A DNA stretch of 45,322 nt from Fidelibacterota bacterium (GTDB lineage: Bacteria; Fidelibacterota; Marinisomatia; Marinisomatales; UBA2128): assembly GCA_046861645.1 (NCBI GenBank), contig JBHHUM010000011.1, positions 1 to 45,322 of the forward strand. Direction: 5' to 3'. Every line of letters begins with the position of its first letter. The stretch's first letter is position 1. Positions 1 through 45,322 of this stretch are shown here, in pieces. The notes beneath the pieces were generated by a model, which was not told the DNA's origin, ran no database searches, and saw only the letters and a program-made list of their open reading frames with translations. The translations under genes and the position numbers were made by a program.

Positions 1-1224
1 CATTTTTAATTCTGCCGGGATGGAGAGATAGTATCTAACGAATGTTTTGTCCAGGAACGGTGTGCGGGCCTCCAGTCCGTTGGAGCTGATACTGCGATCA
101 GAACGAAGAACGTCAAACAAATATAGTTCCTTCACCAGCCGTTCACTCTCCTTCTGCAGTGCATCCGGTGAGGTAGCATTCTTGAGATAGACATATCCAC
201 AGCAGACCTCATCACTGCCGTCACCGTTGAAAACCACCTTACAGTCGGAATTTTCTCTGATAAACCTGGAGACAAGATAGTTCCCCACACTGGCCCGAAC
301 GGTTGTTGTATCGTAGGATTCAATATTATAGATCACCGTTTTTATTGCTTCCAAAAAGTCCTCTTCAGACATCTCAATCTGATGATGGATTGTCCCCAAA
401 TGATCTGCTGCACTCTGAGCATATTCCAGGTCAATGCTGCCGGGAATTCCGATGGAAAAGGTTTTGAGCATATTTCCATTGTTGTGCTGGGCAACCAACG
501 CTGTAATCAGGCTGGAGTCCAGCCCACCGGATAAAAGACAACCAATTTCCCGTTCTGCCATCATCCTTTTTTCTACGGCATGAGATAATAATTCACAAAT
601 ACGATCGCAGATTTCATCCTCTGTCCCAATAGCGGTTTCATTATTACTGTAATGAAAATAACGATGGAAAAAATTCCGCTCACGGGAACTCCACCAGCAT
701 CCCGGCGGAAAAGGTTGTATTGAATCACAAATCCCAACCATGGGTTTGGCTTCAGAGGCAATAAAGATTTCCACTCCCTTTTTACCTATGAACCCGGGAC
801 GAACACCCATGGGGTCGCGGCCAACGTAAAAGGTTTTCGACGTATCATCATAGAGGACAAACATAAATACGCCGTCTAATTCTCTCACCGTCTGTTCAAT
901 ACCGAATTTCTTGTATAGAAAAAGAATTATTTCACAGTCAGAACCCGTCTCCAGGGTGAAACCGTATTTTTCAGCCAGTTCCAAATAATTGTAGATCTCA
1001 CCATTACAAATCAGTGTCAATGATGGATCTTGAGGATGCTGCATGGGCTGGTCTCCTGTTTCGGAAACTCCCATGATAGCGAGCCTATGAAACGTAAAAA
1101 TGGAGTTATTATTCAGTTCTATAATATGAGTGTTTTCCGGTCCTCTGTATTTGATTTTATACGCATGGTCTCTAAGCTCTTTCCACGACAGATTTCCTCC
1201 GAGATAGGCAAATATTCCGCACAT
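1..1224 (-). CDS. asnB: Asparagine synthase (glutamine-hydrolysing), 3' end beyond window edge
   Basis: Manual translation from ATG at 1224: MCGIFAYL (Ntn catalytic Cys2), HRLAIM, CNGEIYNY, RDPMGVRP, LLSGGLDSS, FNGDGSDE, DVLRSDR, EARTPFLD. SD-like AGAGGAG upstream. Absent from the ORF track, presumably because its stop lies outside the window. Confidence 0.96.
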   Translation of the reverse strand, partial: MCGIFAYLGGNLSWKELRDHAYKIKYRGPENTHIIELNNNSIFTFHRLAIMGVSETGDQPMQHPQDPSLTLICNGEIYNYLELAEKYGFTLETGSDCEIILFLYKKFGIEQTVRELDGVFMFVLYDDTSKTFYVGRDPMGVRPGFIGKKGVEIFIASEAKPMVGICDSIQPFPPGCWWSSRERNFFHRYFHYSNNETAIGTEDEICDRICELLSHAVEKRMMAEREIGCLLSGGLDSSLITALVAQHNNGNMLKTFSIGIPGSIDLEYAQSAADHLGTIHHQIEMSEEDFLEAIKTVIYNIESYDTTTVRASVGNYLVSRFIRENSDCKVVFNGDGSDEVCCGYVYLKNATSPDALQKESERLVKELYLFDVLRSDRSISSNGLEARTPFLDKTFVRYYLSIPAELKM

Positions 1225-1256
1225 TCTATTTTTGTCTCCTCTTCATGTTTACCCAT

Positions 1257-1294
1257 AAAAAAAGCCCCCATGACTTTCACCAGTGGGGGCTTTT
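1257..1294 (-). terminator. Intrinsic terminator (attenuator) upstream of asnB
   Basis: Minus-strand RNA AAAAGCCCCCA-C-UGGU-GAAA-GUCA-UGGGGGC-UUUUUUU: GC-rich stem, GAAA loop, 7-U tract, about 30 nt before the asnB start. Confidence 0.9.
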
Positions 1295-1332
1295 ATAATA
1301 GCTGTGTTATGGTTCTACACAGGTTCCCCCAC
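1283..1332 (-). promoter_or_regulatory. Antiterminator pairing of the asnB attenuator
   Basis: GUGGGGG (1332-1326, end of leader ORF) is perfectly complementary to CCCCCAC (1289-1283), the 5' arm of the terminator, so the two structures are mutually exclusive. Confidence 0.75.
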
Positions 1333-1404
1333 GCCCAAATTATCCGAAGGATCCTTTGGATTGGCATTATTATTGTTATTCAGGTTCTCTGTGTAGACTA
1401 TCAT
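1315..1404 (-). CDS. Asn-rich leader peptide (29 aa, MIVYTENLNNNNNANPKDPSDNLGVGEPV)
   Basis: ATG 1404 to TAG 1315; 8 Asn codons including 5 in tandem (AAT AAC AAT AAT AAT); directly upstream of a terminator and of asparagine synthase. Confidence 0.85.
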   Translation of the reverse strand: MIVYTENLNNNNNANPKDPSDNLGVGEPV

Positions 1405-1420
1405 TGATATTCCGGTACTA

Positions 1421-1448
1421 ATAATAAGTCATAATTGCACTGATGCAA
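1421..1448 (-). promoter_or_regulatory. Putative sigma70 promoter of leader-asnB
   Basis: TTGCAT-N16-TATTAT on the minus strand, 16 nt before the leader ATG; overlaps the palindrome TTGCA-N4-TGCAA (1435-1448). Confidence 0.45.
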
Positions 1449-1468
1449 AGTATAATTTCTAAACCCAA

Positions 1469-2914
1469 TTAGGCTACAGTCTTTACCGTAATATCGAGAA
1501 GAAATCCAGGTACAATCCCTAACAGGAGTACCACCGCAACCAGAAGTACAATTAGTCCCACAGTTAAAATACCGGCAACCGGACGGAAGACTTCTACTTC
1601 CTCTCGCATGTACATGTTCACTACCAACCGGAGATAGTAGTAGACTGACACAAGAGTGTTTAAGACAGCAATGATTACCAGCCAGATGTATCCTTTCGCC
1701 ACTACAGCGGAAAAGAGTCCATACTTGGCGGCAAACCCAGCCGTAGGCGGAAAACCTGCCAGCGAGATCATGAAGAGAGCCATAGCGGCTGAGAGCCATG
1801 GGTGCCGGGAGGCAAGTCCCCGATAGTCCTCAAATGCTACACCGTGTTCCTCCCTCTCTGCTACAGCAATGATGGCAAAGGCGCCCAGGTTCATGGCAGA
1901 ATAGACCACCAGATAGAAGAGTATGGCACCCCGACTGGCACTGTCCAACACCAGCACACCCATAGCCAGATAACCAGCATGGGAGATACTGGAGAAGGCG
2001 AGCATCCGCTTTACATTAGACTGCACCAGCGCAGAGATGTTACCAACAGTCATGGTCAGTGCGGCCAAGATCCAGAGTAGAATCTGCCATTCGCCATGAA
2101 CCTCAGGGAAAGCCGTTGTAAAGACCTTTAACAGGGCTCCGAAACCGGCCGCTTTGGGCGCCGTACAGAGAAATGCTGTCACCGTTGTGGGTGCTCCCTG
2201 ATATACATCCGGCGACCACATGTGGAACGGCGCCAGAGCTACCTTAAAGGCAAAACCGATGAGCAACAAGCCGATCCCGAGCGAGAGGAAAACATCTGAA
2301 AGAATAGTTCCGGAAGTGATAGCCGAGGCAATTCTATCAAAGTTCGTTGTCCCTGTAGCTCCGTAGGTCAAAGCCGCTCCAAAGAGGAAGAATCCGGTGG
2401 CGAAAGCGCCCAGCAGGAGGTACTTCAACCCGGACTCGTTGCTGTAGAGATTGTGCCGCAGGAAGCCCACCAGTACATAGAGTGACAGAGAAAGAAGTTC
2501 CAGTCCAAGGAAGACAATCACCAAATCGTTGGCCTGCGTCATGAGCATCATCCCGATAACGGCGAAAAGTATGAGAGCCGGATATTCTCCCCGGGACTCA
2601 CTCTCCTTTTTCTCCAGGTATCCCTGAGATAGAATCAGCGTCGACAATCCCACAGCCAGATAGAGAAAGTCGAGGAAGATGGAAAAGCGGTTCAGCCGCA
2701 GCATCCCGCCAAATAGGACACGTTCTTCACCTCCAGTCTGTAACAGAGCGCCCCCAGCCAGAACGATACCAATTGCCGCTACGAGCAACATTATCCCTGG
2801 TCGACTCAGCTGGGCCATTTCCAGTGTCAAAACCAGGAGGGCAGTTACTACCAGAATTATCACTGGGGCGCTACCTGCCAGGTCTACAGAGGTGAAATAT
2901 TGACTTAGATCCAT
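1469..2914 (-). CDS. nuoN: NADH-quinone oxidoreductase subunit N (cluster 2)
   Basis: ESGLKYLLLGAFA, FKVALAPFHMWSPDVYQGAP, KRMLAFSSISHAGY, AGFPPTAGF motifs. Confidence 0.96.
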   Translation of the reverse strand: MDLSQYFTSVDLAGSAPVIILVVTALLVLTLEMAQLSRPGIMLLVAAIGIVLAGGALLQTGGEERVLFGGMLRLNRFSIFLDFLYLAVGLSTLILSQGYLEKKESESRGEYPALILFAVIGMMLMTQANDLVIVFLGLELLSLSLYVLVGFLRHNLYSNESGLKYLLLGAFATGFFLFGAALTYGATGTTNFDRIASAITSGTILSDVFLSLGIGLLLIGFAFKVALAPFHMWSPDVYQGAPTTVTAFLCTAPKAAGFGALLKVFTTAFPEVHGEWQILLWILAALTMTVGNISALVQSNVKRMLAFSSISHAGYLAMGVLVLDSASRGAILFYLVVYSAMNLGAFAIIAVAEREEHGVAFEDYRGLASRHPWLSAAMALFMISLAGFPPTAGFAAKYGLFSAVVAKGYIWLVIIAVLNTLVSVYYYLRLVVNMYMREEVEVFRPVAGILTVGLIVLLVAVVLLLGIVPGFLLDITVKTVA

Positions 2915-2918
2915 AATC

Positions 2919-4418
2919 TCAAGTGAAGAAAAGCAATGAAACTACAACAAAAATGGGAATCAGAATGGGAATCGAGTACCTTATCATGTAACCAAAAAAG
3001 CTAGGCATTTTAACGCCGCTCTGTTCGGCGATAGATTTTACCATGAAGTTGGGAGCGTTCCCGATATAAGTGTTGGCTCCCATGAACACCGCTCCCGTAG
3101 AGATTGCCAGCAACGTGTTATGGTGAGTAGTCATCAATTCCAGGGCATTACCACCAGCAGTGTTAAAGAATACCAGATAGGTCGGGGCATTATCAAGAAA
3201 GCTGGATAGAATTCCTGTAGCCCAGAAGTACATATAGTTGATGGGATTGCCACCAGATGAAACCGATTGGATGACGCTTTTCAAGACACCCTGTTCACCA
3301 GCCCGCAGGATGGCAATGGCCGGAATGATGGTAATAAATATTCCCGCAAACAACTTCGCCACTTCCTGTATGGGAAACCAGGAAAAATCGTTCTCCTCCC
3401 GAACCCTTCGTGGTGTCACCTTCCAGCTTACCAGAGCCAACAGTAACAGTAACAGATCCCGAACTACATTTTGCAATTCCATGTGTAATTCGAAGGCGTG
3501 ACCGTTCTGCACAAAGTGATAAAGAGGAATCAATGCACCAGGCCGCCAAAAACCGCTTAGCAACACTGCACCAATAACGCCAACTAAAAGAAAAAAATTA
3601 AATGACCCCTCCAGACCTAACTTTTTCTCATCACGAGGGACCTCTGCATCAGGTAACACCTCCTTCTTAAAGTAATAGGAATCCAAGGTGTAGAAAATGA
3701 TAAGTAACAGGGTGACAACGAATATCATAGGAATGAACATGGCACTGGTGGTCCAGAAAAAATCCACTCCTTTCAGAAAACCTAGAAAGAGGGGCGGATC
3801 GCCCAAGGGCGTCAGTGAGCCACCGATATTGGCCACTAAAAAAATAAAAAACACGATGACGTGAACTTTATGTTTCCGTTGCATATTAGCTCTCAGCAGC
3901 GGTCGGACGATCAACATGGCAGCTCCAGTAGTACCCATCCAACTGGCGAGGATAGTACCTACCAGGATAAGTCCGGTATTCAGGATAGGAGTTCCTACCA
4001 GGGTTCCGATCAGACGGATCCCTCCTGAAATGGTAAAAAGTGCTAGCAGCAATATGATAAACGGGAAATATTCCAAAAACATCGCATGGAAAAGTTCATA
4101 GGTGACAACCTGAAGATTAAACTCGAATATCATGGGAATTAGTAACACCAGGGCCCAGAAAGCCGATACCTTTCCAAAGTTATGATGCCAGAATTGTGGT
4201 GCAATCAAAGGGAAAATGGCTATGGAGAAGAGAATCCCCGCAAAGGGAAAAGCCCATGGTAATCCTAACTCATCACCCGGTAGAGGGGAATGGTGCACAT
4301 CAGAACTCTCCACGAGGGTCTCTTGCTGAAGAATCTGATTATCATGAAGAGTATCTCCCCCCCAACTGAGTGCGGGAATTGTGCAAAAAATCAGCAGCAG
4401 TAGAATCGGCTTTTTCAC
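2919..4418 (-). CDS. Ion-transporter superfamily membrane protein (putative sodium:proton antiporter, CitMHS_2/DUF1646-like)
   Basis: Polytopic; GTTGAAML, VANIGGSLTPLGDPPLFLGFLKGV, SSFLDNAPTY, GANTYIGNAPNFMV motifs; GTG start overlaps the nuoM stop; N-terminal signal-like segment. Confidence 0.85.
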   Translation of the reverse strand: MKKPILLLLIFCTIPALSWGGDTLHDNQILQQETLVESSDVHHSPLPGDELGLPWAFPFAGILFSIAIFPLIAPQFWHHNFGKVSAFWALVLLIPMIFEFNLQVVTYELFHAMFLEYFPFIILLLALFTISGGIRLIGTLVGTPILNTGLILVGTILASWMGTTGAAMLIVRPLLRANMQRKHKVHVIVFFIFLVANIGGSLTPLGDPPLFLGFLKGVDFFWTTSAMFIPMIFVVTLLLIIFYTLDSYYFKKEVLPDAEVPRDEKKLGLEGSFNFFLLVGVIGAVLLSGFWRPGALIPLYHFVQNGHAFELHMELQNVVRDLLLLLLALVSWKVTPRRVREENDFSWFPIQEVAKLFAGIFITIIPAIAILRAGEQGVLKSVIQSVSSGGNPINYMYFWATGILSSFLDNAPTYLVFFNTAGGNALELMTTHHNTLLAISTGAVFMGANTYIGNAPNFMVKSIAEQSGVKMPSFFGYMIRYSIPILIPIFVVVSLLFFT

Positions 4419-5965
4419 TCCAGTTCCTCCTCAGATTCTCCTTCAAAGTATACCAGTGGAACGATTTCTCTCTCTACAGTTGCGGTTTGATAATCCTTCA
4501 GCAATTTGTTCACGGACGGGTCAATCTTCTCTAAAAACGGCTGAGGATAAACACCCAACCCGAACAGCAAGGCTACTATGGGTCCGATAGCTATCCACTC
4601 CCGGGGAACTAGATCCATTAATTTCACATTTTCACCACCCACAGGACCAAAGAAAACTCGTTCTACCATCCAGAGCAGATAGACCGCTGCCAAGATGATG
4701 CCTAGAGCCGCAACGACCACTGCTGTGGGATGGGATTTATAGGAACCAGACAGGATTAGAAATTCACCTACAAAGCTGTTCAATCCAGGTAGTCCCAACG
4801 AAGCCAACACCACAATCACAAAGCAGGTAGAATAGTGCGGGATAGACCGTGCCAGACCACCGAAATCTGTTATTATCCGCGTGTGCCTTCGATCATAGAG
4901 TATCCCTACCAAGAGGAAAAGGGCGCCTGTAGCCAGACCGTGGTTGACCATCTGAATGATACTTCCCGACAGACTCCGGGAAGTAAGAGCAAAGATACCC
5001 AGCACGACAAACCCCAGGTGACTGACACTGGAAAACGCTACTAATCTCTTCAGATCAGGTTGTACCATTGCCATGAGAGCTCCGTAAATGATTCCTATCA
5101 CTGCCAGAGCAATTACCAGCGGTATGAATTCCTTCATACCCAGGGGGAAAAGGGGCAGGCAGAAGCGGAGGAAACCGTAGCCTCCCATTTTCAGTAAGAC
5201 TCCAGCCAGAAGGATGGAGCCAGCAGTGGGGGCTTCAGTGTGCGCATCAGGTAACCAGGTATGTAACGGAAACAGGGGGATTTTAATGGCGAAGCTGAGG
5301 GCAAAGGCCAGGAAGAGCCAATACTGAGTTCCCGACGAGAGAATCAGACGGCTGATGTCTTCGTAAGCCAAGGAAGATGCCCCCAGCTGCGCCAAAGTCT
5401 GACTATAGAGATAAATGATCCCAACCAGCATTAACAGAGAGCCTAACATGGTAAATAGTACGAATTTAAGTGCGGCATAAATACGTTTACCTGATCCCCA
5501 GACACCAATGAGGAAATACATGGGAATCAACATCGCTTCCCAGAATATATAAAAAAAGAAAAGATCGAGGGCGCTAAAAACTCCTATCATGGCACTCTCC
5601 ATTATTAACAGAGAGATCATAAACCCCATCACCCCTTTTTGCACAGACTGCCAAGACGCCAGCACCGCCACAGGTACCAGCAACGAGGTCAGTAGAATCA
5701 GGAAGAGTGAGATGCCGTCAATTCCTACAAAATAGGTGATGCCCCAAGCGGGTATCCACGATACCTGCTCAACAAATTGAAAGTCAGCCGTTGCTTTGAA
5801 ATTAATAAATAGAAATAGCGATATAATGAATTCTACCCCGGAAATGAACAGTACTCCCCACCTGGTCGAGTCAGCTCCAGCTTTGTGCATAAGTAGCAGT
5901 AATCCCGCTCCGGTTAGAGGTAATAGAATCAGAACCGAAAGAATATGTTCACTCAACCAGTTCAT
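4415..5965 (-). CDS. nuoM: NADH-quinone oxidoreductase subunit M (cluster 2)
   Basis: FWEAMLIPMY, AIKIPLFPLHTWLPDAHTEAPT, LLKMGGYG, NSFVGEF motifs. Confidence 0.97.
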   Translation of the reverse strand: MNWLSEHILSVLILLPLTGAGLLLLMHKAGADSTRWGVLFISGVEFIISLFLFINFKATADFQFVEQVSWIPAWGITYFVGIDGISLFLILLTSLLVPVAVLASWQSVQKGVMGFMISLLIMESAMIGVFSALDLFFFYIFWEAMLIPMYFLIGVWGSGKRIYAALKFVLFTMLGSLLMLVGIIYLYSQTLAQLGASSLAYEDISRLILSSGTQYWLFLAFALSFAIKIPLFPLHTWLPDAHTEAPTAGSILLAGVLLKMGGYGFLRFCLPLFPLGMKEFIPLVIALAVIGIIYGALMAMVQPDLKRLVAFSSVSHLGFVVLGIFALTSRSLSGSIIQMVNHGLATGALFLLVGILYDRRHTRIITDFGGLARSIPHYSTCFVIVVLASLGLPGLNSFVGEFLILSGSYKSHPTAVVVAALGIILAAVYLLWMVERVFFGPVGGENVKLMDLVPREWIAIGPIVALLFGLGVYPQPFLEKIDPSVNKLLKDYQTATVEREIVPLVYFEGESEEELE

Positions 5966-7845
5966 ATCAGGAAGACATAAAAGACCATCAGAATTACACC
6001 AAGGAAAATGATGGCGGCATAGTTTTGTATCACTCCAGTTTGTATTCTGCTGAATAAGCTGGAGACTTTTGATGTCACCGAACCCAGACCATTTACTATA
6101 CCATCGATAACACGGATATCAAATCCCTTCCAGATAGCTTCACTCCCTTTGCGGGCAGGTTGCACAATGGTGACTTCGTAAAGTTCGTCCACATAATATT
6201 TGCGAGCTACAAATCGCCGCCAACCTTTAGGTATCTCGTCTAATTGACCAGCGCTATATCGTCGGAAAGCATAATAAAGTCCCACCAATGCTCCCAGGAT
6301 AGAAAGTATCATAGCAGACACTTCTGATAAAACTAAATCTTGGGAAAAGTGACCGTTGACATCCTCTATCGTTCCAGAAAGGAAATGGTGAAAGTGGTTA
6401 TTTCCACTTAATACCTCCGGAATACCTATCCAACCACCGACCACCGAGAATCCAGCTAATACCATTAAAGGTACAGTCATAACAGTTGGGGATTCATGGG
6501 GAGAGACCTCTTTCGACCAGCGTTGTCCACCATGGAAGGTCTGGAAGAGTAACCGGAACATATAGAATGCGGTCAGGATGGCCGTAAGCAGTCCCGTTAA
6601 AAAGATGAAATCGCCACCTTTCGAAGAGCTGTAAGTGTACCACAGGATCTCATCCTTGGAGAAAAAACCAGAGAGGAGAGGCAATCCCGATATCGCCGCC
6701 ACTCCAATCAGCATAGTCCAATATGTCTGGGGCATCTTGCTTTTTAAGTTCCCCATCCGGCGCATGTCTTGCTCACCTCCCATTCCATGGATAACACTCC
6801 CGGCTCCCAGAAAGAGAAGTCCTTTGAAGAAAGCGTGAGTCATCAGGTGAAAGATGGCCGCACCAAAAGCACCTACACCAGCAGCCGCAAACATGTAGCC
6901 TAATTGACTAATAGTGGAGTAGGCCAGTACTTTTTTGATATCATTTTCAAAAATAGCCATTGTAGCGGCAAAAAAGGCTGTCATTATGCCAATCACAGCC
7001 ACCAGGGATAGGGCTGTAGTCGAGGCAATAAAAAGTACACTGCACCGGGCCAGGAGGTAAACTCCAGCTGTAACCATAGTTGCCGCGTGAATAAGAGCAC
7101 TCACAGGAGTAGGTCCAGCCATGGCATCTGGGAGCCAGACATAGAGAGGTATTTGAGCTGATTTTCCTACTGCTCCAAGAAAAAGAAGCAGGGTTATAGT
7201 GGTCACTAATCCTGTATCCAGTGCTCTTATCTGGTCAACTTGAAGAATATCACTGAATGCCAGGGAATCCAGGTTTACAAGAATAAGTATCATTCCTAAG
7301 AGAAACCCAAAATCACCGATCCGGTTAACAATAAAAGCCTTCTTCCCCGCTGTCGCCTTAACAGGATCCTCAAACCAGAATCCAATAAGCAAATATGAGC
7401 AAAGACCAACTCCCTCCCAGCCTAGAAAAAGTAGAAGCAGGTTATCAGCCATTACAAGATTGAGCATCATGAATATGAATAGATTAAGATAAGCAAAATA
7501 GCGCTGTATCCCTGGGTCACCTTTCATGTAACCCATGGAGTAGAGATGAATGAGGAAACCTACTCCTGTAACGATCAATACCATTACCAGTGCCAGGGCA
7601 TCCAGAGTATAGGCGATAGGAACTTGATAGGATCCGAGGGGTAGCCAGATAAACAGGGTTTGGGTAAGCGATTCATGATTTTCCAGGTAAACGTCCAGAC
7701 TCAGCAGCCCTAAACAGAAACTGATGCCCACCATTGTTGAGGCAATTACACCAGAGAAAAATTCACTCAATTTCTTACCCAGCAACCCGTTCAGCAAGAA
7801 GCCAACTAGAGGGAGAAACGGTATGAGCCAGATCGTGTTGTCCAT
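5962..7845 (-). CDS. nuoL: NADH-quinone oxidoreductase subunit L (cluster 2)
   Basis: GWEGVGLCSY, GKSAQIPLYVWLPDAMAGPTPVSALIHAATMV, FSKDEI motifs; standard-length C-terminal helix. Confidence 0.97.
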   Translation of the reverse strand: MDNTIWLIPFLPLVGFLLNGLLGKKLSEFFSGVIASTMVGISFCLGLLSLDVYLENHESLTQTLFIWLPLGSYQVPIAYTLDALALVMVLIVTGVGFLIHLYSMGYMKGDPGIQRYFAYLNLFIFMMLNLVMADNLLLLFLGWEGVGLCSYLLIGFWFEDPVKATAGKKAFIVNRIGDFGFLLGMILILVNLDSLAFSDILQVDQIRALDTGLVTTITLLLFLGAVGKSAQIPLYVWLPDAMAGPTPVSALIHAATMVTAGVYLLARCSVLFIASTTALSLVAVIGIMTAFFAATMAIFENDIKKVLAYSTISQLGYMFAAAGVGAFGAAIFHLMTHAFFKGLLFLGAGSVIHGMGGEQDMRRMGNLKSKMPQTYWTMLIGVAAISGLPLLSGFFSKDEILWYTYSSSKGGDFIFLTGLLTAILTAFYMFRLLFQTFHGGQRWSKEVSPHESPTVMTVPLMVLAGFSVVGGWIGIPEVLSGNNHFHHFLSGTIEDVNGHFSQDLVLSEVSAMILSILGALVGLYYAFRRYSAGQLDEIPKGWRRFVARKYYVDELYEVTIVQPARKGSEAIWKGFDIRVIDGIVNGLGSVTSKVSSLFSRIQTGVIQNYAAIIFLGVILMVFYVFLI

Positions 7846-7846
7846 C

Positions 7847-8152
7847 CTATCCCTTCATCAGGTTGATTTCATCCACATAAATAGTCTGCTTATTCCTGAA
7901 CAGGACCACAATAATAGCCAGTCCCACCGCCACTTCTGCTGCAGCTAAGGTCATCACCAGAAAAACAAATACCTGTCCATCTACACTATTGTAATACCGG
8001 GAGAAACCTACCAGAGCCAGATTGACAGCGTTCAACATCAACTCAATGGACATGAAAATCACCAAAGCGTTCCGCCGGAAAAGAACACCCACTACCCCTA
8101 TAGTAAAGAGGGACCCACTCAGGATAATCACATGTTCAAGGGGAACGACCAT
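7847..8152 (-). CDS. nuoK: NADH-quinone oxidoreductase subunit K (cluster 2)
   Basis: IELMLNAVN and [10 protein letters not shown] motifs, 101 aa. Confidence 0.97.
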
Positions 8153-8652
8153 TATGTTCTCCTTTTAGCCAAATAGACAGTACCAATCAGAGCTACCAAC
8201 AGTAGCAGGGATGCTACTTCGAATGGAAGCAGGTAGGTAGAGAACAGAGCCGTACCAAGAGCCCTCGCCGACCCTGCTGTGAATATTCCTGGGGCTTGAT
8301 GAAGTGCAGTATTACTGCCTACCATTAACAAGAGTAATCCACCAATAAAAAGCACTATCAGGATTAGTGAAGCTGACCGTTGTAATCGTATCAGCTTGGG
8401 GAATGCTTCTTCCCTGGCTGTATTTAATAACATGATTACGAACAGGAACAGGACCATAATAGCGCCGGCATATACCAATATTTCCAAAACCGCCAGAAAA
8501 TAAGCTTCCAAAAGCAGGTACATCACTGCTAATGAAAAGAAAGTTAACACTAACAGAATTGCACTAAAAACCGCATTGCGATTCAGTACTACTGCCAGGG
8601 CTGAAGCTAACGTCACAGCAGCGGCAAGGTAAAAGAGGGTGCTAGACAGCAT
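8152..8652 (-). CDS. nuoJ: NADH-quinone oxidoreductase subunit J (cluster 2)
   Basis: [17 protein letters not shown] and [13 protein letters not shown] motifs. Confidence 0.96.
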
Positions 8653-8667
8653 TCAAAACTCCTGCTG

Positions 8668-8720
8668 AGGTGTAAGAGGATGGAATGTAGAGGAGTTATG
8701 GTGTTGGGGTGCTGGGGTTA
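8668..8720. repeat. Degenerate ~8-bp-period repeat tract, inverted partner of the tract at 9130-9180
   Basis: G-rich tract (atggaatgtagaggagt..ggtgttggggtgctgggg) partly complementary to the C-rich periodic tract at 9130-9180 (reverse complement atggaagcaggggaat). Confidence 0.5.
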
Positions 8721-8729
8721 AAATGAGTT

Positions 8730-9128
8730 TCATCTGCTACCCTCCAGTATCCATGGTTTTGGTTTGTCTATCATATTCACAAGTTTTCCTATTATGTTAT
8801 CATACTTTTTATAGTGATTTGCTTTTGTCCTTTCTCCAAGATAATCGCCATTTTCGAAAAACTCTAACCAAGTCTGCATCTCAGCGGTTTCAGCCTCAGC
8901 TTCATTCAATTTGTTAACGAAAGCCCCCTCTTATTATCTTCTTCAAGCCTTGGCAACGTTTGAGTAAACGGACCGAGATGACTTTCGCATTTGGTCAGAG
9001 AGAGAAAACTTTTCTTCAGTTAAGAATTTTTTTGTTAGTCTGAATATATCCATGACAGCATCGAAAGCTAACTTATGTATATCCAAATCTTCATGACTCC
9101 AAACAAGTTTCCTTTCATCACTCTTCAT
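8730..9128 (-). pseudogene. Four-helix-bundle protein (23S rRNA intervening-sequence protein family) pseudogene
   Basis: HEDLDIHKLAF..EEKFSLSDQMRKSSRSVYSNVAKA, then in-frame stops (TGA, TAA TAA), then EGAFVNKLNEAEAETAEMQTWLEF, then frameshifts to YDNIIGKLVNMIDKPKPW, stop at 8730. Confidence 0.85.
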
Positions 9129-9665
9129 CTATTTCTCCCTTTTTCCAAGCTCTTGTATTCCCCTGCTTCCATTCTCCCCAGCGTAATAATTACGGTCCTT
9201 TGTCATTTCGTATACTTCCAAAAGTCCATCTTTATCTATCCAGAAGGCCTCTCTGGTATAATCTGCAAAATCGTAGATTTCAGTTAATTCAATAGCCTTT
9301 TCTGGACAGGCCATTTCGCAGAAACCACAAAAGATGCATCTCAGGAGATCGATATTAAACTGCACTGGGTATCGTTCCTTCCCTTCTTCCCAGGGTGAAG
9401 CATCCGGCACAATATGAATACAATGAGAAGGACAGGCAGCCGCACACATCTCACACGCCACACAACGAATGCGACCATCATCATATTTATTCAAACGATG
9501 AAGACCACGATATCCATCTGGCGGTACATGCTTATTATCTGGATATTGGAGGGTCACCTTTTTCTTGAAGATATGACGGAAAGTTACCATTAACCCTTTC
9601 AAAAGGGCGGGGAGATATAGACGATCCCAAAAAGTGGGCTTGTATGTTTTGACGATCGTGGCCAT
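9129..9665 (-). CDS. nuoI: NADH-quinone oxidoreductase subunit I (cluster 2)
   Basis: Two CxxCxxCxxxCP [4Fe-4S] motifs; TLQYP, YRGLH. Confidence 0.96.
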   Translation of the reverse strand: MATIVKTYKPTFWDRLYLPALLKGLMVTFRHIFKKKVTLQYPDNKHVPPDGYRGLHRLNKYDDGRIRCVACEMCAAACPSHCIHIVPDASPWEEGKERYPVQFNIDLLRCIFCGFCEMACPEKAIELTEIYDFADYTREAFWIDKDGLLEVYEMTKDRNYYAGENGSRGIQELGKREK

Positions 9666-9666
9666 A

Positions 9667-10695
9667 TCAGATTGTCAACATTAGAATCCCACCAGTGATG
9701 ATGATATTCAGTAATGCCAGGGGTAACAGTACCTTCCATCCTAACCACATAAGCTGATCATAACGAAAGCGGGGGAACGTCCACCGCACCCAGATATAGA
9801 GAAAAAGGAAGAACCCAGTCTTTATTACAAAAGCCAGTAAAGAAAGAATACCCCCCCAGATTCCCAGAGCAGCCTCATTAATCAGCGGTAGATCCCAACC
9901 TCCAAAAAAGAGCGTCACCGTCAGTGCTGCTGCGGTTACCATATTGGCGTACTCAGCCATAAAGAACATGCTGAATTTCATGCTGCTATATTCCGTATGA
10001 TAACCCCCTACTAACTCCTGTTCAGCTTCGGTCAAATCAAAAGGGAGCCGGTTGGTCTCGGCATATACCGCTACCAGAAAAATCAGAAAGGCCAGCGGCT
10101 GCCGACAGATGTTCCATGAGAAGAGTTCTCCTTGTTGAGCCACTACTATATCATTCAATTCCAGTGAACCAGCCATCATAATGATACTAATAGCCGCCAG
10201 ACCCATGGCTAACTCATAACTGATAAGCTGAGCTGAGGAACGTAATCCTCCTAAAAGTGGATATTTGCTATTAGAGGACCAACCTGCTAAAACCAAGCCA
10301 TACACCCCGACACTGGTCAAGGCAAAAATATAGAGAATACCAATATTCACATTAGCCACCTGTAGTGGAATCTCTCTTCCGAACAGGGAAATAGTCTGGC
10401 CAAAGGGGATGACGGCAAAAGTCATGAGGGCCGGAACAATCAGCATGGCCGGAGCCAGGATATAGATCGGTTTAACCGCCGCTGAGGGAATGATGTCCTC
10501 TTTCATAAGAAATTTTATTCCATCAGCAATGGGCTGTAGAATTCCTTGGGGACCAACACGGTTGGGGCCCAGACGGTCCTGCATGAAAGCAGACACTCGC
10601 CGCTCAGCCAAAGTCATGATCATGACCGCTAGCATTACCCCACTGAAGACAAAGAGAACCTTAACAATCATCACTATAATGGCCAAACCATCCAT
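9667..10695 (-). CDS. nuoH: NADH-quinone oxidoreductase subunit H (cluster 2)
   Basis: ERRVSAFMQDRLGPNRVG, AETNRLPFDL, GYHTEYS, PRFRYDQLM motifs. Confidence 0.97.
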   Translation of the reverse strand: MDGLAIIVMIVKVLFVFSGVMLAVMIMTLAERRVSAFMQDRLGPNRVGPQGILQPIADGIKFLMKEDIIPSAAVKPIYILAPAMLIVPALMTFAVIPFGQTISLFGREIPLQVANVNIGILYIFALTSVGVYGLVLAGWSSNSKYPLLGGLRSSAQLISYELAMGLAAISIIMMAGSLELNDIVVAQQGELFSWNICRQPLAFLIFLVAVYAETNRLPFDLTEAEQELVGGYHTEYSSMKFSMFFMAEYANMVTAAALTVTLFFGGWDLPLINEAALGIWGGILSLLAFVIKTGFFLFLYIWVRWTFPRFRYDQLMWLGWKVLLPLALLNIIITGGILMLTI

Positions 10696-12318
10696 TTAAT
10701 CTGCTCTTTCCTGAATATCGATGTTTAACCCTGCAGTTCCCAGTCTAAAGAAGGTAATGTCCTTGTAATTAGAAATCCGCTCTCCCATTTCTGACAACAC
10801 TTCACTGACATGACTATAATTAAGTACTCGCTTCCCCAATACATTCATCACTTCCATAATAATTGCCCAATCCTGACGGCTGATACCCTGCAGGGGCAGA
10901 GCGGGTCGCAACCACTGGATATGTCCTCTGTCATTAATTAAGGTCCCTTCTCTCTCCAACGGGGCAGCCCCAGGAAGCAGGAGATGAGCTCGCTTTGCCA
11001 AAGACGTCATGGCAAATGTCTGTACTACTAAAAAATCGAGATGGAGCAGTATCTCCTGCCATTCTGCCGATTCCACCCAATGATCACTATTATCAAGAAC
11101 ATACATTAACCTGATCTTTTGCCTTTTGATATCACCGATAACATCCTCTGACAATTCAGGATTTACTGCTTCCATTCCACCCCGATTAGGAGAGCGGTCT
11201 CCACTGATACGGAAACCACCCGGGAATCGAATTTCATCCTCTTCCTCAAGAGGTAATGTTCCCACTATACCTCGTTCTTCCAACACATCGTGCATCAGAC
11301 GGGCAAACATGAATTGCGTTTCGCTGGTGTGGAAAGGTGAAGTGATACCAGCGATGAGATTACTTTTGTCACTTTTCTTACGTCCTAACTTCTCAAATAT
11401 TTCCTTAAACGCCCCCGCCCAACTTATTTCCCGCCAATCATCTCCCTCTCGGATCATAGGTGAAGTTACCCGCTCAAGCTGCTTGTAACCGTGGTAACTA
11501 TAACGACCGATATCACAGATAAAGTGACCATTCACCCGGAGATTCTCACGGGCCGAGATGCGAAATACTTCCCCGTTCTGATGAAATATATCCACGTTAC
11601 AACCCACACTACACTGCTGGCAGACTGAAGGCTGTCGATCGAGATTCCAGATGCGGTTGCGATGGATATAATCTTTGCTCAACAGGGCACCTACCGGGCA
11701 AATATCGGTGACGTTACCCGCAAGGAGGTTGTCCAGGGGTTTGTCCTCCATCACTGATATCTTGGCGTTATAACCCCGTTGTTGAACAAACAATTCACTG
11801 GTACCAGATATTTCCCGGGTAAAACGGACGCAGCGAGTACACATAATACAACGATTCTGATTGATTACTACATCCGCTCCTAAATCCTCAGCAGCTCGAA
11901 CCCGCTTATCTTCTTTAAACCGACTGTGAGCCCGGCCGTAGCGGAAGGAATAATCCTGTAGATCACACTCACCTGCCTGATCGCAGACAGGACAATCCAG
12001 AGGGTGATTCAGCAGAAGGAACTCCAATGTGTCCTGCCGGGCTTTCCGCACAGTTTCAGACTGTGTAGTAACAATCATATCATATTTGCCGTCCACTTTC
12101 CTCTCCAACGGCATATTACCAATCCGGGTATTACACGCCACCTGCAGCTTAGCCATCCCCGCCACTTCTACCACACACATCCGACAACTCCCCACTACCT
12201 CCAGAGCAGGATGGTAACAGTAATGAGGTATCTCAATACCATTAGCCAGAGCAGCAGTCAGCACACTGGTGCCAGGGGTCACCTCAATTTCCAGTTCATC
12301 AATTTTAAGCAGAGGCAT
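10696..12318 (-). CDS. nuoG: NADH-quinone oxidoreductase subunit G (short, 540 aa)
   Basis: CYHP..CRMC (N1b), HPLDCPVCDQAGEC (N5), CIMCTRC (N4), CQQCSVGC..C (N7-like). Confidence 0.94.
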   Translation of the reverse strand: MPLLKIDELEIEVTPGTSVLTAALANGIEIPHYCYHPALEVVGSCRMCVVEVAGMAKLQVACNTRIGNMPLERKVDGKYDMIVTTQSETVRKARQDTLEFLLLNHPLDCPVCDQAGECDLQDYSFRYGRAHSRFKEDKRVRAAEDLGADVVINQNRCIMCTRCVRFTREISGTSELFVQQRGYNAKISVMEDKPLDNLLAGNVTDICPVGALLSKDYIHRNRIWNLDRQPSVCQQCSVGCNVDIFHQNGEVFRISARENLRVNGHFICDIGRYSYHGYKQLERVTSPMIREGDDWREISWAGAFKEIFEKLGRKKSDKSNLIAGITSPFHTSETQFMFARLMHDVLEERGIVGTLPLEEEDEIRFPGGFRISGDRSPNRGGMEAVNPELSEDVIGDIKRQKIRLMYVLDNSDHWVESAEWQEILLHLDFLVVQTFAMTSLAKRAHLLLPGAAPLEREGTLINDRGHIQWLRPALPLQGISRQDWAIIMEVMNVLGKRVLNYSHVSEVLSEMGERISNYKDITFFRLGTAGLNIDIQERAD

Positions 12319-13619
12319 TAGACCGTAACTCCAGTGGTCTGGACACAGGAAACAAATTCCGTTCTAAATTTTTCCACAAAACTTCTCACCGGCCATGCTA
12401 CTGCTTCCCCGAAAGGACAGATAGTCTTACCGTAGCTCCCCTGGGAAAAATCGATCAGTCCGCCAATGTTGTCGGTGATTTCCAGGAGCATTTCAATATC
12501 CTTGAGTGTACCATTCCCCTGGTAAAGTCGAGAGAGTATCTTCACCAGCCAGGAAGTTCCCTCCCGGCAGGGAGTGCACTGACCGCAAGACTCGTGGGCA
12601 TAGAACCGGGCAATATTCAAACACGCACGAACCATATCCACTGATTCATCCAAAACTATGATTCCCGCTGAGCCGAGCATAGTACCGGCAGCAGCCAGTT
12701 CCTCAAAGTCCATATGCAAACCGGCAACCTCTTCAGTTGTAAGAAGGGGTGACGAAGAACCTCCAGGGAAAACCGCCTTCAGCTTCCGATTTGCAGTGAT
12801 ACCACCCGCCCGGTCGTAAATCAATTCTTCCAGAGCAATCCCCATGGGTTCCTCGTAAACTCCCGGTTTATTGACCCGGCCAGAAATGCAAAAAAGTTTG
12901 GGGCCAGGTCCTTTTTCAGGTCCAATTGCCCGGAACCAATCCCCTCCCCGGTTGATGATATGTGGTAAATTGGCTAATGTCTCCACATTGTTTACAATGG
13001 TGGGGGCTTGCAGATACCCAGCGATAGCCGGAAAAGGGGGTTTAATTCGTGGCCAGCCCCGTTTACCTTCCAGAGATTCCAGTAAACCGGTCTCTTCCCC
13101 GCAGATATAAGCTCCTGCGCCCCGGTGAATAACCACTTCCAAATGATAATCAGTACCGAGAATATCCTCCCCTAAGAACCCGGCAGTTCTGCTCTCAGCC
13201 ACTGCTTTTTGTAGCACCTCATACTCTCTGTAAAACTCGCCACGGATATAAACAAACGCTAGATGAGCTTGGATGGCATATGCAGCAATAATCATTCCTT
13301 CCAGCATCTGGTGAGGGGTCTTGTTAATCAGTAACCTATCCTTAAAAGTCCCCGGTTCACTTTCATCAGCATTGCAAATAAGATATTTCGGCTTGTCTAT
13401 ATCTCTGGGAATGAAACCCCACTTGACACCGGTTGGAAATCCAGCACCACCCCGACCGCGTAAATTGGAAGCCTTTACCTCTTCGACAACTTCTTCAGGT
13501 GACAGTAACTTCACGACTTTCTCTAAAGCGGTGTAACCCCCTACTGAGCGGTAAAATTCCAGGGAGTGGCAATTCTCCGCATAGATATGTTCAGTTAGAA
13601 CTGGTTTAAAATTCTTCAT
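12318..13619 (-). CDS. nuoF: NADH-quinone oxidoreductase subunit F
   Basis: GRGGAGFPTG, NADESEPGTFKD, GAGAYICGEE, ESCGQCTPCREG motifs. Confidence 0.98.
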   Translation of the reverse strand: MKNFKPVLTEHIYAENCHSLEFYRSVGGYTALEKVVKLLSPEEVVEEVKASNLRGRGGAGFPTGVKWGFIPRDIDKPKYLICNADESEPGTFKDRLLINKTPHQMLEGMIIAAYAIQAHLAFVYIRGEFYREYEVLQKAVAESRTAGFLGEDILGTDYHLEVVIHRGAGAYICGEETGLLESLEGKRGWPRIKPPFPAIAGYLQAPTIVNNVETLANLPHIINRGGDWFRAIGPEKGPGPKLFCISGRVNKPGVYEEPMGIALEELIYDRAGGITANRKLKAVFPGGSSSPLLTTEEVAGLHMDFEELAAAGTMLGSAGIIVLDESVDMVRACLNIARFYAHESCGQCTPCREGTSWLVKILSRLYQGNGTLKDIEMLLEITDNIGGLIDFSQGSYGKTICPFGEAVAWPVRSFVEKFRTEFVSCVQTTGVTV

Positions 13620-14095
13620 TCCAGAGCATCCAATAGTTTATCAAGTGACTCTACGGTAAGTCCTTCATGATAATCGTTATTTATCTGTACGACCGGGGCT
13701 GTCCCACAGGATCCCAAACACTCGACTTTAAGCAGCGTAAACCTCCCCTCAGGGGTAGTCTCCCCGGGAGTAAGCCTATACTTTTGACAAATGTGATCTA
13801 CCAGCTCGTCAGCTCCGTTCAAACTACATGAGAGTGTTTGGCAAACCTGTAGAATGTACTTGCCCTGTGGTTTGCTGTAGAACATGGTATAAAAGGATAC
13901 CGTATCAGCAATTTCAGCGGGTGCTACCGCTACGATCCGGGCAATTTCCTTCACAATAGCAGTGGAAATGTAACCTTCCTGCTGTTGGGCAAGATGTAAC
14001 AATGGTAAGACTGCTGACTGTTTATCCGGATATTGTGAGAGTATATTTTCTACCTTCCCGGGATGGCTGAAAACGAATTGAGACTTTTCACTCAT
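13616..14095 (-). CDS. nuoE: NADH-quinone oxidoreductase subunit E
   Basis: CQTLSC and ECLGSC [2Fe-2S] motifs; SFYTMF. Confidence 0.97.
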   Translation of the reverse strand: MSEKSQFVFSHPGKVENILSQYPDKQSAVLPLLHLAQQQEGYISTAIVKEIARIVAVAPAEIADTVSFYTMFYSKPQGKYILQVCQTLSCSLNGADELVDHICQKYRLTPGETTPEGRFTLLKVECLGSCGTAPVVQINNDYHEGLTVESLDKLLDALE

Positions 14096-14151
14096 CAGAA
14101 CTGGATGATCTTATTATCCCTGTGACTACAAATCGATCCTAACATATTCAT

Positions 14152-15357
14152 TTACCGATCCAGTTCCCCAGCAATAATGTTTAGGCTACCTAAAATAGCC
14201 ACGGCATCAGAAATCATTCCACCCACCATAATCTTGGGGAAGATCGAATAGTTGATCAGTGAGGGGGGTCTCGTTCGAACTCGATACGGAGTATGAGACC
14301 CATCACTAACGATATAGTATCCTAACTCACCATTAGGTGATTCCGTGGGGACATAGGCTTCTCCCTTGGGAGGAACCATGCCACGGTTAGGCATGATTTG
14401 TTCAAAGTGGTAAATTAATCCCTCTATGGAGTTATATACATCATCCTTGGGAGGTAATACAAACTTGGAATCAGAATCGATATTAATCGCTCCCTCTGGA
14501 AGCTTTGCTAAGACCTGCCGGCATATCTTCACACTCTGGCGTATCTCTTCCATTCGCACCAAGTATCGGTCAAATACATCACCACTAACCCCAATCACTA
14601 CATCGAAGTCAAAATCTTCATAACTTAAATAAGGTTCCCTGACCCGGATATCCCAATCTATTCCCGCAGCCCGTGCTGCCGGTCCAGTTATGCCATACGT
14701 GATGGCATCCTCCTTACTAATAACTCCCACTCCCTTGGTCCGTTTCTGCCAGATCCTGTTACGGTTCAAAAGTGTCTCGATTTCATCGGTTACTTTACCC
14801 ACTTCTTCCAGAACTTCCCTTACACTAGTTTCAAAACTGTCCGGAAGATCCCGCATTAATCCTCCTACTCGGGTATAGCTGGTGGTCAGACGGGTACCAG
14901 TGGCTGCCTCAAAGAGGTCGTAAATATTCTCCCTCAGGCGAAACCCATAGAGGAAAACTGTAAAAGCCCCTATGTCCACAGCCTGCATACCCACGCACAA
15001 AAGATGATCAGCTATACGACTCAACTCGCACATTAACACACGAATGTATTGTGCCCGCAAGGAAACTTCGATACCCATGAGTTTCTCAGCAGACAGGACA
15101 TAAGCCACGTTATTACACAGCGGGGAGAGATAGTTCATCCGGTCAGTAATAGTCACATACTGATTATAATCCAGGTGTTCACCCAATTTTTCAAAACCTG
15201 AATGAAGGTATCCAATCTCTGGCGTCACCTTGAGTACGGTTTCACCCTCTAACTCCATTATGATCCGCAACGTACCGTGGGTGGCTGGGTGAGAAGGTCC
15301 GAAGTTGAGAACTAATTTCTCATATTCCTGAGATTGAGGAGGAGTAAATGAGCTCAC
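14152..15357 (-). CDS. nuoD: NADH-quinone oxidoreductase subunit D (cluster 2)
   Basis: FGPSHPATHG, GYLHSGFEK, DRMNY, ESPNGELG, GELDR terminus. Confidence 0.97.
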   Translation of the reverse strand: MSSFTPPQSQEYEKLVLNFGPSHPATHGTLRIIMELEGETVLKVTPEIGYLHSGFEKLGEHLDYNQYVTITDRMNYLSPLCNNVAYVLSAEKLMGIEVSLRAQYIRVLMCELSRIADHLLCVGMQAVDIGAFTVFLYGFRLRENIYDLFEAATGTRLTTSYTRVGGLMRDLPDSFETSVREVLEEVGKVTDEIETLLNRNRIWQKRTKGVGVISKEDAITYGITGPAARAAGIDWDIRVREPYLSYEDFDFDVVIGVSGDVFDRYLVRMEEIRQSVKICRQVLAKLPEGAINIDSDSKFVLPPKDDVYNSIEGLIYHFEQIMPNRGMVPPKGEAYVPTESPNGELGYYIVSDGSHTPYRVRTRPPSLINYSIFPKIMVGGMISDAVAILGSLNIIAGELDR

Positions 15358-15860
15358 GAATGGTTGCCTTTCTTGAGTCCTTCCACAACTGGAAAGTTGC
15401 GGCGTTCACCTTTACCCTGACGAGGAAAATCCTTCCGCAGGGGGTGACCTTTAAACTCATCGGGATTCATAATCCTGATGAGATTAGGGTGTCCACTAAA
15501 TTCTATTCCGAAAAGATCAAATACTTCCCGTTCCTGCCAATCAGCCGTCTTCCAGAGTGAAACTACTGATGGAATAACAGGTTTCTTCTCAGGGATGTAT
15601 GCTTTGACGACCAGACGCTGCTCATGTTCATGTGATAATAGATGATATACAACGACAAACCTTTCATAACCACCCAGGTTCAGATTATCCACGGCGGTCA
15701 GGTCAGTCAAGAAGTTGAATCCTGTTTCCTTGAGAAAAGAGAGAATATTGATGATATCATGTCCTTGTATATGAATAGTCAAGTCTGTCTCTTCAGTTAT
15801 TTCAATAATGAACTCCCCATAGCGATCCTGTAAAATGGAAAGAATTTCCGGGCGAGTCAT
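15354..15860 (-). CDS. nuoC: NADH-quinone oxidoreductase subunit C (cluster 2)
   Basis: [31 protein letters not shown] signature. Confidence 0.97.
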
Positions 15861-16354
15861 TGATTTACACCTTTAGAAGAATAATCAGAGAACTTCTCGT
15901 TCTCCACCAACTTCTGAATCTTTATCAGACCATCAAGGAGTCCCTCAGGTCGGGGTGGACACCCCGGTACATATACATCCACCGGAAGAAATTGATCCAC
16001 TCCCTGGATAACACTATACGTATCAAACACTCCCCCACTGGAGGCGCAAGCGCCCATGGAAATTACCCATTTCGGTTCTGGCATTTGTTCATAGATACGC
16101 TGAAGAACCGGCATCATTTTAATCGTTATGCGACCGGCAACAATAAGCAAGTCCGATTGACGGGGGGAAAAACGAATTGCCTCAGCACCAAAGCGGGCCA
16201 TATCTGACCGGGAAGCTAAAACAGCCATTAATTCAATTCCACAGCAAGCTGTTCCAAAGGGCATGGGCCATAGAGAATTTTTTCGAGCCCAGTTAACCGC
16301 TGCCTCGACCGTAGTAGTAAGCAAATTTGATTTTATTTCATGTTCTATTCCCAT
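15857..16354 (-). CDS. nuoB: NADH-quinone oxidoreductase subunit B (only copy in window)
   Basis: [27 protein letters not shown] (cluster N2 ligands). Confidence 0.98.
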
Positions 16355-16713
16355 TCTAAAGCCCCTTTTTTCCAGACAAATACGAAACCGAACAGGATTA
16401 TCAACATGAATAAGAGCATTTCCAGAAATATGAAGGAACCTGATTTCACGAAATCCTTAAAAATGACCGCCCAGGGGAATAAAAATACAATTTCGATATC
16501 GAAAATGACAAAAAGGAGAGCAATCAGAAAGTATTTTACTGAAATTCGTACCCTGGCTGGTGCCAAGGGATCAACACCGGATTCATAGGAAGATAATTTT
16601 ACAGCAGATTTAGTCTGGGGTCCGAGTAAATGAGAGAGTATCAGCAGCAAAAAGGCAAAACCAGCTGCTAAAAGAAAGACTAAAAGAAGAGGTGTATAGT
16701 TTTCCAGTATCAT
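16345..16713 (-). CDS. nuoA: NADH-quinone oxidoreductase subunit A (cluster 2)
   Basis: [25 protein letters not shown] motifs. Confidence 0.97.
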
Positions 16714-16793
16714 CTTCCTTATTACTGCTGCGATAACCAGCCCTCACCGCTAATTACGGTAAGAATCTCTCGTCGGGGCTGACGAATTTACAC

Positions 16794-18275
16794 TTATGGC
16801 AGGAAGAAGACCAAGGAATTGCGGATCCAATCCGCAATAGGTGCCCAATAGATTCCAAAAACTACCGTTGGAACTGCCAAAATTGCCAATAGAGTTGTTT
16901 GAAATCGCGGCGGTAAATAGAGCTCCGCTTCACGTTCACCCTGCAGATACATCATCTTTACTATACGCATGTAATAGTAAAGTGAGATGACACTGTTTAA
17001 AGCAGCTACAATAGCCAACCAGTACATCCTGGCCTCAATCACTGCTGAGAAGAGATAGAACTTTCCGATGAAACCAGCCGTTGGTGGTAACCCAGTCAGG
17101 GAAAAGAGAAATATGGCCATCGTTACTCCAAGGTAAGGTGCCTTGAAACCCAGTCCCCCATACTCATCAATCTCTTCAGTATTATATTTATTTTGTATGG
17201 TAATCACGACAAAAAACGCCCCTAATTGCATAAAAAGGTAGACGACTACGTAAAACATTGAGGCATAAATGCCTCCTAAAGACAGTACTGGTATACCCAT
17301 TAAAATGTATCCTGCATGGGCAATACTGGAATAAGCCAAGAGTCGCTTTACGTTCGATTGTTGAATGGCAATCACATTCCCTAGTGTCATTGTAATCGCA
17401 GCTAATATAGCCATTACTTCCTGCCAGGGAAGACCCTCCAGTACCTGCCAGAAAGAAGCCAGCAGAGCATCAGTACCACTGAAAACTATATTGAAAACAC
17501 GAATGAGTAAAGCAAAACCCGCTGCTTTAGGACCCACGGAAAGATAAGCCGTAATGGGTGTGGGAGCACCTTCATAGACGTCAGGTGTCCAGAAGTGGAA
17601 AGGGACCACAGATATTTTATAACCAAAACCAGCCATAATCATTATCGTGGCCACCGTTAAGGTTAAAGTCCCCCCTCCTTGCAGGGTAGCCATACCTTCC
17701 CTGATCTCAAAAAGTTTTGTGGTTCCCGTTAATCCAAAGAGTAGTGAGAATCCATAGAGCATAATTCCGGACGAAAAAGCTCCATAAATCACATACTTTA
17801 AGGATGCTTCAGTAGATCTTACCCGGGTTTTCAGATAACCTGCCAGGATGAATGAAACGATGCTCACTACTTCAATAGAAAGGTAGATCATGATTAAATC
17901 TACACTGGACGCCATCAGAAACATTCCCAATGTCAAAGCAGCTATGAGCAGATAGTATTCCCCTGTCCTTACAACTTTTAACTCATCAGTTTTCAAAGAC
18001 ATTAGAATCACTACAACTGTCGCTAACAGGAAAAGGAACTTAAACATCCGGGCAAATGGATCCAGTACAATCGTCCCCAGAAAAAGAGTGATAGCTTCAC
18101 TTGCCGGAGTGAGGAGTAAGGCCAATGCCGCAACGGTTAATCCTCCCATGATCCAATATGCAACCCGGTATGATTGCTCTCTTCGATAAAAGAGATCGGT
18201 AATAATCCCCAACAATACCGTTCCCACGATAATGAGTTCGGGAATGAAAAGCTTTAAGCTCTGCAGGTTATCCAT
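16794..18275 (-). CDS. nuoN: NADH-quinone oxidoreductase subunit N (cluster 1)
   Basis: EASLKY, KISVVPFHFWTPDVYEGAP, KRLLAYSSIAHAGY motifs. Confidence 0.96.
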   Translation of the reverse strand: MDNLQSLKLFIPELIIVGTVLLGIITDLFYRREQSYRVAYWIMGGLTVAALALLLTPASEAITLFLGTIVLDPFARMFKFLFLLATVVVILMSLKTDELKVVRTGEYYLLIAALTLGMFLMASSVDLIMIYLSIEVVSIVSFILAGYLKTRVRSTEASLKYVIYGAFSSGIMLYGFSLLFGLTGTTKLFEIREGMATLQGGGTLTLTVATIMIMAGFGYKISVVPFHFWTPDVYEGAPTPITAYLSVGPKAAGFALLIRVFNIVFSGTDALLASFWQVLEGLPWQEVMAILAAITMTLGNVIAIQQSNVKRLLAYSSIAHAGYILMGIPVLSLGGIYASMFYVVVYLFMQLGAFFVVITIQNKYNTEEIDEYGGLGFKAPYLGVTMAIFLFSLTGLPPTAGFIGKFYLFSAVIEARMYWLAIVAALNSVISLYYYMRIVKMMYLQGEREAELYLPPRFQTTLLAILAVPTVVFGIYWAPIADWIRNSLVFFLP

Positions 18276-18283
18276 ACTTTACT

Positions 18284-19831
18284 TTAAAATACTGCAAGAA
18301 GTTGACTCTGCTGCACCAACTGGATCAAGTTCCCCATGGTCACTTTCATGACATTCAACACTGGTGCTGGATAAATACCTAATAAGATCACCAGAACAGC
18401 TAAGGGCACCAGGGTGAACAGCTCCCGTTTGTTAATCTCAGGTAGATCAGCATATTTCTCATTTAGTTTACCAAGAAACATACGTTGAAATGCCCACAGG
18501 AAATAGGAGGCGTTCAAAAGAATACCCAGTGTAGCAATAATCACGATTGTTTTAAATACCGGGAAGGCACCGATGAAACACATGGCTTCACTGATAAAAC
18601 CAGAGAGACCGGGAAGTCCCAAACCGGCAAAAAACGCCAAGGCCACCACACCCGTATAAAGAGGCATGCGCACACCCAGACCCCCGAAACCATCAATATT
18701 GCGATGGTGCGCGCGATCGTATATAACTCCCACCAGGATAAAGAGCATGGCTGTGATTGTACCATGATTAAACATCTGGAGAACCGCCCCGTTCATACCT
18801 GCTTCTGCAGCCATTACGTTACCACCATGTTTGGCTCCAGCAGCTATAACTGCAGCCATCCCTAACAACACGTAACCCATATGATTTACGCTAGAGTAGG
18901 CCACCATTTTCTTCATATCAGTCTGCGCCAAAGCGCATAATGCTCCCCAGATAATATTGATAAGGGCTAATATAGCCAATGCCCCGGCAAACCAGACAGC
19001 TCCATCCGGCAACATTGGATAGCTGATGCGGAGTATACCATAGGTTCCCATTTTCAATAACACACCCGCCAGAATTACTGAAATAGCTGTAGGCGCTTCC
19101 ACATGAGCCAGGGGCAGCCAGGTATGGAATGGAAAAACAGGAACTTTAATCGCAAAAGCAATAAAAAGTAATATCCATACCACCTTCAAGGCGTTAAAAC
19201 CCCACCAACTGATTGCACCTAAACCTTCGTTTGCCTGAACCATCAAAACCGTCATATCAAAAGTGTGCCCACAAGTGAAGTAAAGAGCCAGAATAGCCAC
19301 CAACATAAGCACTGAACCCGCTAAGGTATATAAAAAGAACTTTATGGCTGCGTATTCCCGTTGTGGCCCTCCCCACATACCAATGAGGAAATACATAGGT
19401 AGTAGCATCACCTCCCAGAATACATAGAATAAAAAGAAGTCAAGCGAGAGGAATACACCCATCATACCTGCATCTAACAACAGGAACAAAGCAAAGTATC
19501 CCTTGGGTGCCTTGTCAATCTTCCAGCTTACAAAAACTCCCAGAAAAGAAAGTAGGGCCGTCAGCAACACCATGGGTAGACTCAATCCATCCACACCCAG
19601 GTAATACTGTATATTAAATGAAGCAATCCAGCTCAATTTTTCCTGAAACTGAAAACCGATATGAAAGTTATCAAACAACGCCCACAAAATAATCGCAATA
19701 GCAAGCTGAATTCCTGTAGCACTGGCAGCGATCCATTTAATGACCTCCTTCTTATCGCGGGGAACAAGTATGATCGAACCTATGCCTATAACAGGTAACC
19801 AGACCAACCAACTCAAAATATTCCAATCCAT
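18284..19831 (-). CDS. nuoM: NADH-quinone oxidoreductase subunit M (cluster 1)
   Basis: FWEVMLLPMY, AIKVPVFPFHTWLP, LLKMG, GFISE motifs; ATG at 19831 preferred over TTG at 19840. Confidence 0.96.
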   Translation of the reverse strand: MDWNILSWLVWLPVIGIGSIILVPRDKKEVIKWIAASATGIQLAIAIILWALFDNFHIGFQFQEKLSWIASFNIQYYLGVDGLSLPMVLLTALLSFLGVFVSWKIDKAPKGYFALFLLLDAGMMGVFLSLDFFLFYVFWEVMLLPMYFLIGMWGGPQREYAAIKFFLYTLAGSVLMLVAILALYFTCGHTFDMTVLMVQANEGLGAISWWGFNALKVVWILLFIAFAIKVPVFPFHTWLPLAHVEAPTAISVILAGVLLKMGTYGILRISYPMLPDGAVWFAGALAILALINIIWGALCALAQTDMKKMVAYSSVNHMGYVLLGMAAVIAAGAKHGGNVMAAEAGMNGAVLQMFNHGTITAMLFILVGVIYDRAHHRNIDGFGGLGVRMPLYTGVVALAFFAGLGLPGLSGFISEAMCFIGAFPVFKTIVIIATLGILLNASYFLWAFQRMFLGKLNEKYADLPEINKRELFTLVPLAVLVILLGIYPAPVLNVMKVTMGNLIQLVQQSQLLAVF

Positions 19832-19852
19832 ATCCTGCAATTCCTCTCTTTC

Positions 19853-21898
19853 CTACATGGCTTGAATGATAAAGATGATGATGATTCCTCCCAGTACCCA
19901 GACGAGATAATTTTGAATTTTCCCAGTTTGGATAAATTTGAGAGCTCCTCCAAAAAAACGAGTGGTTTTTCCTACCCCATCGACTATCTGTTGATCTAAT
20001 ACATCGTAGTCCAAATCGATTCCCACCCACCGGGAAAGTCGCTCCGTCACTCGACCAAAACCGTTGATAAAATATTTATCGTAGAGATCCCAATCGATAA
20101 AGCCCACTACTTTAGACAGATTGATGGAGGGCTTGACGATGAATCGACCATAGATCTCGTCCACGAAGAATTTGTTAAACGACAACTTATAGGGAAGAGC
20201 GAGTTGTTGGGCAAGCTTTTCTGCGGACCATTTTTTTCTTAGATAAATCATTATAGCCAACCCAATTCCACTAAAGGCTACAAGAAGAGAAATAATCATT
20301 GCTGGTAGATGGGCATGATGAATCCCCTCGGCAATCTCATGGGCTGATAAATTCAAATTTTGGGGTACTACTGAGTTTTGTGCCACCACTGCATGGGTAA
20401 ACCAACCCTGATCAGAAAATGGATTAATAAACGGGAGAGTGTAAAAAATGAAGACGGAAAGCGTGGCCAGAATTAATAGTGGCGCAGTCATGGTAACTGG
20501 TGATTCATGGATATTATCCAGAACTTCCTGGCGGGCCGGTTTGCCGTAGAAGGTCATAAAGATGAGCCTGAACATATAGAAAGCGGTCAATAGGGCAGCA
20601 CCGAAGCCGAAAACCGGTAAAAGGAAATGCTGGGGGTAGTGAATAGCATAAGCGAGTGAACCGGCCAATACCGCATCTTTAGAGAGAAAACCTGATGTAA
20701 AAGGTACTCCCGAAAGGGCAACGGTGGCGATTAACATGGTTATAAACGTTATCTTCATTTGACTCTTCATCCCGCCCATGTTACGCATATCCTGGGGATC
20801 GGAATGATGATCGCCTAATTCATGATAAGCATGGTGCATGGCGTGAATCACGCTACCACTGCAGAGGAAGAGAGCAGCCTTAAAGGCAGCATGGGTTGTA
20901 AGATGAAAGAATCCGGCCACATAAGCACCCGTTCCAATGGCCATAATCATGTAACCTAACTGGCTTACTGTGGAATAGGCCAGAACCCTCTTGATATCAT
21001 TCTGAGTAACGGCAATGACAGCGGCAAAAAGTGCGGTAAAACCACCCACATAAGCGATAATGGTCAGCGTCATGGGTGTGAAGAGGGGGAACATCCGGAA
21101 GGAGAAATAAACACCGGCAGCCACCATTGTGGCCGCATGGATCAGGGCACTGACGGGGGTAGGACCTTCCATAGCATCAGGGAGCCAGACATGGAGTGGA
21201 AACTGAGCTGACTTCCCCACGGCTCCGGCAAAAAGACAGATTCCTGCTAGGGTTAATACTGGAAGGGGTAGAGCACCAGCAGTCACCTCGTTAAAAATGT
21301 CAGTGAAAACAAATGATCCCGTGGCTGTAAAAAATAGCATGATCCCAATAAACATGCCAATATCTCCGACTCTATTTACCAGAAAAGCTTTTTTACTAGC
21401 ATTGGCAGCAGTATCCTTCTCAAACCAGAATCCTATGAGCAGATACGAGCTAAGACCCACTAGTTCCCAGAACATGTATATGGAAAGCAAATTGTTCGCC
21501 AGAACTATCCCGTTCATGGAAAAAGTGAATAGTGACAGGTAACCAAAGTAGCGGGAATATCGGGGATCATCCTTCATATACCCAACGGAGTAAAGATGCA
21601 CCAGACCTGAAATAAGGGCCACAACCAGTAGCATAATCACCGTGACATTATCAATTAGAAAACCAATTTTTACACTCAATTTACCCAGGTTAAACCACTC
21701 CCAGATTGTTTCCTCCACTCCTTCTGAGTCATTCAGAAAAAGCATCATTACGAACATGGCTATTGCGAGACAAAGTGTTATCCCTACAGCTGTAATAGAA
21801 ACCCAATCCCCTTTCCGGGGCAGTTTACGTCCAAAAAATATCTGGATGATAAAAGCCAACATTGGTAGGATCAGGAAATAAGGAGCAAAAGTCATCAT
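19853..21898 (-). CDS. nuoL: NADH-quinone oxidoreductase subunit L (cluster 1, elongated lateral helix)
   Basis: GKSAQFPLHVWLPDAMEGPTPVSALIHAATMV; the VDE..QTG interval is 28 aa longer than in the cluster 2 NuoL. Confidence 0.97.
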   Translation of the reverse strand: MMTFAPYFLILPMLAFIIQIFFGRKLPRKGDWVSITAVGITLCLAIAMFVMMLFLNDSEGVEETIWEWFNLGKLSVKIGFLIDNVTVIMLLVVALISGLVHLYSVGYMKDDPRYSRYFGYLSLFTFSMNGIVLANNLLSIYMFWELVGLSSYLLIGFWFEKDTAANASKKAFLVNRVGDIGMFIGIMLFFTATGSFVFTDIFNEVTAGALPLPVLTLAGICLFAGAVGKSAQFPLHVWLPDAMEGPTPVSALIHAATMVAAGVYFSFRMFPLFTPMTLTIIAYVGGFTALFAAVIAVTQNDIKRVLAYSTVSQLGYMIMAIGTGAYVAGFFHLTTHAAFKAALFLCSGSVIHAMHHAYHELGDHHSDPQDMRNMGGMKSQMKITFITMLIATVALSGVPFTSGFLSKDAVLAGSLAYAIHYPQHFLLPVFGFGAALLTAFYMFRLIFMTFYGKPARQEVLDNIHESPVTMTAPLLILATLSVFIFYTLPFINPFSDQGWFTHAVVAQNSVVPQNLNLSAHEIAEGIHHAHLPAMIISLLVAFSGIGLAIMIYLRKKWSAEKLAQQLALPYKLSFNKFFVDEIYGRFIVKPSINLSKVVGFIDWDLYDKYFINGFGRVTERLSRWVGIDLDYDVLDQQIVDGVGKTTRFFGGALKFIQTGKIQNYLVWVLGGIIIIFIIQAM

Positions 21899-22200
21899 CG
21901 TTTCAAGCTCCTGGCTTCATCTACATTCACTGTGCCAAACTTGTTATAAAGATTAATAATGATTGCTAGTGCTACAGCAGCTTCAGCAGCAGCCATGATA
22001 ATGACAAACATGGCAAATATATGACCAGAAAGATTCATGCTCCCGAAACAGGCAAAAGCTACGAAATTCACATTTGCTGAGTTCAGGATTAATTCCACTC
22101 CCATAAGTACGGCAACACCATTCCGGCGGGTGATAACTCCATACAGCCCCAGACTGAACAAGATAGCACCAATCGTCAAATAAGTATGTAAATCGTTCAT
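21895..22200 (-). CDS. nuoK: NADH-quinone oxidoreductase subunit K (cluster 1)
   Basis: VELILNSAN, AAAEAAVALA motifs. Confidence 0.96.
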   Translation of the reverse strand: MNDLHTYLTIGAILFSLGLYGVITRRNGVAVLMGVELILNSANVNFVAFACFGSMNLSGHIFAMFVIIMAAAEAAVALAIIINLYNKFGTVNVDEARSLKR

Positions 22201-22694
22201 GATTCACTCTTTCGCGATAACATGGCGGCTCCCACTAAGGCAGCTAGTAATAAAACTGAAGCCACTTCAAACGGTAGTAGATAATCAATCAACAAAAGTT
22301 TACCGATTCCTTCCACAGTGCTGTTTGGAGCTAAAGTCGTTTCCAAATACCATGGTGACGTAGTAATCATTCTGTAAAGTCCGACAAAGATCAACAAAAC
22401 CACAAACCCTCCTACGGTTTTCTGCATGCTGGTATGAGAAAGTCGTATGTCAGAGATTCTATGGGTCAACATAATACCAAAGACAATTAAGACCAGGATC
22501 CCCCCTACATAAATAACGATTTGTGTGCCTGCAATGAAATCAGCCAATAAAAATACATACAAGCCAGCTATACCCATGAGAGTGAAAAAAAGAGCAATCG
22601 CAGAGTACACCAATCGCTGGGATGTTACTACATAAAGAGCTGATCCTATGGTTAGCGCAACAACTAAGAAGAAAGCCAGTTCAGAGAGACTCAC
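22197..22694 (-). CDS. nuoJ: NADH-quinone oxidoreductase subunit J (cluster 1)
   Basis: [22 protein letters not shown] motifs. Confidence 0.96.
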   Translation of the reverse strand: MSLSELAFFLVVALTIGSALYVVTSQRLVYSAIALFFTLMGIAGLYVFLLADFIAGTQIVIYVGGILVLIVFGIMLTHRISDIRLSHTSMQKTVGGFVVLLIFVGLYRMITTSPWYLETTLAPNSTVEGIGKLLLIDYLLPFEVASVLLLAALVGAAMLSRKSES

Positions 22695-23302
22695 GATTCC
22701 GTCTCCTCTCTTGTTTCAGTTGCAGCTGATTCTTTACGCAGTTTCTCTTCAGCATAAGAGGTTACAATATCAGCCGGTACTTTGGAAAATTTGAAAATCA
22801 AATTATTACGGTCATATTCAGAAAACTCATAATCCATGCCATGTTTACTGGAATGAGGACCCCCGGTCATAAAAATACACTCCTCCGGACAGGGGTAAGT
22901 GCAGAGGTTGCAGTAACAGCATTCTGTCATGTCTATATCGAACCGGGTAACTAAAAGTCTTTTCTGAGTACCGTGAGACGTAACACCCCGATGATTCGCT
23001 CCAGGAATATCTTCCCCCTTTCCCACTTTTTCAGTATCAATTTTTATACACTGCACAGGACAGGCGCGTTCACATTTCCGACACCCAATACAATCATCCA
23101 TATCCACAGTAAGACGGGAGCGAATAACGTTGTAACTGTCTTCATTGAAACCGATATGCCGCTCTGGACGAGGCCATCTTTCCACCGGATATTGGAGAGT
23201 AACAAAACCTTTACGAATGCGCAAAAGGTGTCCAAGTGTTACCCTCATCCCTGTAATCAAGGTTGTTAGGGAAAGCCAAATGTTCGTAAAGTATCTGCTC
23301 AT
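22691..23302 (-). CDS. nuoI: NADH-quinone oxidoreductase subunit I (cluster 1)
   Basis: CIGCRKCERACP and CCYCNLCTYPCP motifs; TLQYP; lies between nuoH and nuoJ. Confidence 0.93.
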   Translation of the reverse strand: MSRYFTNIWLSLTTLITGMRVTLGHLLRIRKGFVTLQYPVERWPRPERHIGFNEDSYNVIRSRLTVDMDDCIGCRKCERACPVQCIKIDTEKVGKGEDIPGANHRGVTSHGTQKRLLVTRFDIDMTECCYCNLCTYPCPEECIFMTGGPHSSKHGMDYEFSEYDRNNLIFKFSKVPADIVTSYAEEKLRKESAATETREETES

Positions 23303-23311
23303 GTTCCTATC

Positions 23312-24397
23312 CTAATTCACCAGCATGTCCCACAAGCCAACACCAAAAAGATTCAGAAGTGAAAGGGGGAGAAAGAATTTCCAACAGACTCGCATAAGTT
23401 GATCTGTTCTCAGCCGCGGGAAGGTCCAGCGGAACCACATCATCAGTAATATCAGAAAAATGACTTTACCAAAGAACCAGATCAATCCCCAGATGGGACC
23501 ACCTAAATAACCAGGGATAGGACTCTGCCAGCCACCTAAAAAAGCCACCGTGGTTACACCAGAAACGATAAATACGTTGGCATACTCGCTTAAAAAGAAA
23601 AAGGCCCAACGCATACCGGAATACTCGGTATGAAACCCTGCAACTAACTCTGATTCTGCCTCAGGAAGGTCGAACGGTGTACGGTTCGTTTCCGCCACAC
23701 CGGAGATAAAAAAGAGAAAGAAAGCCAAGAGCGAAAAGGGATTATTAAAAATGAACCAGTTGGGTAGAATTCCCCAGATAGTTCCTCCTTGAGCTTTAAT
23801 GATTTCCTGCATTTGGAGCGATCCAGCTAACATGATAACAGTTAGAATAGAAAGAGCAGCAGGGATTTCATAGCTGATAATTTGGGCAGCAGAACGCATG
23901 GCTCCATAAAGAGACCATTTATTATTGGATCCGTAGCCAGCCAAAATGATTCCTATAACACCTATGGAGCTCACGGCAAGAATGAAAAAGACCCCGATGT
24001 TGAAGTCAGCCGCCAATATAAATTGATTAAACGGGATAGCAGAGATGGCCACAAAGGCAGCTATGAAAATAATAAAAGGAGCCAGCACAAATAATTTTCT
24101 ATCGGCCAGTGCCGGGATAACATCCTGTTTGATGATAAGTTTTAGAGCATCTGCTACCGTTTGTAATAAACCCCACTTACCGGCATGTAAACCCACACCC
24201 TGACCCATAGGACCCAGCCGATCCTGCATAAATGCTGAAACTTTCCGTTCGGCGTATACAGCCACGATAGCATTAACTGCCAAAAAGAGGAACAGAGGCA
24301 ATCCCACCAGTAGAACCGCCAGGATGAATTGTGTTCCCCGGGACATGGTTGCCAACCAGGAAATTCCAGAAAATTGGTCTAGAAAGAAATCAATCAT
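23312..24397 (-). CDS. nuoH: NADH-quinone oxidoreductase subunit H (cluster 1)
   Basis: ERKVSAFMQDRLGP, AETNRTPFDLPEAESELV motifs; ATG at 24397 overlaps the nuoD stop (TGATG). Confidence 0.96.
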   Translation of the reverse strand: MIDFFLDQFSGISWLATMSRGTQFILAVLLVGLPLFLFLAVNAIVAVYAERKVSAFMQDRLGPMGQGVGLHAGKWGLLQTVADALKLIIKQDVIPALADRKLFVLAPFIIFIAAFVAISAIPFNQFILAADFNIGVFFILAVSSIGVIGIILAGYGSNNKWSLYGAMRSAAQIISYEIPAALSILTVIMLAGSLQMQEIIKAQGGTIWGILPNWFIFNNPFSLLAFFLFFISGVAETNRTPFDLPEAESELVAGFHTEYSGMRWAFFFLSEYANVFIVSGVTTVAFLGGWQSPIPGYLGGPIWGLIWFFGKVIFLILLMMWFRWTFPRLRTDQLMRVCWKFFLPLSLLNLFGVGLWDMLVN

Positions 24398-25542
24398 CAG
24401 CGGTCGATCTCCCCTAACACAATATCGAGGCTTCCTAAAATGGCTAGGACGTCGGAAATCATCCACCCCTGAGCAATTTCATTAATACAACTCAGCGCCG
24501 TAAATGCAGGTGAACGCATCTTCAGCCGGAAAGGGATGGGCTTTCCATCACTGACAATATAGTATCCCAATTCACCCCGAGGTGTCTCTGTACGGGCATA
24601 AATTTGTCCCTTGGGAGGACGAATTTTCTTGGGCAGGGCTTCATATACGTCACCATCTCTGGGGAGCTGATCGAGAGCCTGACGTACAATCTTAGCACTC
24701 TCTTCGATTTCCCGAACGCGGACGTAATATCGATCCCAACAATCGCCAACAGTTCCCATTGCACCGGTACCAATGGGAATATCGAATTCAAAGCGATCAT
24801 AGATAGCATAAGGGTCGTCTTTCCGCAAGTCCCATTTCACTCCCGACCCCCGTAAATTGGGCCCAGTAACTCCATAACTAATCGCAACATCCGGCGGGAG
24901 AACACCTACATCAGCCGTACGTTCAATGAATATCTTATTGAAGGTAAGGATGTTATTGTACTCTTCAATCTGAGGCTCAAAATAGTCAAGAAATTCATAC
25001 ACTTTTTCCACCCAACCCACTGGTAGATCGTGAGATACTCCCCCTACCCATATATAGTTGTAGAGGAGTCGTGCGCCACATAACATTTCAAAAAGGTCTA
25101 GTATCCTTTCCCGATCCCGAAAACAATAAAGAAAAGGGGTAAATGCGCCTACATCCAGTCCAAAAGTACCTATGGCAAGTTGGTGACTGGCAATCCGATT
25201 TAATTCAGCAACAATCACTCTGATGTATTCCACTTTTTCAGGTACTTTAATATCCATGAGCCGTTCCACTGCTACAGCATACCCCAAGTTGTTATTCATG
25301 GCGGCGATATAGTCGCATCGATCGGTATAGGGGATTACCTGTTCGTAAGTCACATTTTCACAATGCTTCTCAAAACATCGGTGAAGATACCCTATGACAG
25401 GAGTGACATGAGTGACGATTTCACCATCTGTCCTTACCTTCAACCGGAGTACACCATGGGTGCTGGGATGTTGCGGTCCAAAGTTGAGAACCATTTCCTC
25501 AGCATGTACACTGCCAAGCTCCATATCGAGAACTTTGGTCAC
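24397..25542 (-). CDS. nuoD: NADH-quinone oxidoreductase subunit D (cluster 1)
   Basis: FGPQHPSTHGVLRL, DRCDY, ETPRGELG, GEIDR; no NiFe CxxC motifs. Confidence 0.97.
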   Translation of the reverse strand: MTKVLDMELGSVHAEEMVLNFGPQHPSTHGVLRLKVRTDGEIVTHVTPVIGYLHRCFEKHCENVTYEQVIPYTDRCDYIAAMNNNLGYAVAVERLMDIKVPEKVEYIRVIVAELNRIASHQLAIGTFGLDVGAFTPFLYCFRDRERILDLFEMLCGARLLYNYIWVGGVSHDLPVGWVEKVYEFLDYFEPQIEEYNNILTFNKIFIERTADVGVLPPDVAISYGVTGPNLRGSGVKWDLRKDDPYAIYDRFEFDIPIGTGAMGTVGDCWDRYYVRVREIEESAKIVRQALDQLPRDGDVYEALPKKIRPPKGQIYARTETPRGELGYYIVSDGKPIPFRLKMRSPAFTALSCINEIAQGWMISDVLAILGSLDIVLGEIDR

Positions 25543-26036
25543 TCCCAGCCCTCTTTCATCTTGGGAATTTCTATCCCATGATAAGATGAGGGAAACTCGT
25601 AGTCCTTTCGAAGAGGATATCCCTCCCAGTCATCAGGTAAAAGGATACGGCAGAGATTGTGATGACCCTCGAATTCAATTCCGTACATATCAAAAGTCTC
25701 CCGTTCAAACCAGTCAGCAATTTTCCAGAACTGCTCTACAGAAGGAACTACTGGATTCTCCCGGGGAAGAATAATACGAATCTCTATTTTGTGATTATGT
25801 TGCATGGAGTGCAGATTATAGATTACACCCAGATCACTTTCTTCTCCAAAATCCACACCGGTTATGCACATCAATGCATCGAAAAAGAGGTTTTCATCAT
25901 TGCGAAGAAACTCAGCAAAATTTTTCCAGTCAGCAGGAGCCACGAGGATGTGATCTGCTGGAGCCTCTTCTCCAGTATCGATAAAACCCTCTCGAAAGTG
26001 TTCGTTTATATAGTTTACCTGTTCTGTAAAATCCAT
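25539..26036 (-). CDS. nuoC: NADH-quinone oxidoreductase subunit C (cluster 1)
   Basis: ADWFERETFDMYGIEFEGH..GYPLRKDY signature. Confidence 0.96.
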   Translation of the reverse strand: MDFTEQVNYINEHFREGFIDTGEEAPADHILVAPADWKNFAEFLRNDENLFFDALMCITGVDFGEESDLGVIYNLHSMQHNHKIEIRIILPRENPVVPSVEQFWKIADWFERETFDMYGIEFEGHHNLCRILLPDDWEGYPLRKDYEFPSSYHGIEIPKMKEGWE

Positions 26037-26053
26037 ATTATTTCAGGGATCAC

Positions 26054-26500
26054 TCAGGCAATAGTTCCCCTCATGGTGGAATCTGCCGGCTCCCTGGTTA
26101 CATTAAGTTTGCGGTACCGGCCTCGACCATAAGGAACAGAAATTTTCACCCAATCCAAATCGCCTTTGCGCCAGACATAAACCAATCCTACAGCAAGGAT
26201 GGCAAGAAAGATCATCATCTCCACGAAAGCAAAAAGACCCAATTCCTTATAGACCACAGCCCAGGGAAAAAGAAAGACAACTTCCACATCGAAGATAATA
26301 AATATGAGCGCTATCACGTAGAATCGTATGTTGAACTGAACCCAGGCGCTACCTTCAGGGTCTTCACCACATTCATATGTGGTCAGTTTATCACGTGATC
26401 GGTTTTGTGGAGAGAGGATGCGTTGTAACACAAGGGGGATCGCTACCATAACGATCCCGAGGAGTACAAATACAAAGGCTGTGCCGAAATTCTGATACAT
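26054..26500 (-). CDS. nuoA: NADH-quinone oxidoreductase subunit A (cluster 1)
   Basis: [26 protein letters not shown] motifs; ATG at 26500 (MYQNF). Confidence 0.95.
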
Positions 26501-26532
26501 TTGTTGTTGTTGGTTAGTGTAAAACGGTTGAA

Positions 26533-26561
26533 AATTTACCGACCACACCTGCCCTTTGCAA
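26533..26561 (-). promoter_or_regulatory. Putative sigma70 promoter of the nuo clusters
   Basis: TTGCAA-N17-TAAATT on the minus strand, 32 nt upstream of the nuoA ATG. Confidence 0.6.
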
Positions 26562-26648
26562 GCCAATTTCAGAGCATTTCCTCCCGTTTTATGGTGAAAT
26601 CATCTTATCTTGCTTACTACTATTTCACTGTAAAGGAACTAAAAGCGA

Positions 26649-26677
26649 TTGTCGTTCCCAACCCCATCAGGTAAATT
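26649..26677 (+). promoter_or_regulatory. Putative sigma70 promoter of proline dehydrogenase
   Basis: TTGTCG-N17-TAAATT, 13 nt before ATG 26691; shares GGTAAATT with the divergent nuo promoter. Confidence 0.5.
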
Positions 26678-26690
26678 TAAAATTCATGAA

Positions 26691-27599
26691 ATGGCACTTT
26701 TAAATACAACCCTAACCACCTTGCTCCCGCTCCTCCCTCGCCCCCTAACGAGGATATTTGCCATGCGTTATGTGGCCGGAGAAAGTGAAGATGAAGCCCT
26801 GGAAGTCATCCGTAACCTGAACTCCTCAGGATTCTCTGCTACCTTGGATATTCTCGGAGAGCATACCTCCTCACCAGAAGAAATCGAGAGCGTAACCACA
26901 ACTTATATGGAACTTTACCAGCGCATTGCCGCAGAATCTTTAGACTGTAACATCTCTCTAAAACTGACTCACCTCGGCTTAGGATTTAATGATACGATAG
27001 CTGCTGAGAACTTGTTACGAATCGTGAGCATAGCCCAACAATATAAGAATTTCTTACGCATCGATATGGAGAACTCTCCATTCACCGATCGTACCCTGGA
27101 ATTATATAGCCACTGCCGGGAACAATACGACCAGGTAGGCTTCGTCCTGCAATCTTACCTTTTCAGAAGTATTCACGATCTGGAAAAATTTCACCATCGT
27201 AGTCCTAATATCCGCATCTGTAAAGGTATTTACCACGAACCGGAAAGCATCGCTTATCAAGATAAGGAGCAAATCCGTGAAAATTTTATCAATTTGGTAA
27301 AGATAATTTTAGAAGGTCAAGGGTATGCCGCCATTGCTACCCATGATATCTACCTGCTTGATACTCTGGAGACGTGGATTCTTAACCGGAACATCCCCCG
27401 GGACAGATATGAATTTCAGGCGCTTTTTGGTGTTCCTATGAAAGGACGTTTGGAGGAGCTACAAGCAGCTGGACATAAGGTTCGTATATATGTTCCCTTT
27501 GGTAAAGAGTGGTACGCTTATGCCATTAGAAGATTAAAGGAAAATCCAAGCATAGCTGGCTATATTATGAAGAATTTGTTACGGAGGAAAGCAATATGA
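26691..27599 (+). CDS. putB: Monofunctional proline dehydrogenase
   Basis: RYVAGE, DILGE, SLKLTHLG, RIDME, RICKGIY, ATHD, YVPFG..RRLKENP motifs; ATG at 26691 preferred. Confidence 0.93.
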   Translation: MALLNTTLTTLLPLLPRPLTRIFAMRYVAGESEDEALEVIRNLNSSGFSATLDILGEHTSSPEEIESVTTTYMELYQRIAAESLDCNISLKLTHLGLGFNDTIAAENLLRIVSIAQQYKNFLRIDMENSPFTDRTLELYSHCREQYDQVGFVLQSYLFRSIHDLEKFHHRSPNIRICKGIYHEPESIAYQDKEQIRENFINLVKIILEGQGYAAIATHDIYLLDTLETWILNRNIPRDRYEFQALFGVPMKGRLEELQAAGHKVRIYVPFGKEWYAYAIRRLKENPSIAGYIMKNLLRRKAI

Positions 27600-27997
27600 A
27601 CGAACCTGAATCTATTTTACAAATATACCAAATGAAGACCATTGCCGTGGTGGGGCTCTCTCCCAAACCGGAACGACCCAGCCACTATGTGGCCAAGTAC
27701 TTGCAGCAACAGGGATACCACATCATTCCTGTAAATCCTGGGCACGATAAACTCCTTGACGAGAAAAGCTATGCTACTCTACAGGATATCCCTGAGCCAG
27801 TGGATATTGTGGATGTTTTTCGCCGGCCGGAACATGTGGGACCTATTGCCACTGCTGCCATCGAGATTGGTGCTAAAGCCCTCTGGCTTCAAGATGGAGT
27901 CATAAATGAACCAGCCGCTAAACAAGCAGAAAAGGCTGGCCTGTTAGTCATTATGAACGACTGTATGATGCGGCGACATAGACAGCTCTTCGAGTAA
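27596..27997 (+). CDS. CoA-binding protein (YccU-like)
   Basis: IAVVGLSPKPERPS, IPVNP, VDIVDVFR, LWLQ motifs; ATGA overlap with the upstream gene. Confidence 0.92.
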   Translation: MNEPESILQIYQMKTIAVVGLSPKPERPSHYVAKYLQQQGYHIIPVNPGHDKLLDEKSYATLQDIPEPVDIVDVFRRPEHVGPIATAAIEIGAKALWLQDGVINEPAAKQAEKAGLLVIMNDCMMRRHRQLFE

Positions 27998-28005
27998 CTA
28001 AGGTC

Positions 28006-28308
28006 ATGGAAAACTTGTCTGTCCACCCCCTCACTCCCGACCGATGGGACGATTGGGAGAAACTCTTCGGACCCAATGGCGCCTGCAGCAGCTGCTGGTG
28101 CTTGTACTGGCGGCAGACGAGGCGGGAGTTCGATGATCACCACGGTGAAGACAATCGCTGATCGTCCCGGGAGATCGCGGAATCAGGTACGGTACCCGGG
28201 ATTCTCTATTACGCAGAAGAACCGTAGGGTGGTGCTCCATCGCTCCCCGGGAGTAGTTCCCATCCTTGGACCGGTCCCCTGTTTTGAAGCGCATTGATGA
28301 TAGACCCA
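28006..28308 (+). pseudogene. GNAT-family acetyltransferase pseudogene (N-terminal half)
   Basis: MENLSVHPLTPDRWDDWEKLFGPNGACSSCWCLYWR..EDNR* then ..GTVPGILYY.., frameshift, VGWCSIAPRE*FPSLDRSPVLKRIDDRP; at least two stops and one frameshift. Confidence 0.75.
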
Positions 28309-29243
28309 CTCTAGTCCTCGGCGGTACGGGGCATTTCGGTCGATACATCGTTGCCAGTCTGTTGGCAAAGAACAAACCCGTCCGTGTCCTGAGCCGGACC
28401 CCCGAAAAGGCTCGAATACTGTTAGGCAACCGTCCCGAGATCATCCAGGGTGACATTACTTCCCGGGAGTCGCTTTTTCCTGCCTTGGATAACATCAGGG
28501 CAATTGTTATTTCCGTCTCCGCCATGAGCTGGCAGCTCATCCGCAAGCTGGAACTCATTGAACGAGATTCAATCCTGATGCTCTTAGAGGAAGCACAGAG
28601 TAGAGGTATCTCCCGGGTAGTGTACATTTCCGCCTATGATATTGTGGAGGATATAGTTTCACAGCTTCCCCGCCTATTTCAGACCATTCCCCGCATCAAG
28701 CAAGAGGTGGAGACTGCCCTGTCTCAGTCACAGTTCAACTGGACAGTTTTAGGAGCGCCGCCGTCCATGAAGATATTCTTTGCCATGATCAGGGGAGACA
28801 GGATGATGGTCCCGGGTGGAGGTCCTCCTGCCCTCCCCACAGTCAGCGCCCAGGATGTGGGTGAAATCGCCGCACAGTCGGTGCTCAGGGATGATCTCTC
28901 CGGGCGCCGCATCCGTATGCCGGGACCGGAGGCACTCTCCTTCCCGGAGGCTGCTAGAAGAATTTCAGCGGTGTGGAAGAAAGAGATTACGTTCCGGAAA
29001 ATCCCCCTCCTTCCGCTGCAGATAGCTTCCTTAGTTACGCTCCCGTTCAATCCATTTTTACGCCACCTGGCAGGCAGTGTGAAACTGCTCAACCTGTTTC
29101 CTCAGGACATAGCGCGAGAGGCAGATAGGGATCACCGCTTTCTGAGAGAGATATTCAGCTATACACCGGTGACCCTTGAGGTAGAAGCGGCACGGCGCAA
29201 TCTGGCGCAAAAAAGCGAGGCCATAAATGACCACGCTGAATGA
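28266..29243 (+). CDS. NmrA-like / atypical SDR NAD(P)-binding protein (start uncertain)
   Basis: LVLGGTGHFG Rossmann motif, VRVLSR, VSAQDVG, GPEALS; the first ~14 codons look GNAT-derived. Confidence 0.8.
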   Translation: MDRSPVLKRIDDRPTLVLGGTGHFGRYIVASLLAKNKPVRVLSRTPEKARILLGNRPEIIQGDITSRESLFPALDNIRAIVISVSAMSWQLIRKLELIERDSILMLLEEAQSRGISRVVYISAYDIVEDIVSQLPRLFQTIPRIKQEVETALSQSQFNWTVLGAPPSMKIFFAMIRGDRMMVPGGGPPALPTVSAQDVGEIAAQSVLRDDLSGRRIRMPGPEALSFPEAARRISAVWKKEITFRKIPLLPLQIASLVTLPFNPFLRHLAGSVKLLNLFPQDIAREADRDHRFLREIFSYTPVTLEVEAARRNLAQKSEAINDHAE

Positions 29244-29444
29244 CAAAAGGACCCTGAAGCGTCCTGTTTTGAGAACAACCCTGTTCACGGGGCTTACTTT
29301 CTAATACTAAGCGTGACGCTTTAGCTTTTCGCAAGTTCTCCACCACAACTGGCAAGTTCATTTTTTATCAGTTGTTAATACGTTAGCTGTCAGTCCTACG
29401 GACCAGCGGTGGAGATTATTTGAAAAAGGATGAACATGGGTAAC

Positions 29445-29536
29445 TGTCTGAACCTTGATTTACATGATTAACCTGATTATCTCGATTTTCTTTAATCATG
29501 TTCATCCTCCTAATCCTTAAAATCAAGGTTCAGACA
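29445..29536. repeat. 92-bp palindromic element (REP/MITE-like) with 17-bp perfect terminal inverted repeats
   Basis: TGTCTGAACCTTGATTT...AAATCAAGGTTCAGACA; internal 9-bp-period GATT units on the left mirrored by AATC/CATC units on the right. Confidence 0.85.
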
Positions 29537-29919
29537 ATGAGACATAAATATCTCCGGGTATCGCTCCAATATTGCTAAAGCGGGATAAAGGAGAAAAATA
29601 TCGAATAATTTCATGAACAAATTCAGTTTGGCGTTTATCTCTTAATTCTGTAGCTTTGTTTCTGAAACCAAATAATACACTACATTAACAATATCAATGT
29701 TAATATACATGACAAAAAGTGAATCATTTTTCCCTACATACGCTGACACATTCAGACAGAGTGGTAAGGGTAATATAAGTCATAAGTATTCATATATTGG
29801 GGCCGTTAGGCTCTTACAACTAAAAAATAAGAATTCGTCTCTAACTTTTTTAATAAATATTCTAAAGAAATTTCACAGGACCTTAAATAACAACATTTAA
29901 TTAAATAAAGGTGATGACT

Positions 29920-31200
29920 ATGCGTGTAAAGATGGGGGGTTTTTCTTGTATGTTTTTATTATTAAGCTGCAATAATAATATAGGATCTAATGGAGAGCTT
30001 TATTCTGTTGAAGGTATTATAGAAGGAATTCATGGTCCGATATCAAATGCCAAAGTTACCATTGATAATGATTATAACTGGACGAGAACAACGCTAGAGG
30101 ATGGAAGTTTCATAATCGATAAAGTATCAAAAGGGGAACATGAACTTTACGTTACAAAAGACTATGACTCAAGTTTTGTAGAGAGAAATTATACCATATC
30201 TGTTAATACTGATCTACTTCTTGATCCAATACTTTTACCTTCTCCATTAACTATTTCGAACACTGAGATTAAACAAACACTAACATCCAATATGATCATT
30301 TTAGAGTGGTCAAGCTCCGACGCTGAGGATTTTAGAGAATATAAATTATTTCGACACACTACTTCAGGTCTTGATGAAACAACCGGAGAATTAATACACG
30401 TTTCAACATTAAGAAGTGACACAACTTTTACGGATTCTATCCCACATTTTTCTAAGTACTATTACCGTGTATATCAAATGAATGATTATGGAAGATTAGG
30501 GGGTAGTAATATTGTTGAAGTTCAAACTGAAACATTTCAAAATGAGCCAATATTAGATATAGGTAATTTAAATGTACGTTATCTTAATCAGGGTGAAACT
30601 ATGTGGTTGTATTTTTCTGCCAGTGAAGGTGAAATATATAAAATTATTTGGGATCACATTGATTGGAGTCCAGGCTTCATTGCTGAAGTTTCATGTTATA
30701 GGGAAGATAGTACAACTGTATACTTTGAACGTGAAATTGTAGTACCTCATTTGTCGAGTCCAAAGACAATTGTAGCCGAAGCAAACGAAAAAGTATATAT
30801 AAAAGTTGAAGCACAAACTTCAAATATTGAGGGTATCTTTAGAATTTTGATTTCTCACCTACTCTATGAAGAAGCTCAAGAAATAATGTTCGATAATCCC
30901 GTGAGTATTCCTATAGATATTGGTGAGACAATCTTATACTATTTTAATGCAATAGCTGATACACAATATCAGGTCAATCTGTATTCTGAAATGTATTCGA
31001 GTGCCATTTATGTAAAGGTGTCTGCCTATCGGGAACGAATGAACTTCGCTTATTTCTATGAAGAGTTTACAGGCAGTGATGTAGTACCTAAAAGTCTATT
31101 CATTGAATCAGTACAAACAGAACGGATATACATTATACTCACGGGTGGATATTATTTTTATGCAACGACTATCGACATTCTTGTTAGCCAAACGAATTGA
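29920..31200 (+). CDS. AT-rich putative lipoprotein: carboxypeptidase-regulatory-like domain, FN3-like domain, two tandem beta domains
   Basis: Lipobox LLSC; GPISNAKVTID..T.EDGSF; LEWS..DFREYKLFR..FTD..YYYRVY; internal repeat GETMWLYF / GETILYYF; SD AAGGTG favours ATG 29920. Confidence 0.75.
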   Translation: MRVKMGGFSCMFLLLSCNNNIGSNGELYSVEGIIEGIHGPISNAKVTIDNDYNWTRTTLEDGSFIIDKVSKGEHELYVTKDYDSSFVERNYTISVNTDLLLDPILLPSPLTISNTEIKQTLTSNMIILEWSSSDAEDFREYKLFRHTTSGLDETTGELIHVSTLRSDTTFTDSIPHFSKYYYRVYQMNDYGRLGGSNIVEVQTETFQNEPILDIGNLNVRYLNQGETMWLYFSASEGEIYKIIWDHIDWSPGFIAEVSCYREDSTTVYFEREIVVPHLSSPKTIVAEANEKVYIKVEAQTSNIEGIFRILISHLLYEEAQEIMFDNPVSIPIDIGETILYYFNAIADTQYQVNLYSEMYSSAIYVKVSAYRERMNFAYFYEEFTGSDVVPKSLFIESVQTERIYIILTGGYYFYATTIDILVSQTN

Positions 31201-31309
31201 TTATTAGCCTATAAGGAGCTTTTATAGTTGATCTCGATGGTTTGGACCTAGCATCTTACTCATGTTACTTGTCTAAACGCCAGCTGGGGATACGACAGGT
31301 TAGATACTA

Positions 31310-32164
31310 TCACTCCTCCCCCCACCCCAACTTCGTTCGCAGTGTGTGGAAGTAGTCCCGGTCCTCAAAGGTGACCATCTGTATATCGTAGTCCGTTCGT
31401 CTGACTATTAACACCGTCCCTTTTGACAATTTCGCCTCCGCCTGTCCATCCACAGTGAGGCGGAAATCTGCTTCCGCATGGGGAAAGGTGATGGTCAGCT
31501 CCTGATCTGCCGGCAGCACGATAGGGCGGGACGAAAACGAATGCGGACAGATAGGCGTCACCGTCACCAGTGAGAGCCACGGGGCAACAATGGGTCCTCC
31601 TGCTGACAGGTTGTAAGCCGTGGAGCCAGTCGGTGTCGCCAGGATAAGACCGTCGGCGGAATAGTTGGTGATGAGGTTACCATTCAGGGAGAGGGAACAT
31701 TTCAGCAGGCGGAAGCTCTCACCCCGGTCTACTACCAGATCGTTCAGGGCGTGGTAAGTAATACCGCCGTTAATACTCACTTCCAGCACCATCCGTGGGA
31801 AAATGATATAGTCACCGGACATGATAGACTCTAACCTATGATTGAGGTTTTCCTGCCCTCCCTCCGCCAGGAAACCGAGTCCGCCCAGATGCACACCAAG
31901 AATCGGGGTTCCCCGGTCCTCCACCGCTCGTGCTGCAGAGAGGATTGTACCATCGCCACCCATAGCCAGTAACAGGTCGAGCTCCCGGAACATCTCAGCA
32001 GACTGAATTACGCTGTAGTCGTAGTCCTCTTTTCCTTTCAGCAGGTTGTGGATTCGTGTGGTAAGAAAAACCGATTGCTCCTTCTCCTGCAGCCATGCCA
32101 TTAGATTCGGCAACATGTCCCAGAATGCTTCTTTGGCGGTATTGGCCCAGATGCCGATCTTCAT
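31310..32164 (-). CDS. nadK: NAD kinase
   Basis: GGDGT, GGLGFL, LND, DGLILATPTGSTAYNLSAGGP motifs. Confidence 0.96.
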   Translation of the reverse strand: MKIGIWANTAKEAFWDMLPNLMAWLQEKEQSVFLTTRIHNLLKGKEDYDYSVIQSAEMFRELDLLLAMGGDGTILSAARAVEDRGTPILGVHLGGLGFLAEGGQENLNHRLESIMSGDYIIFPRMVLEVSINGGITYHALNDLVVDRGESFRLLKCSLSLNGNLITNYSADGLILATPTGSTAYNLSAGGPIVAPWLSLVTVTPICPHSFSSRPIVLPADQELTITFPHAEADFRLTVDGQAEAKLSKGTVLIVRRTDYDIQMVTFEDRDYFHTLRTKLGWGEE

Positions 32165-32388
32165 GTCAGATCCTCAATTGCCTCCAACTCGCCTTCAGCA
32201 TTGCGGCTCAGCTTCTTGATGGTCGCCTCGGCTGCGGTGAGCTCTTCCCGGCACAGTTTAGTGAGGTTCATCCCTTCCTCGAACAGCTTCAGGCTCTCTT
32301 CCAGAGAGACCGTTTCAGCCTCTAACTGCTGGACTATCTTTTCCAACCGGGCTACTGCTTCTTCAAATTTTAATTTCTTTTCTCCCAT
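32161..32388 (-). CDS. xseB: Exodeoxyribonuclease VII small subunit
   Basis: FEEAVARLEKIVQQLE..LEESLKLFEEG; ATG 32388 after AGAGGA. Confidence 0.95.
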   Translation of the reverse strand: MGEKKLKFEEAVARLEKIVQQLEAETVSLEESLKLFEEGMNLTKLCREELTAAEATIKKLSRNAEGELEAIEDLT

Positions 32389-32460
32389 TTCCAATCCTCT
32401 CTATGAAAATTTAGGATAGCTTTTCCGAACGGTAGCAACTTTTCTCTTGATACTGTTTTG

Positions 32461-32563
32461 TCATTGGCTAATTGGCTCCTGGCTCCCCGACACGTTGTGT
32501 ACGGGGTCTCCAATTCATTTCGACTTGGTTCTTGGCTCTTGGTCATCACTCACTCATTACCAC
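32461..32563. repeat. Heptamer repeat tracts around a GC hairpin (xseA-xseB spacer)
   Basis: cttggtt/cttggct/cttggtc and attggc/cctggc units; hairpin CCCCGACAC-GTT-GTGTACGGGG at 32485-32506. Confidence 0.55.
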
Positions 32564-33790
32564 TCAAACCTTCTCACGGATCTCCTGTGGAACAGCGGTC
32601 ACTTCTCCATCAGACAGGATCACGCCAAATTCTTCTCCCACATCAAGTTTTTCCACGCTGGACACAATCTGTCGTTCGGGAAGAGTATGTACAATGGAAT
32701 AACCTCGTTTCAGGATGCTCTTCGGACTGGCAGAGAGGAGTCGATCAGTCAATCCCTGATATTTTGATTGTCTCAAGCTCAGGATAAACTCAATCTGCTG
32801 ATTGATCCGCTTCTCAACCTCACCCAGCCGCAATGACTTTTCATCTACAAGATTCTGTGGTTGCTGAAAACCATAACGGTCTGTTAACCCGTCTAGCTTT
32901 TGCCAGGCGGTCTGTAAACGCCAGTTTATGGATTCAATCCAGCGCCGTTCAGTCTCACTTAAATAGGATATTAATTCTTCCCGGGGAGGAGATACGATCT
33001 CCGCTGCCGCCGAAGGAGTTGGAGCCCGGTAATCTGCTACAAAATCTGCGATGGTAAAATCCGTTTCATGTCCCACTGCCGAAATTACGGGAAGAGAGCA
33101 GTCAACCATGGCTCGAGCTACGACTTCTTCGTTAAAACACCACAGGTCCTCCAGGGATCCTCCCCCCCTACCTATAATGAGAACTTCTGCACCTCCCCAT
33201 TCTATAAAATCAGATATAGCTTGCACGATATCAGCTGCTGCCTCCGCTCCCTGTACTAATGTGGATCGTACTACGATATCCACGTGAGGTGCTCGACGGG
33301 TGAGAACATTGCGAATGTCCTGCAGGGCAGCACCTGTACCGGAGGTTATCACACCTACTACCGCAGGATAAGGCGGCAACGGCTGCTTGCGCTCTTCGGC
33401 AAAGAGTCCCTCCTGGGCCAGTTTTTTCTTCAGCGCTTCAAAGGCTAAATATAATGCTCCCAACCCAGCTGTCTCCATCTCCTTAATAATAATCTGGTAA
33501 ACCCCCCGAGCTTCATACACCGTGAGGTTTCCATGTACCAGAACCTTGACGCCATTCTCTGGTAGAAACTTCAGATGGATATTGTCCCCCCGGAACATGA
33601 CTGCCTTCAACTCTGCCCTATCATCCTTTAATGTAAAGTACATATGACCAGAAGAGTGGTGAATGAAATTAGAAATCTCTCCTTCTACCCAGATCGATGG
33701 AAAGGAACTATCAAGTATACTTTTTACTTGAGCGGTAATCTGGGAAACAGTTAAAACTTCAGGTCCTGAACCCGATGACCTAAAACTCAT
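32564..33790 (-). CDS. xseA: Exodeoxyribonuclease VII large subunit
   Basis: WVEGEISN..SGHMYFTLKD, RGGGSLEDL, GHETD, APTPSAAAE; ATG 33790 after GAGG. Confidence 0.97.
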   Translation of the reverse strand: MSFRSSGSGPEVLTVSQITAQVKSILDSSFPSIWVEGEISNFIHHSSGHMYFTLKDDRAELKAVMFRGDNIHLKFLPENGVKVLVHGNLTVYEARGVYQIIIKEMETAGLGALYLAFEALKKKLAQEGLFAEERKQPLPPYPAVVGVITSGTGAALQDIRNVLTRRAPHVDIVVRSTLVQGAEAAADIVQAISDFIEWGGAEVLIIGRGGGSLEDLWCFNEEVVARAMVDCSLPVISAVGHETDFTIADFVADYRAPTPSAAAEIVSPPREELISYLSETERRWIESINWRLQTAWQKLDGLTDRYGFQQPQNLVDEKSLRLGEVEKRINQQIEFILSLRQSKYQGLTDRLLSASPKSILKRGYSIVHTLPERQIVSSVEKLDVGEEFGVILSDGEVTAVPQEIREKV

Positions 33791-33810
33791 AGTTTCCTCA
33801 ACAGCCAAGC

Positions 33811-34707
33811 TTACTGACCTTCAAACTGTAAAGGCAGTGGTGGACTTCCGGCAGCTTGCCAGGCAGTAAGCCAGTAAGACGCTACCCGCAGAGCAGCATC
33901 TTCCATCCTTTGGCGAGCAATACTGCCTGTTTCATTATATAAAATCTCAATGTAAGAAGTACCCTCTAAAGTGGCCTCACGATCATTAATCAGCATTTGC
34001 TGCTTTTCCCCCAAGTCAGCACGAGCCAGGGAGTCGGCCTGCAGCAATTTGAAATGGAGAGGATAGGATTCTATTACTATTGTAAATGCCATCTCTACGG
34101 GATCAGCAATGTAAACAGGATCTCCCTGTGGCTGAACAGTACTCAGGATATAACGTTCTATCATATCCACCTCCCACCGTTTATGCACACCAGTATTACC
34201 GGTAAGTTGTCCATTGTAATTTTCCACTACATGCAAGGGCATGTGGATATCAGCAACATAGTGACCCAACGCCGCTGTAGTAAGAGGTATCTTGTCCCAC
34301 TGACCAGATTTGAATTGATGGGTTAAGAGTTCAACATAGTGCGCAATCCTCCAGGGTGCTGTACCCCATGAGAGGAGCTTTTCTGAGCCATACATGGCTT
34401 CTGCTACTGTCCTATCGCGAGGGATTCCAGTAAAAGGAAAATCATCATACAGATCGGCGTCAATATAATGACCATGCCCCTCCTCAGGATCATCTCCTTC
34501 CTGACGCCAAAGGTCCGGGTCGATAGCGTGTTCAGAAATATAATTGATATGGTGCGAGTAGTACTCCCCCAAGGAGCCGGAAAGCAGCTTCACGGCTTGG
34601 CGGTTGATAAACTGGTGTGCTTTATAACCCCAACCGAGTAATGGAGAATGGGGAACAGTAAGTAGTCCCGCAAGGAGAAAGAGGATGCCACAGCGGGAGG
34701 CTTTCAT
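33811..34707 (-). CDS. Secreted zinc-dependent phospholipase C / S1-P1 nuclease family protein
   Basis: Signal peptide then WGYKAH, PDLW, HYID, HYVADIHMPLH, HKRWE zinc-ligand motifs. Confidence 0.88.
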   Translation of the reverse strand: MKASRCGILFLLAGLLTVPHSPLLGWGYKAHQFINRQAVKLLSGSLGEYYSHHINYISEHAIDPDLWRQEGDDPEEGHGHYIDADLYDDFPFTGIPRDRTVAEAMYGSEKLLSWGTAPWRIAHYVELLTHQFKSGQWDKIPLTTAALGHYVADIHMPLHVVENYNGQLTGNTGVHKRWEVDMIERYILSTVQPQGDPVYIADPVEMAFTIVIESYPLHFKLLQADSLARADLGEKQQMLINDREATLEGTSYIEILYNETGSIARQRMEDAALRVASYWLTAWQAAGSPPLPLQFEGQ

Positions 34708-34727
34708 GCCCTGTAAGTAAAGAGTAC

Positions 34728-34820
34728 CTACTTCTTTTTCTTATGACGGTTGAGACGCAGTTGCTTTTTACGTTTATGAGTCTTGATCTTGCGTCTTTTA
34801 CGTTTTTTTCCGCTGGGCAT
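34728..34820 (-). CDS. Small basic protein, bS22 / AURKAIP1-COX24 (mS38-like) family
   Basis: Manual translation MPSGKKRKRRKIKTHKRKKQLRLNRHKKKK (30 aa); SD AAGGA; below the ORF-track size cutoff. Confidence 0.9.
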   Translation of the reverse strand: MPSGKKRKRRKIKTHKRKKQLRLNRHKKKK

Positions 34821-34828
34821 CTATATCC

Positions 34829-35116
34829 TTACTTCATTAGTGCGTCATTCACAACTTTACGCATGACACTGGACGGTTTAAAAGTAGGTACATACCTTTC
34901 CGGGAGGTAAACAGTTTCTCCGGTACCGGGATTACGGGCTTTTCGGGGGTCACGATGTTTCACACCAAAAGTACCAAACCCTCGCAGTTCCACACGCTCG
35001 TTCCCCTTCAGGGATTCTATGATAGTAGTCATGACTCCATCCAGAACCGCTTCGGTCTCCACCTTAGTCAGTCCAGTAGCTGCTGCCACACGATTAATTA
35101 TGTCTGCTTTTGTCAT
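34829..35116 (-). CDS. HU/IHF family DNA-binding protein
   Basis: MTKADII, VELRGFGTF, ARNPGTGE, PTFKPS motifs. Confidence 0.95.
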   Translation of the reverse strand: MTKADIINRVAAATGLTKVETEAVLDGVMTTIIESLKGNERVELRGFGTFGVKHRDPRKARNPGTGETVYLPERYVPTFKPSSVMRKVVNDALMK

Positions 35117-35150
35117 ATTCTAAATGATCAACCTTTTGAAACAGGTAAAG

Positions 35151-37010
35151 TTACCCCTCCTTGATGTAGATTGCCAGCTTTTGTCCAGGATGGATAAAGT
35201 TGCTCCGGCTGAGATTGTTCCACCGTTCAATTTTGTATATGGGTACCCGATAACGATCAGCTATCTGGCTCAGGGTGTCCCCGCGACGCACCACATATAT
35301 TTCCTTGATATACCCATCTTGATCTAAAGAGGCTACTTCCGAAGACATTTCCACTGGGATGGTTAGTTTCTGGCTGGGATAGATATAAGCCCCATAGCGA
35401 ATCCCATTCCACCGGCGAATCGTACGGGCTGTCGTTCCATATTGCTGAGCGATATGCCCTAGCGTATCACCCTTTTTTACTTTATAGGTCACCGTCTTCT
35501 GTGGCTTTTGTGCCGAAGCTGACGCCACAGGACCGCTGGCAGTAGTAGATGGAACAGGAATTATTAATTTAGTCCCCTCACGAATCCTGTTATAGTTCCT
35601 GATTTTATTAACTGCGGCAATATCGTGCATGGAAACCCGGTATTTAGAGGCTATGGTGGAGAGACTCTCTCCGCGTCGTACCCGGTGCTGTAGATACTGA
35701 GGTGAAAAGCGGCTACTCTCCGGTAAAGCATTAAAGGCCGTGGTGAAAGTCTCCTTCTTTCCCATGGGAAGTTTAAGGGTATAGGATCGATCAGGTGGTG
35801 TAGCAAATTGCCTGAGTTCTGGGTTGATTTTTTTCAGGGTTTCTACGGAAATGTTAGCACATTGTGCCAATACTGACAAATCAGCACTTTTCTCCAGAAC
35901 TACTTCCTCTAAAGAAATGCCTTTCCTGGGCGAGGAACGGAATCCGTACCGCTCCGGATCACTGGTGATAATTGCTGCCGCTAAAAAGGTAGGAACAAAA
36001 TTACGGGTTTCACTGGGGAGAGAATGTAAACGCCAAAACTCTGTAGTTTGGTGGAGCTTAATGGCTCGGTTGACCCGCGCCGAGCCCGCATTATAAGCCG
36101 CCAGCGCGAGATACCAGTTATCAAATTCCAAATACAGGTCTTTTAAATAAGCTGCAGCTGCCTCGGTTGCTTTGACGGGATCCCGACGTTCATCGATCCA
36201 CCAAGTCCTTTCCAGACCGTATAACTTGGCTGTAGAACTGATAAACTGCCACATGCCAGCAGCATGGGCTCGAGAGTATGCTTTGGGATTCATTCCGCTT
36301 TCAATCATCGCCAGGAAAATCAGCTCTTCAGGGAGTTCGTTGGCTCTTAGAATACCTATAATCAAATCACTGTACTCTGGATAGCGTGAGAGCCAAATCC
36401 CAAAATTTCGTCGACCTTTAGTTTGAAAAAATTTAATGGCCTGTTCGACCCTTTTGTTCAATACCAAAGGAATATGACCCTCCCGGTCATCAATCACCTG
36501 AAATTTACTACCGTTTATTTCAAACTCCAGGGGTTCCAGGTATTCAGCCAGCTCTTCCCTCAAACTGGCAATGGCTATGGGCGTTTCCACCTGAGTTATG
36601 GTATGAAAATAGTTTTCATAAGAGTAGAGCAGAGTCGTTTCAAAGCGATCATACTCTTCCTGATCATCGGCAGACATTTCTCCTAATTGTTCGGCCTCAT
36701 TCAATAAGGCTACAATCTTATCGATTAAGAATACAACCTCCAGGGTGTCTTCATGATGATCAGCAATAAGCGCTTCGGCGAACATCTCCTTTGCATCAGT
36801 TAAAATAAAAGCGAACCCTTTGTCTGGTTCAATCTGTGGGAGGGAAGAAAGATCTTCAATGGGAATACCCGTCGAATCGACCATTTCAGTTAAGAGATCG
36901 AAATGAACGCTATCTGTTGTTATAGAATCAGGACTCTCCGGAGCTCCTATCAGCAACCCATATAAGAGTCCCGTAATGATCCCTGTTTGCCTTAAAAGAA
37001 GTTTATTCAT
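35151..37010 (-). CDS. MltD-like lytic transglycosylase with three LysM domains
   Basis: MIESG, GMWQF, AAYNAG, ETRNFV; LysM repeats VRRGESL / VKKGDTL / VRRGDTL; ATG 37010 chosen (alternatives upstream). Confidence 0.92.
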   Translation of the reverse strand: MNKLLLRQTGIITGLLYGLLIGAPESPDSITTDSVHFDLLTEMVDSTGIPIEDLSSLPQIEPDKGFAFILTDAKEMFAEALIADHHEDTLEVVFLIDKIVALLNEAEQLGEMSADDQEEYDRFETTLLYSYENYFHTITQVETPIAIASLREELAEYLEPLEFEINGSKFQVIDDREGHIPLVLNKRVEQAIKFFQTKGRRNFGIWLSRYPEYSDLIIGILRANELPEELIFLAMIESGMNPKAYSRAHAAGMWQFISSTAKLYGLERTWWIDERRDPVKATEAAAAYLKDLYLEFDNWYLALAAYNAGSARVNRAIKLHQTTEFWRLHSLPSETRNFVPTFLAAAIITSDPERYGFRSSPRKGISLEEVVLEKSADLSVLAQCANISVETLKKINPELRQFATPPDRSYTLKLPMGKKETFTTAFNALPESSRFSPQYLQHRVRRGESLSTIASKYRVSMHDIAAVNKIRNYNRIREGTKLIIPVPSTTASGPVASASAQKPQKTVTYKVKKGDTLGHIAQQYGTTARTIRRWNGIRYGAYIYPSQKLTIPVEMSSEVASLDQDGYIKEIYVVRRGDTLSQIADRYRVPIYKIERWNNLSRSNFIHPGQKLAIYIKEG

Positions 37011-37260
37011 AATCAAGAAGAGAGCGAAATTACTTTTAGGTATTTCTTTCATCAAGAAGTTTTCTCTCAAGAGATCACAACCACTTCAACAGGGCTAATA
37101 AATTGCTATAATGGAAATTAATTTCTTGTATCTCCATAATGAAGCATTCTGATAAAGTATCTGAAGTGTAAATAGAATTAATTATTGTCATCCAGGCAGT
37201 ATATTCACAAGGCTCTGGTAAAACCACAATGATAAGGGCAATAAATACAATAGTGCTGTA

Positions 37261-37812
37261 CTATTTCAATCTCTTCCATGAGATTTCGTTACCTATATGC
37301 CAAGATTGACCGGTTTTAATACAGTCATTAAGTGAAATTTTATATTGTTCTTCGTCAAAACTTACATATAAGTAAATATCAGCCTGTTGCATGTTGTACT
37401 TATTAGTATGTCTATAATCTAAATAGTCAATACTATAATTAGACCAATCAATTCCATCACTATCAGAAGATTGTTTAAAATTGCTATAGGTTTCATTTAA
37501 AGACGCAATGCTCTCTGTTATCCAATAGTTAACATTCTTAGAGACAGTCATAATCTTTTTTGATTCTGGTAGAGCGCTTTTCATTATTTCAGCTTTCCAC
37601 TCATCAGCATTAGGTACCAATGTCAATATCTTATCGAGATTATTAGTTTGGATGAACTTAAAAACTTGGGATCCAAGCGCTTCCATGGTTTCGTAAGAGT
37701 CCGTCTGAAGATCATTTACACTTAAATCAGAATAAATTCGATTGGATAAAGTATTTCCATTGCAAAATGCCAATAATATCAAAGTTACAGTGAGCAACAA
37801 TATTCTTTTCAT
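37261..37812 (-). CDS. AT-rich hypothetical exported protein / lipoprotein
   Basis: MKRILLL..LAFC signal; strong SD AAGGAGG; no recognisable domain. Confidence 0.7.
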   Translation of the reverse strand: MKRILLLTVTLILLAFCNGNTLSNRIYSDLSVNDLQTDSYETMEALGSQVFKFIQTNNLDKILTLVPNADEWKAEIMKSALPESKKIMTVSKNVNYWITESIASLNETYSNFKQSSDSDGIDWSNYSIDYLDYRHTNKYNMQQADIYLYVSFDEEQYKISLNDCIKTGQSWHIGNEISWKRLK

Positions 37813-38103
37813 TCTTCCCCTCCTTTTTCAATACTAATATTTTATTGAATATATACTTAGGAGTAAAGGTAATTAATTGGAAATAACCCTATCTATTCTC
37901 AGATGATGGCGCCACTAATGAATATCAAGTTCCAAAATTTAAAGTACAACAGGCAAAATAAAACTACTCATACGCATATGTAAATAAGATTCCTACTCAT
38001 CTTTTCAACCTTATTTATCCGAATTATCCCTGAGGATTAATCAGGTTAGCTTCTCCAAAAGTCATACTTTATCAGTGCACTCCATACACATGTCTGTACC
38101 CAA

Positions 38104-38586
38104 TCATTTCTTCACCTGACCCAAGGCCGCCGCCCGACGGATGATGTCCCTTGTTGCTTCCCCTTTTACCAGAGGAATACGTACCACTTTGCCTCCCCAA
38201 GAATGTACTTCCTCACTCCCCACGATATCCTCTTGATCGTAGTCGGCCCCTTTCACCAGGGTATCCGGTTTCAGGGCCATGATCAAATCCAGGGGAGTTT
38301 CTTCATCAAAAATCGTTACATAATCTACAGCTGTCAAAGCATCAAGAATCAAGGCCCTGTTTTCCGCAGACTGTAAAGGGCGACCAACCCCTTTCAGTCT
38401 CTCTACAGAATGATCGGAATTCAAACCCACCACCAGACAATCACCCAATTTTCGAGCTTGCTGGAAAAGTTCTACATGACCACGATGTAATAAATCAAAA
38501 CAACCGTTGGTAAAAACCACGGACTTGTTTTCCCCCCTTAGGGACTGACAAATTTCCTGCATTTTATCTCGTGATAAGAGGGCCAT
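38104..38586 (-). CDS. rfaE2: D-glycero-beta-D-manno-heptose 1-phosphate adenylyltransferase
   Basis: FTNGCFDLLHRGH, GLNSD, FDEETP, LVKGADY motifs; ATG overlaps the upstream stop (TAATG). Confidence 0.92.
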   Translation of the reverse strand: MALLSRDKMQEICQSLRGENKSVVFTNGCFDLLHRGHVELFQQARKLGDCLVVGLNSDHSVERLKGVGRPLQSAENRALILDALTAVDYVTIFDEETPLDLIMALKPDTLVKGADYDQEDIVGSEEVHSWGGKVVRIPLVKGEATRDIIRRAAALGQVKK

Positions 38587-39752
38587 TATGACTCTCTCAG
38601 GGGACAAAGGACACAAAGTCCTTCTCGACAGTAGCGGGACTGAAGAGCCAGTAAACCCTGCTGTATTCCAAAGCATTTCAGTGACTGGGGATCTAAATAC
38701 TTTGAAAACTTACGATTCAGTATCCCGTAAGATTGACCGTTCTTCAACTTCCACCACTGCTCCAGAAAATCATTGCCACACCTACTACTCTTTTCCTGCC
38801 AGATGGTTTGCAAGGGATACACCACGTTACCCAACCATTCACAGCACCAGCTCTGACCGGGTAACTTTGAGCCGAACGTCTGGTGAAGATCAGTAATTGT
38901 TAAAGCTTTTGGCTGCAACCAGGGTGACCACCCGTTCAGTAGTTCCGCTGCCAGGGTAGCTCCAAACCTCATCCTGGTTTCAGGTTGGGCAGCAGGTCGG
39001 ATGCCCCCCCGTCTCCAGGTAAAAGTCATCCCGTTCCAGCTGTGGGGTGTTCTCAAACCACTACTCTGCAAAAGATAATTCCATATCTCCTTTTCAACCT
39101 TAAGATCAGTCAATTTTCTTAACGGCAAGCGTTGGCTTAAGCGCAGGAAATTCTTTTCATTCCCCTTTAACCCCAGAGCCCAAAAAGACGCTTCATAAAA
39201 CGCTTGTTGAACTCCTTTATACCGTCTTACCGCTGTCCTCAAAGCATTCACCTTCCCCTGCCACCGAAGGAGTGCTAAAGGCGCCAATTTCGTTATCAAT
39301 TCTTCGGTACCTAGGGTACCAGCTAACCGGCAGGAAGGTAATGGTGTTCTCACTAGCACTTCCGAGGGAACCAGCAATAACGGCACCACCCTCCCCTCAC
39401 AATTTACAGCTGGAGTGGTACTCTTCTTTAAAGCCACATGGAGAATCACCTTGTTATAGTGGCTATCCAGATGATGACCATGATAAGCCCACTCCCGCTC
39501 CTGTCTGTGGAATTCCACATCCCCACGGAGCAGACCCTGAGTAGAGAATAGTTTTGCACCACATACATCCGGACCATCATGTCTGTTCCTTTGGCCAGGA
39601 TCCAGCAGATGGTAAATTTCACCCGATGTTGTTTCCAGGAGGCATCCTGGTTTGAGGTGGTACCACCATTGGATCAGAAGTTCCTCACGCCATATACCTT
39701 TGGCAGGTTCCCGAATGAAATGATGGGAAAAGTTAGAAGGGGAATAGTTCAT
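38586..39752 (-). CDS. DUF2851 family protein
   Basis: PG.RN..DGPD, GDVEFH, W..HGH..D..YNKVILHV, C-terminal YCxxxxCxxCP. Confidence 0.85.
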   Translation of the reverse strand: MNYSPSNFSHHFIREPAKGIWREELLIQWWYHLKPGCLLETTSGEIYHLLDPGQRNRHDGPDVCGAKLFSTQGLLRGDVEFHRQEREWAYHGHHLDSHYNKVILHVALKKSTTPAVNCEGRVVPLLLVPSEVLVRTPLPSCRLAGTLGTEELITKLAPLALLRWQGKVNALRTAVRRYKGVQQAFYEASFWALGLKGNEKNFLRLSQRLPLRKLTDLKVEKEIWNYLLQSSGLRTPHSWNGMTFTWRRGGIRPAAQPETRMRFGATLAAELLNGWSPWLQPKALTITDLHQTFGSKLPGQSWCCEWLGNVVYPLQTIWQEKSSRCGNDFLEQWWKLKNGQSYGILNRKFSKYLDPQSLKCFGIQQGLLALQSRYCREGLCVLCPLRES

Positions 39753-40510
39753 GGTGAAGTTTTCCCGAAAGCTTTTTTCATTTCAGCTTGCCACGCCTTC
39801 CGCATGGAGGCTACCTTCTCTTCCACCAGCTTGGTAAATTTCTGTGAATCTTTTCCTTGCCACTGAACCGTATCGATGGGTTGATCAATCCGTAACTCCA
39901 CTTTACCACTGCGAACAAGAAAGGAGCCCATCTTGTTGATCCGCTGAGTACCACAAATAGCCATGGGTACTACTGGCATACCCATTCTTATCGCCAACCG
40001 CAGCGCTCCGCGCTTGAAAGGAAGCATTTTTTCTGTAATACTTCTCTCTCCTTCAGGGAAAATCAGCACCGAACGGGGAATTTTGCGGAGTGACTCCTCG
40101 GCTTCACGGATACTGACCACAGCTTTCCGAATTCGATAACGATCAATAAATAGATGCTTGGCACATCGCATAGCCCATCCTAAAAACGGGACTTTTTTAA
40201 GTTCAATCTTGGCCAGGGATACTACATGAAATGGCAGCCCGGCAAAACAGAGCGGGATATCATAAGCACTCTCGTGATTGGCTGCAAAAAAGTAGTGTTT
40301 GTCCCGATCCAACTTACTGAGTCCTGAAATCCGGTACCGAACCCCACTGACCTTCAGTATGATCCACGACCATAAACGAATTATTTTCCCCCCGATAAAC
40401 CCTTTACGATCAAAGGGAGACATTATAATTATTATCAAGCCTAAGACTGTCGTCCAAATGAGGTGATTAATCAACACAAAAGCGGTACGGATCATCGGTT
40501 GTAGACTCAA
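39749..40510 (-). CDS. plsC: Lysophospholipid acyltransferase (PlsC-like)
   Basis: NHESAYD (HX4D), FIDR, FPEGER, PFKRG motifs; start TTG 40510 or ATG 40495. Confidence 0.9.
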   Translation of the reverse strand: MSLQPMIRTAFVLINHLIWTTVLGLIIIIMSPFDRKGFIGGKIIRLWSWIILKVSGVRYRISGLSKLDRDKHYFFAANHESAYDIPLCFAGLPFHVVSLAKIELKKVPFLGWAMRCAKHLFIDRYRIRKAVVSIREAEESLRKIPRSVLIFPEGERSITEKMLPFKRGALRLAIRMGMPVVPMAICGTQRINKMGSFLVRSGKVELRIDQPIDTVQWQGKDSQKFTKLVEEKVASMRKAWQAEMKKAFGKTSP

Positions 40511-41773
40511 TTATTTCAAGACAGATGTATGTAGATAAGGTTGCAACGGTTCAGGTAACCAGACAGTACCATCATCCTGTTGATAAGATTCCAGTAAGGC
40601 AATCATTAGACGGGGAGTGGCCAAGGCAGAACCATTCAGGGTATGAACAAACTCAGTTTTCCCGTCTTTCCGGCGATAACGGATATTGGCTCGTCGTGCC
40701 TGGAAGTCCTCATAATTGCTGCAACTGGAAACTTCCAGCCACCGTTTTTCACCCGGAGCCCATACTTCCAGATCGTAACACTTGGCCGCTGCAAAACTCA
40801 AATCCCCAGTGCTAAGGGCCACTACCCGGTAATGTAAACCCAGAGCTTGCAAAATTGATTCAGCGTCTGACGTAAGTGATTCCAATTCCTCATAGGAAGT
40901 GTCCGGCGGTACAAATTTAACCAGTTCTACTTTGTTAAATTGATGAACCCTCAGCAGCCCCCGGGTTTCTCTTCCGTAAGAACCCGCCTCTCTCCTAAAG
41001 CAGGGTGAATACGCAACATAATAAATGGGAAGTGCTTTAGAGGTTAAAATCTCACCCCGGTGGATGTTGGTTACGGGTACTTCAGCCGTGGGGATTAAGA
41101 ACAGATCATCGTGCTCTATAACGTACATATCCTCTTCCAGTTTGGGTAATTGCCCCGTCGTCTCAGCTGCCTTCCGAAGGGTAATAAAAGGAGTCCTCAC
41201 CTCTCTATAACCCCTCTGCAGGTGATGGTCCAACATGAAGTTTATGAGCGCCCTTTCCAGAACCGCCCCCTGCCCGGTATAGAGGGGAAATCCTGATCCA
41301 GATATGACCGCTCCTCTCTCCATATCAAGTAGTTGCAAATCAACTGCAATTTCCAGATGATTACGAGGCTCAAAGTCAAATTCCGGCATTTCACCCCAAG
41401 TTCGGATTAATTCATTAGTTCGCTCATCCTCTCCCACAGGAACTGAAGGGTGTGGAATATTAGGAACCCACAACAGCTTACCATTAAGATCCGACTTCAT
41501 CACAGCTAATTTTTTATCCAATGTTTTAATACGATGGACCAGGATTTGCATCTCTTTAATTAAGTTACTCACATCAACCCCAGTCCGTTTCAGTTGACTG
41601 ATCCTCTCACTGGCCCGGTTCTTTTCTGCCTTCATGGCTTCTACTTCCTGTATGACCTGTCGAACTTTGCGGTCCAGGGTTAGAATATTATCAATATTAA
41701 TTTCTTCACCCTTGTTGGCCACTCCTTGAGCTACCAGTTCAGGACTTTCTCGAATAAGCTGCAGTGGTAACAT
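40511..41773 (-). CDS. serS: Serine--tRNA ligase
   Basis: [35 protein letters not shown] motifs. Confidence 0.98.
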
Positions 41774-41900
41774 TAGTATAAAACGTCTCCTTATGATCTG
41801 TTGATTTCAGCTGGGAAGTTAAACCCTGAGACGAGAAATTGCCATCCTATTTCCCCCTTCAGCTGTTATAAATCACTAAATAAAGATGATAATAATAAAG

Positions 41901-43478
41901 TTACAAACCGATTATCAGCTTTACAATAATATCCACTTTCTGATCAGATACTCGATCGTTGCTATTCTGATCATGATGCTGAATCCAGTCATCATTAGAA
42001 AGGACAAATTCCATCCGCAACCAACTGTTAAGGACCCCAGAGGCTTTGAGTCCCAGCACCTGCCGTCTTTCTACATCCCCTGGGTAGGTCTTGTAAAGAA
42101 ATTTCACTTTTTTATGGTTATACTGGGTAGCTATAGTCTCTTCATTTACTTCTCCACGACGAGCTACCTGATAAAACAATTGCAACCACCAATTCTCTCT
42201 GGGCATGATATCGATGCCAGTAAAGAAGCAGTCTGAATTCGGCCCTGACCAGTAACCCAGCCAGTGACCATGATGATCCCGACTGTTCACCTGACTGCGG
42301 TGTACATAGACATAAGGGGACAGTCGGGTATATTCAAACCTGAACAATGGGAGCCATGTTTTTATAACAGGTAATCTAAGAGTAACCCCCGTTTGCCAAG
42401 CAGTCCAGTTGCGACTGCTATCTGTAAAGGTGTCTACGAAATCCCACTCATCAAAATAGAATGCTCCATAAATCCTGGCGATCTGCTTTACGATCCAGTC
42501 AAAGTCCAGGAACATCTGGAGGTTGTCGGAATCCCCTAAATCATGTTGTGACGACCAGGTAAAAATAAATGGAATTAGATAGGCTGGTTCAACACCCCGA
42601 CTCCCGTAAATAACTGACTCCCCAAATCCTACCCGAAAATTCTGTTTTAACCAGACGTCAAAACGGTGTGCGGCTATATACTTCCTGACCTTTGGCAAAC
42701 CACCGTAAGGACCATAATAAGCAATGTAACTGGAATCATCCAGACCAGAATTCAACCATCCATGAAAAGCCGAGAACTGCCACTGTTCAGAGAAGTTGTG
42801 CTGGAAACTAATATGAGTAAAACTGGGGGCTTTTTTCGAAAAGAGCAATTGTCCGGTATAACCTGGCCCCCAAATGGGATTGGACTTGGCCGTGGTTATA
42901 GTACCTCCCGGGTAGAACAACACAACCCCGCCATCGCCAATGTCGTACTCGGCCCAGGTAAAATCTCGACTTTGAAAAGAGGTCCGACCCGGTTCCTGAC
43001 GGGGACTGAAATCATAACCAAAGGGATAACTGCTTCTTTCTGTTACAACAGAGTGCTTCTCAAACCGAGACCAGAGTAGAATACTATACTTTCCAGTCGG
43101 TGGCAAGTGATAACGAGCTACGATGGTTACGATTGGCGCCAAGTCCAGGACCGTACCACTCCGATTTACATCATCGCCATTCAGGGATCCCTTTCCTTCC
43201 AGAGCAGGAAAAAATTTTAGACGACTCTTCCGCAATCGCTTTTCCCCCCATGCGGTTGAATTGAGTGTACTACCGCCAAACCCGGACTCAGTACGCCAAG
43301 TGTGATCCCAACGGTTGCTTAAATATCCCATGACTTTACCAGAGGTTATGGTCTTTAACTCAGCCAGATAAAGGGTAGGGGCATCCGACCGGATCAAATT
43401 TTGACTCTCAATACTGCTCATTCCACCAAGGAATATCAGCACCAAAATTGGAGTAATGTATTGCAGGATTTTGTGCAT
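41901..43478 (-). CDS. Outer-membrane beta-barrel, capsule-assembly Wzi-like
   Basis: Signal peptide; WGPG..GQLLFS, AHRFD, GESVIYG, DN, LGYWSGPNSD motifs typical of Wzi-like proteins. Confidence 0.7.
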   Translation of the reverse strand: MHKILQYITPILVLIFLGGMSSIESQNLIRSDAPTLYLAELKTITSGKVMGYLSNRWDHTWRTESGFGGSTLNSTAWGEKRLRKSRLKFFPALEGKGSLNGDDVNRSGTVLDLAPIVTIVARYHLPPTGKYSILLWSRFEKHSVVTERSSYPFGYDFSPRQEPGRTSFQSRDFTWAEYDIGDGGVVLFYPGGTITTAKSNPIWGPGYTGQLLFSKKAPSFTHISFQHNFSEQWQFSAFHGWLNSGLDDSSYIAYYGPYGGLPKVRKYIAAHRFDVWLKQNFRVGFGESVIYGSRGVEPAYLIPFIFTWSSQHDLGDSDNLQMFLDFDWIVKQIARIYGAFYFDEWDFVDTFTDSSRNWTAWQTGVTLRLPVIKTWLPLFRFEYTRLSPYVYVHRSQVNSRDHHGHWLGYWSGPNSDCFFTGIDIMPRENWWLQLFYQVARRGEVNEETIATQYNHKKVKFLYKTYPGDVERRQVLGLKASGVLNSWLRMEFVLSNDDWIQHHDQNSNDRVSDQKVDIIVKLIIGL

Positions 43479-43738
43479 CTCTTATTATCACTAAATATAA
43501 GTTAAACAGAAAATATACTGTAAGAAGCGCTTTTCAAATCGATTTCCAATACTTCATACTTAGTGATGATATTTAAATTCTCTATTTATGCTCAAGTACT
43601 CTTTTCACGAGTTCATTAAAATAGTTTATCTTGTGTATTAAATTGAAATTATTCATTCGATAAGATACGTCACAATCTATAATCAATTGTAAGTAATATC
43701 ATCCTCGAAAAGTTTTCGGATCTTTAATAGTGGATTGT

Positions 43739-45145
43739 TTAACGTCCCTTACCAGAGAGCATTACTGCTATGGTGCTAACCATGATTTTCAAATCGAGAG
43801 AGAGTCCGGCATTTTCAATATAAAAGAAATCATATTTCAATTTCTCACGTACATCTTCCAAATCAGAATCGTAAGGGTGCTTGATCTGTGCCCAGCCAGT
43901 AATACCGGGTCTTATCTTATGGCGACGGTAGTAAAAGGGGAATTCTTCACTGAGTTGCTGAACAAAGTAGGGACGTTCCGGCCGGGGACCCACGATACTC
44001 ATCTGACCTAAGATGACATTAACGAACTGGGGCACCTCATCCAGTCGGAAACGGCGCATAAATCGACCTACCTTGGTAATCCTGGGATCATCCACATCAG
44101 CCCAAACGGGTCCTGTATGAGTTTCAGCATCTTTTACCATGGAACGAAATTTATAAGCCACAAACCTCCTACCATTCATACCGACACGCTCTTGCCGATA
44201 AAGAACCCGACCCCGGGAATCCACTTTGATAGCTAATCCCAAAATGAGCCAGAAGGGAAAGAGCGGCACTAGTACGATGAAGGATATAATCAGATCAACC
44301 AGGCGTTTCAAAAGTCGCTGAGGTCTGGTCATGATGTCAGGATTGATGTGAATTAAGGGCAGTCCCGCAATCTGTTCTGTTTTTGCCAGACCACTTACAA
44401 CCTCATACATATCGGGTGATATTTTCAGAGATACTGGGGAACCATTCGCATAAGTTATGATATCTAGTAAGCGATCGTGATTAGGTTTATCAAGAGCAAT
44501 AACCACTTCGCTGATTCTTTGTTCAGCAATGACCTCTTGTATATTGGCTACGGTTGAAAGTACGGGAAGTCCATCAACATGAGACACTTCCACATCAGCA
44601 GATGCCGGTGTGATGAACCCTACCACATGGTAACCAAGATGAACATCTTTTAGTTCTTTAGCCATATGTCGAGCCCGTTCATTGATACCTACCACTAATG
44701 TATTTTTACCACCAATCCCCCTATGGAGGAGAATTTTCTGGGTCTGTCTGACAACAATTCGATTGACGCTGAGAAAGACTGCGAAGGTAATCCAGGAGCG
44801 GAGAACTTCGGCACTCTCCACTATGATGGGGAGCCCTGTAAATTCCTTCATAAGAACAAAAACCAGGGCTAATAATAGCGTCACCTTGAAAACCGTCTGG
44901 ACTTCAACAAACCGGGAAACGGTAGGATCCACCCGGTAACGTCCGTATAGAAATAGCAATAACACCACTGCGCTCTGAACTATAGTAAGAACCAATAGTG
45001 TGTCTTTACTGGTATAACCTGCTGCTAATAAATGAGGGTGAAGGGTCACATAAAAGGCCAGCCAACCGGCCAGGCAATCACCTGCCAGTAAACAGGCAAC
45101 TACGATCCAAAAACGTAAATTCCTTCTGATGTTTGCTCTGATCAT
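43739..45145 (-). CDS. Priming glycosyltransferase (polyprenyl-phosphate hexose-1-phosphate transferase, WcaJ/WbaP family)
   Basis: N-terminal TMs, CoA-binding-like domain, KFRSM, DPRIT, RLDEVPQ, GPRPE, RPGITGWAQ. Confidence 0.95.
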   Translation of the reverse strand: MIRANIRRNLRFWIVVACLLAGDCLAGWLAFYVTLHPHLLAAGYTSKDTLLVLTIVQSAVVLLLFLYGRYRVDPTVSRFVEVQTVFKVTLLLALVFVLMKEFTGLPIIVESAEVLRSWITFAVFLSVNRIVVRQTQKILLHRGIGGKNTLVVGINERARHMAKELKDVHLGYHVVGFITPASADVEVSHVDGLPVLSTVANIQEVIAEQRISEVVIALDKPNHDRLLDIITYANGSPVSLKISPDMYEVVSGLAKTEQIAGLPLIHINPDIMTRPQRLLKRLVDLIISFIVLVPLFPFWLILGLAIKVDSRGRVLYRQERVGMNGRRFVAYKFRSMVKDAETHTGPVWADVDDPRITKVGRFMRRFRLDEVPQFVNVILGQMSIVGPRPERPYFVQQLSEEFPFYYRRHKIRPGITGWAQIKHPYDSDLEDVREKLKYDFFYIENAGLSLDLKIMVSTIAVMLSGKGR

Positions 45146-45184
45146 GATTTGGATTTAACTATAACAGATACTACTAAAGAACAG

Positions 45185-45216
45185 AAAAAAACCGCATGCG
45201 CTGTATCACATCCGGT
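45185..45216 (-). terminator. Putative intrinsic terminator
   Basis: Minus strand ACCGGATGTG-ATACAG-CGCATGCGGT (one mismatch) running into a 7-U tract. Confidence 0.55.
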
Positions 45217-45322
45217 ACTTTGTTTAATAATACTTTTCGTCATCTAAGGCTCCGTTCTTGACTCCTAAGGGAATCTATGTTGAGACAAAACCTTTAGCGT
45301 TTGACGATAAGCAGTCCTCCTT

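Follow-up and report, generated by a model that had tools for sequence, protein, structure and literature searches.

In E. coli the asn genes are controlled by the proteins AsnC and Nac, and in Firmicutes by tRNA-binding T-boxes; both serve the same regulatory goal as the element described here, but through protein or tRNA-binding sensors. In layout, the closest described systems are the classical leaders trpL, hisL, pheL, thrL, leuL and ilvL, which share product-cognate codons in a short ORF, mutually exclusive 1:2, 2:3 and 3:4 helices, and a terminator before the structural gene, and the definition of ribosome-mediated attenuation in PMC1183508 matches the layout of our element. Unlike these classical leaders, the asnB leader uses Asn control codons, carries the antiterminator strand inside the ORF, and has its ORF almost at the RNA 5′ end. 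Outside enterobacteria, comparative genomics has likewise produced candidates for amino-acid-specific uORF attenuators, namely uORFC-8-2 (Cys codons before cysS) and the ilvB-II uORF (PMC8632094, PMC11109978), which concern other amino acids and other genes; the terms "asn" and "asparagine" are absent from the main texts of both papers. The nearest prior trace is Table S8 of Naville and Gautheret 2010 (PMC2965389), which lists unannotated premature terminators 62–65 nt before asnB in five Xanthomonas genomes, with "-" as attenuator annotation; neither a leader peptide nor Asn sensing is given there, and the main text makes no mention of the terminator. Searched by term, the main texts of PMC8632094, PMC11109978, PMC6429828, PMC4833913, PMC2965389, PMC3771888 and PMC5009743 contain no Asn attenuator. 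A full-text literature search also returned none, in line with the preliminary description of this DNA, which knew of no characterised example; most subscription journals and some supplements lie outside the reach of that search, and an earlier prediction is possible. Vitreschak 2004 and Lopatovskaya 2010 are said to be comparative surveys that could contain an Asn-attenuator prediction. The mechanism considered below is textbook, and its Asn specificity is apparently undescribed.

The locus lies in a contig of 45,322 nt (JBHHUM010000011.1, assembly GCA_046861645.1), analysed as a whole and called the window here, from a genome of the Marinisomatota (Marinimicrobia), an abundant and mostly uncultured marine phylum, in which it is placed through named records that share its leader and its enzyme. 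The whole element is held in the interval between the nuoN stop codon (1469) and the asnB ATG (1224), on the minus strand. Its features, all on the minus strand, are as follows.

1..1224, minus: asnB, glutamine-dependent asparagine synthetase; ATG at 1224; runs off the contig
1236..1241, minus: Shine-Dalgarno sequence GAGGAG of asnB, assigned from sequence; lies outside the hairpins
1257..1294, minus: intrinsic terminator (3:4) with 7 U; 96% paired, compensatory change in 4 of 10 pairs
1283..1289, minus: segment 3, C tract CCCCCAC, common to antiterminator and terminator
1302..1322, minus: inner antiterminator helix CTGTGT/ACACAG over the stop codon; 78% paired, compensatory change in 3 of 5 pairs
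1314..1332, minus: segment 2, G tract GTGGGGG (1332-1326) and CTGTGTAGA (1322-1314); partner of segment 1 or of the antiterminator
1404-1315, minus: leader ORF asnL, 29 aa, MIVYTENLNNNNNANPKDPSDNLGVGEPV*, 8 Asn codons
1331..1367, minus: inner hairpin ATGC/GCGT (ACGCC/GGCGT in relatives); 95% paired, compensatory change in 2 of 5 pairs; lengthened here by the insertion
1342..1359, minus: in-frame insertion of 18 nt (PKDPSD), private to the window's genome; forms its own small hairpin
1360..1386, minus: control codons 7–15 of the leader ORF, 7 of 9 being Asn
1382..1397, minus: segment 1, 5′ arm of the long protector, TCTACACAG (1397-1389) and CCT (1384-1382), from the MFE fold and RNAalifold; 89–93% of cells paired
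1421..1449, minus: σ70-like promoter TTTGCA-17-TATTAT, 9/12 match; predicted start at about 1414
1469..2914, minus: nuoN, upstream neighbour, outside the element

The identity of asnB is supported by a score of 334.7 bits against TIGR01536 (glutamine-dependent asparagine synthase; cut-off 267.1). Its C-terminus was found on contig C157, and contigs C5 and C157 overlap inside asnB. Farther upstream, a CitMHS_2 (PF16980) membrane transporter of 499 aa (window positions 2919-4418, minus strand) sits between nuoM and nuoN of the complex I operon.

The Asn run is exceptional in its genome. Among 31,096 short ATG ORFs, it is in the most Asn-dense ORF and the sole one with 7 Asn in 10 codons; in shuffled versions of the intergenic region, 7 Asn were reached in 1 of 20,000. 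Furthermore, among 77 genome-wide candidates with a short ORF, a terminator and a gene in succession, the asnB leader has the densest Asn cluster. Transcription would start at the σ70-like promoter just upstream, so that the 5′ UTR, counted from the predicted start, would be only about 10 nt long. A promoter scoring at least 8/12 precedes 18 of 27 leaders collected from the phylum, in 14 of those 5 or 10 nt before the uORF ATG. In the window's genome the distance is 16 nt, because the first ATG of the sister genome is ATA here; the remaining second, in-frame ATG is preceded by a weak GGA only. A palindrome, TTGCA-TCAG-TGCAA (1435-1448, minus strand), covers the −35 box; it is absent from the sister genome and may be an operator or chance.

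The preliminary description had noted the 29-aa ORF with its 8 Asn codons, a terminator 20 nt behind it and about 30 nt before asnB, and an antiterminator formed by GUGGGGG, and these are borne out by our analysis. Specifically, 7 of the Asn residues fall within codons 7–15; the terminator stem (fold −18.7 kcal/mol) begins at 1294, 20 nt past the stop codon, with the U-run reaching 1257, 32 nt upstream of the asnB ATG; GUGGGGG (1332-1326) pairs with CCCCCAC (1289-1283) in an antiterminator fold of −17.2 kcal/mol, to which the inner helix over the stop codon, missed earlier, is now added. A consensus terminator scanner did not detect the terminator at 1294-1257 (0 found in the scan), probably because its loop limit is 8 nt. 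The protector hairpin described earlier fared less well: it exists, but its overlap with the G tract is just 2 nt (1332-1331), and folds contain it together with the antiterminator. Its two inner stems derive from the private insertion (1359-1342), which is absent from the other 22 aligned leaders, and were rejected as the conserved protector. The conserved protector is a longer helix, in which codons 3–8 pair with the G tract and the stop-codon region, enclosing the Asn run and the inner ACGCC/GGCGT hairpin; this inner hairpin is a candidate polymerase pause hairpin.

The helices carry compensatory changes. In an alignment of 12 of the 23 leaders, chosen as the best-aligning subgroup and excluding the window's copy, the RNAalifold consensus contains the long protector and the terminator. 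Protector and terminator together are 93.5% paired with 8 compensatory pairs (40–58% in slid controls), and the antiterminator reaches 84% pairing (40–54% in slid controls) with 4 compensatory pairs, of which the inner helix contributes 3, among rows that are kin and were picked for best alignment, so that the shuffle counts for covariation overstate significance and are not probabilities.

We conclude, with a probability of about 0.88, that the element is a ribosome-mediated transcription attenuator sensing the supply of Asn-tRNA(Asn). It combines an ORF with many codons for the amino acid that the downstream enzyme makes, a terminator between ORF and gene, and direct charging of the tRNA; in silico, with an assumed footprint size, the antiterminator and terminator are mutually exclusive, the antiterminator being free on stalling and covered when the ribosome is at the stop codon. 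In the mechanism that we infer, a ribosome would begin translating the leader ORF close to the 5′ end of the nascent transcript. With ample asparagine, it would cross the Asn codons and reach the stop codon, and its footprint there would shield the G tract, which lies 9–15 nt before the stop; the C tract would then join the terminator and transcription would stop 32 nt before asnB. With scarce asparagine, the ribosome would stall on codons 7–15 and mask segment 1, leaving the G tract free to form the antiterminator (G tract with C tract, plus the inner helix) before the terminator 3′ arm is made, and polymerase would read through into asnB. If the ORF is not translated, the G tract would be sequestered in the long 1:2 helix, which would tip the balance towards termination. 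On this reading of the sequence, asnB is most likely on only when asparagine runs short. Translational attenuation was rejected on the position of the asnB Shine-Dalgarno sequence, outside the helices.

Ribosome-masked folding is consistent with this geometry. We removed everything 5′ of the assumed ribosome edge (12 nt past the A site) and cut the transcript before the terminator 3′ arm. The mean probability that the terminator 5′ arm is captured upstream is 0.86 with the ribosome in the middle of the Asn run and 0.08 with the ribosome at the stop codon, and capture is higher in the stalled state in 23/23 Marinisomatota, 9/9 Nonlabens-type and 27/27 further leaders, a contrast that is partly built in by the masking and shows geometry, not function. 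Only 13 of the 23 Marinisomatota leaders beat shuffled controls at 2/40 or better, since the C tract also finds partners in G-rich shuffles. For 10 flavobacterial leaders of another type, capture is no better than in shuffles (0.42 vs 0.42), the script having taken the wrong terminator in three. The three computational tests proposed in the preliminary description, namely a poly-Asn uORF in orthologues (27/33, see below), covarying stems and masked folding, support its reading of an Asn-codon leader with antiterminator-dependent read-through.

The ribosome-free equilibrium speaks against this mechanism. The antiterminator is favoured here (−33.7 vs −30.0 kcal/mol), and its ribosome-free probability averages 0.65 in the 23 Marinisomatota leaders; stalling adds more than 0.2 over the ribosome-free state in only 7 of the 23. 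In most leaders the antiterminator outcompetes the protector at equilibrium, which implies that the protector must act as a kinetic trap or is weak; its last nucleotide, 1314, is transcribed ahead of the C tract. These energetics bear on whether the family is a true attenuator of which the window's copy is degenerate or leaky. The copy has lost its first start codon, carries the 18-nt insertion and has a ribosome-free antiterminator probability of 0.84, compared with 0.00 in the sister genome, and the genome has a second synthetase gene, asnA, with no such leader. Against this, the insertion preserves the frame and pairs with itself, every helix is still perfect, the second in-frame ATG is kept, and a covariance model built without the copy gives it 85 bits (E 1e-13), so we regard degeneration as very unlikely.

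We then turn to conservation. Our phylum sample comprises 251 Marinisomatota genomes, of which 33 carry the window-type asnB at E <= 1e-100, all in one order, that of the window. All 33 upstream regions were read, and the leader is present in 27, the window's own genome included: each of these has a G tract, a terminator and an ORF that holds 5–9 Asn in 10 codons and stops 76–96 nt before asnB. The remaining 6 asnB orthologues have no leader; with four of the leader-less rows included in the tree, three separate changes are needed. Over 151 genomes of the phylum, covariance model R1 recovered 10 asnB leaders and two weak matches (one different leader, one plain terminator). In 27/27 leaders, an ATG and a stop codon share the reading frame of the Asn run, at five different run-to-stop spacings. 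In no leader (0/27) does an ATG ORF cover the run in any other frame, and we therefore rejected the possibility that the repeat is read as Ile/Thr codons. At L014/L174 (G018), several stop codons break asnB, and the leader is absent.

These data bear on the reading in which the hairpin is merely the terminator of the nuo operon and the Asn run a chance AAT repeat. Such a reading has some appeal, since nuoN ends just 65 nt before the leader ORF, the consensus terminator scanner found no other terminator between them, and AAT repeats readily expand in AT-rich DNA. Yet the upstream genes differ among relatives, some being divergent, and the leader is kept beside them, indicating that it belongs to asnB and not to the upstream gene. 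The Asn runs also mix AAT and AAC (161 and 67 codons in the 27 leaders), stay in frame, and survive in 70% GC genomes; at the 62–72% GC of the Xanthomonadales loci described below, AAT and AAC go against composition (25/29 loci). We therefore consider a chance origin of the run highly improbable and retain the Asn-sensing attenuator, while the hairpin may also end nuo transcripts in the window's genome.

For an attenuator of this kind, the route by which Asn-tRNA is charged defines the signal. In the window's genome (94% complete), asnS scores above the cut-off and gatB has no match; gatB matched in 0/36 further genomes, and asnS matched in 32/32 relatives, 31 of them above the cut-off. As gatB was not found, Asn-tRNA is not made via Asp-tRNA, and one tRNA-Asn(GUU) decodes both AAT and AAC; together with the presence of asnS, this means that the run is decoded at a speed set by free asparagine. 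We rejected the idea that leader loss goes with a change of tRNA route, since each of the six genomes without a leader has asnS and gatB was found in none of them.

The charging route also weighs on the proposal that the element senses general translation or nitrogen stress, for example glutamine or aspartate supply or nascent-peptide stalling, and not Asn-tRNA as such. AsnB uses glutamine, so asparagine drops when nitrogen is short, and the C-terminal residues of the leader peptides are partly conserved within lineages (GVG..V, GGEAL, RARPMR). However, these residues are fixed by the RNA helices that they encode and differ among lineages, the Asn run being the shared feature, and with gatB not found there is no Asn-tRNA route via Asp-tRNA. 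General stress sensing thus appears unlikely, though less so than a chance run or a degenerate copy, and Asn-tRNA remains the preferred signal.

No Asn leader was found upstream of asnA, either in the window's genome or at the 30 examined of the phylum sample's 70 asnA loci, where two Asn-rich candidates sit inside upstream genes, and none before asnS, at the own gene or at 5 others. One AsnC/Lrp-family gene lies on another contig. No Rfam family, the leader families (Trp, His, Phe, Thr, Leu) included, reaches its gathering threshold on the window's leader, the best scores being 22.3 for Phe_leader RF01859 (gathering 55), 17.7 for His_leader RF00514 (49) and 15.6 for Thr_leader RF00506 (55), and there is no Rfam T-box match. 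Three leader peptides matched 0 Pfam/NCBIfam families.

Leaders of this kind are present in at least four phyla. GTDB genomes scanned for a pattern of Asn codons, a U-run and an MCGI start yielded at least 120 loci, in sets that are pattern-selected and overlap the phylum sample. Among the first 80 listed matches, 78 loci were parsed, and an Asn-rich ORF stands before 42/52 asnB-like genes, 2/9 glmS, 0/2 purF and 2/15 others; among the other 40 of the matches listed, 26 are asnB with the leader. These loci add the marine Flavobacteriaceae Nonlabens, Gilvibacter, Aequorivita, Ulvibacter and Luteirhabdus, as well as Weeksellaceae, one Bacteroidales, one Gemmatimonadaceae record and one gammaproteobacterium. 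A metagenome pattern scan proved too loose, 112 of 119 matches not being asnB, with the leader in 5 of the 7 that were. In even samples the spread is patchy: of 30 asnB loci from Bacteroidota, only the seed is clear, one more having an Asn-rich ORF but no terminator; the phylum of the Gemmatimonadaceae record gave 2 clear and 2 weak cases in 11; and the leader is present in 2 of 4 in the Gammaproteobacteria sample. At L186 and L189 (two Bacteroidota), a long perfect palindrome (about −17.7 kcal/mol) lies before asnB, with no Asn leader, and is a possible protein-binding site.

The two gammaproteobacterial carriers belong to a family with asnB in 49 of 61 genomes. Among the best 30 of those loci, one is at a contig edge and 25 of the 29 others, at 62–72% GC, have at least 4 Asn in 10 codons; a script found terminators in 22 of these 25, with U-runs 35–122 nt before the asnB start. 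The AsnB of these gammaproteobacterial loci bears the Xanthomonadales signature presented in Fig. S28 of PMC3568101. The terminators of Table S8 (PMC2965389) are probably those of the Xanthomonadales form of the element. In 25/25 Xanthomonadales leaders the ORF ATG lies 6–7 nt after a −10-like box, which suggests that these ORFs are translated leaderless; only 3 of the 25 promoters score 8/12 on the E. coli consensus.

In marine flavobacteria, Gemmatimonadota and Xanthomonadales, the leaders have the same Asn run but different helices, and precede a distant asnB clade. Marinisomatota AsnB is 35–41% identical to other AsnBs and separated from them by a long, well-supported branch, and a repeated origin of Asn attenuation is likely, although long branches meet in that tree. 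Marinisomatota AsnB scores 316 bits against human asparagine synthetase and 264 against E. coli AsnB; the window's subfamily, confined to one order in our sample, is nearer to the human enzyme and to clusters rich in giant-virus sequences than to E. coli AsnB. We tentatively suggest, at somewhat less than even odds, that Asn attenuation constitutes a widespread class, so far undescribed and of more than one origin, on two AsnB clades of that divergence and with at least four unrelated RNA architectures, the ORF often being leaderless or nearly so. If so, these bacteria would gain a ribosome-based gauge of asparagine and, via the glutamine-dependent enzyme, of nitrogen status.

An Asn attenuator would place asparagine among the few amino acids that are sensed through leader peptides, and would show attenuation at work in Marinisomatota, marine flavobacteria and Xanthomonadales. 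It would also account for a terminator unannotated since 2010 and supply annotation pipelines with a missing small ORF and RNA family. The leader could serve as a compact genetic asparagine sensor, testable in harmless cultured hosts, and its recurrence with different helices would make it a good model for how attenuators arise.

Three further leaders were observed before other genes, the first two in the window's own genome, where their like build counts in favour of the attenuator reading of the Asn leader. On the minus strand of contig C159, a Met/Thr-rich leader, MRMKSEMSTITMPSTGMTMNLVGTMTMTIGAGGSM*, is built like the Asn leader, with a G tract, a C tract and a terminator; the gene after it, which by sequence likeness we take to be asd (aspartate-semialdehyde dehydrogenase), makes it a candidate Met/Thr attenuator. 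On the plus strand of the same contig, near 3066, the leader MKQTDNRIFSYYWYFTKEGLVQRP* precedes a trpE-like gene and has an aromatic cluster (F, YYWYF) and a terminator, as a putative attenuator responding to aromatic amino acids. At L231 (G073), on the minus strand, a Met/Cys-rich leader (…CVDMGIMMCLMCMYS…) with an early YNNQNN and a terminator lies before a threonine-synthase-like PLP enzyme, and is a candidate sulfur-amino-acid attenuator.

Follow-up and report, generated by a model that had tools for sequence, protein, structure and literature searches.

In a MAG of Marinimicrobia (SAR406), we found a complex I gene cluster that seemingly lacks NuoB, and we consider it highly probable that its nuoB gene has moved elsewhere in the genome. 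The window (the whole stretch of DNA analyzed, 45,322 nt) carries two nuo clusters, and the first of them (cluster 1) only appears to be NuoB-less, because in this group of genomes nuoB sits at another position. Cluster 1 corresponds to the “headless” complex I of 11 subunits that is common in Marinimicrobia (nNDH), and its subunit set (A, B, C, D and H-N) is complete in this genome (G000), with ten genes in the window and nuoB on another contig (C129). With a relocated cognate nuoB, the two clusters would thus represent an ordinary pair of respiratory enzymes rather than a shared-subunit system.

Gene content of the two clusters

Open reading frames (ORFs) and Pfam matches gave the gene order nuoA-C-D-H-I-J-K-L-M-N for cluster 1, with all genes on the minus strand:

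26054-26500, minus strand: nuoA1 (PF00507, 136.6 bits; 148 aa from a conserved ATG)
26037-26053, minus strand: nuoA1-nuoC1 spacer, 17 bp, the position of nuoB in related operons
25539-26036, minus strand: nuoC1 (PF00329, 150.3 bits)
24397-25542, minus strand: nuoD1 (PF00346; aligned to Thermus Nqo4, E 2e-108)
23312-24397, minus strand: nuoH1 (PF00146; maximal ORF to 24466)
22691-23302, minus strand: nuoI1 (Pfam; both CxxCxxCxxxCP motifs kept)
22197-22694, minus strand: nuoJ1 (PF00499)
21895-22200, minus strand: nuoK1 (PF00420)
19853-21898, minus strand: nuoL1 (PF00361 and PF00662)
18284-19840, minus strand: nuoM1 (PF00361)
16794-18275, minus strand: nuoN1 (PF00361; the 3’-most gene of the 11-subunit cluster)

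The maximal ORF of nuoA1 extends to 26566, and its start was set by alignment with 36 cluster-1 NuoA proteins; the likely ATG of nuoH1, whose orthologues have 348-361 aa, overlaps the nuoD1 stop by 1 nt. Read directly from the sequence, the nuoA1 stop and the nuoC1 ATG are separated by exactly 17 bases. We found no nuoB remnant at this junction, which is too short to hold one, no PF01058 (NuoB) match among the cluster 1 proteins, and, in alignments, no NuoB-like sequence in the longer C-terminal tail that NuoA1 has in clusters without nuoB. Pfam also identified no nuoE, nuoF or nuoG in cluster 1. All ten genes are full length and keep their catalytic residues: His29 and Tyr78 of NuoD1 align with the quinone-site residues H38 and Y87 of Thermus Nqo4, numbered as quoted in a passage of PMC4758237.

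Cluster 2 follows cluster 1 in tandem, from 16713 down to 1469, also entirely on the minus strand:

16345-16713, minus strand: nuoA2 (PF00507; first gene of cluster 2, 80 bp downstream of nuoN1)
15857-16354, minus strand: nuoB2 (PF01058; Cys37, 38, 103 and 132)
15354-15860, minus strand: nuoC2 (PF00329)
14152-15357, minus strand: nuoD2 (PF00346)
13616-14095, minus strand: nuoE2 (PF01257; NADH-oxidising module)
12318-13619, minus strand: nuoF2 (PF01512 with PF10589; NADH-oxidising module)
10696-12318, minus strand: nuoG2 (PF10588 with PF22117 and PF00384; NADH-oxidising module)
9667-10695, minus strand: nuoH2 (Pfam)
9129-9665, minus strand: nuoI2 (Pfam)
8152-8652, minus strand: nuoJ2 (Pfam)
7847-8152, minus strand: nuoK2 (Pfam)
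5962-7845, minus strand: nuoL2 (Pfam)
4415-5965, minus strand: nuoM2 (Pfam)
2919-4418, minus strand: CitMHS_2 transporter gene, between nuoM2 and nuoN2 (PF16980, 625 bits)
1469-2914, minus strand: nuoN2 (PF00361; 61-77% identity to N2 of relatives)

All 14 genes nuoA-N have Pfam matches, and the cluster has the content of a canonical 14-subunit complex I, including the FMN and NADH domain of NuoF. The original prediction was therefore accurate in its description of the window: a cluster 1 of A, C, D and H-N with a 17-bp A-C gap and no nuoB, its genes intact and its NuoD1 with the quinone-site His and Tyr, next to a complete cluster 2; only the CitMHS_2 gene went unmentioned there.

The relocated nuoB

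From the single nuoB and single nuoEFG set in the window, the original prediction proposed a mix-and-match system, in which NuoB2, and perhaps NuoEFG, would be common to two alternative membrane arms; an orphan nuoB elsewhere was its fallback. That there is one nuoB holds within the window and fails genome-wide. A whole-genome PF01058 search identified, as the fallback had it, a second intact nuoB on a 58-kb contig (G000:C129:1565-2098), and this gene groups with cluster-1-type NuoB, the outcome that the original prediction had named as refuting it. The other match, besides nuoB2, was the small subunit of a [NiFe] hydrogenase on contig C16. The C129 protein has 177 aa and all four cysteines of cluster N2 (Cys34, 35, 99 and 130). 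It is only 51.7% identical to NuoB2, versus 80-92% to the in-operon NuoB of 26 A1-B-C1-D1-H1 operons from other families of the order.

We compared 41 genomes of the order, all of them MAGs (G000 is 94.5% complete, in 184 contigs), so that gene absences among them are to be read as genes not found rather than as proven losses. The A-C adjacency recurs in 12/41 genomes from 5 families, while 26 relatives have A-B-C operons. An orphan nuoB was found in every one of the 12 genomes with the A-C junction and in none of the 26 with an A-B-C operon. The four N2 ligands are conserved in all 12 orphans, including the tandem Cys-Cys, a feature of cluster N2 described in a passage of PMC4758237.

The NuoB tree (49 rows, careful setting) splits cluster-1-type from cluster-2-type proteins with support 100/100. 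NuoB2 falls only with cluster-2 NuoB and the orphan of G000 only with cluster-1 NuoB; all 12 orphans are monophyletic (100/99) and lie within the in-operon cluster-1-type proteins, and the relocation has a single origin. NuoB and NuoD are a textbook pair, and the planned comparison of their phylogenies gave matching results: in the NuoD tree (48 rows, quick setting), the NuoD1 proteins of the 12 clusters without nuoB group together as a single clade (SH-aLRT 98), nested within those of nuoB-containing operons, mirroring the NuoB tree.

These data leave the mix-and-match proposal very unlikely. Sharing would require NuoB2 to be equally distant from the two sets of partners, or to have co-evolved with both; however, NuoB2 lies on one side of a fully supported split, and the genome has two NuoB genes, one of them cognate to cluster 1. 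Three relatives (G006, G010 and G021), moreover, have the cluster without nuoB and the relocated gene, without any cluster 2. The orphan is the sole PF01058 match of G010, and the only NuoB-sized one in G006 and G021, whose second match, an ORF of 321 aa, exceeds every NuoB in length. Finally, a PF01512 (NuoF-family) match is absent from 18 of the 38 genomes carrying the cluster-1-type enzyme (one of the 18, G012, is 87% complete, and a contig end truncates its cluster 2), which argues that the headless enzyme does not borrow NuoEFG.

In a fragmented MAG of 184 contigs, nuoB could have been lost from the A1-C1 junction through an artefact of assembly or binning; nevertheless, this is almost certainly not the cause here, since the same junction occurs in 12 separate genomes of 5 families. 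Logan contigs of 4/4 runs also bridge 26037-26053 without indels, although these runs share a single sample, which may be the one that yielded the MAG, and therefore do not count as independent evidence. Furthermore, alignments show that the termini of NuoA1 and of the orphan NuoB differ consistently from their counterparts in A-B-C operons. The orphan NuoB has a new N-terminus, and a basic C-terminal tail of ~15-25 residues is conserved in all 12 orphans.

Since complex I requires NuoB and the operon does not encode it, cluster 1 could instead be a decaying, non-functional operon, with the C129 gene serving something else; in one relative (G003), nuoA1 is indeed broken into two fragments. We regard this as very improbable, given the ten full-length genes of cluster 1 with their catalytic residues, and orthologues conserved at 59-93% identity across the 5 families. 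The orphan NuoB, with its N2 ligands kept, is the best-conserved subunit of all (83-95% identity between the C129 protein and those of 11 relatives). As for other partners, tblastn of the Nuo proteins encoded in the window against G000 detected NuoD- or NuoH-like genes nowhere else in the genome, and the C16 hydrogenase has its own small subunit.

The genes around the C129 nuoB are not nuo genes: it lies upstream of a glutamate-cysteine-ligase-like (GCL-like) gene, with a malic-enzyme gene on its other side in divergent orientation. The orphan locus is syntenic (nuoB, GCL-like gene, gamma-glutamyl hydrolase-like gene), and next to nuoB the GCL-like gene was found in 10/12 genomes and the malic-enzyme gene in 9/12. 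No empty site, with the malic-enzyme gene adjoining the GCL-like gene without nuoB, was found in genomes with an in-operon nuoB; these do have the GCL-like gene, with a different upstream neighbour and no malic-enzyme gene there. Scans for promoters and terminators at the orphan nuoB, in the nuoN1-nuoA2 gap and upstream of nuoA1 gave no sites above shuffled sequence.

Under the relocation explanation, nuoB would have left the cluster 1 operon once, in one sub-lineage of the order, and would now be transcribed separately. Judging from the sequences, its product probably joins NuoA1, C1, D1, H1 and I1-N1 to form a normal enzyme that reduces quinone and pumps protons; the electrons for this enzyme would come not from NADH but from another donor, probably ferredoxin or flavodoxin. 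A further reading, to which we give little credence, is that the relocation was not neutral: a promoter of its own would make nuoB a control point of assembly, and the basic tail of NuoB, seen in all 12 orphans, together with the lengthened tail of NuoA1, would serve as a contact specific to this lineage or as the place where the electron donor docks. In a bolder version of this reading, the free-standing NuoB could also enter the 14-subunit enzyme.

Cluster 2 and the nqr slot

With a NuoB of its own, cluster 2 encodes a canonical 14-subunit NADH:quinone oxidoreductase that is independent of cluster 1, and the cluster occupies the chromosomal slot held in relatives by nqrABCDEF-apbE (Na+-NQR). 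In those relatives the nqr genes lie between nuoN1 and the CitMHS_2 gene, which is resident at the locus in 36/41 genomes of the order. We detected nqrA in 29/41 genomes; the 12 without it are precisely those with cluster 2, and cluster 2 and nqr are thus mutually exclusive among these genomes. Consistently, tblastn gave no match to NqrA-F or ApbE in G000. The CitMHS_2 protein had no NCBIfam family match at E <= 1e-10; its gene may correspond to the NhaD-type antiporter gene found in the complex I operon of Rhodothermus marinus.

Relation to known systems and implications

Both the co-occurrence of headless (11-subunit) and canonical (14-subunit) complex I and the replacement of Na+-NQR by the latter have already been published for this phylum: text passages of Getz et al. 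(2018, mBio, PMC6143742) describe Marinimicrobia with nNDH, without the NADH-oxidising subunits, together with either NQR or cNDH. Our genome belongs to the same phylum (among public NuoB loci, the nearest comes from a Candidatus Marinimicrobia MAG, 89% identity) and has the same pair of enzymes, with the cNDH-for-NQR replacement seen here as 12 versus 29 mutually exclusive genomes. Three features differ from what those passages contain: a nuoB that some clades encode apart from the nNDH operon, cNDH in tandem with nNDH and exactly in the nqr slot, and a transporter gene between nuoM and nuoN. A literature search for a relocated or absent nuoB, which included parts of PMC4758237, found no description of this arrangement, and all three features appear to be undescribed.

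Cluster 1 has the composition (A, B, C, D and H-N, no NuoEFG) reported by Moparthi and Hagerhall (2011, PMC3144371) for the 11-subunit complex I of Bacteroidota, Chlorobi and others. The closest NuoB loci outside Marinimicrobia are A-B-C-D-H-I-J operons of Ignavibacteria, Melioribacter and Bacteroidetes MAGs (61-69% identity); unlike in the enzymes of Bacteroidota and Chlorobi, here nuoB is apart from the other ten genes, and its product has a new N-terminus and a basic C-terminal tail. Stand-alone nuoB genes are also found in planctomycete and Thermoflexibacter loci (L012, L015, L020, L021, L023 and L026), with no other nuo gene within ~4 kb. These cases are independent events, in different phyla and with different neighbours, and show that nuoB relocation recurs across bacteria. 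Two nuo clusters with only one nuoEFG set are also listed in PMC4453560 (2015, Table 1 footnote b); in contrast to the system in that footnote, the EFG-less enzyme of Marinimicrobia also occurs in genomes without a NuoF-family match, so that sharing of EFG is not required.

Our results add a modest detail to the published bioenergetics of Marinimicrobia, and a caution: when an essential subunit seems to be “missing” from an operon, the whole genome should be searched for it before a shared-subunit mechanism is invoked. In this order, a headless complex I, NQR or a canonical complex I, and a CitMHS_2 transporter make up one respiratory locus, in which the canonical enzyme took the place of NQR in situ. 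In one sub-lineage nuoB moved elsewhere, in a single event, and the new termini of the relocated protein make it a possible phylogenetic marker for that sub-lineage.

Two nuo clusters in the window

The minus strand carries all 25 genes of the region in the ORF listing; the remaining ~19 kb of the window (26649-45322) has non-nuo genes on either strand. Pfam matches agreed with the original prediction of a 10-gene cluster without nuoB (cluster 1; genes suffixed 1), followed by a complete 14-subunit cluster (cluster 2; suffix 2), and added a transporter gene as the only point absent from that description:

26500 down to 16794, minus: cluster 1, NuoA, C, D, H, I, J, K, L, M and N (Pfam)
16713 down to 1469, minus: cluster 2, NuoA through NuoN (Pfam)
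2919-4418, minus: CitMHS_2 (PF16980) transporter gene, between nuoM2 and nuoN2 (Pfam)

No cluster-1 protein matched PF01058, and the predicted 17-base spacer separates the nuoA1 stop from the nuoC1 ATG (26037-26053). The quinone-site His and Tyr expected in NuoD1 are likewise in place, His29 and Tyr78 aligning with H38 and Y87 of Thermus Nqo4 (numbering from PMC4758237), and NuoI1 keeps both four-cysteine motifs. Paralogues of the two clusters share 28-49% identity, a divergence that identifies them as old paralogues and excludes a recent duplication. The A-C junction is very unlikely to be an artefact: it recurs in 12 genomes from 5 families, and contigs from 4/4 sequencing runs, all from one sample that is possibly the source of the MAG, bridge A1-C1 without indels.

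The relocated nuoB

Searched in full with PF01058, the assembly (2.51 Mb in 184 contigs, 94.5% complete) gave three matches, namely nuoB2 in the window and two ORFs on other contigs:

C129 (58-kb contig) 1565-2098, minus: orphan nuoB, 177 aa (PF01058)
C16: PF01058 ORF of 374 aa, with a twin-arginine-type leader, adjoining a hydrogenase large-subunit-like ORF

The C16 ORF was read as a putative [NiFe]-hydrogenase small subunit. The orphan on C129 has no nuo neighbours: a glutamate-cysteine-ligase-like gene follows it downstream, and a malic-enzyme gene is oriented divergently from it (names from NCBIfam). The encoded NuoB has the N2 ligand pattern (Cys34, 35, 99 and 130) and is 51.7% identical to NuoB2. 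Thus the claim of a single nuoB holds within the window, but not genome-wide. Using the window's own Nuo proteins, tblastn found no further nuoA, C, D, H, J, K, L, M or N in this genome outside the window. It gave a weak NuoI1-like match on contig C57 (29% identity), and NuoE-, F- and G-like matches on C174 and C48. The NuoF-like gene (C48) is 43% identical to F2; together with the NuoE- and NuoG-like genes (C174), it may belong to a separate diaphorase or hydrogenase module.

We then sampled 40 relatives of the same order (16 families) with PF01058, PF00329 and PF00507, and fetched the loci. In 12 genomes, including this one (families f1, f3, f4, f5 and f8), nuoA is directly followed by nuoC and nuoB lies apart, while 26 of the 41 have the order A-B-C-D-H; the three profiles detected no complex I in three f12 genomes of ~1 Mb each. 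Identity to our orphan NuoB is 83-95% for the other 11 orphans and 80-92% for the 26 in-operon proteins. A NuoB tree (IQ-TREE, careful mode; 49 rows, 11 cluster-2 and 38 cluster-1-type) separated the two types with support 100/100, and the 12 orphans formed one clade (100/99) nested among in-operon sequences. Left out were the contig-end-truncated B2 of genome G012, a 46-aa fragment from G038, and all PF01058-matching ORFs that exceed NuoB in length (253-403 aa), taken for hydrogenase small subunits. The NuoD tree (quick mode; 48 rows, leaving out a 76-aa piece of G026 D1 at a contig end) likewise placed the NuoD1 proteins of all 12 B-less clusters in one clade (SH-aLRT 98) inside the nuoB-keeping clusters, with NuoD2 as a separate group (support 100). 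The agreement of the two trees argues that nuoB left cluster 1 in a single relocation.

The proposal that one NuoB serves two membrane arms is very unlikely and, by the test set for it, refuted, as this second nuoB groups with cluster-1-type NuoB; the fallback, an orphan nuoB elsewhere, was correct. Three genomes (G006, G010 and G021) have a B-less cluster and an orphan nuoB with no cluster 2, and in G010, a genome of 20 contigs and 97% completeness, PF01058 matches nothing but the orphan. The orphan locus is syntenic, the ligase-like gene adjoining nuoB in 10/12 genomes and the malic-enzyme gene in 9/12.

In the alignment, the orphan proteins have in common an altered N-terminus and a basic C-terminal extension of ~15-25 residues (12/12) that all 26 in-operon proteins lack, and the C-terminal tail of NuoA1 is longer in B-less clusters than in A-B-C operons. 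These termini would fit a move in which nuoB was cut slightly inward of both its ends and later gained new ones; conservation of the NuoB tail in all 12 suggests retention by selection. In G003, nuoA1 matches as two fragments (G003:C2:3541-3815), perhaps owing to a frameshift or to an error in the MAG.

Sharing of NuoEFG, also proposed as a possibility, is not needed. PF01512 (NuoF and RnfC family) had no match in 21/41 genomes, 18 of which carry the cluster-1-type enzyme (including G012, 87% complete, whose cluster 2 runs off the end of a contig), indicating that the 11-subunit enzyme is a stand-alone unit. Flavodoxin has been proposed as a possible donor for the non-canonical NDH of Marinimicrobia (Getz et al. 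2018, PMC6143742).

Cluster 2 and the nqr slot

In relatives with cluster 1 only, nuoN1 is followed by six genes named nqrA-F by NCBIfam, and further on by a CitMHS_2 gene; an ApbE-like gene lies between them in loci L143-L146 (NCBIfam name in L143), and L142 (G010) showed no ORF of this kind. We found no tblastn match to NqrA-F or ApbE in our genome, and nqrA, present in 29/41 genomes, is missing from exactly the 12 with cluster 2. Cluster 2 and nqrABCDEF-apbE occupy the same slot, from nuoN1 to the CitMHS_2 gene (window 16713-1469 vs L142-L146), so cluster 2 sits at the nqr position of the relatives. The two clusters stand in tandem, with nuoA2 right after nuoN1, in G000 (this genome), G001, G002, G003, G007, G024 and G036, and by coordinates also in G012 and G005.

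Position of nuoB and content of the slot among the families
nuoB in operon, nqr: most families
nuoB in operon, cluster 2: f10
nuoB relocated, nqr: f4 and G010
nuoB relocated, cluster 2: f1, f3, f5 and part of f8

Since all four combinations are found, the two changes are independent.

Cluster 2 itself varies. With L183, L184 and L185 set beside the window, the order is M2-N2-transporter in f10 (G038, G012, G026) and M2-transporter-N2 in f1, f3 and f5; G024 and G036 gave no CitMHS_2 match. In genomes without cluster 2 the transporter resides beside nqr-apbE, which suggests a local exchange of position between N2 and the transporter. The nuoI2-nuoJ2 gap of 476 bp contains a pair of short ORFs (61 and 59 aa; window 8730-9128, minus), one matching the first half and the other the second half of PF05635 (23S rRNA-intervening-sequence protein), and thus has the look of an insert that was split or broken; G007 and G038 have just 30-40 bp there. 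These two genomes carry two NuoL-like genes in cluster 2, one for a protein of about 500 aa and the other for one of 590-603 aa, with 26-29% identity to L1 or L2 (L147 18232-19734 with L148 3-1775; L183 5308-8841). Their M2 is just 48-49% identical to that of the window, against 74-84% for F2, H2 and K2, and the distal membrane arm of cluster 2 thus differs between lineages. G003 has ~1.3 kb of extra DNA between nuoA2 and nuoB2 (L108 718-2026).

Relation to known Marinimicrobia complexes

Among public loci, the one closest to the orphan NuoB belongs to a Candidatus Marinimicrobia MAG (89% identity). Stand-alone nuoB genes, with no other nuo gene within ~4 kb, also occur in L012, L015, L020, L021, L023 and L026, from Thermoflexibacter, Planctomycetaceae, Pirellulaceae and an uncultured bacterium. 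These are independent cases, and nuoB relocation therefore recurs across bacteria. The literature searched, including excerpts of PMC4758237, held nothing specific on a relocated or missing nuoB.

According to Getz et al. 2018 (PMC6143742), most Marinimicrobia have a non-canonical NDH without NADH-reductase subunits; epipelagic clades kept the ancestral NQR, and in mesopelagic clades canonical complex I took its place via lateral transfer. The window has the same pairing of non-canonical NDH and canonical complex I, and its two-cluster content is therefore already known in kind, whereas the excerpts of that paper make no mention of the relocated nuoB, the in-place nqr replacement or the interposed transporter of this lineage. 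The region encodes a headless complex I of the ordinary kind, whose nuoB has been relocated, together with a canonical complex I that took the place of NQR; its novelty is confined to details of gene order within a pairing already known in Marinimicrobia.
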